The translations under genes and the position numbers were made by a program. A stretch of 64,000 bases of DNA from Ascidiella aspersa (taxonomy: Eukaryota), in contig OZ004612.1 in the NCBI GenBank assembly GCA_963924565.1, positions 13,082,001 through 13,146,000 on the forward strand, in the 5' to 3' direction. The notes beneath the pieces are model-generated. The model did no database searches and had not been told where the DNA came from. It saw only the letters and a program-made list of their open reading frames with translations. Positions within the stretch are counted from its first letter, which is position 1. The number at the start of each line of letters is the position of its first letter. Below are positions 1 to 64,000 of this stretch, one piece after another.

Positions 1-115
1 CCCGACAAGCTACATTACAGATCCGTGCATAGTAGTGTACTTATTTTAATAAAAAATAAAAAAATGGTATTGCCAAATGCATCAGTTCGAATTGCCTCGT
101 TCTCGTCGAGCTTAC

Positions 116-3100
116 CACTGGCGACGCATTGGTACTGCTTCGTGGCAGGTGACACTTTGCAAACCTCCCCCGCGGCACAGCTGGTTGGCTCACAGGTCAA
201 CCTGTTGTTAGCACACGTGCATGTCGACGTGCATCCGATCGTTTTGAAAGTTGCTCTATTCTAAAATACAGTAAGTTGTATTAAAAATCAAAGTTTACTT
301 GACTGTAGCACGACGATCAATTTTGGCGTGGCGCTTTACCGAACCTGGTAAACCTGAAATCAAGTTAGAACAGGCCGCACCAAACTCCGAACTTATGAGA
401 AGAGGCCAGTCTCAATAGCTTATCTTTAGTTGCTTAATGATTTGCCTGACAACGTTGCCAGTAGAATATCAGTAATAACAACCGGTTATTAGCATACATC
501 ACTTGAAGTTAAACAAGAAAGTGGGCAAAAGTTTGTTAATATACCTTGTAGTAACGCCCGTCGGACAAGCAACCGCAGTCTTCGCGACGAACGCATTCTG
601 TTCCTGACAGTACGTAGCCATCGTTACACTGACAACCTAAAGGGCAACAAAATTATGTTACCATCCGAACTAAATAAATTTTAAACATTTGGTGATACTC
701 ATTTTCGAGGCAAAGAGTAATAAAGCGTTTGTCACAAAAGATGGTCATCTAATGTTTACCATTGTTTACTTATAAACAGAGGCCGGGTTATGCTGTAAGC
801 CTTGTAAGGCTAACCAGGAAATGTGACAACATCTGATTTTCTTGGAGGAGACAAGCTTCAATATGAACGAAAAAGTAAAAAAAATAACATTCTTTAAAAT
901 TGACATTTATAAAGGAGAGAAGACACGACCTTTCAGTTCATTTTAAACGTTTCTTCTTTCTTTTTTTGTGTTTATGGCTCTAACGATGGCCTGAGTTTAT
1001 GTCAAAACGTTTGTAGACAGCACAATTAGTCGATTTTATCGAATGTTATGACTTTGTTATTTTTATTAAAATCACGAAGGAAACCCACGTATTATGTTTG
1101 AAAACTACAAATTACTAATTAAAAGGTGCACAGCCCATCTAAAATAGCTTATCGACTCCCCGAAGCGCTGATTTGTTCAATACGTATGTGGTGTAAAACT
1201 AACACAAATAGGTATAATGTATGTTGTTCCTCAGTCATATTACCAGCAGCAAAGTTGCATCCATACCTGATACAGCGAGAGCGATACAGCGTTTGGCAGC
1301 TGTCGGATCCCGGCAAGTGTTGGGACAGGCGCTTCCCGCATGCTCGTAATGCTGGTTGGGTCCGCAAGTTTTGGCTAAAATAACAAATAACCAGTTAATT
1401 GGTAGAAAGGATTGCGTTGGTCATTTCTGTTTAGTTAACGCAATGATGAACTGGTGTGGATCCAGGGGGCTGGGCATCATGCTATGCTCACGCCAAACTA
1501 TATTTTTACCAACTTTTCTTATGTTAAAACAGCAATTTCATTATAAATACTGTACGAGTTTGTTTTATCTGCCTAATGCCTCGCACATATTCTTTCAAAT
1601 TGAAAGCACGGTCCCATTTAAACCAAATAAACGCCTTTGATTGCACTTAGGTGCGGTTTAACTGGATTAAGCTGCATTTCCGCACGAGTTTGCTCTTACG
1701 TATATCGGCTACTTCTCTCCAGTTGCACACTTCGACTCTTGCCTTTAGGCACGACTCGGCGTAATCTTCCAATGCCTGTCCGAGCGCCAGTTTGTCACCT
1801 TCGGTAATGCACATGTCGAAAAGGCAATTCTGCAAAAGAATAACCCTACGTTATTAAAAATTTGGAGTTTCCTGCTCAATAAGTAATATATATTAGTCTA
1901 ATCAATATATCATCAAATTAGGATAATTTTTCAAAGTTTCTCGCTTTTTCATTGCATGGCCATAAACTTGGATTAGGGATAGCCGATGCTATGTGTTTTA
2001 CTTCGCTACGAGATACTTGAGGTTAAAACTAACGCGGTTTAAATCAGTGTTGTAAACAAGACATTTTGAAATGACCTGAGTCCAAGTCAAGTCTTTAAAA
2101 AAAGTCCCCAGTTGCCCGAGTCAAACTCCAGCTAAGTCATTATTAGAGCAAGTCTACTCCAAGTAAAATCTCTCATATAGCAATCTATCGTTTTACGTGC
2201 AAAAGTGAGATAAATAGCTCAGTTTTATAGTAAACTGTTAAATGAAAACACCCAATGTTTGACTCAATGACTTAAGTCCAAGTCAAGTCATTTTTACCAA
2301 AACCACTTAAGTTAAGTCAAGCCATTTGAAAACAGTGACTTAAGTGTACTTAAGTACCTCCACCATCTGGGTCAACACGTTGATGTCCTGCGAAGGTCTG
2401 TCATACAAGACTGCATATGCACCTAAGTCAAGTCTTTAACTTAAGTCATCGCAACACTGGTTTAAGTCAATACTAAATGAAGCCCAAGGTTACAGTTTCA
2501 GTCACCAGCCACTTCCATTTTTTAGGCCTTCTTATCATTTTTGTCTGTATTTGTTTACACCTAATACGTTTGTCGCGCTCAGGCATTCGGCAGGTTGTTA
2601 GCAAGGATCTGATATTTATGAGGCAACACTACACCACTTGGCATCGGGTTATCAGCTCCGACCCAATGTAGTTTTTCCTTCTTGTGTATGCACGATTTGA
2701 CCCACCTTTATAATGCCTTCTGTTGGAACTATCGCCCTGCATGCGGCAAAGCACTCGCTGTCGACCAGCGAGCACATCTTGTTATATGAGTCTGCGTTCA
2801 GACAGGGTCCAGGCTTGTCGCCAAGATCGCCGTCTCGGCATCTGCGTGAAACGGAATTAGGGATGAAAACAAGGCGTTTTAAACTTCAGGATTCTATGGT
2901 CTGACTATACAGGCTTATTAAACGACGATAAAGACGACATGGGGCATTTGAACAGCGTTTTACATTGAAAGTCCCACGATTTTTTCTAATATGTTTTGTC
3001 CAAGTTTTAGTAGTCTTGTATTTTTAAAATATTATTTTCCTATGTTTACCATGATAAAACACAACGACATAATTCAAACTCGGCCATGTGTTCTAAATGA

Positions 3101-5526
3101 AATTATTTGTTCAACGCTTCCCGTTTGTATTACAACATATCTTACAGCGTTCTATGAACACTTCTTTCGTATAAATACTCGGCAATACCAAAAAGTTATT
3201 AGTTTCAAATAAGTTTATTTTTTAATAGAGCACATTATGCTTTAATTTAAAGTCTTATAGGCTATGGTCTACGTACCCCGAGGCGACTCCTCCGACCTTG
3301 TGGCTGTTACCGAAATCTATTTCATCAACCAGAACGCTCGAGTTTGTCGCAAGAGCGAATTCGTCTTCAGTCTCGCCGTTCATGTTACCGCACAGTCCTA
3401 TAATGGAATATTAGCTGTGCTTTAGAATTATATCAGGGTACCTGTGGACCGGTATTTTGCTAACATTTAAATAAAACCCAGTAGTCAAGGATTCGATTAA
3501 CATTTTTGTTAATGGGAGTTACCGAAGGCAATTTAGTTGCCTTTTAATTAGTGAAAAACTCCGGCTTGTTATGTTTGTGTTTGCATTTGAACTTAACATC
3601 ATGTTGTCTTTGATTTTGGAAGTTAAAAAGATGTGGTAATATGCTTTGGGTAATAACAAAGCCTAATCTGGCGACTATAGATATTAAACACTTCGGCTAC
3701 GGAACTATATGTATAAAGTTCTTTATGGCTCTTTACAATATGCGCTAATCATATTTGCAGCTGTCATTTATTTCCTGCTACGTTTAGAATATAAATAGGT
3801 ATAGGGGTCCAACATTGCGTTTATTCTTCCAATTAATACGACACCGCTGCATTCTGCCTTTATTGCTTCACCATCTACCGAACTGGCCACTAACCTGTCA
3901 CTTGGTTTGAGTAAGCGCCCGACAGTGTGATGAAGAAGTTTGCATTGCCATTGTAGGTTATCTCCAAACCAAACCCGGTGCTCAGGACTACGTTGTTACC
4001 CGTCAGTTGGGCTCTGATGCCGCTGGGAGTAGAGATGGGCAGTTCGGTACTGATGCTGTTCAACTGTACCGGAAGTAAATGGATAAAGTGAATAAAACCT
4101 CGACGTTGAATTAAATGTATGACAGCAGCTGAAATAGTTTGCAGTAGGTTTCCTGGGCAATCTAAGGCCGATTTATGTTTGCCTGGATTGCAATTGGATT
4201 GGTACATATTTTGTGTTCCAGATTCGCCCCGCGCGCTAATGATTTATGTATTAAAGCTTTAAAGAAAAAAAAATTAAACTACTTTTCAAAGTCGAGATAA
4301 GATACTGTCTAAAAAATTGGGAAGAAAAGTGAGCCACGAAGGCTCGAAAGAATTATAGGTTTTGTAGAGAAAGTAAATCGCGTTTCTTACGGTCATCTTG
4401 CGCTGCTTAAAAAATCCAAACGTGTCGTTGTGGATCCGGACAAAGGCCCGCTTGAACCAAGAGACCCGCTTGTTCCCGCCGCGATTTTCATTTTCCATCT
4501 GCAAAAAGCAAAATATACGTGACGTTGCGGTGAAATCCAGATGGTTGTCGACGTGTGGGATACCGCTTGGTCTCGTCATTTCACGCGCTTTTACAACAAT
4601 GATCTGTAAAAAGGATCATTTCTTTCTCTTGGAGGATGAGTTGGGAAATCGCCGAAAAAAAATGAGTTAAGTACATTGAGGCACAACATTGTGGTTGGTC
4701 ACAGAAATACTATACTGTCCTGTAGTGGTGGTTTTATATTTTCGAACAAAGGCGTGCCACAGCCTATTTGTTATATTTCCGCCCAATAGCCCAACATTTT
4801 GTGTCTTTAATCTAACATGAAATGCAAACGTAATAGAGTATGGGTTCGCTGTAAAATCCCAACATTTCCAGTTTGTAAATAAAACGCGAAACGCAAACGA
4901 ACAACGGGGCAAAATTAGGGTGTATCTTTATAGAATCCAAGACCATCGGCGGCAAGTTTTGGCAAGTCGATCACTCGTCCGCTGACGCGTATATTAACAA
5001 GTAAAACTCATAGTTAAAAACATGGGTAAAAATGGATGAGACTTTTGTGGGCATTTTTTCACTGGGCATTTTTCCCTTTCATCACTTATTTGCGTCGCCA
5101 ACTCGTTGTCCCAGTCGTGCTGGCTGCGAGTCAAAAGTGCTTTTCATTACGTTTTCTATACCTTTTTTTAGTTTATTGTCATGTTTCAATATTTTATTGT
5201 TACTTTTATTGGTTTGTTGATGGCTGCGCTCCGGTTTTATTTATTCATTTGTTCTCTTAAAGGAACTGACGATGCCACTTGGCGAAATATATTTTCCTTC
5301 TAAACAAAACGTCCAATCCTGTTTTTACTCATGTTTTGAACTATGAGTGTTACTTGTTAATATACAACAGAGCAACTTACGTAGACGGCGAATGGCTCTA
5401 GGGTTCCTTGCGTTTCGTTGAAGGTGGTTTCCACCATCCTGTACAAGCAAGTGCCCTGGAAGTCGAAGCTCTTTCCGTCAAAAGAAAGGTAATGCGGGTC
5501 GCCTGTGGCTTGGCAAGTCTGAGGGT
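116..5526 (-). CDS. Gene A exons 16-24: VWD (GDPH), C8, TIL, TILa module
   Basis: CQATGDPHYLSFDGKSFDFQGTC, ENENRGG, GLCGNMNG, CLFDMC..ALEDYAESC..NWR, CGPNQHY..CPNTC..GCQCNDGYVLSGTECV..CGC, CTSTCTC. Confidence 0.93.
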
Positions 5527-8500
5527 CTGCGGTAAAGAGCTTAAATTAAACGAAGTCGCGCAATTTATGGGCTGTTGCCATACGCACTTTATAAAATTTC
5601 TACTCGTTTAGTCGAGATGTGTAAAACTATAAATATACAGCTTGATTAACAAAATCCACCAAAATGCTATATATGAGAAAGCGTTCTGAAGAGTATGTTG
5701 GTCAACTGTCCAGCATTAATGATAGAGACGGATCCTTAATTACAGGCTTAATTTAGTTTTTTGAGCTGAAACAGCAGTATTTACATGTAAAAATGCTCCT
5801 TTTACATGTAAAATGCTTAATGCACTGTGAAATAAACAAACTGTGTATATCAAAGAATTTAAATAGATTGTGAATTTTTTTTTTATTTCACTTTTTAATG
5901 TATTAGTGGCAAAACGTCGTGGTTGATTACGAGATACAAGTAAAAGTTCGGGTAAATATTTTGTATCAGCTTCGCACATACCATCTATTACCCCCCACCC
6001 CCATGAGTACTTTTCACCTGCTAGTTTTTCCTCTCGATTACCTCTTATGCGCTAAGCGCCATACAACTTTAATCAGGTAAAGCAAACAACTCACCGACTT
6101 GTCTGCAACGCAAATCGCTTTCGACTGTCCACCTTCCGCTTGCTTGACAGATGGTTTGTGTTGGACCGTTCACAGCGTAATTGGCCCCGCACTTGAGAGT
6201 ACAGATCGACCCCATGTTGTTGACGTCTGTGCATACGATGTTGCTTCCCGGCGCGGACTTAAGCACTGGGCACTGATAATGTGAAAGAATGCATTCAAAT
6301 GGGCAACAGAGGATAATATTATACGAGAGTTGTCGTCAAAGAGAGGATTTAATAAATCTTGCAGCAGGTCGTCTTAAATAAAGCATTTTTTTAAGTTGGT
6401 TGGATAGTTATACCATTATCGTTTTGCAAACTTCTCTTGCTACCCTAGTCGCGCGAAATCTTTTGCATTAAATTGCTCAGTAGAGTACCTTTGTCCTTGT
6501 GTCTTTGACAAGAACGTTAAAACTGGTGAATAAGAACTCAGACGCTCCCGTTGGTGAGGCAGTGAATGTAACTCTGCTTAGGGTTCCAGCGATTGCGTCG
6601 CTTGGTACGTTTATGGAAATGACCACACTCGTTTGGCCGGATACCAAGTTTGCACTAAAAAAAATTGGTAAAACAAAACAAATATGTATAGGAAAATATA
6701 GGAAAACAAAACTATAGGATTACAAAACAAATACGCTTACACTTCGCCAGTGAAGGTGGTCAGTATCTCTAGTCAAACAGCTTGGCAAAAAATACCGGAA
6801 ACAATTGTAATTAATTTTTTTAGCAAAATTCCTTAAACCAAACAACAAAAATTAAACATTTAAGTTTACTAATTAGCTTTTTACAGAATCGATAAATGTT
6901 AGGGTCAATATATAGTTAATATTGTCTGACTTATACGACTCTGGCCTTCATTACCAGAACCGTTAAGGCGGTAGATTGGCACAAAGCATACTAGTTTTTA
7001 CCTAAGCCTATTGGCAATTTGACACATTTTCCCTTCAACTTACGGTGATGACACACTTGTAAAAGCACTGGGATCCGACGTCAAGAGATTAAATTGCGTG
7101 TAGTCAGCACTTCGAATGAATGTCTCCACCTGTATAAATAATAACAACATGATGACAGTTTTGGTGTTTAAAATTGTTTATAAAAGCCCACGGCGCCAAA
7201 TAATTCCGACCAAAGTAGGATGAACAAGTATTCTGTTAAACCTTTGTTCTTATCTTTTTTAAGATGGATACTAATTTGCTATTTAAAGGGCAAAATGTTA
7301 TTTTCTGGCATTTAAAAATAATTAAAGCATTCAAACGAAGAATAAATACAATTGTGCTATAAATTTTGTAAAATCAATTTATTTTTTTTCAAACTTATTT
7401 CAATACTAATTTAACTTATCGACATTCCAGTCAATCGCCCACTGTGCTATGCAGGTTCGACGGATATTTTCGACTGGTCACAAATCATACACATACGGCT
7501 TTCAGTATAGTAAATGTTTCATGGATTAACATGTTTGTTAGTTGAATTAATTCTCGGCTTACCGATGTGACTCTTCCAGCTTCCACAGTGATGTCATCGA
7601 TTGGGTCAATCGACATGTTTGCCACTATAGGCGACACGGCGCAAGGGTCCACCCGAACAAACTTGACACCGTTTTTGTATCCAGTGAATTTCTAAAGGTT
7701 AGAAAAACAGAACACTTTTTTATGAAACGGTAAAGAAGAAAGGGAAGGCCCTCCTGTTTCAACATCGCTTTGTGCCAATCACTTTCAGAAGGCGTGCATG
7801 TGAACCAGTGTTGTAATGACTTAAGTTAGAAATATAAAATCAACAGTGTGACCGAAGAAATACGGTTGTGTCTATTGCGCCTGGTTTATCAGGTTTTTGT
7901 ACTCATTTATTTCCTTTGCTATCATGCAAAAAAATAGACGAATTCCACAAAGCGTGTAGTAGTACGATCGCCTGATAAAAGCAACCACTTTCTAAAGGTT
8001 TTATTCAGTTTTCAATATCACATGTAATTGGAACTCCGTCCATGTTTATTTGGCACTAATTCATTGAGTCGCTTTATTGAAAAGACTTCCGTTGCTCCCA
8101 CAAGTCGTTACCATGGACCTTTTGCCAAACGCAAGAAATTTAAGCGAGGAATGTGGGTGCTAGGAACGTGGAACGTCGAATTCTTTCGGACGGAGGAAAA
8201 GCGGGAACGCCCATCGTCTTTTAGTCGCCCACGCAAATACCGCGACGGTGCGACACATTTTACCCTTTCGGCAAGGTTAAAGTTGCGACACGCTACGAAA
8301 CACACCCTTTTCAATCATCGTTGAAAGTCTGTCCGACAGTTTTCTGGACCCCTATACGAAAGCCGCGATTCAACTTCGGAAGTCATTTAAAATTGGGAGT
8401 TATGATTTGCATGAAGATAAAGGATAAGGTAAAACACAGAAGTCTGTTTCCTGAATCTATAAGGCGAACGCGTACCGCGCTGTGCAGCAATATTACACAT

Positions 8501-11500
8501 TTTCTATACTTATGATTGGCTTTCATTGCCATACAGGTCCCACCACATCTCCTCATTTACTCGATTCAACTGACACCAAAAATAAAGATTGCATTGTTGC
8601 TAGATGGGCCGCGAAGAGCATTCACGCAACAAAGCTCGTGTGCTGCAAATTCTCAAAAAGTCTTTGACGCGTTGCCATAGCATCTTTACAACTAATTTCT
8701 CGACACGCGTGGACAATACGCCCGAACCCACGCATTTGCGCCTGTTTGCAAATGAAAGAGCGGGAAATGTTTTTGCCACCGCGGTGGTGACACTCCCTTT
8801 TTCGCCCTACTCGTTTTTAAGTTGTTTTTGACAAAGTCCCTTTGTCCATTTTCCCGTGGTGATGAAATTAGACTGACTTGGCAAATAAGGCTCGGCACGG
8901 TAATATGTGAACAATATTTTTACGCGTAAGCATTTAACAAAGCCACTTTAAGTGCCTTCGAAAATTCCCTACTTTAGCTTGAAAAACAAGATTGGGACTT
9001 TCCTTAGTAAGGTTTTCACATGATTTAAACATTTTAACCTCTTTTGGCTATAACCAGTTAATTATTCGTCGGGCGTAATTATAAAATTAGACAATAGGGT
9101 TTTGGATCAACACCCACGCTGTCTACAAATAAGGCTATAAATCAGGGGTTCTCAAACCAGAGTTTGCGTACCCCTAAAGGCATGGAAAAATACTTTTCGG
9201 GGGTAGGCGAGGAGATAGTAGTGATTTTTCGCCACATCGACTGCAAAAATCGTTGCTATAACGTTTATGTGACTAACGAGAAAAACGTTTAAGCTTACCA
9301 AGTGCATCGTTTGAAACTACAAACCTTCACATCTTCATGAATTGCCACAAAACATCGACAAAGCACTATTGTTGGAATACATATGTGAGAAGCAAGCTTT
9401 TAAATATTTCCACCATCATAATGTTTGCATGACATGGTTTGTCTGTTTCGTGCCAAATGAGATTTTGCACTACTTTGTGACGGTACTCATCACAACATAC
9501 CGTAACTGTTTTAAATATCAGTTCATCGACGCCCGCCAATTGTTTAAGCCAGGGTTCTTTAGAAAGAGTCGGCACATATTACGCTATTAGGCCGACATTT
9601 ACTTTAGCTGAAGTTTATACTTTTATAGCAGAGAAACTACAGCTATGGCTTCCAAGCGAAAACTACACTTGTTTTGTGTTTTCAATATAATGTTTTTAGG
9701 GGTAGGTCATACAGATAAATCCAAAGGTTGGGCAGTTGAAAAAAGTTTGAGAACCCCGCGGCTACAAAAAAAATGTTTATGGATCGACACTCACGCTGTC
9801 TGCAAATGAGGCCAAACTTTTCACAAATTCTACTAGAAACTACAAAAATTGGTAAGCACTAAGCATTACTGCACTTTTAGCTCACAGCAGGGAAATATTT
9901 GCATTAGGCCAAGAGGGCTTTTTGCTAGCCCGCTGCAACGTAAGAAACCTTGAATCGAGGTCAAAAACCTTGAAAAGTTGAAAATGCACAACACGCTTTT
10001 CTTTGATGCATGGTGCCGCATATTTGCGGAGTCTCGGTAGACTGAGAAGAGATGCTTCGAAGGTTTTTCTGGGTTTAACTTGAGGTGCGCGTAAAACTTT
10101 CTTTGGTATTCAGCTCAGTCGCGTTGTTGCATATCGATTGACCATGCAATCGTTTCAAAAGTGTATTATCAGGTTTAGCAGGGGCTTCGAACCTTAGTGA
10201 CTGGACAGGTCAATAAAAAGGGCCGAATTCATGTGTTTAATTGTTCATACGTGCGATCGCCAAAATCTATTGGAGGCACCAACTTGTCTTTACAATAAAA
10301 CATTTTTCTTTTATTTGCGTGATTCGTAATTTCGGAAATATTTCGATTTGGGCCGTCGAATTGCATGCAATGCCAAAATTAATTTGTTCGCAGTTATTTT
10401 TAGGGATGTCATATGTCTATTATGACGTAGAATCGGAACCAATACTGCTAAGTGTTTGTACCGATACTCATCCGATTACAAATAAATAAATCAGTTTGAG
10501 CGGTGATTTTCAAAATAAAATTTCTAATTTTAGGGCTCCCTAATTAGGTATTGGGCATCGATTTTCCTTTCAAATAAAATCATTTTTTTCACTTTTATTT
10601 GTGAGCTTTCGTAAACCTTAACAACGCATTCGAATGACTTCATCAACTAGATCGCTTTGGATTTGTGTACAAAAACGACAACAGTTGCAAATAAAATCAC
10701 CCCCAAGTTCATCAAAACCCTTTATTCCGTTCTGCTTTGCTATAAGTGAAAGCTTCCATCTCGATTAACTTACGATAAAGAATGGCTTGTTCGGCACAGT
10801 GATAGTGCTCGTAGTGTAACTTCGCTGACCGCAATGCAAGGGCAGTTCCTGCCTGACCAGCATGGCTCCAGCCTCGTCCTGGAATTCGACAGTATCCAGG
10901 CTCGTCCCAAGCTCAAGGGGACCAAAGATGTCGGCGATGATCGTCACTTCGCTTCCTTCAAAACGAACAAAAAAAATTAAATCAAAATTGCGAGTGGAAT
11001 TTGGTCCTCGGTATTGCTTTCAAAATGGTTTGACAAAATTTTACAATTGTGGCGTTCAGTTTGAATGAAAAAAAAAACAAAAAAAAAACAAAAAAACACT
11101 TGAACCTTTATTAATCACTGTTAAAAAAACAATTTAGTAATTAATACTCTCAAGAATATTTTGTATCGATATAGCGCCCTAAAATATTTTCTATCGATTC
11201 TTCGGCCTCTAGAGTATTTTGTACATACAGATTGTGAACCCCCCCAAAAAATAGGTAACTAAATTTGTTCAAACTGTCGAGGTTACGCCAAAAAAAAAGG
11301 TTAACAGGTCTGTACAGCTTGTTTTTCAAAAACAGTTTCGCTCGCTCGAAAACACAGTTTCGCACTTTTGTAAAGCAAAACCATGAATAGCAAAATGGTA
11401 GGAGGCGCCTTAAAATAGGATCTTGTCTCGTCGTTTTTAGTCCGCCATAGCATTCAAGGCCAAAACCGTATCCGGCAAACCCGTCTATCCCTTTGTGCGG

Positions 11501-14500
11501 TATTTGTCGTTCAGTTTAACCACGCGTCTGTGAACGCGCCTGCACGAAACCTAACTTGCGCACTTTCGCTCAAGTAGTATAGAGTTACCGCAAAATTATG
11601 GGTTTGACATGTTCCACTATACTTTGTATGGTGCTCCATCCCATACCTCTTCTATATTATCATTCGGTCTCTTACAATACGCTGCGTATCGCAATATTTA
11701 GAAAACATTTTCACGGGTGCCTGGTATGAATGAATCAATTTTGAAGGGCGATAAACAACCTTTTATCGCTTGTCACTTGTCACGAAAGTGAAGATATAAA
11801 ATAAAACATAAAGTATTCTATAATATAACATTGGGGATTTGTTTTTGATTTATCCTTGAGTTTGTTTTGTTGGTTTCGGGTCTTTGCGCGTTTGATAAAC
11901 GTTATTAAACCCGAGATTTATCATTATTAAAGCCTGGGTCAGATCAAGAAAAGGCACGAGATCATGTCAGCCAAACACCGTTAACTCATTTGCCCTCACA
12001 ACGTATTTTCGAAATTTATGCTGATAAATTTCAATTTATCTAGAAGTGCCTCATCTCGTTTGCTTGTGCGTCACTTTTTTGCTTTTAGGTTAAATATTTG
12101 CCGATTTGATGCAAAACGAATTACCAAGCGATAGTTTTGCGTCTTGCGCGACCCTTTGTTGTTATCTTCTTAAACGTATTTATAGACTTTCAGTCCCACA
12201 TTTGCGCACGAGTTCGACCGCGAACAGCAGGTCCCTTAAGGCTAATAGTAAAAATTTTACTTTGTGACGTCACCTCTAAATCATGCCCCTTAACTCCTAA
12301 CCGAAATCCTGGAAGCCCCTGACTAAAACCCCTGTTTTTTTGTATAAACGTCAGTGTGTTGTCCGATATCGCCCTCAATGTTTTATCGCGATTGGTATAA
12401 AAACAATTAACAAGCGTCCCTATTAAAACCACGTGCAGCTCTCGAAAATATCAAATTGTTAGGAAAGAAACAATTCTTAAGCGCTGCGCATCAAAATTAA
12501 AATATCTAAACTTAGTAGTTATATTTCGTTATCGAATTTTGATTGAAACAACATTTCGGCTTTGTCTTTAGAAAGTTAGATGCGGTGGCGTTTCCTATAT
12601 CCCCTCATTAAGCCGATAGGGAAAGTACCCATGTACGATCTTTATGTAATGTTAGTGCGGATAATTGTGAATATCAATGAACAGAATTGGTTACACTTTG
12701 GGTCATAAGTTAAAAACAAAACTATGAATTACCGTTGGCCATAAACATGTGACTAATTAACTTACTTGTCATCGCCTTGTTTATCGGGACAGACCATATA
12801 AATGAAAACTGCGAGATAACTATCGGGTTTACGTTGTGTACACCAGCGACCAGCGTACATTTACAAAGCATAACTTAGTGTTGCTTTGTTTTTCGTTCGA
12901 ATTTATACCTATTCGTTTGGTTTATGATGTTATGGTTTGTTGGCGTTCTGGATTATGCTCGTAAGGAGAAATATCACATTTTGCCCTATAACATAACCTT
13001 GATATTGACGTTAAGCTCATGTGTCGGTAATATGATCATTAAAAACTATAACAAACAAGTTTACAGTCAAAATTTTCCATAAACCGCATTTGTAGGCCGT
13101 CTGCAGAATTAACTTGGTGTAAAATTCCGGGTGGAGTGATTTTGATTTGAGTGAAATTGTTTACATGGTAATTGCTATATATGCTTTATTTATCAGTACA
13201 ATGTGTTCTACTTTTTTATATCGTTGGTTAAACCAAGTTTAACAAAATGGCTAGTGTTACAGGCATCTAGGCTACGCTTAGATAAAAAAACATTACATTT
13301 CGTGGCAACATGTCACTTTGTGATATTGGACTCAAGGCTGTAGGAATCTTTGGACAGGTGGCAATTGCCCCCACAAACTGCATTTTGCCTATTTTAACTA
13401 TTTAAATGTATTTTATTTAATTATGTTTCTGGTATCTTAAACCAACTTAAAAATCGTTTTACACCAAGCGCGCCATGCGTTTTATCGCACCCTCGAAAAG
13501 GACAATTTGACAAATTTCCGCGAATCGATACCACCTTTGCAATGGTTTTTGTATGAGAAAAACCATCTCTCTCACCCAAAACATAAACAAAATAAGAAGT
13601 TTTGAATGTCACATGGTGTTTTGTTACGTCAAATTAATGTTGTGATGTCATCTAAGCAAAACGTTTCGTATACCCTCCCTTCAGTTCTACATCCGTGCCT
13701 GACCTTCCCTGACTGCACAACCCATTACAAATGTGATATTATTTATCATTTAAAACCAGCATTCTCGAAATTTTATGTTGAGCCGAAGTTTTCGTTATAT
13801 TAGACAAAAAGTCAGCTTTTTCCAGTATTTAACATCCGATGTGTTGATAAAACTATAGCCTATATAAAACAATCGTGATTCTTGTCGCTGCACATAGACA
13901 CGGCTTCATCAAAAAGGTTTTGACGAGGTTTAGGCCCGGGAGAGGACAAATTTGTGAACATATTGGAGAAAATCATTGCGTTCAAATAAGCGAGGCCACT
14001 CCATTGACATGTAAAGGCCAACTGAAAGTTAACACCTGGTCAAATCCGAGCGCCGAGCCGCAATAATCCTTTTCGCAAAGTTTCCTTGTCGGGGTGTTTT
14101 TATACGCCCTATTGCCCGCCGTCATTACTGGCCCAAAACGCCAGTATGCGTTAAATCGAAGTACACGGTGCGAAAAGACGCGGGCCTTGTGTTTCGTAAC
14201 AATGGCTCAACAACCGGCTTTATTTTGTCGCCGCTTTTCCAACGCTGGAAAAATATTTGAGCGTCGTAAACGCTTCAGGGAATTGTGTTGGACGTAAAGC
14301 TAATTTCCAGCTGGCGTGTTGTTGTAAGTTACGGCACGCCTTGTGCACTATTCATTGTTGACGTTTCAAGAACAGGTAGTTTTTCACAAACCGGCGTTTC
14401 TCCCGGCCTTGACGTTAACTGTACATTACAACTAAACTAAACAATGGCACTGTTAGATATAGCGAAGCATTAAACAACATTAGCCGTTCCTAATGCGTAA

Positions 14501-17500
14501 AAAAAATAAAAAAATGGCTGCTGTGTTTATCTTTGTTGACTCTTGCATCCTACGCTGCAATTTTATCAAGAATAGTCTAGAAAAACTCAGGAAAAGCTGC
14601 GATTCGGACAAGCTTTAGAAACTATGCCAACCTGCTCTTATTTGGGGTCTGTGAATCTTTTTTCCATCAATGACTTCTTCCATGGTCGGAATAACCCCAA
14701 ACGTGTTGATCGTTGAAATTTCAACGCTGAAAAATAGCGAACACTTGGACGTAATAATCAGTTGTTTGTTGTATTACTAGAAGGAAAACCATGTGTTCGA
14801 GTTTAAAGCAATATATATTTGTAGTAATTTTATATTTGTTATTACAAAAATTCGATATCCTAGAATAAAAACCTAATATTTAAAACAACATCAAATTATA
14901 TTTGAATTTTTTTTTTAAATTCTGTAGTCTGCGGGAGATTTATCATATGCCGTGTTTCAGCTATGTGTTTTTAGTGTTAAAGATTGTCAGTTCTTTTATT
15001 ATATTTATGTTCTCAGTATTCAGTTTGATCGGATTTTTTTTATGGTTGGTTGGAATAATAAACTCCAATTCAATTTGATTTCATGGTTATATGTTTTTTT
15101 TTCGTTTTTATACTAGCGATGATGTGTCGCAAATCAGAGTTAGGTAAAAATGCAAAATGAAAAGTAAAAATGCAAAAATGAAAAGAAAAGGTTTTGGTGT
15201 AAAGCTGATATATGTCTTCTTGTACCTGTACTCAGTCACTCCCGACACCGTCAGCACGTAATCTGCCGGTTCCAGATTTGTAACGTTGAGGACGATCAGC
15301 CCGGATGCCTCGGACTGGTTCGTTACAGTCGGAAAAGGCGTATCAGCTGTGCAGTGAATAATCAAAGAAAAAACATTTAGGCTTTAGCTTAAATTTCGGT
15401 GTGCAAACTTGGTGAACAGATTAGTGCAACCATATTAACGTCGTTGGTTAAATGTGATAAAAAGTGATTGTATAACGGTAATTTCACTTATTTTATAACT
15501 TTTTGAAAAAAGTTATTACGCAGAACAGTACCTTACCTTTATAGTATACATCAGCCGCAAAAAATGTTACATACATTTGGTAATTTTTAGACTGATTGGG
15601 GCTTGTTTAATGCAAGCACACTCATTAAAGAACTGCAACCAATGGAGTAATGGCGAAAATGATATACACAGCGTAACGGTCTATAACACGTACCATCGAC
15701 TGGCAATACAGACTCATAGGTGATGCCTTCGCCAGAAAGAAGAATGGTTACGACACCATCAGACTCCACAGTAAACCAGGTTTGGTTATCTGAGCGGACC
15801 ACGGCGTTGTACAAAATCACCTAAAAAAATTTTGTGGTTGCCTTTTTATTTGACGCAACAGGTGTTTACATATATTGTTTTATTGTAGAACGCCATTATT
15901 TTGTTTAATTGTGGACATTGCTTTCCGGTTTAGTAAAAAGCATTTTTTGCGGTAAATTATAATACACGAACGACACCCTTACTCTTTATTATTGTAAAAT
16001 AGCTAAGAAATTTCAAATATAATATTTTAATAACTTACAGAACATGAAAACCATCCGGTACAGATTTGTTTCTGACCATTAAAAAACTGGTTCATTTGCA
16101 TAATGAATGATAATTACGCTAAAAATACTCATTAAAAAGTGTAATGTTTATCCCCAACTTTCCAGTAACGGTGTTGTTAACTAAAATGGATTACTCTTAT
16201 GTACATACCTTGCCTTGGGCTGTCAGAACCGAAAACACTTCGGTGACCGTTTTAAAATCTTTTTTGTTAGTTATGGTCACCATTCCACCAGTGTCCTGTG
16301 CAATTTCTTTGTACAGTGGAATTCCAGCAGGATTCGGGAGGTTTGCTGTCACCAGAGATATCACCTGGTGAACGTCAAAAACAACACACATATATATATA
16401 TATATATATACGCGCAACTATAGATTTACTGAATAGATCAGGGGTGGGCAAACTGCAGGTCGTGAGCCACATGCGGCTTGCCGGCATGTTTTTTGTGGCT
16501 CTTCTAGTCGAATCGTAAAATTCCTATAAAAATTGGTCTACCGTACCAAGCCTCCCAAGAGTACCGTTTATGAATGTTTCTCTTTTTTATTTTCTTTATT
16601 TAGGCCAGCATTTCGTTTATGACGTAACAATAGACATAGAATCCGACGATTTGATTAACAGTAAGGCAACGCAATTCCATTGCTAAGGTTTAACTTTTCA
16701 GAGAGGTTTAAATTTTAGCAAATCAATCAAAAGACTGATATTGATAAATATTGTGCATGTTTTTTTGTTATTACAGGTATTATTATTGTGTTAATTACCG
16801 TTTCGTATATTACAATTCTGTTATTATTGCTAAACTTGCATTATTTACCGTTTTTGTTGCCTACCCCTGTTATAGATGTTAAACACTAACAATATTGCGT
16901 CGGTCTCATTTAGAAAAATTTTTATTCACACTGCAGGACTTCTGAAATAAATGCCATCACGCTGTCAAAGTTTTTCTTTCTACAAATATTAGAATCTTAG
17001 TAGGATGGATCCTCGTAATTTTGATTTAGGGGCAAGGTAAAAACGTAACGCTAAAGAAATATATCCCGTGCAAAAATATAAAAGTCATTCTAGTGTAAGG
17101 CGACAAAAAGCCTTTGGCCCTTAAATGTTAGCAAAACTGTCATGAGAAGCAAACTGTCTTTATGCCGACAAGACTTTTAAAAACAGACTTAAAGTATCGA
17201 CAAAAAAATAATATACGAGAATTGACACCGGACATACTAAAAAAGTTAAACCTCAACGTCAAGCCACATAAAACTGGATGCCGGTCGCGGTTTGTCCACC
17301 CCTACAACGGGGACATCCTTCGCAGTTCCATCTTAAACTTACCCTAATCTTTTTAATTACAGCCAGAGCAACCACGATGGGTTTGATTTCGATATCCTTC
17401 GCATCTGCGTCCGTAATCATGAAAACAATAGATCTGCAAAATGACGATTGAAAAACAAATTTAGAATTGGAATTTATGTATGTGCTTGTCAAGATTGATC

Positions 17501-20500
17501 GTGGGCTCAGTTGGCGAGAAGAAACTCTACCCGCTAAATGTTACCAGAAGTAAGCCTATGCGCATGACGATTCCTCATTTGTTTTTTCTTTGCAAATTGG
17601 TTAATTTTAAAGGATTACTATATTATTTATTTCGGTACAAATTGCAGTTAAGGCACTCTATAAAATGGATTACTATAATAAACAAGAAATAGGTTAATAA
17701 TTATTAGGGTCTGCTCTAAAGCCTTTTCAAAGGTAAGTAAATAATGAAAGCTTGTTCGAATGGAAATACAAAATTAATGATATTTTACATTGGAAAATAT
17801 AATACCGTTACAAATAAAATCATTTTTGTTTTTGTTTGGTGTAATTTATTTGGCCCTTCGGAACTGTGGTAACATTGCTTCTTTTTACACGTTTGATATT
17901 ATTGAAATATGTTTGGTAATGGCTTCTCTCTAGCTTCAACATACCTCTTTGTACTTGCGACCAAAGCGTTCAAAATACCCGTCAAGGCCCTTTCAGGAAA
18001 ATCGCCCCCGCCTCTTGCTGTAAGCGCTTGCAAGGCAGTAATCATCTCCTCAGGATCGGTTGTTTCGGTTAAAGGACCCACAGCTGAAAAAATATTAAAG
18101 CCAGGTTAAAAACGAACCTCACCAGAACGAAATATTTTGTTGTTATTTAGTTATACAATATTATCGAGAAAAATTACACCTGCATGTGAAACTGAGTTGG
18201 ATCAATTGTAATTTTTAATTGTAATTGATGTAATTAATTACAGGTTTTAAAGTAACTGTAATTGTAATGTAATTGAGATATTTTTATTCTATGTAATTCT
18301 AATTGAAATTAAAATTTGCTAAAATTTTTGGCTCAATACATTGATATTAAGAAAATTGAAGTTTCAATGCCGAAACTCGAAATTGATGTAATTAACTACA
18401 GTTTTTAATGTAATTGTAATTGTAATGTATTTGAAACATTTAAGGAAGTAATGTAATTGTAATTGAACTGAATGAAGGTAACCGACTCTGATGTGAAGTA
18501 GTTTAAACATCTTGAAATATCGCAAAATTTGAAATGTTTATTATACATATTGATGATTTTGTATGTGACCAAGCCCTTACAAAGTGTATAACAAACGTAT
18601 TAGTAGCAAAATGCGGTTCTCTTGGTACTATTCAAATGAAGTTGTATTTACGAACACGATGCCGCAGAAAACGGTACTAGGATCGCTTCGCGACCATGCC
18701 GTTTCCACTTATAGCGTGCCTATATCTCGGTCGGTTGAGCAAGGTCTATAGGTAGGAATGAGGTCGTGTGTTCAAATATCATAGCTGATAAGTGTTTTCT
18801 AACCTTGCCCTCGTTGTTTTATGCCGGCTGTTTTTCGTAAACCTTGTCAATCAGCAATCTTATGTAGTTTAAACTTAATATAACTTGTTTTGGGCTAGGG
18901 GAGACTGAAGAGCTGTGTATTAGGTCTATTACCAGATTTACCAGAGACTGAATATGGGAAATACTTTAAATTAACTTCAAACAGAAAAGGATAATAACTT
19001 GGATCGTTGAAAGGGCTGAGCACGTAATATAGCGGTTGATTGGTTGTTCCAAGAGTTTGCGTGATAATGTTGATCGTCTGGTTTTTTGCGTCTTCGATCT
19101 CGCCGCCCATACTTCCGGTGTCGTCGATCGCAAACGAAAGTGTCGTTCCGACCTTCAGGCTCAGGAAGAGAAGATACTGGACGTTGCCTGTGCGGTAAAG
19201 TAATCTTACGTATTAATAAACATTGGCGGCTGTTGTTATAACGCGCATAAATGCAATAGAGGTCTGAACGTTGGCTCGGTTAGTACTTAGCGGTGTTGTT
19301 TTACTTAAGTCACTGTTTTTAAATGACTTGACTTGACTCAAGTGATTTGAACAAGAGACTTGACTTAGACTTTTGTTTGGTGAAATTTTGTTAGATTCAC
19401 CGTGATTTATGCTTAAAAAACAGTTTGCTCGCTAAATGTCGCATTTTCTATTGTTGCCAATCACATATCAGTCGGAACCGAATACGTTTACCAGTTTCCT
19501 TAATAATTTATTATTTTATTATTTTTATGCAAATAACCTGCTCTGGTATATAGCAACGTTATGATATATTAGTCCCTAAATTCAACGTATTATGCACTAA
19601 AAAGTAGATATTTGAAAAACATCGCACCCAAAAACCAACGCCGAGAGGTTAATCAGAATAAGACGAAACGCATTTTCGTTCGTTTGAAAAAACACTGCAC
19701 ATTCCCCGTTTTGTTAAAAACCTATACAAATCAACAAAATGATCGAACCTATTAAGTTTTGAATGCTGAGCAAGATGTCGTCGAGCAGTTTTGCGATCAG
19801 CGGCGCCTGGTCATCGGTGATCGCCTCCAGGTCGACCGTGCCGAGATCCGGACTTTCCAAGGTGGCCAGCTTCATGAGCCTGACCGTTTCGGCCCTGGCC
19901 TCGTCCAGTTCGTTGCTGACGATCAAGCCAATGACCTTGCTCAAGACGATCGACGAGTTGACACCAACCGTGGTCTTACCCGAGTGCACGCTGTCTAGGT
20001 AGTTTCCCAGAAACCTGGCCAACAATGAAGGGTTGATGAAAGGCGTCGAACCTTGAATGCATTACTGTGCTGTAAGTTCAGCACTAGTCGTTGCGCTACC
20101 CGCAACTCCGTAGATTGCCAAATAGTTGTATTGGAATTTAAAGGCTTCAAACCGGTGGAAATTCGGTCAAAATTTCACGTAGATCACCCATCACTTATAT
20201 TAACCCTCAATGATGTGACATGCCCTACGGCACAGATGTAAATAAAAGGTTAAACGGCACAGAACATGGCTTTAAGAACGGTAAAATAACTAACCCGGCG
20301 GTCGAAGCGGTTTTCCCGAAATGGGCAGTAAAGAGCTCGACCAGAGTGTACTTCTGATCCCTGTTGACCGTGGGGAATCCACCGGGGCCCGGTATTTCGG
20401 CGAAGATCTTCGTCGTGGCGTCCACCAGGCTTTGCAGCACCAGTTTGTCAAAGGTGGTCCCGATGGTGATGGTCGTATCACATTGCGCTTCCTTGATGGG

Positions 20501-21440
20501 CAAATTGTATGTTACGTATACGCTGCTCAGTCGAGTTGCTAGTACACTGCATTTGGCGCGCGCGTGTTCAATTGACTTCGCGTGGCATGCGAAAAGAATG
20601 TGCATTTGTCTATAGACGCAGGTTAAGCAAGATCACTTTACCAAATAACCGACACAATCGGTGGCTCGCAAAGAACATACGGCTGAACTTAACCAGCAAG
20701 CGCTTGTTTAGTCGCTTTATTTTAATGTATACGCGGTTTATGAAAACTTGTGACATTTCTGTGAAGATATTTTAACGTTTAGTCCATTTAACTTTACACG
20801 GCTTTGTTTTAAATACGCATGGCAGTTTTTTGTAAACTCGTCTCAAGACCAGAAAAGCAATTTCAGTAGCTTATATTTTAAGGTGTACATTTAGTCCTAA
20901 TAACCGATAGTTATATAGGTATATTATACTTTTAAATCGTGAGCAATAATAGGAAATAAATAAATGCTAAACCTTTTCAATAATAATGATAAATTTGTTC
21001 CATAGTCGAAAGAAAAGTTTACCTTTTTATTGACGTTGTCTAACATCTACGAAAGGTAATTAAACGTTTTTACATTAAGTTTACTAACAGACGTCAAATG
21101 TATAATGTGTTCTATTGGTTCTAATTGATTCCGCGGTCACATGCAATTGGGCTATCGTCTCTAGTTTGCATAATTATGCACGGTACGCTGGTTTTGAGGT
21201 AACGTCAAGTGTTTACTCTGAGCTATACGCGCAATACAATACTCGCAAAAGCGATTTTATCGGTTTACGTTATTCTCAACAGAACATGCAAAAAGCAAGT
21301 AAAAACAATTTTTTTAATAATAGTTTTTAATAATATTGGCATTACATTACAAAAACAACAACTAATTAACTAACCGTTTGGGTCGGATTTTGGAGCAGAA
21401 AGCCCACAATCAGCAGGGCTACTGCCGACTCGATCTTCAT
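116..21440 (-). CDS. Gene A: secreted VWA7/hemicentin-type VWA + Sushi + VWD-C8-TIL-TILa protein (VWA7 x FCGBP/zonadhesin-like mosaic); 3'-incomplete; possibly a defective allele or young pseudogene
   Basis: 24 phase-compatible exons spliced by hand: 21375-21440, 20295-20491, 19749-20152, 18999-19187, 17945-18083, 17343-17433, 16209-16364, 15694-15820, 15226-15346, 14632-14726, 10774-10955, 7563-7691, 7044-7129, 6489-6654, 6095-6272, 5381-5526, 4391-4498, 3895-4063, 3277-3397, 2706-2841, 1700-1829, 1267-1374, 545-636, 116-260. All introns are GT-AG except the exon-3 acceptor (CG). Exon 3 has TAA at 20062-20064. Confidence 0.88.
2045..2459. mobile_element. hAT MITE with AAGTC-rich internal repeats
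   Basis: TIRs CAGTGTTG / CAACACTG; 8-bp TSD gtttaaat / gtttaagt. Related copy at 26170-26515 and a fragment near 19290-19370. Confidence 0.8.
6095..6272 (-). CDS. Gene A exon 15: Sushi/CCP domain
   Basis: CPVL..C..GSICTLKCGANYAVNGPTQTICQASGRW..C pattern; ag/gtgagt boundaries. Confidence 0.88.
9143..9759. mobile_element. Non-autonomous hAT element, possibly with a decayed transposase 5' remnant
   Basis: TIRs CAGGGGTTCTCAAAC / GTTTGAGAACCCC; flanking duplication is degenerate. Confidence 0.7.
16209..19187 (-). CDS. Gene A exons 4-7: VWA domain of hemicentin/VWA7 type
   Basis: Motifs LSFAIDDTGSMGGEI (MIDAS-like), YVLSPFNDP, GGGDFPERAL, VFMITDADAKD, LYKEIAQDTGG. Confidence 0.92.
16439..16869. 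mobile_element. hAT MITE
   Basis: TIRs CAGGGGTGGGCAA / TTGCCTACCCCTG; TSD gaatagat / ttatagat. Confidence 0.78.
18192..18490. mobile_element. hAT-like MITE with GTAATT internal repeats
   Basis: Ends CTGAGTTGG / CCGACTCTG; TSD atgtgaaa / atgtgaag. Confidence 0.7.
18718..18782 (+). repeat. Degenerate tRNA-derived SINE head
   Basis: A-box-like TATCTCGGTCGG and B-box-like GTTCAAATA at tRNA spacing; no cloverleaf. Confidence 0.35.
19749..20491 (-). CDS. Gene A exons 2-3: shortened VWA7-like N-terminal helical region
   Basis: TFDKLVLQSLVDATTKIFAEIPGPG..ELFTAHFGKTAS resembles the VWA7 N-terminus as I recall it. LLSIQNLIG/NVQYLLFL leads into the VWA domain as in VWA7. Confidence 0.6.
21375..21440 (-). 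CDS. Gene A exon 1: signal peptide
   Basis: MKIESAVALLIVGFLLQNPTQT then donor gttagt; joins in phase 0 to EAQCDTT of exon 2. Confidence 0.8.
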
Positions 21441-22849
21441 AATCGTTTTCAGGTTACTCAAAATGCAAAAACGTTAAATTTCTTATTCAAATTGAACAAG
21501 CCTATTGAGTGCTTTGCAAAACAAATTAATAATTACTTAATACAACATTTTTGCGCTATGTTTATTCACTATCACGTCCGTTTTGCACCTTTTTAAAATA
21601 GTATGGAACCTAAAATTTCCGAATTAACACAATCCGACAAACTCAACAATTTTGGTGTTTTCCTTGTCCGTATTATTTTTGTTATTGCTCCCGACAAATT
21701 GAGTTAAAAGCTCCGTCGCAATCGTAAGAACTGCGCCTAGCTAAACACAAGTGTAGGGGGCAATGATTCTATGTTATTAAGCAACCATTCAATGTGAAAG
21801 CATTCAAAGGACACCGACGAATAGGCGTAAAGTTAAACACAAGTCGGGGTTTAACTATTTGCCGACTCTGCGTTGCCGAAACTAGCGCGTCTTCCCGCGA
21901 ACAAAGCAGTCAAGGTTTCGAGTCAACACAGACTAAACCTTTCGCCATTTATGAATTCCACCTTTTGGTCAACATCCCATTTAGTTAGTGATTGAAACTG
22001 AACGATCGCCAGGTTGCCTAAGACTCAAATGTAAACGACCGTTAGCAACAGCTTATATGTAAACGACTGTTGTGTCTACAAAACACAATGGCGCCCCCAA
22101 TTTCTTCACTGTTGTTTGGGGGCTGCTTTTTTCTCTGTTTTTACCTGCCTGATAGCACGTCATGCTGCGACTATACCTTTTTCCAGGAGCAGTGGCGTAG
22201 GAGAATTGCCGCCTTTCAGTAAACCCTTTCGACGAATGTGAAGGAATTGCGCGCAAATGCCTTTGAGATCCTCATCGGCGCACCCGCGATGTCTTCAACG
22301 CTGCCACGGTCCTGCTCTTACACGGATTCCTATACCCCATTTTCAATAGCTTTAAATTTGCTTTTAACATGTCTGTATATGCCACCGTAAATTCTTCAGT
22401 CATTTTGACATTACATTTAACGTTATACCAAATTATCAACATGCTTTACCCATTTGTTTTTTTTGTTTTTAAATATTATTGTAACCTTTTGATCAGATGA
22501 AACAAGTTCGAGTTTTTTTGCCAAGGCTTAAATAAATAAAATGATATGTTCATTTAGGAAGCCCTAATGCAATTTTACCTCAATGTTTTATTGTAAAGGA
22601 TCTAAAATGCATAAAAAACGGGCTTAATGTAGCAGAAATAATATGGAATGATTGTGCACGATTGGGATACGAGCTGACATGTCCACATTGGTGTGCGACT
22701 GTGCGTACGGAATTAAAAATTATAGACCAAACCTGCGCCATGTGGTCTTAAAAACGATAAAATTACTACTTTCAAATGTTTTCTTTATGCTTCACTAAAT
22801 TACAGTTCGAAAGCAATGTGACCTGTTACATTCGAAATATTCTTTAAAG

Positions 22850-23302
22850 CAAGGGTCTACAACCTGCGGCGAACCTGGTCTAATGTAATTCTTTGGCTCA
22901 CGACCTATTTTGCAAAATAAAAATGGGACCAATCCAAATATATTTTGGCTATTTTAACTGGAAAAAGTTTGCTATCTGCGCGAATCTTGTTTTGCTTGGT
23001 ATTTTATGCTCCGCGCGAATCTTGTTTTGCAAGAATTTTTATGATTTGATTAATTCTTCTTGGCCCTAAGGTGTCACGAGTATGGCAACTTTTTAGGAGA
23101 AATTATTTGAGGTATGGAACTCTCTAAGAATTAAGTTCGCTTTGTCGCTGATGCATTCCATCATTTCCAGGTTATTATAAGTTATTATAAGTTGTTATAA
23201 TAAAAAGTTTTCATGACAAAATTGTTAGTGGAGATTTAATACGGCCGCAAAACCTTGCTGAGTCTGGTTTTGGCCCGCGACTAGAAGGTTTGCCGATCCC
23301 TA
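22850..23302. mobile_element. Degenerate hAT MITE
   Basis: CAAGGGTCTACAACC ... GGTTTGCCGATCCCTA; TSD ctttaaag / cttcaaat. Its 3' end recurs at about 29245-29278. Confidence 0.6.
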
Positions 23303-26169
23303 CTTCAAATAATTAACGTTTGGTTTGCTCAATGTACGCATTACCCTTCTAACCTTGCCTTTAATGCCTATAGTTTTCAACCTGAATTTTTATCAGGAAG
23401 GAAATGGACAATTGGTTCTATACGTTGAACAGGGATCATCTTTCTTTTCGTTGTTGTATTATGTTGTTTACTCGCTTTGGCATCATTGATTTTGAATTTA
23501 GTTTCCTTTCCGCACCCTAATATGCAACAAAGAACTTCCAAGAATAATCATGTTATTGGATTGTGACTAGTTAAGTGTGCGCTTATTATTGCATTGTGGT
23601 TCGTCGGGCGTAAAGTTACCACAAAAAGGTGCTGTTCCAAATTGAAGTGCTTTCCGGACATCGCCCATATATTTTGTACAAAAAAACAGGCAATCTCCCA
23701 ATCTTAAAAAAAAATAGGCTTTCCTGCCAATGTTTGCTCAAATATTACCTAAATTGTAATTCTGTATGTAAGGGGGGTTGTATTTAACGAACATTAATAA
23801 AACAAAGCTTGTTCTACTGCATGTTGAAAAACTGTAACGAAAACAAACGCTGTTAGACTTTCTCCTTAAACCCCCCCCCCCGCCCAAACAATTTAACGCG
23901 TAGGCTGTGTAACGGCGCCGCCCTATCGTTTCATTGCGATTTCCAAAAATCAATTGGTGATTTGTTGAGATTATAGGATACAAGGGCTGAAAGACGCCGG
24001 AAGTTTGAAAAGTTTAATAGAACGCTCGGCAAGTTTCGACTCATCGCTGCTCCGGCCGTATCGCGCATCAATTTGTTCCTTGTCATAGCTTACTTTGTTT
24101 ATTTCAATGTCAGCGCCAACGGAAAAATAAACATTACTTACTTACTTACTTTCGAACCCAACAAGGTTATGGTATGTTGTTTAAAAATGGGTATATAGCC
24201 AGATCCAAAATATACAAATGCAGCGATTGAGAAAGAATTTAACTTGCTTTTGTCACTCACCTGTAGCATAATTTTATACCAGTGCTGTGAAGACATGAAC
24301 GAATGGATTGACCAGATTGAAGTATTTTGGGAAAAGGACTTAATTTGAACATTTGAAGAACGAACGACTTGACTTGAAAGTGGGTAACTGGGCATACTTA
24401 TTGAATACATTTTGGTAAAAGTGTGTTGTTTCCGTTACTTGTTTTTTGAAATTATTTACGCGTAAAGCGATTTGCTGCTTTGTAGTTTTGCTATACACTT
24501 TCGCCCAGAACGGACTAAAGTTTAACTAACTAAAGTTTATTAGTTAGTTTATAATTATAACGACCTGTCTTAAAATTAGCTTGCTACGACTATATCTCAG
24601 TATTTGCCTATGTAAGTTATTTGGATACGGGATTGACTTATCTTCATACACGAATCAGTAAAAAAATACTTGTTTACAACACTACGATTAAAAAATTGAC
24701 TAATTATGCAATAGCAGGTTTGAAAGCAAATGCTACAAGATCTTATAACATAAACGCTTTTCGGTATAGAGACAAACAAAGGAATATTGCTGCAATAAAA
24801 TGGGCCATGACGTTTTCGCGCGATAATGATTCAAAATATAAATCCTGAAAAGTTTAAAGGCGTGACCTATTAACGAAAATCATCTCTAATGAAATAATAA
24901 AAGTATGAGTTTATATTTCTGACTTGGAATAACTTAAAAAAAATTTGAAAAAGCGAATAGAACTGTTAACGTGTTATTGATACAACAATACATGGTGAAA
25001 CAAGTGCCTTAAAACTGGACACGTCGTTGGCGCACAGTATCAAACCTCCGCCCATCGCAACAATTTGTTCCGCCGCTTTATTCTTGCCGACGCATCGGTT
25101 AGATTTGCAGTTTACGTTTACGTCTGTACTTTGTGCGAATCGCAAGTTCAGTCAAGCGCGCAAATAGTTGGCAGGGCTTCGGGCTGATTCGTTGCGAAAA
25201 ACGTGCCGTTACCCGGTTTATTCCAGGCGGCCGAAAGAAAGCATTGCCTGAAACGGCACGCTCTGACGTAAATGAATACCTAAGGCGCGTTCAACGCTAA
25301 AAAGGCAACAGGAAAAGACCGGTTGGACGCGGGTCGGCAAAAATCGGCCGGCGGCATACGCGGGTCACGTAGAGAGCCTTCCATCACGTCAGCACCCCGA
25401 CGGACAGCCGTCGCGCTTCGCGGAGATCGGTTGCGGCCAATTGCGCGCGATTGACGGCCACACAGGATTCCGGATCCTGGCCGGGAATTATTGTCCAATA
25501 TAATGAAGTGGAAGGCAGGAAGATTAGAGGCGCGCACCTCGCCCTTTCCTTGTTTGGGTTCTGGATTAAAAAAGGAAAACCCTCCCCTTAAAAGTAGGGT
25601 ATATCTGTTACGCTGCATTGGGACGGCGAGTTTTAAGTGCTTATCCCAGCCCTATATAAAAATATTGAAGTTTGAGTTACATTTTTTTATCACTTCTTTA
25701 TAGCTGGCGACTTTATGGTTAACTGCATGTTTTATTCCTCGTTTAAAAATTGAACATGTGTGGTAAACGTGGTTCGGAAATTATTTGTCATATTGCAAGG
25801 TTTACTGACGAACACTAATCGCTGGACGTTAATCCCGATATTATCCCTATGGCACGCTGGGGAACATTTACCGTTGTGCGACTTGTAATCAATTATAAAA
25901 CGCCACTTAACTTTTGCACTTAGTAAAATAAACTAAAGATAAAAAAACGTTTCTAAACAAATTAGACTTTTAAAACTAGTAGAGGCAATAGACAACCCAA
26001 CACACAATCAATTTATTTTAAAACTTAAAAAGACCAGTCGTACGAGACTTGGTACACTTCGAACACAGATGGACTTCAGGATCGCCCAGTAGCGTATATC
26101 GTTATACTTCCTAATTGGTTAATACGAGGGACCCATAGCTCATCTTTCGTCATTCGGCGTGCCGGTTGT

Positions 26170-26515
26170 CAGTGTTGTAAATACTCAAGTTAATGACTTG
26201 ACTTAAATTTACTATGACTTGACTTGGACGTTAGTCATTTTGTCAAATAACTTGGGTTAAGATAAGAATTTTTTATTTAATATATATTTTTTAAATTGGT
26301 TTCTTTATCTTAACTTTGGCACATAAAATAAATTATTGTTGTTGCGTTGTTGTTATTTTTTGGTTGAGGTATTAATTATAATCGGACAAGTTTACCCAAT
26401 GACTTAACTTAAGGTTGACCTATAATAATTACTTGTCTGAGACTTGACTTCATAAGTTGTTTATCAAATACCTTGGGAGTTAAAGTCTTTTTAAATTGAC
26501 TTGTTTACAACATTG
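26170..26515. mobile_element. hAT MITE, same family as 2045-2459
   Basis: TIRs CAGTGTTGTAAA / TTTACAACATTG; GACTT repeats; flanks share ccggt. Confidence 0.72.
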
Positions 26516-28934
26516 CCGGTATAGATAGAACGTATTTATTATTAATGTTTTTTTTATAATGTTTACTATTTTTTGTTTACGAAAAGTCTCCCTTTAATCA
26601 GTTTAGACTCCAGCAATAAGAACAAAAAAAGAAAAACCTCATCGCGGAACAGAACACAGTTCAGAATAAAACAAGAAATTAGCCTATTGTCGGAATAAGT
26701 TCTAAACATGTCACAATTGTGCCAAATCCTCTAAAGCAAGATGTAAACAAAATCTTACCTAACCCCCCAAAACACCTTTAACTTCATCATTCACTTGACT
26801 TAACGAAATATTCCAACCCATCCCAATCAACTAATTAAATCAATTGCCCCCTCCTAACCCTCAACAAGAGCAAATAGTCCGTTGCCAAAGAGCGCTGCTC
26901 AAACGTCAAAGTCAGAACAGCGGCGCCTAATCGCGTCTACGCAAAAGTATAATGTGTTATTCCGAATAGTATATGTGTTGTTCCGCGTATATATTAATGC
27001 TCAATGGTTTTTATTGTATCGTTGGTCTTAAAATTCGCGCGAATCGAAAAAAAAAAACTGTATCTCCATTATTTAAATTAGCTTAAAAGTGTAATTTAGA
27101 AGTCATGGCCTTGTTGCCTTGTGATGCAACAATAAGTCATAATGAAAAAGTCAAAAGAACTTAAACAAAAATGGCTCGCGGTTCACTAAAACTGCTGGAT
27201 AAAAGTTAAACTTTTGAACACTGCTGTACAGTATGGTTTATTAAATCCGAAGGTCGCGGTTTGAACACTGCTGTACAGTATGGTTCATTAAACACAAAGA
27301 AACGAAACAAAAAATTGTATTGTATCGTAACAATTGATCGCGAAGGGAGGCATATGCTAGGAAAATATCTATTGTCCCATCAAACTACTGATACAAAATA
27401 AATTTGATTCGGGCAAAATTATAACTACAATTGAAGTAGGTTAACAACATTTAATTTTTTCTTTATAGAGATCGTATTCAAACTGGACCAGAGAACATTT
27501 TTTTAACGACACCACTAGAAAAGTCTGTTTGACATGCGACACGGCTAGCGATAGGAATTGTGTTAATTTATATTTATTTGTCTTTCTGTTAATAAGAAAT
27601 TCAAATCAATTGGTGCTGTTTTCTTGTAACGAGAAGAAAATGCATATGTCATGGAATGAATACCTGTAAGCATCTTATGAACGCATTAAGTTCAAATACG
27701 AAATGAAATCATAATGCGACACCCTTAAAAAGCCAAAAGACGCACCAGGGCGTCGCGATGCACAGTTTGATAACAACTAAACTAGATTAATAGATTTCAT
27801 TAGCGCTTTGGGTATTTTCAGTTTCAATGCGTCGCCTTCGCGGTATGGATAACTACCATCGCATTCTTCCAACATTAAGCAAGTTGGCCAAATTCCGGCA
27901 CGAGTTTAACATGGAACGTGACATTTTGATGCAGTTTTTGGATCGCGCCCTCGTCGCGTTTTGAAGATAAAGCGTTCGTCGTGTTATGAGGTAATTTGTT
28001 GGCATCATTTCTAAAACCTTTATAATTCCCCTAAAATAACTGTTATAGAAAACAGCACATGTAGTAGGCTATAGCTCTTCAGCTGCAAAAACATGTTTTC
28101 CAAACAGGGTAAAGCATATACTTACAAAATAAAGTCACTCGAAGCGAGAAAACCAAGAAATACCGAAAAATTTTAAACTACAAAACCATACACGGTTTAC
28201 AATTAAATAAAAGGTTACATAATTGTTCAAGTTCCAATATTTTTTAGTCATTGGTCAAAAAGATCATCGTCGTGTTTCGTTTATTATATTTTGTTTTAGC
28301 TCAACTTCACTTCACCTGTATCTTTTTTACTAAGTACTTTACCTATACAGTAGTCAGTGACTTTTATTTGCGTACGATGTTTGCCGCATATGGTGACATT
28401 ATGTGCAAGAAGTAATTGGTCTTTGTCACACAATAAGATTATGGTGTTGAAGATAATCCGTTTTTTGACCGTCTGTTTGTTGTAATAATTTCAAGCTTTG
28501 TTTTATCAGATTTATTTAACATTTGTATTAGGTTTATTTATTACACGCATTATAACGCTTACGAAAAACCTATTGAAAAAAGAAGGTTGGTGAAGTGAAA
28601 AAAAAGAGTCAAGTTGGCTTAAAAGCAACTAATCACATAATTGCCTGATAGGGGCTTGTCCAATCAACCGTTAAACCAAGGCAGATTCACTCATCCATGC
28701 AACTTTTGTTAGAACCCCTTGGGCCTTGATGCATGATTTATATTTCTTGAATATTCTTGTATTATTGCCTTATTTAAGTTATGTCTTCGTTTTTTTGGCT
28801 TACTCCTGCAAGTTTCAGTTGTTTATATTGGTTGCGTCGTCTGTATAATGCACCAGACAAATGCCTTGACAGCTTAGGAATTGGGCAGTTGGGCGATTTT
28901 AATTTTTGTGCTTTAATTTTACATTTCATTAGAC

Positions 28935-29612
28935 CAGAGGTTTCCAACGTCAAACACTGAACTAGATTAACTATTAAAGTTATCGCGTTTTCTCAAAGTA
29001 GTTTCATTATACTTTTCTTTGGTAGTATGATTAACGACGTATGGACTCGAATTTTAAATCGAACAAACATTTTTTTATTGCGCTTCGCGCCAACACTTTC
29101 TTAATGTCTCCTTAAATGTATTAAACACGTTTTTAAATGCAAAAAATCCGAGGCCCGCCTGATGCACAGTTGTTCTAACATTTGAATAACACAATTCTTA
29201 GTTAACATTTTGTACGGCCCGCAGAGACCATTCTGAGTTTGGTTGGTGCCCGCGACTAGAAAAGATTGCCGACCTATGATTTAAAGTCTTGGCGCAGAAA
29301 GTTGAATTTTTCCTGGTAATGACATAACCTTGTAAAATATAGGAATTAATCTTTTATGTTGAGCTAACGTCAAAATTGGTACCTACGTCATTAACTTAGT
29401 TCAATTTATACACATGTTCATGTAAATTCCTATAGTGAATGTGTGTTAGACAACCTAAAATATGACTGACAGCTCTTTGAAACGAAAGTGCAGACAATAT
29501 GATGTTAGACAACAAATATTACAATACTTTACTGTAAAGCAAGATGATGGGGGCGATATGAAATATTATGAAACCCAAGGGGGCACTAGTGTAAAAAGGT
29601 TGGGAAACACTG
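28935..29612. mobile_element. hAT MITE with a nested MITE fragment
   Basis: TIRs CAGAGGTTTCCAAC / GTTGGGAAACACTG; perfect TSD cattagac at 28927-28934 and 29613-29620. Confidence 0.85.
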
Positions 29613-30025
29613 CATTAGACTAACACGTCTGTACGTTTTTAACATTGGTGTAGTTTGAGGACAAACGAAGGGCAGTCAGAAATGTTGTTTATGCGACAGC
29701 GTCTATATGTTAACGAGTCAAACGTGGGGGCATCATATTCACGGAAATCGTGTCCTTTCGCTTGTAACTCAACCCTGACGGTTTGTTCGCTATTCACAGC
29801 AAGCGGTTTTATTTAAATGAATTTCCGCCGCCTTATTGAAAGATTCCTGCGCCTGTTGGTTTCACACAAAGAACATGACAAACGTCATTGTTTTTCATTT
29901 GCTCAGAGCAAACCAACTTAACTCACAGGCGTGGATGTGGCTTTTCTGTGGACTTTGTTTTATTTGAAGTTACCTCAAGGACAAATCATAATCGAACAAA
30001 AGATGGGCATAATGCTTAGACTTAG

Positions 30026-30330
30026 ACTATAGGTAAAATACCCGGTTTTGCCCGCTGGGTAAATATAGTTTTTACCATTTTCTAACTGACTTACTGTATG
30101 TATAGTTGAACTCGCTATGTAAATTAATTGCAACTGCAATAAACGCGATAATTTGCGAAATTAACCTGAAATTTGTTTTGAACAAAATGAAACCATACAT
30201 CGTGATATGGGCTCTTTATCACTCTTGCACATCACATGAGGTTATTATCGGGTAGGCTTAAAAGAGACGTTAACGGAAATTTAACTTAATACCATAGTAA
30301 GTTTGCTAATCCCCGTTGAATAAGCCTATA
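30026..30330 (-). repeat. Helitron-like dispersed repeat, copy 1
   Basis: About 300 bp aligns by eye with 31982-32566. The minus-strand end reads ACCC..GGGT hairpin then ATAG|T, resembling a Helitron 3' end. Confidence 0.5.
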
Positions 30331-31981
30331 CGCCGAACAAAACAATACTGTCCCAACAGACTACGTCATATCTGTATTTTACCCTCTGTTGTTAAATGCG
30401 ACAATAGAATGAACGAAACCCACTGAGTTGTATTGCTAGATGGAAATCGGATTATCCAAGTTTTACCACATAAAATGCATTATGTGCTAATGTTTTTCAA
30501 GAAACATCTGTGAAACGTTTAGTTTTAACACAAGTTTTGTTTTAGTTTAATATTATTGTTTTCATTAGCCACAGTTGGTTTTCTTCTTGTTGTTTTGTAT
30601 TACACGATATTTTCGTTGACAACGAAAATTAACAAAAACTATCAACTCTGTAAAGAACGAAGTTAACTAGGGCAAAATGAATCCTTAAAACTTTCCGGAA
30701 ATCTTTGGTAAAAGGCGAAAGATTTACACGTTGTGAAAATGAATCCTTCAAACGCCAAACGTTAAAACGCCGATGTTTGAATAGCGACATCTAACGAACA
30801 GTCCGATGCGGAGCGCAAAAAAAACTCTGAGAACTCGCCCAGGTATTGATATACACGCTGGGACATTACGGTTAAACAACAGTTCGTGCTTATATTTTTG
30901 TCCTTGGGTTTAAAAATAACTGTACTGATATATCGTTATTTCTTTATAATACCTTATTAGGACAAAATTAAAATATTGCGACTCTGTAGACCGCAACGCA
31001 AAATTGCATTCTTTATCACAGCATTGTGGGTCTTATATCCATGATTACCAAAATTGTGAAAGTGATGTATTTTCGGGGGTAATGTGGACTGTTTAACGTG
31101 CTTCTTTATTTCTAACTGCGAATCAAGTGGAAACACAAAGATAACACTGGTAAATCATGCTGATTACAAAAAGAAGACTTGTTCTGATTATAGTTTTAGA
31201 TTTTTCTGTCACGTTAATTTTTTTTCACAAAACTTCATTTCAGTATTGAATGATAAAGAGGAAATAATGTATATATATATATATATGTACAAGAACCATG
31301 ATCTACACTTTTTGAAGTCGTTTTTTGACCAATTAACGATTACGGCTCACGTATCATAGTTCAACGAAAGGCGATTAATGATGCAAACATCAAGGAGCTC
31401 AGAAAAACAACTAGCCTGCGGTGAGGTTCGATGACCTCCAGCCATACCGGGACCGTCGCTTTACCAACAGGCATTTAGATTATTTTCCCCCAAATTAGCA
31501 CTACAAGTTAGTGAAGAGCAAGCTTAACTTTTCCACGAAGATTTGTATGGATTGGTTACGGTCTACTTTTTACTCTGTTGATTTATGTCATTATAAAAGG
31601 TCGCAAAATAACAATAGAGTAAGACGTTAGAGTTAACTGTTTCGACCTGACAAAGTATATGAAAGGAAACAAGACGAGGACAATTACTGCAACATAATAG
31701 GAAGTTAGTTTTGAAATAAAACTACCGCTAGGTAGAGATAGAGAAACTTTTACTACACAAAGGTCTGTGGAACATTAATATGATGGCCGATTTCTGTCGG
31801 TGCCCTACGAGAGATAGTGGGAATGCATAACAACATTCTGGATGCATATGAGGATGCATATGAACACAAAGTAAAAAAAATATGTACATTTTTTATATAA
31901 TAATATTAATTCCAGTATTGTTATCATTCTTTGTCATGCTATTAATTTTGATTGCTTTTTACACATGGGGATAATAATTGG

Positions 31982-32566
31982 ACTATATGAAATCCCTGGC
32001 TTTGTCCGCTGGTTACTATTTTCTAACTGACCTGTGTTGTTGAACCGGCTATGTAAATTAATTGCACCTGCAATAATCGCTAAAATTTGCGAAATAAACC
32101 TGAAATTTGGTTTAACAAAATAAAACCATCCATCTTGCTGTGGGCTCTTCATCACTATCGCACATGACGTTCTTCTTGGATAGGTTTAAAAAGGGCGTTA
32201 ACGCAAACCGAAATTTATTTAATACCTTAGTACATTGTTTCTTAACCTTTTTTACTTAGGGGCGCACCTAGAAACGTACGAAAACGTGGCGGCGCACCTT
32301 GCGAGCGAAGGGAGCGCGAAATATTTCTCTTAAATTGCTTGCATTTTTATATTATATGGGTTTTATAGTTGCATATCTTTGAAGGGACTTCCAGCCTTTG
32401 AAAATAAAAACGTATTTTTGCCCGTTAAGTCTTATTCCGATTAATTTTGGAATGATTTCGACATTTTTCCTTTCGCTCGCGGCGCACCAAGCAGCCTTCC
32501 ATGGCGCACCGGTTAAGAAACGCTGCCTTAGTAAGTTTGCTAAGCCGGGTTGAACAAGCCAATACC
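31982..32566 (-). repeat. Helitron-like dispersed repeat, copy 2, interrupted by a MITE
   Basis: Shares ttttctaactgac..gctatgtaaattaattgca..aacctgaaattt..tagtaagtttgctaa with copy 1. Confidence 0.55.
32233..32525. mobile_element. hAT MITE
   Basis: TIRs CATTGTTTCTTAACC / GGTTAAGAAACGCTG; perfect TSD ccttagta; matching empty site at about 30292-30299. Confidence 0.88.
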
Positions 32567-35500
32567 CAGTATTTAAACGTGACGAAAATATGAATTTATT
32601 TGGAGAACCCACCACTAAAAACTAATCCGCAATTTACTGAATACACTTTAGAATTTTTACACTGTTTTGAAAACACTATCCAACGTCAGACAAATTCGTA
32701 CCCCGTTTAAAATAAAAATTTCTCCCTGGTAAACCGCTGCAATAAACGCGATATTTTGCGAACTATGCTAAATTTTGCGTCGGTAAACATACTACAAGAA
32801 GCAAATAAGTTTTAACCCGCGAAAGATAATCGGTGCAACAAAAACACTTTTATTCAGCGAAATCTCAGAATTTTTATATAAACAGCTAAAAAATATAATA
32901 TTCCCATGTCCAGCGTGCGCGTGTGGAAATGTATTTAAAAAGACTCAAAGTTTACGAACGATTTTATCGTACAGTCAAGTATAGCGAATATCCAATTGGC
33001 GATGTCTCCCGATTTTTGCTTCTGATATGACGTGTGTAACGGCAACAGTACTTCAATAGTTTTGCCTTTTTTAAAACAGTGAACCATATGCTGTTCGATT
33101 AAACTACTTTTATTGAAACTAATGTTTCAAAAAATAAATTAAGACCTACATAAACGAGTGTAGGCTGGCTTAAGTAAATTTATTTTTCTAAAGATTTGCC
33201 TATTATATTGGAGTCCAATAGGTTTTTTCGTTGCTTTATATTATGAGAATGGACACATGAAGCTGAATCACGTAATTTGTTTTATAACGTCATAAAAGGT
33301 TTAGCCTACGCCCTATACGGTCTATGTCGTGAAACCAGTCGAACCTGACTTGAGCAGTGTATTTCACTTCCCTATTTACAATTGTATCTATAATTAAAAT
33401 TCGTATTTACATGCTGATAAACAAAACCAATGATTTGGGTTTTTTCAAGGTTTAAAATAACTTACACGAAAAGTTTCCTCAATAAAATCCAGTCATTTAT
33501 ACTCGTTCGGAAACGTTTTAAACGTGTTTTGAGAATTACCTGGTATTACCAGAAGCGTTGGCTGGCAGCTTGTTCGACAATCCATACACAACATTGTTTG
33601 GGTTTAAGAATTTCGAAAAGATAATGATCAGAAAATCAGACACTTAATAAAATGATTTTTTTAATTTTATTTTCTTCTTGAGTAGTTTTAGCTTAAAATA
33701 TTATTTTTCTCCCTATCAGCAAATGATGTTACGAAAAAAATCAATCGGAGGACCTTTTAATAAAGATTTTTTTCTTAACTTTTTCTGTTTTAAAAGTTAC
33801 GAAGGAATTGTGCCCCACTAAAAAAGTGTTCTTATGCAACAAGCGCAAAATCGCCTGAACTTTTATGACTGACTATAAGCGGAAACGAAATAATTTAAAC
33901 GGACGTCCTAACTGCTTTCCCATCTAAGTAGTGCACCAATACCGGTATACCAAACCAATTTTTCTCTTTGACTTAAAGCAACAATATATCCCTCTATTGC
34001 TTTTCAGCCATGTTTAAACCTTAAAGAAATAACGCAAAGTCAAAATATGAGTTGTATACGTCAACAATGTGCCGTTTACGGCGTGTATAATCATAATGTT
34101 TTCACTCTAATATTACTATAGTGAAACTTTTAAACATCACGAATAAAACAATAAAACATCACCAACAGAATAAGCTTAGTCAGCATCAGTCATGTATTTG
34201 AAGTTAAGACGAAATTTCCTATCAATCAAAAGCAAATGTCAGCAATATCAGGAAGTTGAAAGACTACGTTATTGTTTTGATCCAAAAACTCTGTATTTTA
34301 GTTTTGACGATCTCGTGACAATTTTACCAGCTTCAAAAACTACGCTTTTAGAGTTTTAATAATGTTTTTTTTTAATCAGATGGCATAACCTACTACGTCA
34401 CGGCATAATAAAACGATATGTATCAGCTTAATAATATAGATTTGCGCGAGAAAAGTGTATAACAAATTCCCCTTCCATTTACCTTATCGATCATTGCGGG
34501 ACAAATTTCAGCGTAATTTTAACGGCAAGGCATGTTTGCGTCATAGTTAATGTATTTCTAGGACTTGCTGATTAAAGAAGGCAAGAAGTGATATGCCCTA
34601 TCGGTGACTTTCTGACGTAACTGAAAACTTTCCATAAAAGGTCGATAAAAAAGTGCATACGGCTACAACAGTCGACAAAACTTAGCGAGATTGTTTTAAG
34701 GTATTACGTATAGCCTTTATCTAAAACGGAAAATAATAGTCTTTTTATTTGTAGCTTTGTAAACGTTGTGCTTTGGGTATATTAAGCACAAATCATTTTC
34801 GACCAAGTCTTGCAATTTACCGACTTGTATATGCTATTATAAAGAAGCAGAATAGTCAAAAATTATTTGAAAACGTGAAAAAGTATAGGTTATTCTCTAA
34901 AACGATTCACCTTAATACCTTATGTGGATTGTGTGTGGTGGCTAAATTTCTTGACATGTTAAAGCAATCGCGCACAAATTGTTATTTTGGCCAATAAGTA
35001 CCCTGATTCATTGTATAGTGTGGTTGCTTTAAAATGTTTTATTGTGTCGACTAAAAAGTGGATCATATTGGCGGCTTAATATGAGCTTTGATAGAAATGT
35101 GGTGCAATTTTCGCCACGTGACGTATATTTAGCCTAAAGCTGAAATCATTACCGCAATGCCGGTTTGTTTGGTAGAAATGCATAATCCTTATATGATCCT
35201 CTTTGTGAAAAAGATTTACGTGAGGCTGTGATCGAGTTTCCGAGAAACGAAGATAGCTTTAAATTTACGTAATGGTAGCAAAAAAATGCTGTGAAAGGAT
35301 GAAATAAAAAATGTTAGGAAGTTTTTATTGAAGAATTATTCGCTATAGTTGTAGTCAATTACATAGTGCTTTCTCTCCTTTGAAAAATCTCCAAATTTTT
35401 TGTTCTATTTCTCTATTTATCTGAAATGTAACACATTTTGTTGCATTTTTGGAGATTACCGGCATTCCACCCAGCAGATTTTGTTATCTGGATTTGGCTT

Positions 35501-38500
35501 TTGCCTACTAATATATATTCAACGTTGTCCCAAAAAGGCGTTGTAAAAACGTCGCTTTAATCCCACGCAAGTACATTATACAACCAAATAAACTACAGAG
35601 TACAACCAAATATAGAGTACAAGGTTTTGTGAGGAGCACAGGGCTCTTACAAAGAGCCTATATTATCTTTGACTTTCTCAAATCCACGTTAAACATGTTG
35701 ACATACCGCAAAAAAACTAGAAAACGTTGTTTTTAATGCCGTTGTATACAGATGACATCTCATTCTTGCGCACATAAAAAACGAACCTTTCTCTTTAAAC
35801 TTGGAAACTAAAACGGCCCAAGGCGACGAATAGCTTTCAGGGTAAGAAAACAAAATTAAAAGAGTAATAGTTGCAGGAGTTCGAATTTCAAGTGACGCCT
35901 ACGTTCCGGGCCTACGTCGTCTATAAACGCGAACATATACATAAAGTACATATATCTGACGGTGGAACGTGCGCAAAATAGACTCGGGTAACTGCGGTCC
36001 GCGTCAGTGGAATTATCGCGAAACAAAGTTGTTTGAGTTTCAGGTCAGAGTCAGTCCGTTATCTGTTGTTGAATCTCGATCAGCCCTGAGTCAGGGCGAC
36101 CACTGGAGTGTAATTTCGGTGCTGAGTTATTTCGCCTGCGTCGCCATCTTCTTGCTTTATGTTGCGATCGCGGTATTTTTCGCTTCCAGCGGTTTTTGCG
36201 GTCTAGCGCTTCTTTAACGCGCAGGAAAGGCTTTGCTTGTATGTCGGATATTACAAATTTTAAACGTTCAAGATACCGTTCAAACAGTGAGAAAATTTCA
36301 AGCTGGCAAGCCAGACTTTTCGTATGGCCGCAATTGGTCGTGATCCTTACTAGGTATAGCTAGCCTGCCGAGACATGTTCCAGATGCCACAAATATCCGT
36401 TAGCTCTTTGTTTTGCTGACAGGTGGTGGTTGCCAAATCCATTTAATTACAACGGCTTACTATGGCATACTGGCAATTACCTTTTCCTAACTATGCTGTA
36501 ATTCTATTGTTCTGGATGAATATCCCTTGCGGTATTTTAAATATTTCCCGGATTATTTTTTTTGTTGTTAAATTATTTGCCACAAACACAAATATACAAT
36601 ACTAAAAAAATCGACATATTTTTGCAAACCTTAATTTTAGGTTGAACGCATGATAATAAGTACAGCGCATATCTTAATAACCAGAAATAAGTTATAGTCG
36701 TTAAATTGGATGTCTAATTTTTATCACATCAAACATCTATAGAACGCCATTTGAACCATCAGACTGTTTTCTGCGTATTGCGTTATTATACTAACAAAAC
36801 ATATATTTCCATTATTACTTTTCGTGCAACATGCGTCGTTTTAGGTTGAACCAATTGCTTTATGGAAGTAAAGCATCGTGAGTTAACCTCGAACGCCAAA
36901 TTGTTTGTTATATTGTTTTACAACGTTTTTAAATTATGTTGATTGTGTAGTTTCCCAGACGAATTACATTTATCAACCATTAGTTACACGTAACAATTAT
37001 GCTCGTAGCCGAAGGCATAAAAATACCAAACAATAATTACGAGGGTGCTGTTAGGCTTGGTACATTTTAATTTTCCTGCGCTTCAACCGCAAAAATATTA
37101 AACATGGGGAAAAATGCGTACATCGGGCGAAGGCTATACGTCATTACAATTAGCTCACTTCCAGAATTAGATTTTAGAAAAATACCCGCAATCTGTCGTA
37201 GCCTTAACGGGGGCGAAATGAGGATAGGCTCGCCTCGGACGGTCAAGACCAGTATGCGACTTGATCTCAAATGTCCTGCGAACCAGTGGCACTAAAGAAA
37301 GCGAGAGTCCCAACTCTAAGTGGTTCAACACACCCGGGCGTGCGTAGGAGGCAGAAGTCGGCAATTTTGCCTCCAACCAATTGCTGTTTACCGCAGTCGA
37401 ATGCGGCATAAGCGCCAATTGCGGGTAAAACAGTGCTTGCGTCGGCAAGGCGCAGCCCAACTGCGTTAACCGCCGCCTCTTCACAGGTCGCTTTTAAAAC
37501 CGGCGCTTGCCGCTCATCGTCGCAGATGTTTAGCAGAAAATCGGCAGATGAGCAATGGTCTTCATGACGCACGTTTCGCTGTGCGTGCCTTTGCAGTGTG
37601 AAAGAACGCGGTAAAGCTTTAAATAACCATATAGAACAGGTAAAGAAATACCATATAGAACAGGTAAAGAAATTTAAGCTCCAAAAAGCTACAAATCTAC
37701 TAATTTGTGGTGCTACATAAGGTTATTGGGTTTATTTAGTGCGAATTTGTGCAATTCGTGAGAATATTTATGGGACTGTGCTTCTTACCTAAATGGTGAG
37801 GACATTATGACTAACTATTAATCAAACACTAATAAATATAAAACATTGCATTAAATAAAGTGCTTGGTCAGCGTCTTAATAGACTTAAAATCGTCAAATA
37901 TCACTACAATATTTAACCTTATCTCCTCAATATGTGCAAGCCGTTTTAATGCCACAATAATCAGTATGTTTTAACATCAAGGTCTACTTCGATCGTTGGT
38001 TGAATTCAACTTTAACATTGTTCAAGATTTAAATATCCAATCGATTAAAGAGTTTTCTAGAAAACTTTTCCCTAGTCGGCCTTTGGATGGAAATCGTTGC
38101 TCAACTTTATATTAGGACTGGGGTTTAAACTTTAAAGGCACGTTACAATGAATCGCTTGTTATTTGAAGTTTTTCGCATGGCGTAAGTCTTGTCCCGCCC
38201 TTCTTCGAATTCTTTGTCCGCACACGAACGGGGGACACGCAGCTGAATTACGTCGTGTAATGCTGCACAGGTCGTTCATGCACCTCGCGTGCGCAATCAA
38301 CACAGTTCAGCTGAAACGCGGGAAAATCCCGTTGGCGTTAATCGAGGCCAGGCGAAGTTTGAACCGCTCGGCCAAATCCGATTAAAAAGCCTTTTTTTCG
38401 TGTAAGGTACATATCATACAATCCCTGGCACGTACTGAGTAGTTCATTGGAGTGCAAAAACTTGACTACAGGCAGCATCGGAACAATCAGCCTTGTGACG

Positions 38501-39192
38501 AAATCATTACACATTACATTGCATTACGGCCATTAAAATCAGCGAAAGCGATTCCGTGCATGCCGCATTCACGCATTCCACTCGCGAAATGGCGCGAATA
38601 AAACGCCAAGTCAGCCCAAGCTGAATGGTTATGACGCAGTTTCGTTTTCTTGATAACGTCAAAGAAATCAAATTCCTCGAAGCGTTTGAAAATCGATCAA
38701 TCAGCGAGCGAAGGCGATCACCACCAGTTCTGAAGTTTGACGTCATCAGTTATTTAACGATTCCGTTTTATAAACGTTCTCTCTGTGTCGCCACCATAAA
38801 AGACGATACGCGTTAACTATCGTGCTCTTGGATTTTTCTTAAAACGTTAGCGCCAGTTTTATATAAGATCGGCGGTCGTTGAATAGCTATGTTTGACGTG
38901 GCAAAAAAAGAAATAGATCGAAAAGCGGCGTTGGCATTTCACGCGCTCGAATAATAACTACAGCAATTACATTTCCGGCCAACATTGATCGACATGGCGC
39001 GCAAAACGCCAAACGCGCATTGTGGCGCAAGAGTCTTGGCGCCTCGTGCCGCTTCTGCGCATTGCTCCCGTACACTGGCACCCTGACATTTCGCCTGGCG
39101 ATTTAGCCAAACGTCATCAAAGTTTACCTGTTACGTAGGAGGGAAGCGTTGGCCTCACGACGCCATCATAGCTCTGATCCTGTCACGCATAC

Positions 39193-39588
39193 CAGGGGCG
39201 CGCCCGCAGATCGCTTTCCATGGGGGAAGCTTTATTCCCATTTTTTTTATTGTAAACACATGGGGCAAAACGATACAAACGTAATAGCTAAAATTAAGGC
39301 ATCGTGTAACGAGTGAATATGGCGTTCAAGCACGCAATGCAACGGTTTAACAAAATAGCTTACACCGTAACACGCAGCGTATATGGATATTTATTATCGT
39401 TTTGTAAAAAGAGTCCCCATTGAAAAACGGTTCGAAAACCGAGTTTAAGCAATAGCCGATCAGGATAATTTCATTTGCGCGAAAGGTAAAACAAAACATT
39501 GTTAATCAAAGTGAACTAACTTAATATGGGGTAATCATAATGTAAAGCCTCCTCCCCCTTGACCCCCCTATTTATCGCACGTTCCCTG
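39193..39588. mobile_element. PIF/Harbinger-like MITE
   Basis: Ends CAGGGGCGCGC / GCACGTTCCCTG; G-rich and C-rich subtermini; 3-bp flank tac / tac. Confidence 0.45.
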
Positions 39589-41909
39589 TACCGAAGTGCC
39601 CTGGTCGGCCGATCAATTCGTCGCAGGTTTGTTTAATGTGTGTGTAATTGCCACTCGTTGTTTAAAGGGCGGATCCTGATCGACCTGGCTAAAACATTAA
39701 GGTTTTCGAGAAAGTCACGAGGTTGTGTAGCGGGAAGGTCGTTGATCAACACGATCAAACGCTTGCTGTTTTAATCTATAGTTTGTATTCTGCATCCGAA
39801 TGTGTGTGTAGTGGCTGCCGTTATTTAAAGCTAGAATCCTATTTCAAAATTGTGAGATTTTTCACTGTTGAGGTTAATGCCGCAACATTAATAAAAACCG
39901 CATCGGTAACTCTGTGTACAAAGTCGCACGTTAATTAATGAACAAAACAGTTAAGATATTGGACAGGTCCAGGAATAAACGATAGATGAGGAAGATAGAT
40001 ATCTCTCTAAAGTAGCTCATAACAATTATGTATAGTAAGACAAATTAAATTAGGAATTGAGAAGAAGAATAGTGAGATAAGTTAAAACTGTTTATTCGAA
40101 AAACGCAGAATTGTAACTATATTAAACGGACAGTATAACAAACATAAATCAACCCAAATAAAATAGTAACGGAATTCTTATTTAAACCACGTGAAGCATA
40201 GGCATACGTTTATTTGTTTAATGTTGTTCTGTTGTTGTTCGTTCATGTCAGTTTGGTTCCACTTTATAACTTTTCGGCCAAAATAACTAACAGTAATGGG
40301 GTCAACGTATACAGTCGACGCCACAGCGAAAAGCAACCTTGACCTTGAACGACCTCACTTACGTGGTTCATCACACAGGAGAGCAGCTTTATTTTGGCAT
40401 CGCGCAACGCAAGTGTGCCTCACACGAAACCCAAGAGACCGGGGTTTTTCCCCAACGACGCGCGATTTATAGCGAGATCGTATGACCTATGCCGAAGTCG
40501 GCGGGTCTTTTGTGGCGGCAATTGCCCCGCAATTTTATCTCGGAATCGTGCCTCGCCACAAAGGTAAGGAAAGTATAGGAATCGCGCACAGCGAGATTCG
40601 TGAAACGATAAAGCGTCACGATTGGAGCGATAGTGCCCGGCCGCGCCGCCCGACACTCGATCTACAATTTGTCAGCATTTGTAACGATCTTGCGCTTGCC
40701 CGCGCCGTCGCTTAAAACAAAAGGTGGTAAGAGGTGAGCGCGCAGTGTTCGTGTTGTTCCCAGCAGAACGAATTGCGCTCCATCAGTCGCCGGTGTGATT
40801 TGCAAGAAGGCAGACCCAGTCGTGTATTATGTTTGAACCGCAAGCCGTTTGTTTTCTGAAAGCTTTTAGGACGAAAGAAAATTTGTTGGTCTGTGTAGGT
40901 CGATTTGACACTTATTGAAAAACACGTGCCGCTGATGCGCGTAATATTGTCGTAGCGACGTTTTGTTTCCCGGAAGACGATGAATTGTTTGACGAGTGAA
41001 AATTTGTCGATCTATATAGGTCGACAATTGTCGCTGATGCGCTTAATTTGTTGTAACATAATTTTGTATTTAGATTGAATTATAATTATTAAAAGGTGAG
41101 GAAACATAGATGAATTTGATAAGAAAAAAAACGCGAACACACAACTATATGGTTGGAAATTTAAAACAAATGACCGGGGGCACATTTGGTGATTTGATCG
41201 TCCCGTTTTCTTTTCGATTAAAAAAACATAAGGTATATTTACAGACAAGTTACTGTAGCGTTTCCTTTATACCTTTAGATTAGCGTGACTAATAAAAAAG
41301 CTGCCACGGTGATATTTATTCTACATAATTGTTAAGCTATAAGGCGTTATTGTTTAAAAAGAACTATTGGCTGCAGTTCGGAAACATTCAAACCAGTAAG
41401 AAACAATGCTGTTGTTGTTGCTTGCGTTAGTAATAAATAATGTTGATTGCGTTTGTAATAAATAATAACTTAAAATGTGAATTCTCATCAAGGTTGCAAT
41501 CATTTTTTTTATCAAGGTTGGCTATCTTTGCTCGGTTATGGTTCTGGCTGTTGAAAAGCACATTATTTATTCGCCAAACCGTGTTAATTTTTGCCTAATC
41601 ACTGCTCGTCGCGTTACTATTATTTGACAGACCAACTGGTGGATGCCAAAACCACTTGGCGTCACTTGAACAACGTATTGCGTGCAGCCAACCGACTGGT
41701 TGCGCAATAGGTAAATGGGGGGTTGATGTCGCTTGCCAATAGACGATCCTCATAAAAAGAAGTCTCGCCCGTGCCAATATGCATGGGCAACTTCGGTCGA
41801 AAACGAGTCATGAAACGGCAATAGTGTTGTCACGCAAAGCGCGATGACACTCTACAGCCGGAGACTGGTTTGCATTTAAAGGTTGTTGCGATCGTCGCGA
41901 CGTGCCCCG

Positions 41910-43570
41910 GAACTCCGCACAAATTCTGCCGACGCCACAAAAAATTATATAATGTTGAGCGGGTATAAGCGTTACCTTCGTGTAAAATGAGTCAGCTTAC
42001 ACGCCATTGTGTTGATTTATCATTAACCGCACAAAAATAACATAAACGAAACCGTATATTATACAACAATTTTTTTACACTCACAATATTTTGGATTGTT
42101 GCATTCAATGTTACTATCAGGGGCTTTTAACAAGTATGAAAATAAATTGTTAAAATAATTATCTATGCTGATGAAATTTACCCTGCCACGTAATATATAT
42201 AGCCTATAGCTATAATACGTTATTATCAGAATTACATCTTGATTTAAACATGCTGGCGAAACTTACAAAACACATATATTGGAGAAATCAGAACGTGTTT
42301 TATCTTCCGCGATCTTACAGAAAAACGAAGATGAGAAAAAAACGGATGTTTCAAGCCGTACGTCAAATGCGCGGGCACCTCTAAGCAATCCTGGCGTGTT
42401 AGCAATAGGCTACAAAGGGCTTAACATATCTTTCGTAATCAGCCGATGTGCGTCACAATGCGAGAAGTATTAGCGCCAAAAGCTGAATTCGTTCGGCGGG
42501 AGAAACAAAGGCGGTTGCCGGGAGGAGTCCGAAAGGTCGGCGGCGCCGAACGCGCGAAATGTTTAGGCAAACACGTATTCAAGAAGGACACCTCGCACGC
42601 CGTCAAATCGCGGAGAAAAAAACGCTCTCGAGTTCCGATTAATTACGACCCAGGCGAAAAAATTAGCTGGCCACAGCTGTGCAGTCCGTGTGGACATAAA
42701 GAGTCGGCAAAGCTATCGAACGATTCAATAGTTGTATGAACTCCGCACAAATTCTGCCGACGCCACAAAAAATTATATAATGTTGAGCGGGTATAAGCGT
42801 TACCTTCGTGTAAAATGAGTCAGCTTACACGCCATTGTGTTGATTTATCATTAACCGCACAAAAATAACATAAACGAAACCGTATATTATACAACAATTT
42901 TTTTACACTCACAATATTTTGGATTGTTGCATTCAATGTTACTATCAGGGGCTTTTAACAAGTATGAAAATAAATTGTTAAAATAATTATCTATGCTGAT
43001 GAAATTTACCCTGCCACGTAATATATATAGCCTATAGCTATAATACGTTATTATCAGAATTACATCTTGATTTAAACATGCTGGCGAAACTTACAAAACA
43101 CATATATTGGAGAAATCAGAACGTGTTTTATCTTCCGCGATCTTACAGAAAAACGAAGATGAGAAAAAAACGGATGTTTCAAGCCGTACGTCAAATGCGC
43201 GGGCACCTCTAAGCAATCCTGGCGTGTTAGCAATAGGCTACAAAGGGCTTAACATATCTTTCGTAATCAGCCGATGTGCGTCACAATGCGAGAAGTATTA
43301 GCGCCAAAAGCTGAATTCGTTCGGCGGGAGAAACAAAGGCGGTTGCCGGGAGGAGTCCGAAAGGTCGGCGGCGCCGAACGCGCGAAATGTTTAGGCAAAC
43401 ACGTATTCAAGAAGGACACCTCGCACGCCGTCAAATCGCGGAGAAAAAAACGCTCTCGAGTTCCGATTAATTACGACCCAGGCGAAAAAATTAGCTGGCC
43501 ACAGCTGTGCAGTCCGTGTGGACATAAAGAGTCGGCAAAGCTATCGAACGATTCAATAGTTGTATGAACT
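41910..43570. repeat. Tandem duplication, 2 x 828 bp
   Basis: Units start at 41910 and 42738. Identical ORF pairs are offset by 828 (42279/43107, 42446/43274). GAACT occurs at all three junctions. Confidence 0.97.
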
Positions 43571-46500
43571 TCGCTAGGCTGTAAACACGTTGTCGTATTT
43601 TTTATTTTATTTTAGCTGTTTTGCGCAGTAAAATCAGGATAATAAGATGTATCATTTTAATAAAGGTAAAGTAGTGGCAGGTATAGGCTATGGTCAAGTT
43701 TCGGCAATTGTAGGTAAGTCGAGCTTATAGGGTAGCAAATTTTAGGGAAGGATTTATTTTGCGGATAATGTGTAGCCTCCGGCACACCGTGGGCTTTAGA
43801 TGGCGTCAATTGAGATGGATCTGTTGTAAAGTCCCAACTCCGCGTTAGAATCGGACAAAGATGTTCAGGAGATTGTTTGGTGAAGTTTTATAGTTACGGT
43901 AACTATTTTTAATAGCATTTGGGTTAACATTTTATGGTAAGGTATTATAGGAGAAGACTTTTATGTTTAATTTTTTTTTTAATATTAAGCAATCGTTTGG
44001 TTCAGATTACCCATGTGCTTGATGTGTCAGAATCGTAAGTTTTTATTTAGCAATGTTTAAACCGTTGTTGATCTGTTGTTTAGCCAGACTGTTGACCCAC
44101 GAAGAAATAAAAGATTCAGCAAAATGTGATGATAAAGTATTTGGCGATTATATCGTGAGCAATACGATTGGAATTTAGATATGTCCGCCGAATTTTGAAA
44201 CACGATATTTCCAGATAGCAAGTTCCCAAATTTAAACGCTTTTTCGATGAGCAATGAGTAAAAACCGATTTGTCCGAAAGGTCAAAATTTCCCTTTTTAC
44301 CGTTTGTTTATCGCGGCAACCTGAAACCTGGAAAAAATAAAGGCAGCCAAATTCAGGAGATAAACATCAGTTGATTTGGTGTTGCGCTCGTGAAAGAGCG
44401 TTTATTGTTTCGAGCAGTTGCCGACGAAAGTATGATGTTTTAGTACCGGTCAGCCCTTGAGGCATGGCATGATTTTACGTTGCGAAGTACGCTAATGTGC
44501 ACAAGGAACATTCAGGCTACCCTTGTCTCGTTTTGTGGGTATCTGAGTAGGATACTCTCCCAAAAAAATGGGCGAAATTTATGCTTTTCCGTAAGTGTGT
44601 GTTTGTAGACGACGTGCATGGGAGATAAAAGAGATAATAATATACTTGACACGAAATTCAGAACCAATTATAACATTCTTCTGGTAAATGAACAACCAAA
44701 AACTCTTGGTTAATTTTTTTAACTGTGAAATATTATTCTTAATTGATCTTACTTCCCTTTTCAATAGATAGAAATCGCTCTTCTGGTGTAAACGAAGTAT
44801 AAACCGACGTTAATCGCCACCAACAAAACAATTTATTGTTTTTAATAAATGAAAATGCAGTTTACAGTTTTTTTTCTGCAATTTAAATGATCTACAGCAA
44901 ATTTAAGCTAATCTTTGACTAATACCGATGTTGTGTAATTTATTTTCATATTTTGTTCGAATCGTTGTGATTCAGCAAAATTGCAAACTGACCACCAAAC
45001 AGGGGTGGCGCCAGTGACCTGCGTTGTGTCATCACTAAACGTCAGAAAAAATGCGTTGTACAAAAAAATGAAATGCTGGCACTAGGGTCGCAGACCTCGG
45101 GAAATGAATTTTTCTCTATTGTTTTATTAACTGCTCGTGCCTTTCAATATTGTAAAGGCAATAGGTACCCGCCTTATGAAAGTTCTATAACCAGTTAACC
45201 ACTCGAGTAACGTTTAGGGTTTGACGCTATATTTTATTCTAATTACTCTTTGTGTTAAATTTGTCTCGGTAAGTTAAAGAAAAATATTCAATGCGTTTAA
45301 AATATTTAAACCAATTTATTTCATCAAAATATATAGCGATTATTTTATAGTCTACATTTGTAGGGATAAAAACCATTTCTTCTTCGCAATATGATTAACC
45401 TCTCCTGTATATCATTTAAAATCGTTTAAGAAGATCCGTTCATTTATGCTACTATTCTTTTCCAACGACTATAATTCGTACAGCGATCAATCCTTTAAAC
45501 AAACGTGTCGCATTTTGCGTTGACTTATCAAATCGCTGAATTCCGACGAGGAGATTTTGCGATGCAGGCTTAAAACGCCTAAGCACCGGCCGATCGCGAA
45601 GCGTCTTATCGTTCACGACCTAATACCTTAAATCGTGCGCTTTTGTGCATCTTTTCAACCGCTTGGTACAGCGACAAAACGTCATAATGCTATACGATGC
45701 CGGGCACAACATGCGGGGAAAAACTGGTCGGGTCAGATTGCGAGATATCAACAAAGTGGCTAGATTGCTTGGGCGCGCGATTATAATGCAACGTGAGGCC
45801 AATGACACGCCAATGCTTTGGCTGGCGAGAAAACGCTCGGCAGGGATGTTACAATTTTTCTAAATGGCACATTTGCGAGTGGGCAACGATTTTGAATTTC
45901 TAAAAAATACCAATTATTGTCATTACGAAAGTTTTTTATTTACTGGTTTGCAATTCAAACACTATTAGTCCCAAAGCGTCATTCTCTTACATGGGTTGTA
46001 ACTGTTTTTCTTTAACAACGACTAACTGCTACGGTAATATTTAATTCGATAAGTGTTGCGAAAATTCGTGATTGCTTAACGTTTCGCTTAAATCCGGAAG
46101 TTATTTTGCTGGTCGTGTCACAAAGGAGGCCATTTTTTATAAGTTCTCGCACGTTTTTCTAAGTTCTCAATATCCAACGTTTTATCAAACAATCAAGCAA
46201 AACAAATCAAGATTTGGTTGTTGTTGTTATCGAAAGGTTGCCAAAGCTACTGGCATAAGAACGCATTCCTGGCGTAGGTTACGCAGAATCGCAATTCTGC
46301 GCCAGCGTTTAACGAGTCAGTTCTGGGCGATTGGCAAAAATGCACGAGGCCAACTGCGTTTTCTTGGAGCGCGTTCCCGTCTGTGGCGCACTCCTTCATA
46401 AACGTCACACACGCGCATAAGTAGCCCCCACTAATTGCCCAGTCTTGCCCATCGCAATTCAACCGCATTGAGCGAGTTCATAAAACCCCTTTAAAAAAGG

Positions 46501-46926
46501 AAAAAAGGCGCCACCCACTCTCTCCCGCGGCACGCGCTTAAACTGGCGCATATCGCCCATCGCGGTTATTCGCCTATTGTTTATCTCATACTGCATGACA
46601 AACCGCTCGCGAGGACAGCACGCGTACGAACGAACAATTCGAGCGACAAGCCGCTAATACGACGACGTGCAATGCACGCAAAAGGCTCAAGCCGCTCGCC
46701 CGTTTACCCTGTTAAGCAACGGAACTCTAGCACCTCACGATGTGCACCTTGTACCGCCAGGGTCCGAGTCAGCAGCCGTAGTTTACGAAGTAAAGCTGAG
46801 AATACTGAAAACTGCAACTTAAGGAGGCCGAAACGCGACTGCGAAAGGGAACGAAAACCTGAAGAGCAAAAACCGAGCTTTTCACGAGCGAGGATTTCCA
46901 AGGATTCCAAACGTAGGAAAGGCGCG

Positions 46927-49900
46927 ATGGTGGTGGACCTGAGGGGCTTCCTCAACAAGGCGCTGGTGCCTGCAGCGGTGCTGTTCGTCGTCGGGGTTTT
47001 TGCCGACGCGGCCGCCGTTGATGCCACGCATTACAGGGGCGGAACTATTTCCTGGAAACCGAGCTCCGACTATTCGACCAGCAACCGCAAGGTAAGTGAC
47101 CCAAACAGTTGTAGCTGATTTTCGCTTATTCGTTATCTCAACTTCAGCGATCGGGTGATACGTGAGCTCTGTATAGGTTTATTTTGCCTAGAACCTAAAT
47201 CGGGTCGAATTTCTATATTTGGTTGGACATTTGGATTAGGTTTCGCCAAAATTCACTTGACCCTTGTTACATCTTGAACTGCCGAAATTCAACATAATAG
47301 GTTCGAAGTCGTTCGGTAAAAGCTTACGTTTAATAATGATTTCTGTCAAACCTTACATTCAAACAAATGAGATGTAAAAATAAGCTTGTTTGATCAGTTA
47401 CTATATTTGTTAAGGTTTTCCATCTTTAGTGCAATGTTAAATTAGCCGAATTTTACAATTTTGCGTTGTGTTTCTCCACGGTTTGTTTCATCAAAATCAA
47501 ATTGATACAATTTGCGGTGCTTTTTGCAAGAGGTAAATTTGCAATATCAAGAAACGTGTGTCCAAATTTTTGTAACAAATTCTAATGCTCTTAAAATGAC
47601 TTGCCCGTACAGGTACAGCTGATTGTGGTCGCACGCCAGCGTTATTAATTACTACCCTTGTAATCGTACTAGTTAAGGAAATGCCCGTTTTTTTCCCGGC
47701 GCGTCCTTTTAAATTATGTAACGCAAATCGCTGCGCAATCCGTCCATCGAAAACCAGAACGTCCGCTCGTAACAGAGAGGTGACCGCGATTGACGGTAAG
47801 CGACAATTGAAAAGCGTAATGTCAACTCCCGCCGCTTAAAAATTCATGTAGGGGCCGGAAAAATGCGGCTTACGAATCGTCGCCGGGCAGACGAATCGCG
47901 GGGCCGCGCGGCCCACACCCGGTACTTTGGCGGCGGCGTACCTGGTCCCCGCAATTTGGCCCGCTTCTAAGCGACGGCGGTAACGCGAAACCGAAATTTT
48001 CCCGCGCGACCTAAACGGGCCCTGGCCATTTGTGACTAAATTGTTCTCGATTTGTTGCCTTTGGTATCAAGACCTATATGTAGATGCTACACTTATATCT
48101 GTAGTTCGATCTGTAATATACACGGGGATGAAATTTCGGATCGGGTAAAGTGGCATTTGCTGACTGTAAATGAAATGGAAACGAAACTTTTATACATTAT
48201 TACGAATGTTTTTGGTATTTTTTACCTTTACCTAAAGGCAAAGTGCGTGACATCATGAGCTTACAGCTGAGTTTAGAATCCAAATTGTTTGACTTCTGGT
48301 AAAATACTTTGTCTTTTCCGGCAGTTTTATGTTAAAGGCTTAACCATTATTTCAAGTTATACTGTTCTTCCAAACAGGAAAGAATTAGGTGTTTTTATTT
48401 GCCCAAATCCAAAGAAGCGTTTAAAATAAGGGTAAAAGTTATAATTTTAAGGCCGCATGCAATCGTGACCCACAACCTTGTTATAGGCATCTCAATTTTA
48501 TGAGGTTTCCGTGACACCGTCCCCTTCCGGTGCTTGTGCTTTTCGGGCGAAATTTGCGTTTTATTGCGGCTGTCGGAAGGTTAATTGCCAACGGTTCGAG
48601 TTTTTTTCTTGCAAAAAAGCAAAGTCGTGTTTTGGGGCCGAAAAGTGATTAGGGAGCACGTGACCAACACGCGTGCGCTATGATCACGTACACACGGCAT
48701 TGGTTTTGTGCTTTGTTCCGCGATCCCGCCTTGTGTAAGGCGCGGAATTGCAGTTTATGAACTCTGATTTTATGCTTCAAAGCACACCACTAAATGGTCC
48801 ACTATATACGCTTTCTGTTTATTATGTCATCGTAGTTCTATTTGCGCCGTATTTGAAAGCGGCCATAGTTTTCTCATGCAACCCTATGCCATTATGCAGT
48901 TTACCATCAGTAAGAATTAACCCGTTAAATCCTTGTTTTGTGGAAGAGTTGCCTGCTATATTTTATTATGGAGTTGTTAAAATATAAACTTTGTTATGGT
49001 GTGTAGTTCTTCCCAATTACAATCTAGAAAGAATGTTATAACAAAAAAATCTAGCTTTGGTTTGGGTTTAAGCCTATTCTTTATTTTAAGAATCTCGCGC
49101 TGTTCTCGAACCCCAAACATTTTGCCAGTGCCTCGCCCTTGACAAACAATAATGTGGTGTGTTTTGTCACATTTATCACAATACGATTCCTTTAATTCTA
49201 CACGGGTTTAAAAAATTCCAGTGTAGCGATTTTAAGGGCAATTGTTTCAGCGTTCTCATAAGCTATTATCGCGTTTACTAATATGGCCGCAGCTTACTAT
49301 GCGGTTTATTTGTAACTTTTTAAAATCCTGTTTTAAACAGTATTAAAATACTCATACAAACATATTACATATATGAGCGTGTATATAAATGAAAATGCTT
49401 TGAGTTTTAAATTCCTATACACACACTATTTTAAACCTAGAAATACGTTAGTTATTGTCATAATACCTAAATATCTTCTCAAACACCAGTTGACGACGGT
49501 TGAAGCGTTTTGGCCACCTTGTTTTCCGTCAGAAAGCGGTTACACTGCTCTTTGTAATTTTCCGGGAAACTTTATCACCTTTTGACCTTGGCCACATTAT
49601 GCCGTGAAACGAGGTGACAACGTTGTCCGATACAATCGCCTAGATCCGCGCCTATTTGCCGATGCTTGCTTAAACGTGGGCGTTGCTTATTATTTGTCTT
49701 GCTTGTTTTTTGTACGTTGTTTTTAAATAACGTTTTTAAATAAATTTTGGTAATTTTGCCTATTTGAAAATTGGCATTTGCCAAAAAACTAGACAAAGGC
49801 ACATTGATATCCTTTAGTTCGGTACATATATGCATATGGTGCACATGAATACAACTACAACAGTTGCTCTTCAATCACGAAAACCTCTACGTTGCTATTC

Positions 49901-52900
49901 GCTCGTATCGCATATTTTGTCGTTTCGAGCCGAAGTATTTTAACTGTACATAAACTTATTGCCACTTTAAATTAAACCAAACAATAACTGCTACATTAAT
50001 CCCGTAAAAAACGCCATGTAACCACACTGTGTTGCTATAATTACAAAACAGGACCTGTCGAATTAGTCATGAAAAGAAAAGCGAAAATGAAGCTTGAAGG
50101 TCTTGCGATCCGCGTTTACATATCTTGCGTTTAACTTATTCTCACTGTAATTACAAGTAAAGAAATATTTCCTTTTTTACATGTAAACATTACATGAGAA
50201 GCGATATAAATAATTTCCCGCCATTCCGTATAACGAAAAACAGCTTTGCACCAACCGATTGTACATTTTTCAGAGAGATTTATATTTTGAATTTAAACAT
50301 CCTCTTGCCCTTCCAGGTCGAGTTTACGTACAGACTGGCGTGGACGCGCAGTCACACGAAATGCGACCAAGAGACCGTGGACAATCGTGGACTGATTGGC
50401 GACAAGGACCTTACGTGGATGTGCCTATCAGGATGCAGCGGACCTGTGTCTCGATCTAGTAAGTCGCGAGCCTTACATGCACATGTGCTGTTATCCGAGC
50501 CCCAAATTGATTACGATTTAGTGGCAAAGATATCTTCGGGTTTTAAAGATATCTCACCTTCTTAATGCGTTAAGACAGTGGTTCTCAACCTTTTATGGCT
50601 TCCGGCACCCCTCAAAAATAATAAATAGATTTTCAGCACCGCAACTGGAATTTCATTTTACTGAAATGACAATATAAATGAAATTGGAACAACACAACCA
50701 ACTTAAAACATTTAGGTAAATATCTTTTGATATAATGGTCGCTAATCGTACACAAATAGTTGTTACCAATTAAACAAAAACCAGATGCTTGAAAATTCTT
50801 AAATGCCTATTGGCACCCTTGAGCGTTAGAAATGGTAGACCAGGGGGCGCGACACCCCCATTGAGAACCGCTGCGTTAGAAGTTTGTTACGTACGACAAG
50901 AGTTGTTGGATGTAAAACTAAGCGCTTACGACTGTGATGTGCGGAATGTGTATTGTGTTGTATTATTAACTGACTCGGGGTAAAACTGATAACCTTGACT
51001 ACTTTGTTCATGTAATTCCTAAACTTATTTTTGTCGCTGACCTATACGCTGCACGTGTGACGAACATGTTGATTGTTATGACATGCTCTACCTCCGCTTC
51101 CCAATGTGGTGTCATTATGATACCTTTCTCATTATTCGTGTTGAAACTTCAGCTGTTGGTATTTTCTATTTGAAGCAAATTAGCCAACACTCTCTTCACA
51201 GCTCAAAGCATCCGGTGTACGTCATCCATTTTGCGAATAACAAACTTAGGTTGCTCTTCAATCATGGCAACAAACCGAAATGCCGGAAGAAGTTGACGTA
51301 TTCAGTACAGTTTTGTTAGGACATGCTTTTTTGCGAAAAGAGCTAATTAGACATGCTTTTTTGCGAAAGAGCAACTATTATTCGCCATGTAACCAAAGCG
51401 AGAATAACAACAACACCAAAAGGACAACAACAAATCATCTAGTATTTAGCGTTACGTAATCCTTTCGAAACGCCGCGTTGTCATTAGTTAGTCTGGCATA
51501 GGACGTTTGTTATGTCTATTAGATCCGAATTACAGTTTGGTCTACGCTGCGTAACAATGCCATTGCCTTATAAGTCTATTTCGGTCCCCAATGGAGTGAA
51601 CGTGATGCGTTCATTGAATGTATCGAATTGAACTCTAGGGCGGTTTTGCAAACGAGCGCTGGATGTATCAATGCATCGCGTCTGATTTGTTAAAGTTTTG
51701 GCGCTTGGAGTATCTTTTTACCATATTTGCACCGTCGCGTATCTGCTCCGTTGCTTTGACGTAAAGACTGTCTGTTGCATTAAACCTATTTCTCGCCAAA
51801 TCCTCACTCTTGGACATCGACAAGGTTTTCAGGATTTTTTACGTCACTTCCACGTTTGTGATTAATCGGCAAATGCACACGGCCTATACGTAGTAACTCC
51901 TGTATTTTGAAGCGAGGCGTCATTGACGTGAACTTCCAAGAAAGCCTTGTCGGTGACGTAAATAACAAACACGCACAAAGTCACGTATACACACAGCGAC
52001 ATGACGGGTTTAAGGAGAAACCACCCAAAAATTATTTCTGCTTTGCATGAGTTCAAACCTGTCCCATTTAGAGTGTAAAAGGCTTATTACCGTTTTTCAC
52101 AAATGCACTATCCAAGAAAAATTTTTAGGTCCATTTTCTTGCCACTTATTTGGCCTTAACCAAAGTCGATTTTAGCTATTTGAAACGTGTTTGACGTTTA
52201 CCCAGTTATATTTAAAGTACAAAAGTACACAACAAACCTGTATCTTAGTAATGAACGATAAGCTATATACACTAATTATGTCGAATTTCGTAAACATAGA
52301 TTAAATATTTATTTCGTGTTTGCATGTTACCCTATTATATATTTATCATTGGGCAAACTAAGTGATATGCGAAATGTCCTTTTAGGAGTACATTGTACGA
52401 ACTTCAGCGAACCTCACGACTGGTCTACAGGAGAAAACACCTTCGAACACGTGTTTCAAGACGACCGACTCTTTGAAATTTCGTAAGTATTATTACTGAT
52501 GTAACATGTTTACAAGACAAGGAGAACAAATATCGAAAAGGCGCGTTTTAATCTCACAAACTTGATACTTAGTATTTGCAAGTTAGACAAATTAGGACGC
52601 TGGAAAAAATAAAAAAGACGCCTTAACTGTTCGCAAAGCTTTAACGGGTTGTGGTATCAAAAGATGACGTATTTCATTGTTCGTCCTATAATTCCTGTTT
52701 AGTTTTTTCTGCTCGAGTTTTGTCGGCGACAGCCACGACAAGGTTCCGGTAAAGCAGTTTATGGATCATGTCACGGTAAAGCGATTAAAGGCACTTATAG
52801 AAGCGTTGATTTTCAGTCCGTTGTTTAATCGTTGGCTTGCCGAGAATCCTGAAATCCAAGCACCGGTAAATAATGCAACAATGACTTATCCAGCGTTGAG

Positions 52901-55900
52901 CTTTGATCACCTTGAACTACTTAAAATCACCTTAGCTACAATCCGCCTTAACGTTTAGCGATTCGGCAAACACTTTCCATAAGGAAGTTGAAAGGTTTCT
53001 CCATCAATTTACTTCCATCATTAGTAAACTCGCGTAATTCCTCATGTCAGCTAAAACATATTGGAATGAAGATTCTGTTGGTTATGACGTATGCGCTGTA
53101 ATAAAACAAAATCTAATTTGGCACTGAACCAATGGAAACGATTTTAATTTGAGGCTTTACGAGAAAGTCATTTAAGCAGAATTGATTAAAACACCCAAAC
53201 GTCCTTCACTTTTAGTTGAGGAAAATGTCACTGATGACGTAAGACAATAATGATTTAGGCCTACAACGATTTATGCGAAGGGATATTGTTCCCATTATAG
53301 CAAGTTACATACGGCGCTTTTAGCTTAAAAAGGCGGTTAATAGATTTTCGCACAGACCAATAATCAAAATCAGTGGTATGCAGTCGAGAAAATTCGAGTT
53401 TACATCAAACTATAACGTCCTTAGTATTTTGCTGGTAGTTGGGAGCCAAGGGTAGGATTTGCCCCGTATGTGGTAAAACGGTTTAACAAACTGTATACTG
53501 CTTTTGTTTCACGATCGTCCGATTTGCATTCACCACAATCGGATTAAGCCTTTTTCGGCATGTAACGACAATGCACAGGAAAGAATCGGATTAAGGAACC
53601 GGTGACGTGGAAATATACATTTAAACACGCGCGCATTGCAAAATATTTTGAGTTGAGATCGCCTCAATTTAGGTTCCTTTGATAACAACAAACTGGATTT
53701 CAAGCACTACAAGTCCACGATGCCTCGATTGTTATTAGGAATTTACTAAGTTGGATAAACCCCAAGACAATAATATAAATCGCTTTAATAAACGTGTAAA
53801 CCAGTGTACTTGCCCTCCAAACCTTACCTCGACTTGTTTTTTGGCTATATAAACGTAGAAAGAGTCGATTTTGGGGCAAAAACACAGAATATTTTTTGAA
53901 CAGGTACATGCATTGCTGCTGGGCGGAAACGAACAACACAAACGCCAACACTGAGTGGGCGATGACCACTAAAGTATTACTGGGAAACAGGAGCGACACC
54001 GGAACGGTCAACAGCGCCCCTATTGTCCATTCGCCTCTTACTATTCGGTGAGTGTATTTAGTTGGCGATTAGAATAGGTCCATCGAGAGAGAGAAGAGGT
54101 GTGTTGGAACTTCATAAATTTACTATTTGTGGTCGAAATATTTAAAAATATGCGGCTTCTGATTTTATTTGTGATAAAATTTGTTGTAACCGACTTTTAT
54201 TAGAAGTATACAATAAATCAAGATTGGCATAAAAACGATGACTGACAGAAAATGTTTTTCTGGAGTTAGTGTGTATTTTTTACTATAAACGCAATTCTTA
54301 ATACTTACCGAGCTTCAAAGGTAGGTTTGTCAATATATATTGCCTAAATCACTCAAACAAGTATATTGCCTGAATTACTCATTTGAAAAAAATAGGATGT
54401 TCCTATTGTTTTGCAAATGCTCGATGTGTCCCCCCTCTATTTTTCATACAATTGTTATCATTAAAAAAACTCAGTGGTAAATACAATACCTGACAAAATT
54501 GATATAGACGAAAGAGTGAGTTTTCAATTTTTAGTTTATAAAGTGCTATAGAATTACTTCGCGGAAATCTAAATGGACTATTTGTATAATGGCAACCGAA
54601 AGGAGTGGTGTTTTGTTAGAGAAACAGATGGGAGAGGTAGACCAGCGCCTCGAAATTCCCGTAACTTTAATCATTACCTATATATGAACAAAACCACAAA
54701 CTGCTGATAACTCAAAGTGGCGTTCGATATGAGCACCTGTTTCGCGACGTTGTTAAAAATCACATCCTATACGACTTGCCAAAGCCGGTGGTTATGGCCC
54801 TCCAAATGAGTGGTCGGAAGGCTTAAGAAGCCGCCAAGTTACGTCATTTAATCGAGCCTCAATTGACGATCCCGCGATAAGGCGGTTACAAAGAGTGAAA
54901 TATGTCCCGAGGCATTGTCGATAAAGCAGGGCATGTATGGTGCTGCAATGTTGTAAGGGGAGTTGCAGAAACTTGAACCACGTACCCTGTATAGTTATAA
55001 AACCGCACAAACTTTACATATACTTTAACATATACGGCTTGACAGTCGCCCGATTAATCCAGCAAGTCGGCAAACGTTGTTTAGCCAAAAGCGGTGGTTT
55101 TTGGCGTTGCGGTCATTGCTGGCGATTAACGAGGCGTATTGCGGCAATCGCTTTAGAGGATGGTAATTAGTAAAGTCCAAAAAATGTCAAGGGCGTGGCT
55201 AGCTTTAATTCGAAAATCCCCTTATTTGGCATTGAACAGATTGGGCAAGCGATAACACTACAAAATTAAATTGGTTTAATTTGGTTATGCCGGAAAAGTT
55301 ACAAGTTCATGCCTAAACTTTTGTTTGCTAACTTTAATGTGAATTTTCGTCCAAATATTTGACTGTTTGGTTACTTTGCTTATAGAGCTTTGATTTAAAT
55401 TTGTTTTCTGACTATGCAAATTTATCTCTGAAATTGTAAAAGTTTTTACCTAATTTTTGCCAAGTTTAACGTTTTAAAAGAGAATTTATAGACTGGCGAT
55501 TTTATTAGTTCAAAAGGCGAAAATAAGGGCGGAGCCTACAGCAGTGATTCTTAACCGGGGTTCCGCGGCACACCAGGGTGCCATTTTAACGCTCGAGGGT
55601 GCCTAGAGATATTTCAAATTATTTAGGATGCCAATTTTTGCTCTATTGGTAAGCTTCTTGGTACAATTTTTTGTGTACAATAAGAGTGCCAAAATTAAAA
55701 AAAAAATTTAAACCTTGTTGCATAGTTAATGTGCTGTTTCAATCCTGTTTATTGTACCGTTACAAATCAGCAAAAATACAACTATTTATAGTTTATCTAG
55801 GGTGCCGCAAGCCAAAAAAGGTTGGGAACCACTGGTATAGTCGATTTCACGAATATTTCAGGTATAAAAATGCTATATTTCCTCGCAGAATCGACAGTGG

Positions 55901-58900
55901 CGTTCCGTCCACAATCCAACTGAATATTAACGATCCTGATGGCGACAACGTCACTTGTCGACTTGGAAGGGAATTCGCCGAATGTGGACACGCCTGCGAT
56001 TTGCCGAAAGACTTTCAGCTCGACCACGTGAGCAAACGCGTTGGTTTTTTCTTGATGAGCGTTAAGCTTAATTTGTTTGCGTGAGACACTCCTTGTATTA
56101 AACGAGATGTAAATTCAATCAATCCGTTTACCCTTCGATTTTGATCAGTTCTGTGTAATTGGATAAAGGTGGTGCCATGGTAAACAACAGGCCTATTTGT
56201 TATTCCTGGGATAAATAATACTGTCTTGCCCTATATCCCAATAATTATTAAAATTAATAAAATACCAGTTTCTTTTTATTTTTAAAAAGGACGGACGTGC
56301 ATTTTTCATGACATAAGTTAAAACACCTTTTTAACGCACAATATTATTTTAAACTTTTTTACCATGCAAATTTAAAAAAAGGAAAACCTGACATAAATTG
56401 TTCGTTGAAAAACGAGAAGTCATAAACGCGTGCTTATCGATAGGTCAATTGCCGCCTGACTTATACGCCCAGCGAGAATGTGACAGGCAATGCAGCCGTT
56501 TCCCTGTTGGTGGAGGATTACCACCAAGACGGCTCGATCTCTGTGGGACTTTCTCGAGTGCCTCGCATTTCGCCGCTCAGCTCCACGCCCTTTCAGTTCA
56601 TCGTGCAGAGTAAGTTGGGGGACCTGAGTTACAACGACTGCGGTCGTATTGGACACGACTTGCGTTCTTGTTCTTTTCTGCGTTTTGGGCATCGCTGACG
56701 CGTCGTTGGCATGAAAGATACGTTATCGCGGGTTTTATCGTTTCGTATTAATCTAACAGAAACTTTACACTTTGTATCTAAATTTGACTCGAAAACTTAA
56801 ATTTGTCCATACATATTTTCACTCGCCATGACAGTTAATTACTATTAACAATTCCAATCTACTATGTGTTGTTGCTGAAGTAGGCCTACCATCGCTTGTA
56901 AGCTACCGCAGGCAAAACTGAGTAAATCTTTACAGAGAGCATGGGCTCTTAAAATATTTTTACCGCGGGGCTCTACAATTTTTACAATTTTTTTTCTTCG
57001 CGTGGACCACGGAAAGGCCAGAAATTGTCAACAATGACGTCACAATCAAATAGGCTTCAGAAATATGCTGATTTTTTTTTATAAATTTACGTCACAATAC
57101 AAATACACATTCAGTGCTAAAATGTTTTCTTTTTAATTAAACTCCTTTCTTTGAAAAATGAATTTTAAAAAATACACTCATATTTCAATTTGGCCTTCAT
57201 GGCCCCAATAAAATTAGTTCACAGACCCCAAGAGGCCCATGGACCCGGTTTAAGAAACCTTTGCTATAAAGTCTTTACTCCGGAACTCTAACAAAAGGTT
57301 AAGGCTACTTGTTGATTGACTGTAGGTAAGAACTTGTCAGTGTTTTGTAAACTATTATCACGTTAATTTTATTCTACCAGTCGGCGATCCAGCACCTAAG
57401 GCAAAGGATTGCAGCCAGGGCTTGCCAGATCTGAAGCTGGGCGCTAACAAAAACCACGTTACCGTTGTAAAGGTGGGCCGACGATTCACGATGGACGTCA
57501 GCGCATCGCCGTGCGACTCCAGAACCAGGTGAGTGTTTTCAGTGTTCAGGTGCCATTGATTTTTTGTTTTAGTTTCAGTTTGCGGAAGATTAATTTATAT
57601 TCGACAAGCTCTGTGTTTTGTGACAATATGCCTACTTCAGCAATTTGTTGTTTGACATCATTTTTTTTTAAGTTTATATATAGGTCTTAGGTATAGGGAA
57701 CTTTTTATCCTATACCAGCTCACTCCTGCATCAGCGCTATTTTTTATTTCCTTTTATTTGTAGTTTATTTGTGTTTACTGTTGTTGAACAGAAATGATAT
57801 TGCCTTTATTGGCGTAGGCTAACTGCATTAATCGGAATTTTAATAAAATGTTTGAGTGTTTTTTAACCTTTGTGATTCGTTTTGGATCCATTTAAAAGTA
57901 CTTTTCTTAGACCATTTTGATGACACTTAACCTAAATTTACAAAGCAATAAGGAATTGTAGTTCTTTAGTATAAAAACTCGAATTGTATTTTGCGAAAGA
58001 AGTACTTGTATTTTTTAAAATGCCAAAATATACTCTTCAGGTTAAAAAATGTGAAACAGGTACAGAAAGTGTTTTGAAACGTCAAAAGGTTCGAAAATTG
58101 TCTTGATTCTGTAGAATTTCCGGCTTTTCGATCAACGGCCCGAACGGCACAGCCCTCGGAGATTTCGTAACTGTGGGCGGCGGCGCAATGCGCACCCAGC
58201 TGTCGTGGTTACCGCGCGAAGGTCAAGAGGGTCGCTTTAACGTCTGCGTGTCGGCCCAGGCTGTTACAAAGTAAGTACGAAACCTTTGTTGAACTTGCTC
58301 ACCTAAACCTATAGTTAGATATTCGATTGACTCTGTCGACCTTATGGCCCCTGCCTTTTGGGCGTCGTGGAAATTTCGCAGGGGAAGGTGTAGTGTATAT
58401 TTGACAGCTTTGTGACGTCACAAAATCATGAATAGAAATCCAAGTTTGAAAAATAACAAGAACGTTAGTTGGCTTTAAATATTACTATCAATCGGTTTAA
58501 CTTTGTGGTAAAACCGTATCCTCGAACAATGACGCTATCTGTATGCTGAATAGCGTAATACAATTAAGAAGAGTCACGGTATCAACTTAACCGAAAACCG
58601 GAGTGACGAAATACTACGGTTGTGAATTAATTTGATGACGTTAATACAGTAATGTTGTAAAACAAAACGTGACTTAGTACGACTGCAAACTTAACGTTCG
58701 CAATACAGCCTTGTTTGCAGACTATGACCAAAAAAGTATTTACCTATTTCATGTGACATCTACTTTTGATGGTGTATTCTTTGTATTTAAAGCATTAAAC
58801 ATAAAGTAACAAAAATACATGTTGAAAATCACGCGCTTTGCTGTTCCTATAAGCTTAGCTCCAGGGGTTATGTACCGGTAAAAGCAGGATGGATAAGATC

Positions 58901-61900
58901 ATTCACGCCAATGTGTTTTTCTGTACGTACGGTAATAGAAGTGCCAGTAAAGTTTGCTTGGCAGACAAATGGAATACATATAAATGACGAACGGGTGCCG
59001 ACGTGAAAATTGCTCACTTGTGTTGGTTTGGAGATAACGGGCTTTGAGCCAATCCCTGATTTTGTTCTGCTGATGTTTTTCAGATTGTCAAGAACCTATA
59101 GAATATCGGACGAAGTGTGCGTCACCGTTCTTGTCGAACCTGGTAAGCGTCTTTATTGGTATATCGCATTTAACAAACTCTTCACTGTGAAATCAAGTTT
59201 ACAAAATTTTAACAAGCCTAAGGCATGACAGGATTTTAATCCAGTAGGTTTTCAACGAGTAACCTGCTTAGATGCAGTCCTATACAATCCGCTAGACTTC
59301 GAACAGATGTTGGCCACTTACAACACTTACAAATGACATAAGCTATTGCTGCCAGGCAAACTATATAATGGAGTGTAGCTCTTCCAGCAGTATATATAAT
59401 ATAATCGACGTTTCGACGTGCTATACAGAACGTCTTCAGTTCTGTAAAACAAGATTCCTTATAAATCGACAAGTAACAATTTGTGCGATTGCAAACTCGT
59501 TTGGTGCAATAGCGCGCGATAGCTTATCGGCATTAGACACGTCAGGTTTTACGTTCATGGTGCTGGCGCGTAAATGGATGTTCCACGACTGAAGAAAACC
59601 TCGCTTGTGGTAATCGGTTTCCTTCGTCAACACCTGAGCAGCAGAAAAGTTAATGCTGTGCTTGTGGGTAGTTGCATGGCTTGCCAACGCTGATTTCTTG
59701 GCATCCTACTTACCCACATCCCTTTCGTGCTCCTTCCGGCGCGTATTTAAACATCTAGCCGTCTCCCATTTAAACATCTACCCGTCTCCATGTAAATTTC
59801 GTCACATTCATCGCACGGTATAGCATACACCACACCCCTTGTCGCAGTGACCCGGTTGATGCAACTGCGACAAGGGGTGTGGCGATTGGGTTTTCTCATA
59901 TCCTCACAATGCTCAAAAAGTGGTTAAAATACGGCGAGCCATTACTAAAAATGCCTGCCTTGCAAACCCCTGCAGCGCGCCCGAAATTGGTACAGGGACA
60001 TGCTGGGTTTCGCTTTGATTGACGTGCGACAACATTTCCCGTCGATTTAATCACGCGCTGAACTTGCTTGCAGCGGTGGCCTACTGCCGGGGATCGGGCG
60101 GGATGCACTTCATCACTTTCGACGGGCTGCGCTACACCTTCAACGGCGGCTGCCGCTACCAGCTCGCCCTTACCACGTTCGACCCTCTGTCCAGCGTTGG
60201 CCAGCAACTGCAGTCATTTAACATCACCGTAAGTTGTCGGACGCCTATTTGTATATACTTACATAATTACGTATACGTGTCAAAAACAGCGTCGAAATTC
60301 AAATCGTTAAGTTGTTTGCACAAAGGCGCAAATTTTTATGGTTTATTACTTTATTACAAAGTTTGTCGCAAGGTAATGCTGCTATTCACACCACTTATTA
60401 TTTTCAATTGATGAAGCTAAACTTCGTATAACAAGTTAAAGCGTTTGCTTTGGATACGACACTTCTTGTTTTTGATTATTTGTATTGTTTTTGATTAATA
60501 CCGATTATTTAGTTAATATTGGTGCGATGCATTGAATTACTATTGTGAATTACGTGAAGCGATCTGACAATTACTTCGTCTAAGTTGCGTCATGTGGTGA
60601 CGATGCTTACATTACGATGTACGGCAATGTCCAAGTGGATATGCGCATAAGACCAATGTATAATGCGAAATTGTCACCGTTTCTCATACTATACCTTTCT
60701 ATGACGTTCTAGTTGCGTAGTTTCAACGAAATATGGTCGTAAAGTTTAAATCATGGGAAGCCGTTTGTAATTTGCGCTAACGAAGTTCTACTGGGTTTTT
60801 ATATTTTGTTCGAAGTTTGTACTGTGAACCCCGACCGTAATATATTTTGCGGTACATCTTCCATAATGACGTAAGGTGCGGTTTAACGTATAGCCCCGAT
60901 TTCACTGTTGTTGCTTACAAAGGCTAATACACTTGTGTATTGTCTTAGCAATTTTGGGATTATTTCCTACCAAGTGTCAACGCACGAACCAGTGCTGTAT
61001 TGGCATACCGTAGGAATTGCAGGTCTCCTTTAAATATTCCCAAGCAGCCTCCTTAGGTTATGCGCCCCTCGGCTATGCGTTGTTTAGCAACAATAGCCGA
61101 GAAATGCGCGTAATCGTTTTGTAACAGTAGATGCCCTGTTATAACGTCTCCATGGAGTTTAAGATAAAGCCGCAAGACAGCGATTTGCCTTTGTGGTGCC
61201 TAAACGTCATGCAATCTGAGAATTAGCCACAGCGCTCCTAATATATAGGATTACTGGAGGAATAGCGTATTCGTGTCACGAATTCTTTATCGGCTCGTTA
61301 GGAGAATGATGCGAAATGAAGCCCAAGGAATGCCAAAAGTTACAGGATACTGCGTGTTCCTGCTAGTCGTCCCGGTTAAGGTTATCAACTTTTTGCAATA
61401 ACCTAACCCTATAATGCGTAAGTTTTAGAATCTGGTGGAATCCAGTTGATTTTACTGACCATTTGTCGATGACCTTAATACTAACGTAAATTATAGCAGT
61501 ATTAGCGATTGAATATTTCGTTTTTGAATGCGAAATTTTTTTGCATATCTAAGCTTCGTATTGTTAAATAGTATTTGTATCAAATATTTAGAAAAGAAAA
61601 GTGAAAAAATTCCTGTGGCGCAACAGTAACTATATAGATGACCCAAAATAACTATACTATGTATAAACTACAGCGGCTGGCGATTCTAGATAAACCAAAA
61701 ACTAGTCTAACTCTATGGTCGACTTTTTAGACTTTAAAAGCTCCAAATTAGATAATTTAAATTTAATTTTAAAAAATACTTATTTACCTTTTATTCTCGT
61801 CATCAGGTTCTCAACGACTTCAGTTTGGGTTCGGACGGGCGCCCTCATGTGCGCAGCATTCGCATCACCATAGCAACAAAGACGATCGAGCTAAGAAGGA

Positions 61901-63579
61901 ACAAACGTATCATGGTGAGCTACACGTTGGTCGTTCTATTACAACAGGGGCTTCGTTTTTTAGCGCTGCCCGTCGTTTTTCGGATATGCAGGCCACATTT
62001 GGTTGTTTTTGTTTTTGCCGAAAATCCATACAGCACAAGGCGTCTTCTATAGAATTGTTCCAAGCTCAACAATAATTCATTATTCGATGGGTGGAAAGTG
62101 GTTGCACGTTTTTCCATTGCCACATCCCCTAAACAGCAGTGCACAGTCGGGTCAGAATACCGAATGCAAAGTCTTAATTTTAAGGCAACATTTATTCAGT
62201 ACAAACTACACATTGTCTGCATTACGCTCGAAAAGCACTATAATAGCTTATTCTACTTGAACGTGTCATTACAACAAAGCTAAACACCATTTTCGCAAAC
62301 TAATTTATATAGACACAAGTAAGACTTAAATCTGTACCTGATGGCAGATTTTAAGCAAGTCCGCAATTTACGCTTTCCGAATATGCTTTATAGACCTTCT
62401 ATATTACAATAATAATAATCGTTGGTTGTGCAATATTTCGTGCAATAAAGACACACGCTAATGAACTTGTCATGCAAAATTTAAATTTCCAATAGCTGAC
62501 TAAATATGTCGGTCGTGTCAATAGGTTAATTTAATGAGTTTCGTTACGTTTCAAGCGATTCGTAAGGTTTAGTGAGCATTCATCATTTAACTCGTTTGGC
62601 GAGGTTGTCCATTTAATTGCGAAAGCTTTGTACCAAACCACTAATTAGGTCAAATACGGGGAAGTTTGCTTCCCAGTGTGTTTGCCACCAAATAAGTGCT
62701 CGTGTCTCTCTACACACCATTTACTGAAAAACCTTATCTGTCCAATTATGGAATTTTGATGCCTCGACTGCTTTCCACGCCAAACCGTAACGTAAATTGA
62801 AACGCGGTTATGTGTTAGGCAATAAAATGCAAATGAGAACTATAATGACATCATCAACAGTCCGACACATGTATTGTCCTAGCCCTGAAATGCACGAGAA
62901 TCATTAAAGGATTAGGAAAAACGGGGAATTATTACCTGCGCGATGCAGTCGAAATGATGAATTATTCCAAGCAGAAACGAACCGAATAACTTTAGAAACA
63001 CATTATAAACTTAATTTCCATCCTTCCCGTTTGCTTTTAGTATACATTGCTAAAACACGATGTATTGAAGAGACGAAATACTTCCGTATAGCTAGAATAT
63101 TTTATTAAATCAAGTGATTTTTCGTTTTCAAATCGTTCAGGTCAATCTAAAAAGGCTACGTTGTTCAATATTTTTGTAGACTAAAATTATTTTCTTTATT
63201 CCTTTGCCTATAGAGTTTGACATTATTATTACCAGCTGATTTAAAAGCAAACCTTAGAATAACAAATAAAAGGCTTTGAAACTAAAAAAATGGTATACAC
63301 TACCGAGATTATTTGCTAATGCATACCTTATTATGTGTGCCATAATCCCATTGTAAAAGTTTATAGAGATATATTCCCTGAAAAAGAATTATTCACATTT
63401 TTCTGCACCACAGGTCGATGGTACGAGGGTCCACGCTCCTGTAAGATTCCGCGGCTTTAACGTCGACCTTAGCGGCAAGTATGTTCTGCTCACGGCCGAC
63501 TCCGGACTGAGCGTTCGCTACGATGGCATGTCCGGCTTCATGATCGGCCTGCCTACCCAGTATACGGATCACGTGAAAG
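46927..63579 (+). CDS. Gene B: secreted protein with Sib/integrin-beta-like 'HYRGG' N-terminal domain, beta-rich domain and VWD domain; 3'-incomplete
   Basis: 12 GT-AG exons in one open frame: 46927-47091, 50317-50458, 52386-52482, 53904-54047, 55889-56027, 56444-56609, 57381-57528, 58115-58270, 59084-59142, 60074-60228, 61807-61914, 63414-63579. Signal peptide MVVDLRGFLNKALVPAAVLFVVGVFADAAAVDA is followed by THYRGGTISWK. Confidence 0.9.
50576..50873. mobile_element. hAT MITE
   Basis: TIRs CAGTGGTTCTCAA / TTGAGAACCGCTG; TSD cgttaaga / cgttagaa. Confidence 0.8.
51219..53610. promoter_or_regulatory. Cluster of ACGT-core bZIP (CRE/ATF-like) motifs; putative intronic enhancer of gene B
   Basis: At least 11 TGACGT/ACGTCA sites plus one TTACGTAA in 2.4 kb. 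Confidence 0.4.
55542..55834. mobile_element. hAT MITE
   Basis: TIRs CAGTGATTCTTAACC / GGTTGGGAACCACTG; TSD not preserved. Confidence 0.7.
59400..59882 (-). mobile_element. Penelope-like retroelement remnant (GIY-YIG endonuclease end), antisense in gene B intron 9
   Basis: Minus-strand translation RGVVYAIPCDECDEIY.ET(G/A)RCLNTRRKEH..*..KSALASHATTHKHSINFSAAQVLTKETDYHKRGFLQSWNI. It is disrupted by a stop and a ~23-bp internal duplication. Confidence 0.85.
60074..63579 (+). CDS. Gene B exons 10-12: VWD domain
   Basis: CRGSGGMHFITFDGLRYTFNGGCRYQL..VLLTADSGLSVRYDG..LPTQYTDHVKG. The expected GLCG exon is not found within the window. Confidence 0.88.
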
Positions 63580-63610
63580 GTGAAGTCAGGCGTTTTGTTG
63601 TTGTTTACTC

Positions 63611-63611
<1 letters not shown>

Positions 63612-63659
<48 letters not shown>
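63612..63659. repeat. Poly-A plus (AT)n microsatellite
   Basis: Seen directly. Confidence 0.95.
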
Positions 63660-63660
<1 letters not shown>

Positions 63661-64000
63661 CTTATATATAACTTTATCTTTTGTTTGGTTCAATTCGAAT
63701 CTTCTGTATGAGTGAAAATGTTTTTATGTTCGATCAGTTAATCCTAAATACTTTGAACAGCGATTTGCCTTTTGCCGGGTAAAATTATGGCCTTTACTGC
63801 CCGATGCACTTAAATTGCACATTGCCAAAAAACTGCTTGTTTTGAATTAACGTGAGTAAATATTAAAACCATTCGGAAATATTTTGAACGTCTCGAATAA
63901 TTAATTCTTTGTTTATTTTTAACATAATGTTCATAATATTCTAACTATACCCTCCAGGCACTTATGTCCAAATGCTTGCATAGAGATAAAATTACAAGTT

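What the first reader, a model, noticed from the sequence alone, without database searches (positions are those of the whole stretch)
116..63579. Head-to-head pair of mosaic secreted proteins: different N-terminal heads on FCGBP/mucin-type VWD modules
Seen: two divergently transcribed signal-peptide genes about 25.5 kb apart. One has a VWA7-type head plus Sushi, the other a Sib-like HYRGG head, and both continue into VWD. Established: VWD-C8-TIL assemblies build gel-forming mucins, FCGBP, zonadhesin and tectorin. Inference: a co-regulated pair displaying distinct binding heads on a mucus, tunic or adhesive scaffold. I do not recognise either architecture as a characterised protein.
Basis: partly seen in the sequence, partly recalled or inferred. 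Interest (0 to 1): 0.8.

Follow-up and report, generated by a model that had tools for sequence, protein, structure and literature searches.

The report
Head-swapped pair of mucin-like scaffold genes
Two neighbouring sea-squirt genes facing away from each other encode large secreted mucus-type scaffold proteins that share the same repeated body and tail but carry different binding heads, a tidy but not extraordinary case of domain shuffling.

Summary
Gene A (minus strand, ATG 21440) has a signal peptide, a VWA7/hemicentin-type VWA head, Sushi, then VWD-C8-TIL-TILa. Gene B (plus strand, ATG 46927) has a signal peptide, a THYRGG head, then VWD. The two start codons lie 25,486 bases apart.

New here:
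- Both genes run beyond the window and share one scaffold, (VWD-C8-TIL-TILa)n-EGF-WxxW, with n about 3 in gene A and about 6 in gene B. They also share the VWD exon phases and a 108-nt exon.
- The best match in the genome to gene A's tail EGF exon is gene B's tail. They look like inverted paralogues with exchanged heads.
- Gene B's head belongs to a widespread animal family that databases label "integrin beta-like protein A/C" (Pfam SIBA-E_N). It is usually joined to EGF and ZP domains. Only 1 of 70 scanned relatives has a VWD.
- The hits I traced were animal proteins, so nothing supports calling the head "bacterial-type".

Co-regulation is not supported. There is no shared promoter, and a U5 snRNA gene lies between the two genes. 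The one RNA run, about 6% of it read, showed no reads on gene B's exons. Gene A's architecture in other species could not be tested.

The scan had already noted parts of this same stretch (s1-801985, s1-802309, s1-802502, s1-802503).

Verdict: a new variant of a known kind, of moderate interest.

The parts
21375..21440 (-). Gene A exon 1: ATG at 21440, hydrophobic signal-peptide-like N-terminus, GT donor after 21375
   Evidence: read from the sequence, no predictor run
19749..20575 (-). Gene A exons 2 (20295-20575) and 3 (19749-20014): N-terminal region of the head. No Pfam family above cut-off (weak VWA7_4, 14.6 bits) and no paralogue in the genome
16209..19187 (-). Gene A VWA domain of VWA7/hemicentin type, on exons 18999-19187, 17945-18083, 17343-17433 and 16209-16364
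   Evidence: Pfam VWA_4 at 52.6, 41.2 and 23.5 bits; splice sites; VWA paralogues
6489..15820 (-). Gene A post-VWA head exons 15694-15820, 15226-15346, 10774-10951, 7563-7691 and 6489-6654. The last has a weak Ig_VWA7 hit. The junction 7563 to 6654 is unresolved
6095..6272 (-). Gene A Sushi exon. It follows exon 6489-6654 in phase and joins the VWD exon in phase 1
   Evidence: Pfam Sushi 30.3 bits; sites
3258..5526 (-). Gene A VWD of unit 1: exons 5381-5526 (GDPH motif), 4391-4498 (108 nt), 3895-4063, and from 3397 onward
   Evidence: Pfam VWD; sites
116..2885 (-). Gene A C8 (ORF pieces 2655-2885 and 1650-1850), TIL (1238-1420 and 539-652) and TILa (116-260). The gene continues left of the window
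   Evidence: Pfam C8, TIL and TILa; donor at 116; continuation
46927..54047 (+). Gene B exons 1-4 (46927-47091, 50317-50458, 52386-52482, 53904-54047): signal peptide plus first head domain (THYRGG..W, CCW...RSDT..N..P), of SIBA-E_N type
55889..56609 (+). Gene B exons 5-6 (55889-56027, 56444-56609): second head domain with a DPDGD motif, cadherin-like
   Evidence: (weak tandem-95 repeat hit)
57381..59142 (+). Gene B exons 7-9 (57381-57528, 58115-58270, 59084-59142): third head domain, Ig/cadherin-like in the model of a relative
   Evidence: (exon 8 only)
60074..63579 (+). Gene B first VWD: exons 60074-60228, 61807-61914 (108 nt) and 63414-63579, with a likely further exon near 60585-60650. The gene continues right of the window
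   Evidence: Pfam VWD

Best explanation
These are two real neighbouring genes in divergent orientation. They are paralogous FCGBP-like scaffold genes with exchanged N-terminal heads.

Each encodes a large secreted protein of the form signal peptide, head, (VWD-C8-TIL-TILa)n, EGF, WxxW.
- Gene A's head is a VWA7/hemicentin-type VWA region plus one Sushi domain, with n about 3.
- Gene B's head is a roughly 405-residue, three-domain module of the animal 'integrin beta-like protein'/SIBA-E_N family, with n about 6.

The most likely history is an inverted duplication of a VWD-scaffold gene, with heads gained or replaced by exon shuffling at a phase-1 intron in front of the first VWD exon.

The most likely function is inferred, not shown. 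The VWD-C8-TIL body would give disulphide-linked, partly self-cleaving (GDPH) assembly into a mucus or matrix, as in FCGBP and gel-forming mucins. The heads would supply different binding specificities.

The two genes are not a shared-promoter pair.
For: Shown:
- Domain calls on collinear exons of each strand.
- For gene B, ten GT-AG exons in phase, with the head spliced in phase 1 to the VWD exon.
- For gene A, the Ig_VWA7-like exon, the Sushi exon and the VWD exon are in phase, with introns of 216 and 568 bases.
- Both genes have further VWD, C8 and TIL exons outside the window.
- Both end in TILa, EGF (FXa_inhibition, 32.2 and 44.3 bits) and Mucin2_WxxW (22.5 and 27.5 bits in A; 34.2 bits in B).
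- The best non-self hit in the genome to gene A's tail EGF exon is gene B's tail: 56.1 bits at 55% identity, against 39.0 bits for the next of 33 matches.
- Both first VWD exons start in phase 1. Both genes have a 108-nt phase 0-0 VWD exon followed by an exon that ends in phase 1.
- The profile of exon 4 found 191 proteins at E<=0.001. Those I traced are animal proteins.
- Of the 70 listed hits of 300 residues or more, 27 have ZP-C, 10 have SIBA-E_N and 1 has VWD.
- The six head paralogues I read in this genome all carry EGF and ZP exons instead of VWD.
- None of the other VWA_4 loci listed in this genome lies near a VWD hit.
- GDPH motifs are present in gene A units 1 and 2 and in gene B unit 2.

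From papers:
- FCGBP is built of repeated VWD assemblies and its GDPH sites are cleaved (PMC8267560 and PMC10880436; search listing and start of abstract only).
- Ciona Ci-GFM1 is a VWD mosaic with added chitin-binding domains (PMC6109156, passages).
Against: - No RNA evidence. The single RNA run, with about 6 in 100 of it read, put no reads on gene B exons 5 to 10. The few reads it did lay fall on high-copy repeats.
- Gene A's junction 7563 to 6654 is unresolved.
- Gene A's first VWD exon matches loci on C3 and C7 (46.1 and 43.7 bits) better than gene B's units (31 to 35 bits).
- Gene A's WxxW exon matches C8:18929801 (33.4 bits) slightly better than gene B's tail (30.7 bits). Any duplication is therefore old, or the tails were exchanged separately.
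- The window's own exons do not reach Pfam SIBA-E_N directly.
- Only the VWA part of gene A's head is firmly VWA7/hemicentin-like.
- The unit counts rest partly on my reading of ORF translations.
Confidence: 0.6

Rival explanations
1. The two genes form a co-regulated head-to-head unit. The interval between them drives both, so that two heads are displayed together on one mucus, tunic or adhesive scaffold.
For: The genes are divergent, and no protein-coding gene was recognised between them: 16 ORF pieces were tested, none with a credible Pfam hit. The shared scaffold and tail would allow the two proteins to assemble together.
Against: The start codons are 25,486 bases apart. The interval holds an independent U5 snRNA gene and a perfect 828-base duplication. 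The one RNA run gave no reads on gene B. No expression comparison was possible. Clustering is common for VWD loci in this genome, with 107 VWD matches in several clusters, so adjacency needs no regulatory reason.
Confidence: 0.12
2. At least one locus is not a working single gene. Gene B could be a head-only gene followed by a headless or decaying VWD array, or gene A could be a pseudogene.
For: There were no RNA reads on gene B exons. Reading past the donor at 59142 adds about 27 codons before a stop at 59225, so a head-only product is possible. Gene A has one unresolved junction.
Against: All ten gene B exons are open with canonical sites, and the head joins the VWD exon in phase. No ATG with a signal peptide was found between 59143 and 60073, and that stretch is a high-copy repeat. 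The TAA at 20062-20064 lies in an intron in either of two canonical models. The RNA sampling was shallow and from one library.
Confidence: 0.15
3. The adjacency is chance. These are two unrelated members of a very large VWD family that happen to be neighbours, with no special kinship.
For: The genome holds at least 107 VWD exon matches. Gene A's first VWD exon is closer to loci on C3 and C7 than to gene B.
Against: Gene A's tail EGF exon has gene B's tail as by far its best match in the genome. Both genes share the TILa-EGF-WxxW ending and the VWD exon structure.
Confidence: 0.1

Closest known systems
FCGBP (IgGFc-binding protein) of vertebrates
   Same: A secreted protein with a unique N-terminal part followed by repeated VWD-C8-TIL assemblies. 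Some carry GDPH self-cleavage motifs. There is no PTS mucin domain.
   Different: The heads are different (VWA7-type plus Sushi; SIBA-E_N-type). There are fewer units (about 3 and 6). The tail is EGF plus WxxW. Orthology was not tested.
Ciona Ci-GFM1, a mosaic gel-forming mucin (PMC6109156)
   Same: A tunicate VWD scaffold that carries added binding modules. This is a precedent for a specific binder on a mucin-type body.
   Different: Ci-GFM1 has the D1-D2-D'D3-D4-VWC-CK order of mucins and VWF, with chitin-binding domains. Here the units are uniform and FCGBP-like, no CK was seen, and the binders are N-terminal heads.
Animal 'integrin beta-like protein A/C' / SIBA-E_N head proteins (for example Ciona LOC100180926, and the Mytilus and Mizuhopecten entries)
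   Same: The same three-domain N-terminal head, directly after the signal peptide, with collinear motifs (H-x-R/Y-G-G, CCW...RSDT, DPDGD).
   Different: Those proteins continue into EGF and ZP (27 of 70), Sushi arrays, EGF arrays, CUB or chitin-binding domains. Gene B continues into VWD-C8-TIL repeats.
Amphioxus protein annotated 'TECTA' (P0109, CAH1266756.1)
   Same: The only scanned relative in which this head occurs with VWD and C8.
   Different: It has a single NIDO-VWD-C8 followed by fn3, ZP, SEA and EGF (alpha-tectorin/MUC4-like), not repeated FCGBP-like units.
Dictyostelium SibA-E adhesion receptors
   Same: They share the N-terminal domain family (Pfam PF24907) found in relatives of gene B's head. 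They work in substrate adhesion (PMC9197732).
   Different: Sib proteins are type I membrane proteins with a VWA domain and a talin-binding NPxY tail. I did not see any of these features in the parts of gene B that I read.
Vertebrate VWA7 and the hemicentin N-terminal VWA
   Same: Gene A's VWA exons match Pfam VWA_4 and no other VWA model at E<=1. There are weak hits to two VWA7-specific models.
   Different: VWA7 has no Sushi or VWD-C8-TIL continuation that I know of (recalled, not tested). Gene A's first 180 residues match nothing.

Membership tests
FCGBP-like VWD scaffold proteins | Repeated VWD-C8-TIL assemblies in tandem | tested here: met
   Pfam VWD, C8, TIL and TILa on unit 1 of gene A. 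Further VWD, C8 and TIL exons of both genes found by Pfam on the genome, by tblastn and by ORF reading. About 3 units in A and about 6 in B.
FCGBP-like VWD scaffold proteins | GDPH self-cleavage motif in VWD domains | tested here: met
   The motif is present in gene A units 1 and 2 and in gene B unit 2. It is absent or altered in the other units. Cleavage itself cannot be tested here.
Gel-forming mucins / VWF | [quoted passage not shown] | tested here: not met
   The tails are TILa-EGF-WxxW. No PTS-like ORF or CK was seen in the ORF listings. This was not an exhaustive search.
VWA7 / hemicentin-type VWA proteins | VWA domain of Pfam VWA_4 type | tested here: met
   52.6, 41.2 and 23.5 bits on three consecutive exon pieces, against a cut-off of 27 for a whole protein.
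VWA7 / hemicentin-type VWA proteins | VWA7-specific Ig-like and beta-sandwich domains after the VWA | tested here: inconclusive
   Ig_VWA7 scored 16.2 bits. VWA7_4 scored 13.9 to 14.6 bits, and on an exon that lies before the VWA. Both are under the cut-off. Four other head exons have no hit.
SIBA-E_N head family (animal 'integrin beta-like protein' entries) | Direct match of the window's exons to Pfam PF24907 | tested here: not met
   No hit on exon pieces at E<=10. No exon-wise hit anywhere in the genome. The domain is split over four exons of about 31 to 55 residues.
SIBA-E_N head family (animal 'integrin beta-like protein' entries) | Homology of the head to proteins that carry PF24907, collinear over the whole head | tested here: met
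   The profile of exon 4 found 191 proteins. 10 of 70 scanned carry PF24907 above cut-off. A profile of 50 relatives hits exons 1-6 and 8 in order.
Dictyostelium Sib proteins proper | VWA domain, transmembrane helix and cytosolic NPxY tail | tested here: not met
   I saw none of these in the parts of gene B that I read; the tail I identified is EGF-WxxW. Only the N-terminal domain family is shared.
Bidirectional (shared-promoter) gene pair | Divergent starts within roughly 1 kb (threshold recalled) | tested here: not met
   25,486 bases separate the ATGs, with a U5 snRNA gene in between. Transcription starts are unknown.
   Of the 10 hits traced, 8 carry NCBI records of named animals; the other 2 have only unnamed Logan or JGI/IMG records. 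NCBIfam gave only one weak hit, tandem-95 repeat at 12.9 bits, on exon 6. Bacterial genomes were not searched directly.

The most novel reading that the evidence does not exclude
The two genes are a functional pair as well as paralogues. They would form one extracellular scaffold system, co-assembling through identical VWD-C8-TIL bodies and EGF-WxxW tails while presenting two unrelated binding heads. Gene B would then be the first case in which the widespread, uncharacterised animal SIBA-E_N head sits on a polymer-forming body. That would give a direct way to find out what this head binds.
Probability: 0.2. Interest if true: 0.55.

Novelty: new variant of a known kind. Interest (0 to 1): 0.36.

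Why it matters
If the models are right, this locus shows exon shuffling caught side by side. One scaffold gene was duplicated in inverted orientation, and the copies were fitted with two unrelated heads at the same phase-1 intron.

It also draws attention to a large animal protein family, the SIBA-E_N-type head. That head is mostly joined to ZP domains, and databases name it after Dictyostelium Sib proteins. My paper searches found the database names only in two papers (search listing only). A version of this head on a mucin-like body could help to test what it binds.

For sea-squirt biology, these are candidates for components of the mucus net, gut mucus, tunic or adhesive. No data here say which.

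Tried and rejected
- The search for homologous proteins on single exon pieces found nothing. The tool only sees proteins of similar length, so this says nothing about full-length relatives.
- The ESM Atlas on gene A exon 2 gave only scores of 0.77 to 0.78 to unrelated clusters. I did not use it.
- Pfam PF24907 against the genome exon by exon found nothing, in the controls either.
- The own-genome search with gene A exon 2, and with the open stretch 20065-20166, found only themselves. Paralogues therefore could not decide between the two models of gene A exon 3.
- tblastn of gene A's head exons against three VWA_4 paralogue loci matched only the VWA exons. The junction 7563 to 6654 stays unresolved.
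- Foldseek and VIA searches with the model of a relative's head gave only generic matches to cadherin and Ig arrays and to bacterial adhesins. The VIA rows cover mainly residues 260-373, so the fold of the first (SIBA-E_N) domain was barely tested.
- I considered a micro-exon model for the link from the head to the VWD (58381 and 59976-59989). I rejected it in favour of exon 59084-59142, which matches the family's conserved end of the head and has strong sites.
A canonical AG at 20014 follows the donor at 20295 in phase. Alternatively, a 51-base GT-AG intron (20065-20015) removes the TAA.
- I could not test whether gene A's architecture or the adjacency exists in other species.
- Supplementary files of papers were not consulted. 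Those of PMC6109156 and of ascidian proteome or expression papers might list relatives of these genes.


Full report
What the window is. GC content is 35 to 47%, and coding sequence is broken into short exons. The window is C6:13082001-13146000 of a 308.6-Mb, 75-contig genome. An earlier follow-up in this scan calls the genome a sea squirt (s1-801600); I did not check that.

Gene A (minus strand).
- Translating stop-to-stop pieces and scanning them one at a time against Pfam gave a collinear series on the minus strand. It runs VWA_4 on three pieces (52.6, 41.2 and 23.5 bits), a weak Ig_VWA7 (16.2), Sushi (30.3), VWD on three pieces (34.8, 23.0, 19.7), C8 (37.2), TIL on two pieces (21.9, 22.3) and TILa (32.1).
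- The ATG at 21440 opens a short exon with a hydrophobic N-terminus and a GTTAGT donor.
- With canonical GT-AG sites the exons chain in phase from 21440 to 10774, and from 6654 through the Sushi exon (6272-6095) into the first VWD exon (5526-5381).
- One junction, 7563 to 6654, has no in-phase pair of good sites. A small exon may be missing, or a weak donor may be used.
I find instead that the donor at 20295 joins a normal AG acceptor at 20014 in phase. Alternatively, a 51-base GT-AG intron (20065-20015) removes the TAA. Neither model could be confirmed, because these exons have no paralogue in the genome.

Gene B (plus strand).
- The ATG at 46927 is followed by a hydrophobic stretch and then THYRGG.
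- I defined ten exons (46927-47091, 50317-50458, 52386-52482, 53904-54047, 55889-56027, 56444-56609, 57381-57528, 58115-58270, 59084-59142, 60074-60228). All have AG and GT borders and consistent phases. All are open, and none of the seven split codons is a stop.
- The last head exon ends in phase 1, and the first VWD exon starts in phase 1.
- Later VWD exons are 61807-61914 and 63414-63579.

What the head of gene B is.
- No exon piece hits Pfam. NCBIfam gave only a weak tandem-95 repeat hit on exon 6.
- Exon-wise searches of the genome found paralogues on C4, C2 (two) and C7 (three). I read six of them. All have the same head exons followed by an EGF exon and ZP-domain exons, and the C4 copy also has a membrane anchor.
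- I aligned the exon-4-type exon of the window with those of five paralogues (A1) and used it for the one whole-library profile search. It found 191 proteins at E<=0.001 and 7 at E<=1e-10. The match typically lies about 100 to 170 residues from the N-terminus.
- Of the 150 listed hits, 70 have 300 residues or more. All 70 were scanned against Pfam, 63 and 7. ZP-C is in 27, ZP-N in 24, SIBA-E_N (PF24907) in 10, and VWD in 1. The 80 shorter hits were not scanned.
- The single VWD case is an amphioxus protein annotated TECTA, made of head, NIDO, VWD, C8, fn3, ZP, SEA and EGF.
- Source names for ten hits include Ciona LOC100180926, 'integrin beta-like protein C' of Mytilus and Mizuhopecten, 'integrin beta-like protein A' of a fish, and uncharacterised frog and fish proteins. 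Two had only unnamed Logan or JGI records.
- A profile built from 50 of these relatives (A3, containing no window sequence) was run against all 3,508 ORF pieces of the window. It hit seven pieces, all on the plus strand and in order along the profile: exons 1-6 and 8, at E 1e-12 to 9e-3. The next pieces scored E 1.8 and 9.6, and exons 7 and 9 were missed.
- The head is therefore a full-length member of this animal family. Nothing I found supports 'bacterial-type'.
- An AlphaFold model of one relative (the Mytilus protein P0019) is confident over residues 20-375 and consists of three beta-sandwich domains. Structure searches gave generic matches to cadherin and Ig arrays and to bacterial adhesins. 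The VIA rows cover mainly residues 260-373, with Z about 9. The first domain's fold was barely tested.

Both genes outside the window.
- Pfam VWD matches on the genome, tblastn with gene A's unit exons, and ORF listings of the flanks show further units. There are about three VWD-C8-TIL-TILa units in gene A, reaching about 11.4 kb left of the window. There are about six in gene B, reaching about 31 kb right of it. The counts rest partly on my reading of translations.
- After the last unit, both genes have a TILa exon, an EGF exon (FXa_inhibition, 32.2 and 44.3 bits) and Mucin2_WxxW exons (22.5 and 27.5 bits in A, 34.2 bits in B).
- Genome-wide, gene A's tail EGF exon has gene B's tail as its best non-self match: 56.1 bits at 55% identity, with the next of 33 matches at 39.0 bits.
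- The VWD exon structure is the same in both genes. The first exon starts in phase 1. A 108-nt phase 0-0 exon follows (4498-4391 in A, 61807-61914 in B). The next exon ends in phase 1.
- Against a recent duplication: gene A's first VWD exon matches loci on C3 and C7 better than gene B's units, and its WxxW exon matches C8:18929801 slightly better than gene B's tail.
- None of the other VWA_4 loci listed in the genome (26 matches, including a cluster at C1:5.95-6.17 Mb) lies near a VWD match. These counts are lower bounds.

The interval and expression.
- Between the genes lie a full-length U5 snRNA match (30644-30752, minus strand, 50.5 bits against a gathering score of 40) and a perfect 828-base direct duplication. 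There are no tRNA genes.
- Sixteen ORF pieces tested there gave no credible Pfam hit.
- One RNA run of the same species label was on offer. About 6 in 100 of it was read and laid on 54400-60399. It gave 40 reads, all only partly fitting and all on stretches that are high-copy in the DNA run. None fell on exons 5 to 10.
- This does not show that the gene is silent, but it gives no support for expression or for any junction.

Reading.
- Shown: the domain content and order, the in-phase canonical junctions, the shared scaffold and tail, the family of gene B's head and its usual partners, and the distance and content of the interval.
- Inferred: that each locus is one transcript, that the products are secreted, that the pair arose by inverted duplication with head exchange at the phase-1 intron, and that the bodies assemble like FCGBP or mucins while the heads bind different ligands.

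Papers.
- I saw only the search listing and the start of the abstract for the FCGBP papers PMC8267560, PMC10880436 and PMC11796319.
- I read passages of PMC6109156 (the Ciona Ci-GFM1 mosaic mucin), PMC9197732 (Sib proteins as Dictyostelium adhesion receptors) and PMC9953650 (endostyle transcriptome; it names no relative of these genes).
- Not found in print: 'VWA7' with 'VWD' gave 0 papers. The names 'integrin beta-like protein A' to 'E' gave 2 papers, of which I saw only the search listing.

Verdict. The co-regulation part is unsupported. This is a new variant of a known kind (FCGBP-like VWD scaffolds with novel heads), of moderate interest.

Noticed in passing
window 30644-30752 (-): Full-length U5 spliceosomal RNA match (RF00020, 50.5 bits, gathering score 40) in the interval between the two genes.
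   Followed up: no
window 41910-43564: Perfect direct duplication with 828-base spacing (300-nt reference copies at 41910-42209 and 42738-43037, 100% identical; identical ORFs at 42425-42736 and 43253-43564). It could be a very recent duplication or an assembly artefact.
   Followed up: partly
G000 C4:5129800-5150324 (-); C2:27117019-27124000 (+) and 27136000-27148751 (-); C7:20782568-20787248 and 20838566-20844370 (-): Paralogues of gene B's head, each followed by EGF and ZP-domain exons (the C4 copy also has a furin-like site and a membrane anchor). The two C2 copies are convergent. The C7 copies are near-identical tandem copies, with a third hit at C7:20952669.
   Followed up: partly
window 55600-55850, 57000-57200, 59200-59800: Interspersed high-copy repeats inside gene B's introns. 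Word depth in the DNA run is 2,000 to 9,000, against about 60 elsewhere. The few RNA reads laid fall on these stretches.
   Followed up: no
G000 C1:5957748-6173101: Cluster of at least eight VWA_4-type (VWA7/hemicentin-like) gene copies on both strands, with no VWD match nearby.
   Followed up: no
G000 C8:18920451-18929941 (-): A weak VWA_4 match and the best non-self match to gene A's WxxW exon lie 9 kb apart on the same strand. This may be another VWA/WxxW mosaic gene.
   Followed up: no
window 1-64000: Rfam at gathering score found no hammerhead ribozyme in the window.
   Followed up: no

Follow-up and report, generated by a model that had tools for sequence, protein, structure and literature searches.

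A predicted secreted protein of Ascidiella aspersa with a Sib-type head on a chain of six VWD-C8-TIL units

A gene of Ascidiella aspersa is predicted to encode a secreted, disulfide-rich rod of ~2,900 amino acids, in which six VWD-C8-TIL units are carried under a three-domain head of the Sib type. The gene starts within the 64,000-nucleotide stretch of contig OZ004612.1 analysed here (the window) and extends ~33 kb past it. Nine GT-AG exons (46927-59142; Table 1) encode a signal peptide and a head of ~375 aa in one open frame that continues into a VWD exon; the 12 exons within the window have AG acceptors and GT donors throughout and join without a stop to 548 aa, with a coding GC of 0.56 and a GC3 of 0.66 vs. 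~0.38 for the window. The motifs from which the first-pass annotation had read a head spread over spliced exons and fused to a VWD are all found on the forward strand and in order (THYRGG 47026, CTNFSE 52394, HDWSTGE 52415, HCCW 53911, NRSDTG/NSAP 53986/54010, DPDGD 55932, ECG 55980, LSSTP 56576); together with the open spliced frame, they bear this reading out. The first VWD begins just past position 59142, in exon 10 (Pfam VWD, 31.4 bits), and strong hydrophobicity in the protein model is confined to 19-mers that start at residues 8-13. A spliced aligner, guided by a profile built without the window sequence, placed seven of the head's eight introns (six of them exactly, one with the acceptor 12 bases later), its alignment stopping short of the eighth; the spliced head scored 273 bits over profile positions 2-353, and the best of 200 shuffles 4.4.

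Table 1. Features of the head-bearing gene and its neighbour, in window positions.
Feature	Position	Strand	Content and basis
Paralogous neighbour, head-to-head	1..21440	-	Predicted ATG at 21440; runs past window to ~G000:C6:13066400
Exon 1	46927..47091	+	ATG, signal peptide (aa ~1-31), start of domain 1 with HYRGG; hydrophobicity
Exon 2	50317..50458	+	Head domain 1; frame and spliced aligner
Exon 3	52386..52482	+	Head domain 1; frame and spliced aligner
Exon 4	53904..54047	+	End of domain 1 (vicinal CC, W141), RSDTG loop, N171-x-x-P174 linker
Exon 5	55889..56027	+	Head domain 2: D198-x-D200-x-D202, R207, E214; predicted calcium site
Exon 6	56444..56609	+	Head domain 2: E253-D254, PLSS..QF
Exon 7	57381..57528	+	Head domain 3, Ig/cadherin-like
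Exon 8	58115..58270	+	Head domain 3
Exon 9	59084..59142	+	Final head strand; phase-1 donor at end, shuffling border
Exon 10	60074..60228	+	VWD start, D unit 1; Pfam VWD
Exon 11	61807..61914	+	VWD1
Exon 12	63414..63579	+	VWD1
Intron 12	63580..64000	+	Gene continues past window to G000:C6:13179345 (loci L002-L005)

Beyond the window follow the remainder of unit 1 and units 2-6 (VWD-C8-TIL-TILa), then an EGF domain, a predicted helix, a single split Mucin2_WxxW/CysD domain and the stop. Pfam matches to VWD, C8, TIL, TILa, EGF, and WxxW were assigned exon by exon; the whole-gene model is ab initio (63 exons, ~2,920 aa), with a few exons wrong and at least one false. Behind its signal peptide the predicted protein has no later hydrophobic segment and no membrane anchor; it carries 40 N-glycosylation sequons, and its PTS content is at most 32% in any stretch of 60 aa. 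GDPH occurs in one of the six D units (unit 2) and TDPH in two, and DPH is absent from the other three. The mucin-like scaffold that had been proposed is, more exactly, a PTS-free chain of D assemblies of the FCGBP/zonadhesin type, distinct from gel-forming mucins.

The head is a three-domain Ig/cadherin-like module, and not the single domain first assumed, as alignments and AlphaFold models of homologues indicate. The models are of the mussel protein P0010 and of P0033, standing in for the window's head; one shows three beta-sandwiches (mean pLDDT 87.6), the other two (93.9). Domain 2 of the homologue model was nearest to cadherin and dystroglycan repeats (Z 6-7, and 5.8-6.8 for cadherins, where the tool sets its common-fold level at 8); for domain 3 the closest structures were SraP cadherin-like repeats (Z 9.6, rmsd 2.0, 87 aligned). 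Domain 1 found no clear structural match, the best whole D1-D2 rows reaching Z 7.7 and 6.7 at rmsd 3.7-4.5, which is not proof of a new fold. The proposed Foldseek check returned only generic Ig/cadherin rows of low TM for both homologue models, and the family profile, run against PDB sequences, drew a single row (E 0.16). Exon 6 alone matched Pfam Cadherin_5 at E 0.13, with DxD and xD motifs present; NSAP takes the place of the canonical cadherin DxNDN linker. A cluster of N171, D198, D200, D202, E253, and D254 between domains 1 and 2 would bind calcium; it is conserved in animals (N171 113/113, D198 113/113, D202 112/113, D254 111/112) and in bacteria (N171 39/39, D198 38/39, D202 33/39, D254 37/39). 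The His motif lies at residue 23 (median; range 17-59) in 95 proteins. The CC motif may conceivably be a sugar-binding vicinal disulfide, a term absent from the papers that a literature search listed.

The head family comprises 5,194 clusters at E<=1e-3 and 1,800 at 1e-10, counts that include cadherin-like bacterial repeats; 142 of the 150 best family matches align to the window's head. Named homologues span Sycon to Nothobranchius, and the animal holders comprise a sponge, a coral, molluscs, a brachiopod, a nematomorph, a rotifer, echinoderms, amphioxus, and teleosts; the patchy occurrence in invertebrates that had been stated gives way to a wide spread from sponge to teleost. The relationship to the Sib N-terminus is supported by way of homologues above the Pfam cut-off: SIBA-E_N passed in six animal-type matches among the 93 scanned and in the bacterial L062/P0134, where Ig_SIBA-E_2nd also passed, and P0025, the nearest match of the window's head (33% over 299 aa), scored 36.6 against a cut-off of 28.1. 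The window's head exons, taken singly, gave no SIBA-E_N match, and the corresponding family search of its own genome was also blank. The Pfam scan covered 93 of the 150 best matches; of the 57 left out, 10 were cysteine-poor multi-repeat proteins judged to be cadherin-like false matches, and the other 47 were under ~400 aa. The suggested relation to bacterial secreted or surface proteins likewise held, as bacterial homologues align across all three domains. Profile-profile comparison (hhalign) of the animal profile with bacterial P0203 gave 99.8% over 322 columns, a small comparison aligned 32 of 33 bacterial matches at E<=0.01, and the window's head is collinear with animal and bacterial members over domains 1-3. 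The module is near-always first in the mature protein; in bacteria it heads proteins with Ig/MBG/TSP3 stalks, and in teleost proteins three heads stand in tandem. Counting the seeds themselves, PF24907 turned up in 2/301 genomes from the phylum to which one bacterial seed belongs, and in 3/300 from the class of another; one more genome was unscored. A search for Dictyostelium sequences returned 34 proteins, none named amoebal; window exons 4 and 1 drew a blank against a protein collection limited to proteins <=2,000 aa, which says little on long orthologues, as did single-exon searches of the ESM Atlas, plasmids, and PDB sequences. The head module is already known through Pfam models and automatic NCBI names and is uncharacterised, as the "poorly characterised" of the first-pass annotation had suggested. 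Sib is treated as amoeba-specific in passages of PMC9453864 and PMC2651865; no study of the head's animal family was found in the literature search, and the module goes unmentioned in passages of a sponge aggregation-factor paper (PMC11670116). The Halocynthia DD3-3-like protein, as presented in part of PMC6916515, belongs to a different family.

Among the 93 scanned homologues the partners of the head were EGF (21), ZP (12), CARDB/RHS (6), Sushi (5), NIDO (5), SRCR (3), and GPS/7TM (3). VWD occurred in two, both with NIDO between and never directly adjoining, which upholds the view that the head-VWD pairing is unusual. Of 12 head copies in this genome, one (in the window) sits on VWD, two on EGF-7TM, and five checked copies on ZP, with four unannotated; the tails of four of the five copies on C7 had no D-unit match.

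Among known proteins, FCGBP of vertebrates and amphioxus is comparable in its signal peptide, an N-terminal domain that bacteria also have, a VWD-C8-TIL chain and the lack of an anchor (architecture in sections of PMC4948705). In contrast to FCGBP, the head is Sib-type and not FCGBP_N (IgGFc_binding), which found no match in the window's head exons; there are six units with one GDPH instead of 7-13 mostly GDPH units, and the C-terminal part consists of EGF, helix and CysD. Both FCGBP_N matches of this genome are on C2, ~320 kb from the nearest VWD match listed. Dictyostelium SibA-E (integrin beta-like; PF24907, PF24908) share a homologous N-terminal module, as linked through animal and bacterial homologues above Pfam cut-offs; the predicted secreted window protein lacks the VWA, bacterial-like repeats, transmembrane helix, and NPxY tail described for Sib in parts of PMC9453864 and PMC2651865, and its scanned exons had no VWA match. 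Animal proteins automatically named "integrin beta-like protein A/C/D" by NCBI, in coral, molluscs, echinoderms, and chordates, have the same three-domain head, cysteines and intron positions, but other partner domains, with VWD in two only, both behind NIDO. These two, the Branchiostoma "TECTA" CAH1266756.1 (P0144) and the Mercenaria "mucin-like protein" XP_053395370.1 (P0054), combine head and VWD-C8 in one chain; yet they have a single VWD, NIDO between head and VWD, and ZP/SEA or EGF tails on TECTA/MUC4-type scaffolds, whereas the window gene has tandem D units. Ciona Ci-GFM1, as described in part of PMC6109156, and gel-forming mucins/VWF resemble the window gene in their D assemblies and as secreted chordate protein of ~2,900 aa; unlike them, the window protein has no PTS, and no cystine knot or chitin-binding domain was seen, and six units replace the D1-D2-D'D3...D4 order.

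By analogy with FCGBP, drawn from portions of PMC4948705, PMC8267560 and PMC11796319, the product of the gene may accompany a secreted mucus or gel as an FCGBP-like accessory protein whose head forms a probably calcium-stiffened binding tip; we give this reading an even chance. Domain 1 would bind the ligand, because it near-always starts the mature protein, and the tip would catch microbial or glycan surfaces. On the model of FCGBP and mucins, the chain would cleave itself at its sole GDPH, in unit 2, and the D units and C-terminal CysD would cross-link the gel. FCGBP has a C-terminal disulfide dimer (an excerpt of PMC11796319), and its function is described as still open in part of PMC8267560. 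Rather unlikely, but the foremost alternative, is that a protein of the same architecture and origin serves as a stage-restricted structural or adhesive part, of egg coat, tunic, or larval or basal glue. One same-species RNA run (~6% of the run, 95% likeness) listed no joint at the window gene's exons, and the neighbouring sister gene was spliced in it (90% likeness); ZP is the commonest partner of the head in this genome, a zonadhesin-like protein is reported from the amphioxus egg coat in part of PMC3543715, and VWD is mentioned in adhesive-protein papers. Against a structural role, mucus proteins typically contain CysD/WxxW and D units according to sections of PMC4948705. That the head is instead a self-assembly or spacer arm, calcium-dependent and homophilic in the manner of cadherins, which polymerises ZP and D-unit scaffolds, is improbable: a cadherin-like domain 2, an acidic cluster that holds the most conserved residues, polymer-forming partners such as ZP and D units, and the teleost tandem heads would suit it, but the head also sits on adhesion GPCRs, SRCR, Sushi chains, and bacterial stalks, and mostly comes first in the mature chain.

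The fusion could also be an artefact of the gene model, either two genes, with a head-only one upstream of one for the D rod, or a pseudogene that is not expressed, as the missing RNA joint and an ab initio downstream model with its false exon might suggest; this is very doubtful in view of the consensus phase-1 donor at 59142, matching the other inspected heads, the 931-nt length of the intron, the absence of a stop and of a second signal peptide, and the high GC3 and open frames across ~50 kb.

The eight introns of the head occupy positions shared with other copies, and most also with distant animals: 7/7 with the C4 paralogue, 6/7 with oyster-like L044, and 3/3 with coral-like L054 after removal of one spurious terminal call. 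The 3' border of the head is in phase 1 in the window, C4, C7a, C7d, L044, and L027. Trees that included bacterial rows, as had been advised, were built, but the position of the window's head shifts with taxon set and model, and its placement is unstable. The genome's own heads form one clade in just two settings, without bacteria (nine rows, 0.916) and with six bacterial rows (four rows, 0.946); with 39 bacteria or a mixture model, a long window branch lies at the base of the animal rows, and monophyly of the own-genome heads is neither rejected (AU p 0.22) nor shown. Two mixed exon alignments, A2 and A6, came out scrambled; the results do not rest on them. A recent entry of the head from a bacterium has almost nothing to recommend it: the window's vicinal CC is found in 37/39 bacteria and 44-46 of 113 animals, and in some trees the window's head branches off first among the animals, adjacent to bacteria, but it carries nine cysteines that mark animal copies (C71, C91, C95, C106, C206, C215, C232, C378, C398) and, like W141, R164, and Q280, are absent from all 39 aligned bacteria, it scores 277 bits on the animal profile vs. 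110 on the bacterial, it is 27-33% identical to its best animal matches and 20-26% to bacteria, and most of its introns lie at positions shared with distant animals. Cysteines confined to animal copies, together with introns that coral-like and oyster-like loci also have, exclude recent transfer. The window's copy is animal-type and vertically inherited; any horizontal event would therefore predate animals.

That the neighbour has the same rod under another head had escaped the first-pass annotation. Its VWA7-type head (VWA_4, weak Ig_VWA7) is followed by Sushi, three D units, EGF, helix and WxxW. Its tail is collinear with that of the window gene (25.6% over 1,444 aa, E 2e-108; 34.7% across the EGF-WxxW end), with clear unit-by-unit matches for D5 and the end only, and its Sushi exon border is in phase 1, as is the 3' border of the head. 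Since the two genes share rod and tail under different heads, both joined at a phase-1 intron, a head swap is likely; the window gene likely arose from a copy of the neighbour gene whose different head gave way to the spliced-on module. An inverted duplication of a D-rod gene would have started the pair; exon shuffling would have brought an intron-bordered head from a gene of the head-EGF-ZP type into a phase-1 intron, and D units would have been gained internally. Exon shuffling of this kind, at phase-1 introns, is an ordinary mechanism.

Tentatively, and with the odds against it, the Sib-type head may be an unrecognised, ancient ligand-recognition tip of animals that plugs into different proteins, and the gene an independently invented analogue of FCGBP. 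If true, a head that bacterial adhesins and amoeba Sib receptors also possess would have been swapped onto ZP, SRCR, adhesion-GPCR, and D-unit scaffolds, and the gene and its VWA7-headed, differently expressed sister would amount to a natural head-swap experiment for the ligand of the module. The head is present in thousands of clusters, including receptors such as adhesion GPCRs, despite the amoeba-specific view of Sib in the passages cited above; being secreted and soluble, with three domains and clean exon borders, it should lend itself to expression. The pair of genes illustrates a route by which multi-VWD mucus proteins may gain new tips, in parallel with FCGBP.

The motifs named in the first-pass annotation lie on the + strand in the order it described, as a direct sequence check showed; the twelve in-window exons are all AG/GT-bounded and splice to 548 stop-free codons. 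Beyond the window the reading frame carries on through downstream stretches; on single frames, Pfam matches to VWD, C8, TIL and TILa are arranged as six units, followed by an EGF and a Mucin2_WxxW domain split across the last two exons. The ab initio chain for the whole gene has 63 exons, approximately 2,920 aa and 176 cysteines; at least one of these exons is false (a genomic repeat). Past the signal peptide the predicted protein has no hydrophobic segment, a PTS region is absent, and GDPH occurs in unit 2 only; because of these features and the six D units, the scaffold is predicted to be secreted and FCGBP/zonadhesin-like.

Features of the Sib-headed gene, its copies and its surroundings (window G000:C6:13082001-13146000 of a 308.6 Mb genome; C numbers, contigs of G000; L numbers, DNA loci)
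Feature	Position	Strand	Basis
Signal peptide and head (~aa 32-405)	exons 1-9, 46927-59142	+	spliced open frame
VWD domain start	exon 10	+	Pfam and spliced frame
Stop codon of Sib-headed gene	window-equivalent 97345
High-copy short repeats in introns of Sib-headed gene	50580-50880, 55540-55835, 57000-57240, 59400-59860		read-depth jumps
Neighbour gene start, predicted ATG	21440, ~25.5 kb upstream of Sib-headed gene	-	gene model
Direct tandem duplication (837 bp)	41910-43574
Repeated exons, L010-L012	window-equivalent 147,700-164,500	mixed
Head copies	Sib-headed gene; C4:5.14 Mb; five on C7; C4:1.40 Mb; two C2:24.9 Mb; two C2:27.1 Mb
Tandem head array, L073-L096	C7:20.73-20.96 Mb
Head-EGF-7TM genes, L155-L158	C2:24.888-24.918 Mb
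IgGFc_binding exons, L111-L112	C2:4.894-4.895 Mb
EGF and D-unit exons, L120-L126	C1:4.32-4.38 Mb

Single head exons as queries had no matches in a protein collection of sequences up to 2,000 aa, the ESM Atlas, plasmids or PDB sequences; a motif scan yielded 42 metagenome and three bacterial loci. The intron-poor loci align along the entire head (best E 2e-23); of the bacterial three, two match most or all of it, and bacterial L062 passes the Pfam families SIBA-E_N (53 bits) and Ig_SIBA-E_2nd (29.7). At E<=1e-3 the core head profile matched 5,194 clusters, and at the stricter 1e-10 it matched 1,800, counts that include cadherin-like false matches (10 judged so among the best 150); 142 of these best 150 align with the window's head, the closest of them sharing 27-33% identity. 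The 30 homologues looked up by name include Sycon, Pocillopora, Orbicella, several bivalves, Lingula, Gordionus, Rotaria, Antedon, Patiria, Holothuria, Branchiostoma, Nothobranchius and Gambusia; no tunicate is among the names, and three representatives were nameless. Automatic naming calls several of them "integrin beta-like protein" (A, C or D), and an Atlas cluster under that label has 102 members, the most frequent phylum being Chordata. Among 93 scanned proteins, six of animal type passed SIBA-E_N, and the animal head profile matched the bacterial protein P0203 at 99.8% over 322 columns. Since a protein search aimed at Dictyostelium sequences recovered none, the Sib link of the head rests on Pfam. 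The first-pass reading of a Sib-like head with bacterial homologues holds (for Sib by Pfam, through homologues), but with homologues named across animals it is not a rare domain of bacterial type. The proteins P0002, P0157, P0003 and P0004 consist of two or three tandem heads without a Pfam family (those looked up are teleost), and P0020, P0040, P0089 and P0104 (3,600-4,100 aa) carry an animal-type head, then CARDB, RHS and DUF7619 domains.

Models of two head homologues (pLDDT 87.6 and 93.9) form three and two beta-sandwiches, respectively. In structure comparison, SraP cadherin-like repeats come closest to domain 3 of the modelled homologue (Z 9.6, rmsd 2.0, 87 aligned), and repeats of dystroglycan and cadherins to domain 2 (Z <=7.1); domain 1 gave no clear match. 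The residues best kept in animals and bacteria alike (N171, P174, D198, D200, D202, R207, E214, D254) appear to be positioned like a cadherin-type calcium linker; animal and bacterial heads also share three residues of the mature N-terminus, H35, R37 and W43, and the His motif has its median at residue 23 (95 proteins).

The window's head shares nine cysteines, W141, R164 and Q280 with the typical pattern of 113 animal heads, all absent from 39 bacterial heads, and scores 277 bits on the animal versus 110 on the bacterial profile, the two being unequal in depth. Its introns lie at profile positions 20/0, 70/1, 103/2, 149/2, 196/0, 240/1, 286/2 and 340/2 (the last placed by hand alignment). The C4 paralogue has all seven of its introns at these positions, L044 (sharing 70% identity with an oyster protein) six of seven, L027 five of six after merging one split call, and L054 (99% to an Orbicella protein) three of three with one spurious terminal call dropped; the chance probability of such sharing is 1e-5 to 1e-12 (profile-guided aligner). 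Rotifer-like loci have no exactly matching head intron, one lying two codons off 340/2. Trees split bacterial from animal heads (SH-aLRT 99-100; FastTree 0.70-0.88). The window's head groups with its own-genome paralogues in the animals-only FastTree (0.916 for nine) and in one FastTree tree including bacteria; in other trees with bacteria its long branch is basal or unresolved within animals. Its placement inside the animal heads is unstable, and a tree test does not reject monophyly of the own-genome heads. Animal cysteines and residues, profile bits, shared introns and trees exclude a recent bacterial transfer; an ancient horizontal origin, as suggested at first pass, would predate animals. 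The head's Pfam family is rare in two sampled bacterial groups (2/301 and 3/300 genomes).

Partners among the 93 scanned homologues were EGF (21), ZP (12), CARDB/RHS (6), Sushi (5), NIDO (5), SRCR (3) and GPS/7TM (3), with no partner at E<=1e-5 in 41. VWD occurred in two, each time singly and behind NIDO, and in none of nine further cluster members; pairing of the head directly with VWD is unusual. The Ascidiella aspersa genome has at least 12 head copies, and among these 12, VWD was found only on the window's; the tails checked carry ZP in five and EGF plus 7TM in two, and four C7 tails gave no D-unit match. Three of the five genes in the C7 array are nearly identical, and one checked is head-EGF-ZP. 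The two tandem genes at L155-L158 combine a diverged Sib-type head with two EGFs and with 7TM segments of the secretin type; they are adhesion GPCRs carrying this head, a pairing also seen in P0124 (Mytilus), P0039 and P0071. Elsewhere, L111-L112 hold exons for IgGFc_binding (FCGBP_N), and D units had no match within 4.84-4.91 Mb; L120-L126 form a gene in which approximately 60 calcium-binding-type EGF exons precede two D units and EGFs as well as three WxxW domains.

The neighbour gene encodes a VWA7-type head, Sushi, three D units, EGF, a helix and a split WxxW; its tail is collinear with the Sib-headed gene (25.6% over 1,444 aa). Compared unit by unit, the neighbour's second unit pairs best with D5, and its terminal part with the EGF-WxxW end; by score the remaining two find their best matches elsewhere, and were assigned from exon sizes alone. 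A phase-1 intron joins head to first VWD exon in both genes, and each of six inspected copies of the Sib-type head has a phase-1 terminal donor. This is most simply read as an inverted duplication after which one head took the place of the other, in either direction. RNA run X3 shows splicing of the neighbour, with 10 reads spanning Sushi to VWD; 6% of the run gave no listed joint for the Sib-headed gene, at a threshold other than that used for the neighbour. The 837-bp duplication between the two genes (99.9% identical) is recent or an assembly artefact, and L010-L012 contain exons in three or more nearly identical copies, presumably resembling a DOMON domain.

The observation is real and the mechanism of origin ordinary; the combination of head and tandem D units is new as far as searched (for other sea squirts, by a word-based search of proteins up to 2,000 aa). 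FCGBP is a D-unit chain with an N-terminal domain that bacteria also have and that amphioxus, vertebrates and ctenophores combine with VWD (PMC4948705). The Sib-headed gene likewise sets a D-unit chain under an N-terminal domain also found in bacteria, and bacterial stalk proteins carry the Sib-type head at their tip; a gel rod with a binding tip is proposed because of both. An egg-coat or glue component remains a rival to this gel rod, as does a head that serves self-assembly. In the proposed working, the D units and CysD would bind the secreted rod into a gel, its tip would likely be a calcium-rigid three-domain arm, and the first domain of this arm would likely bind a surface ligand.
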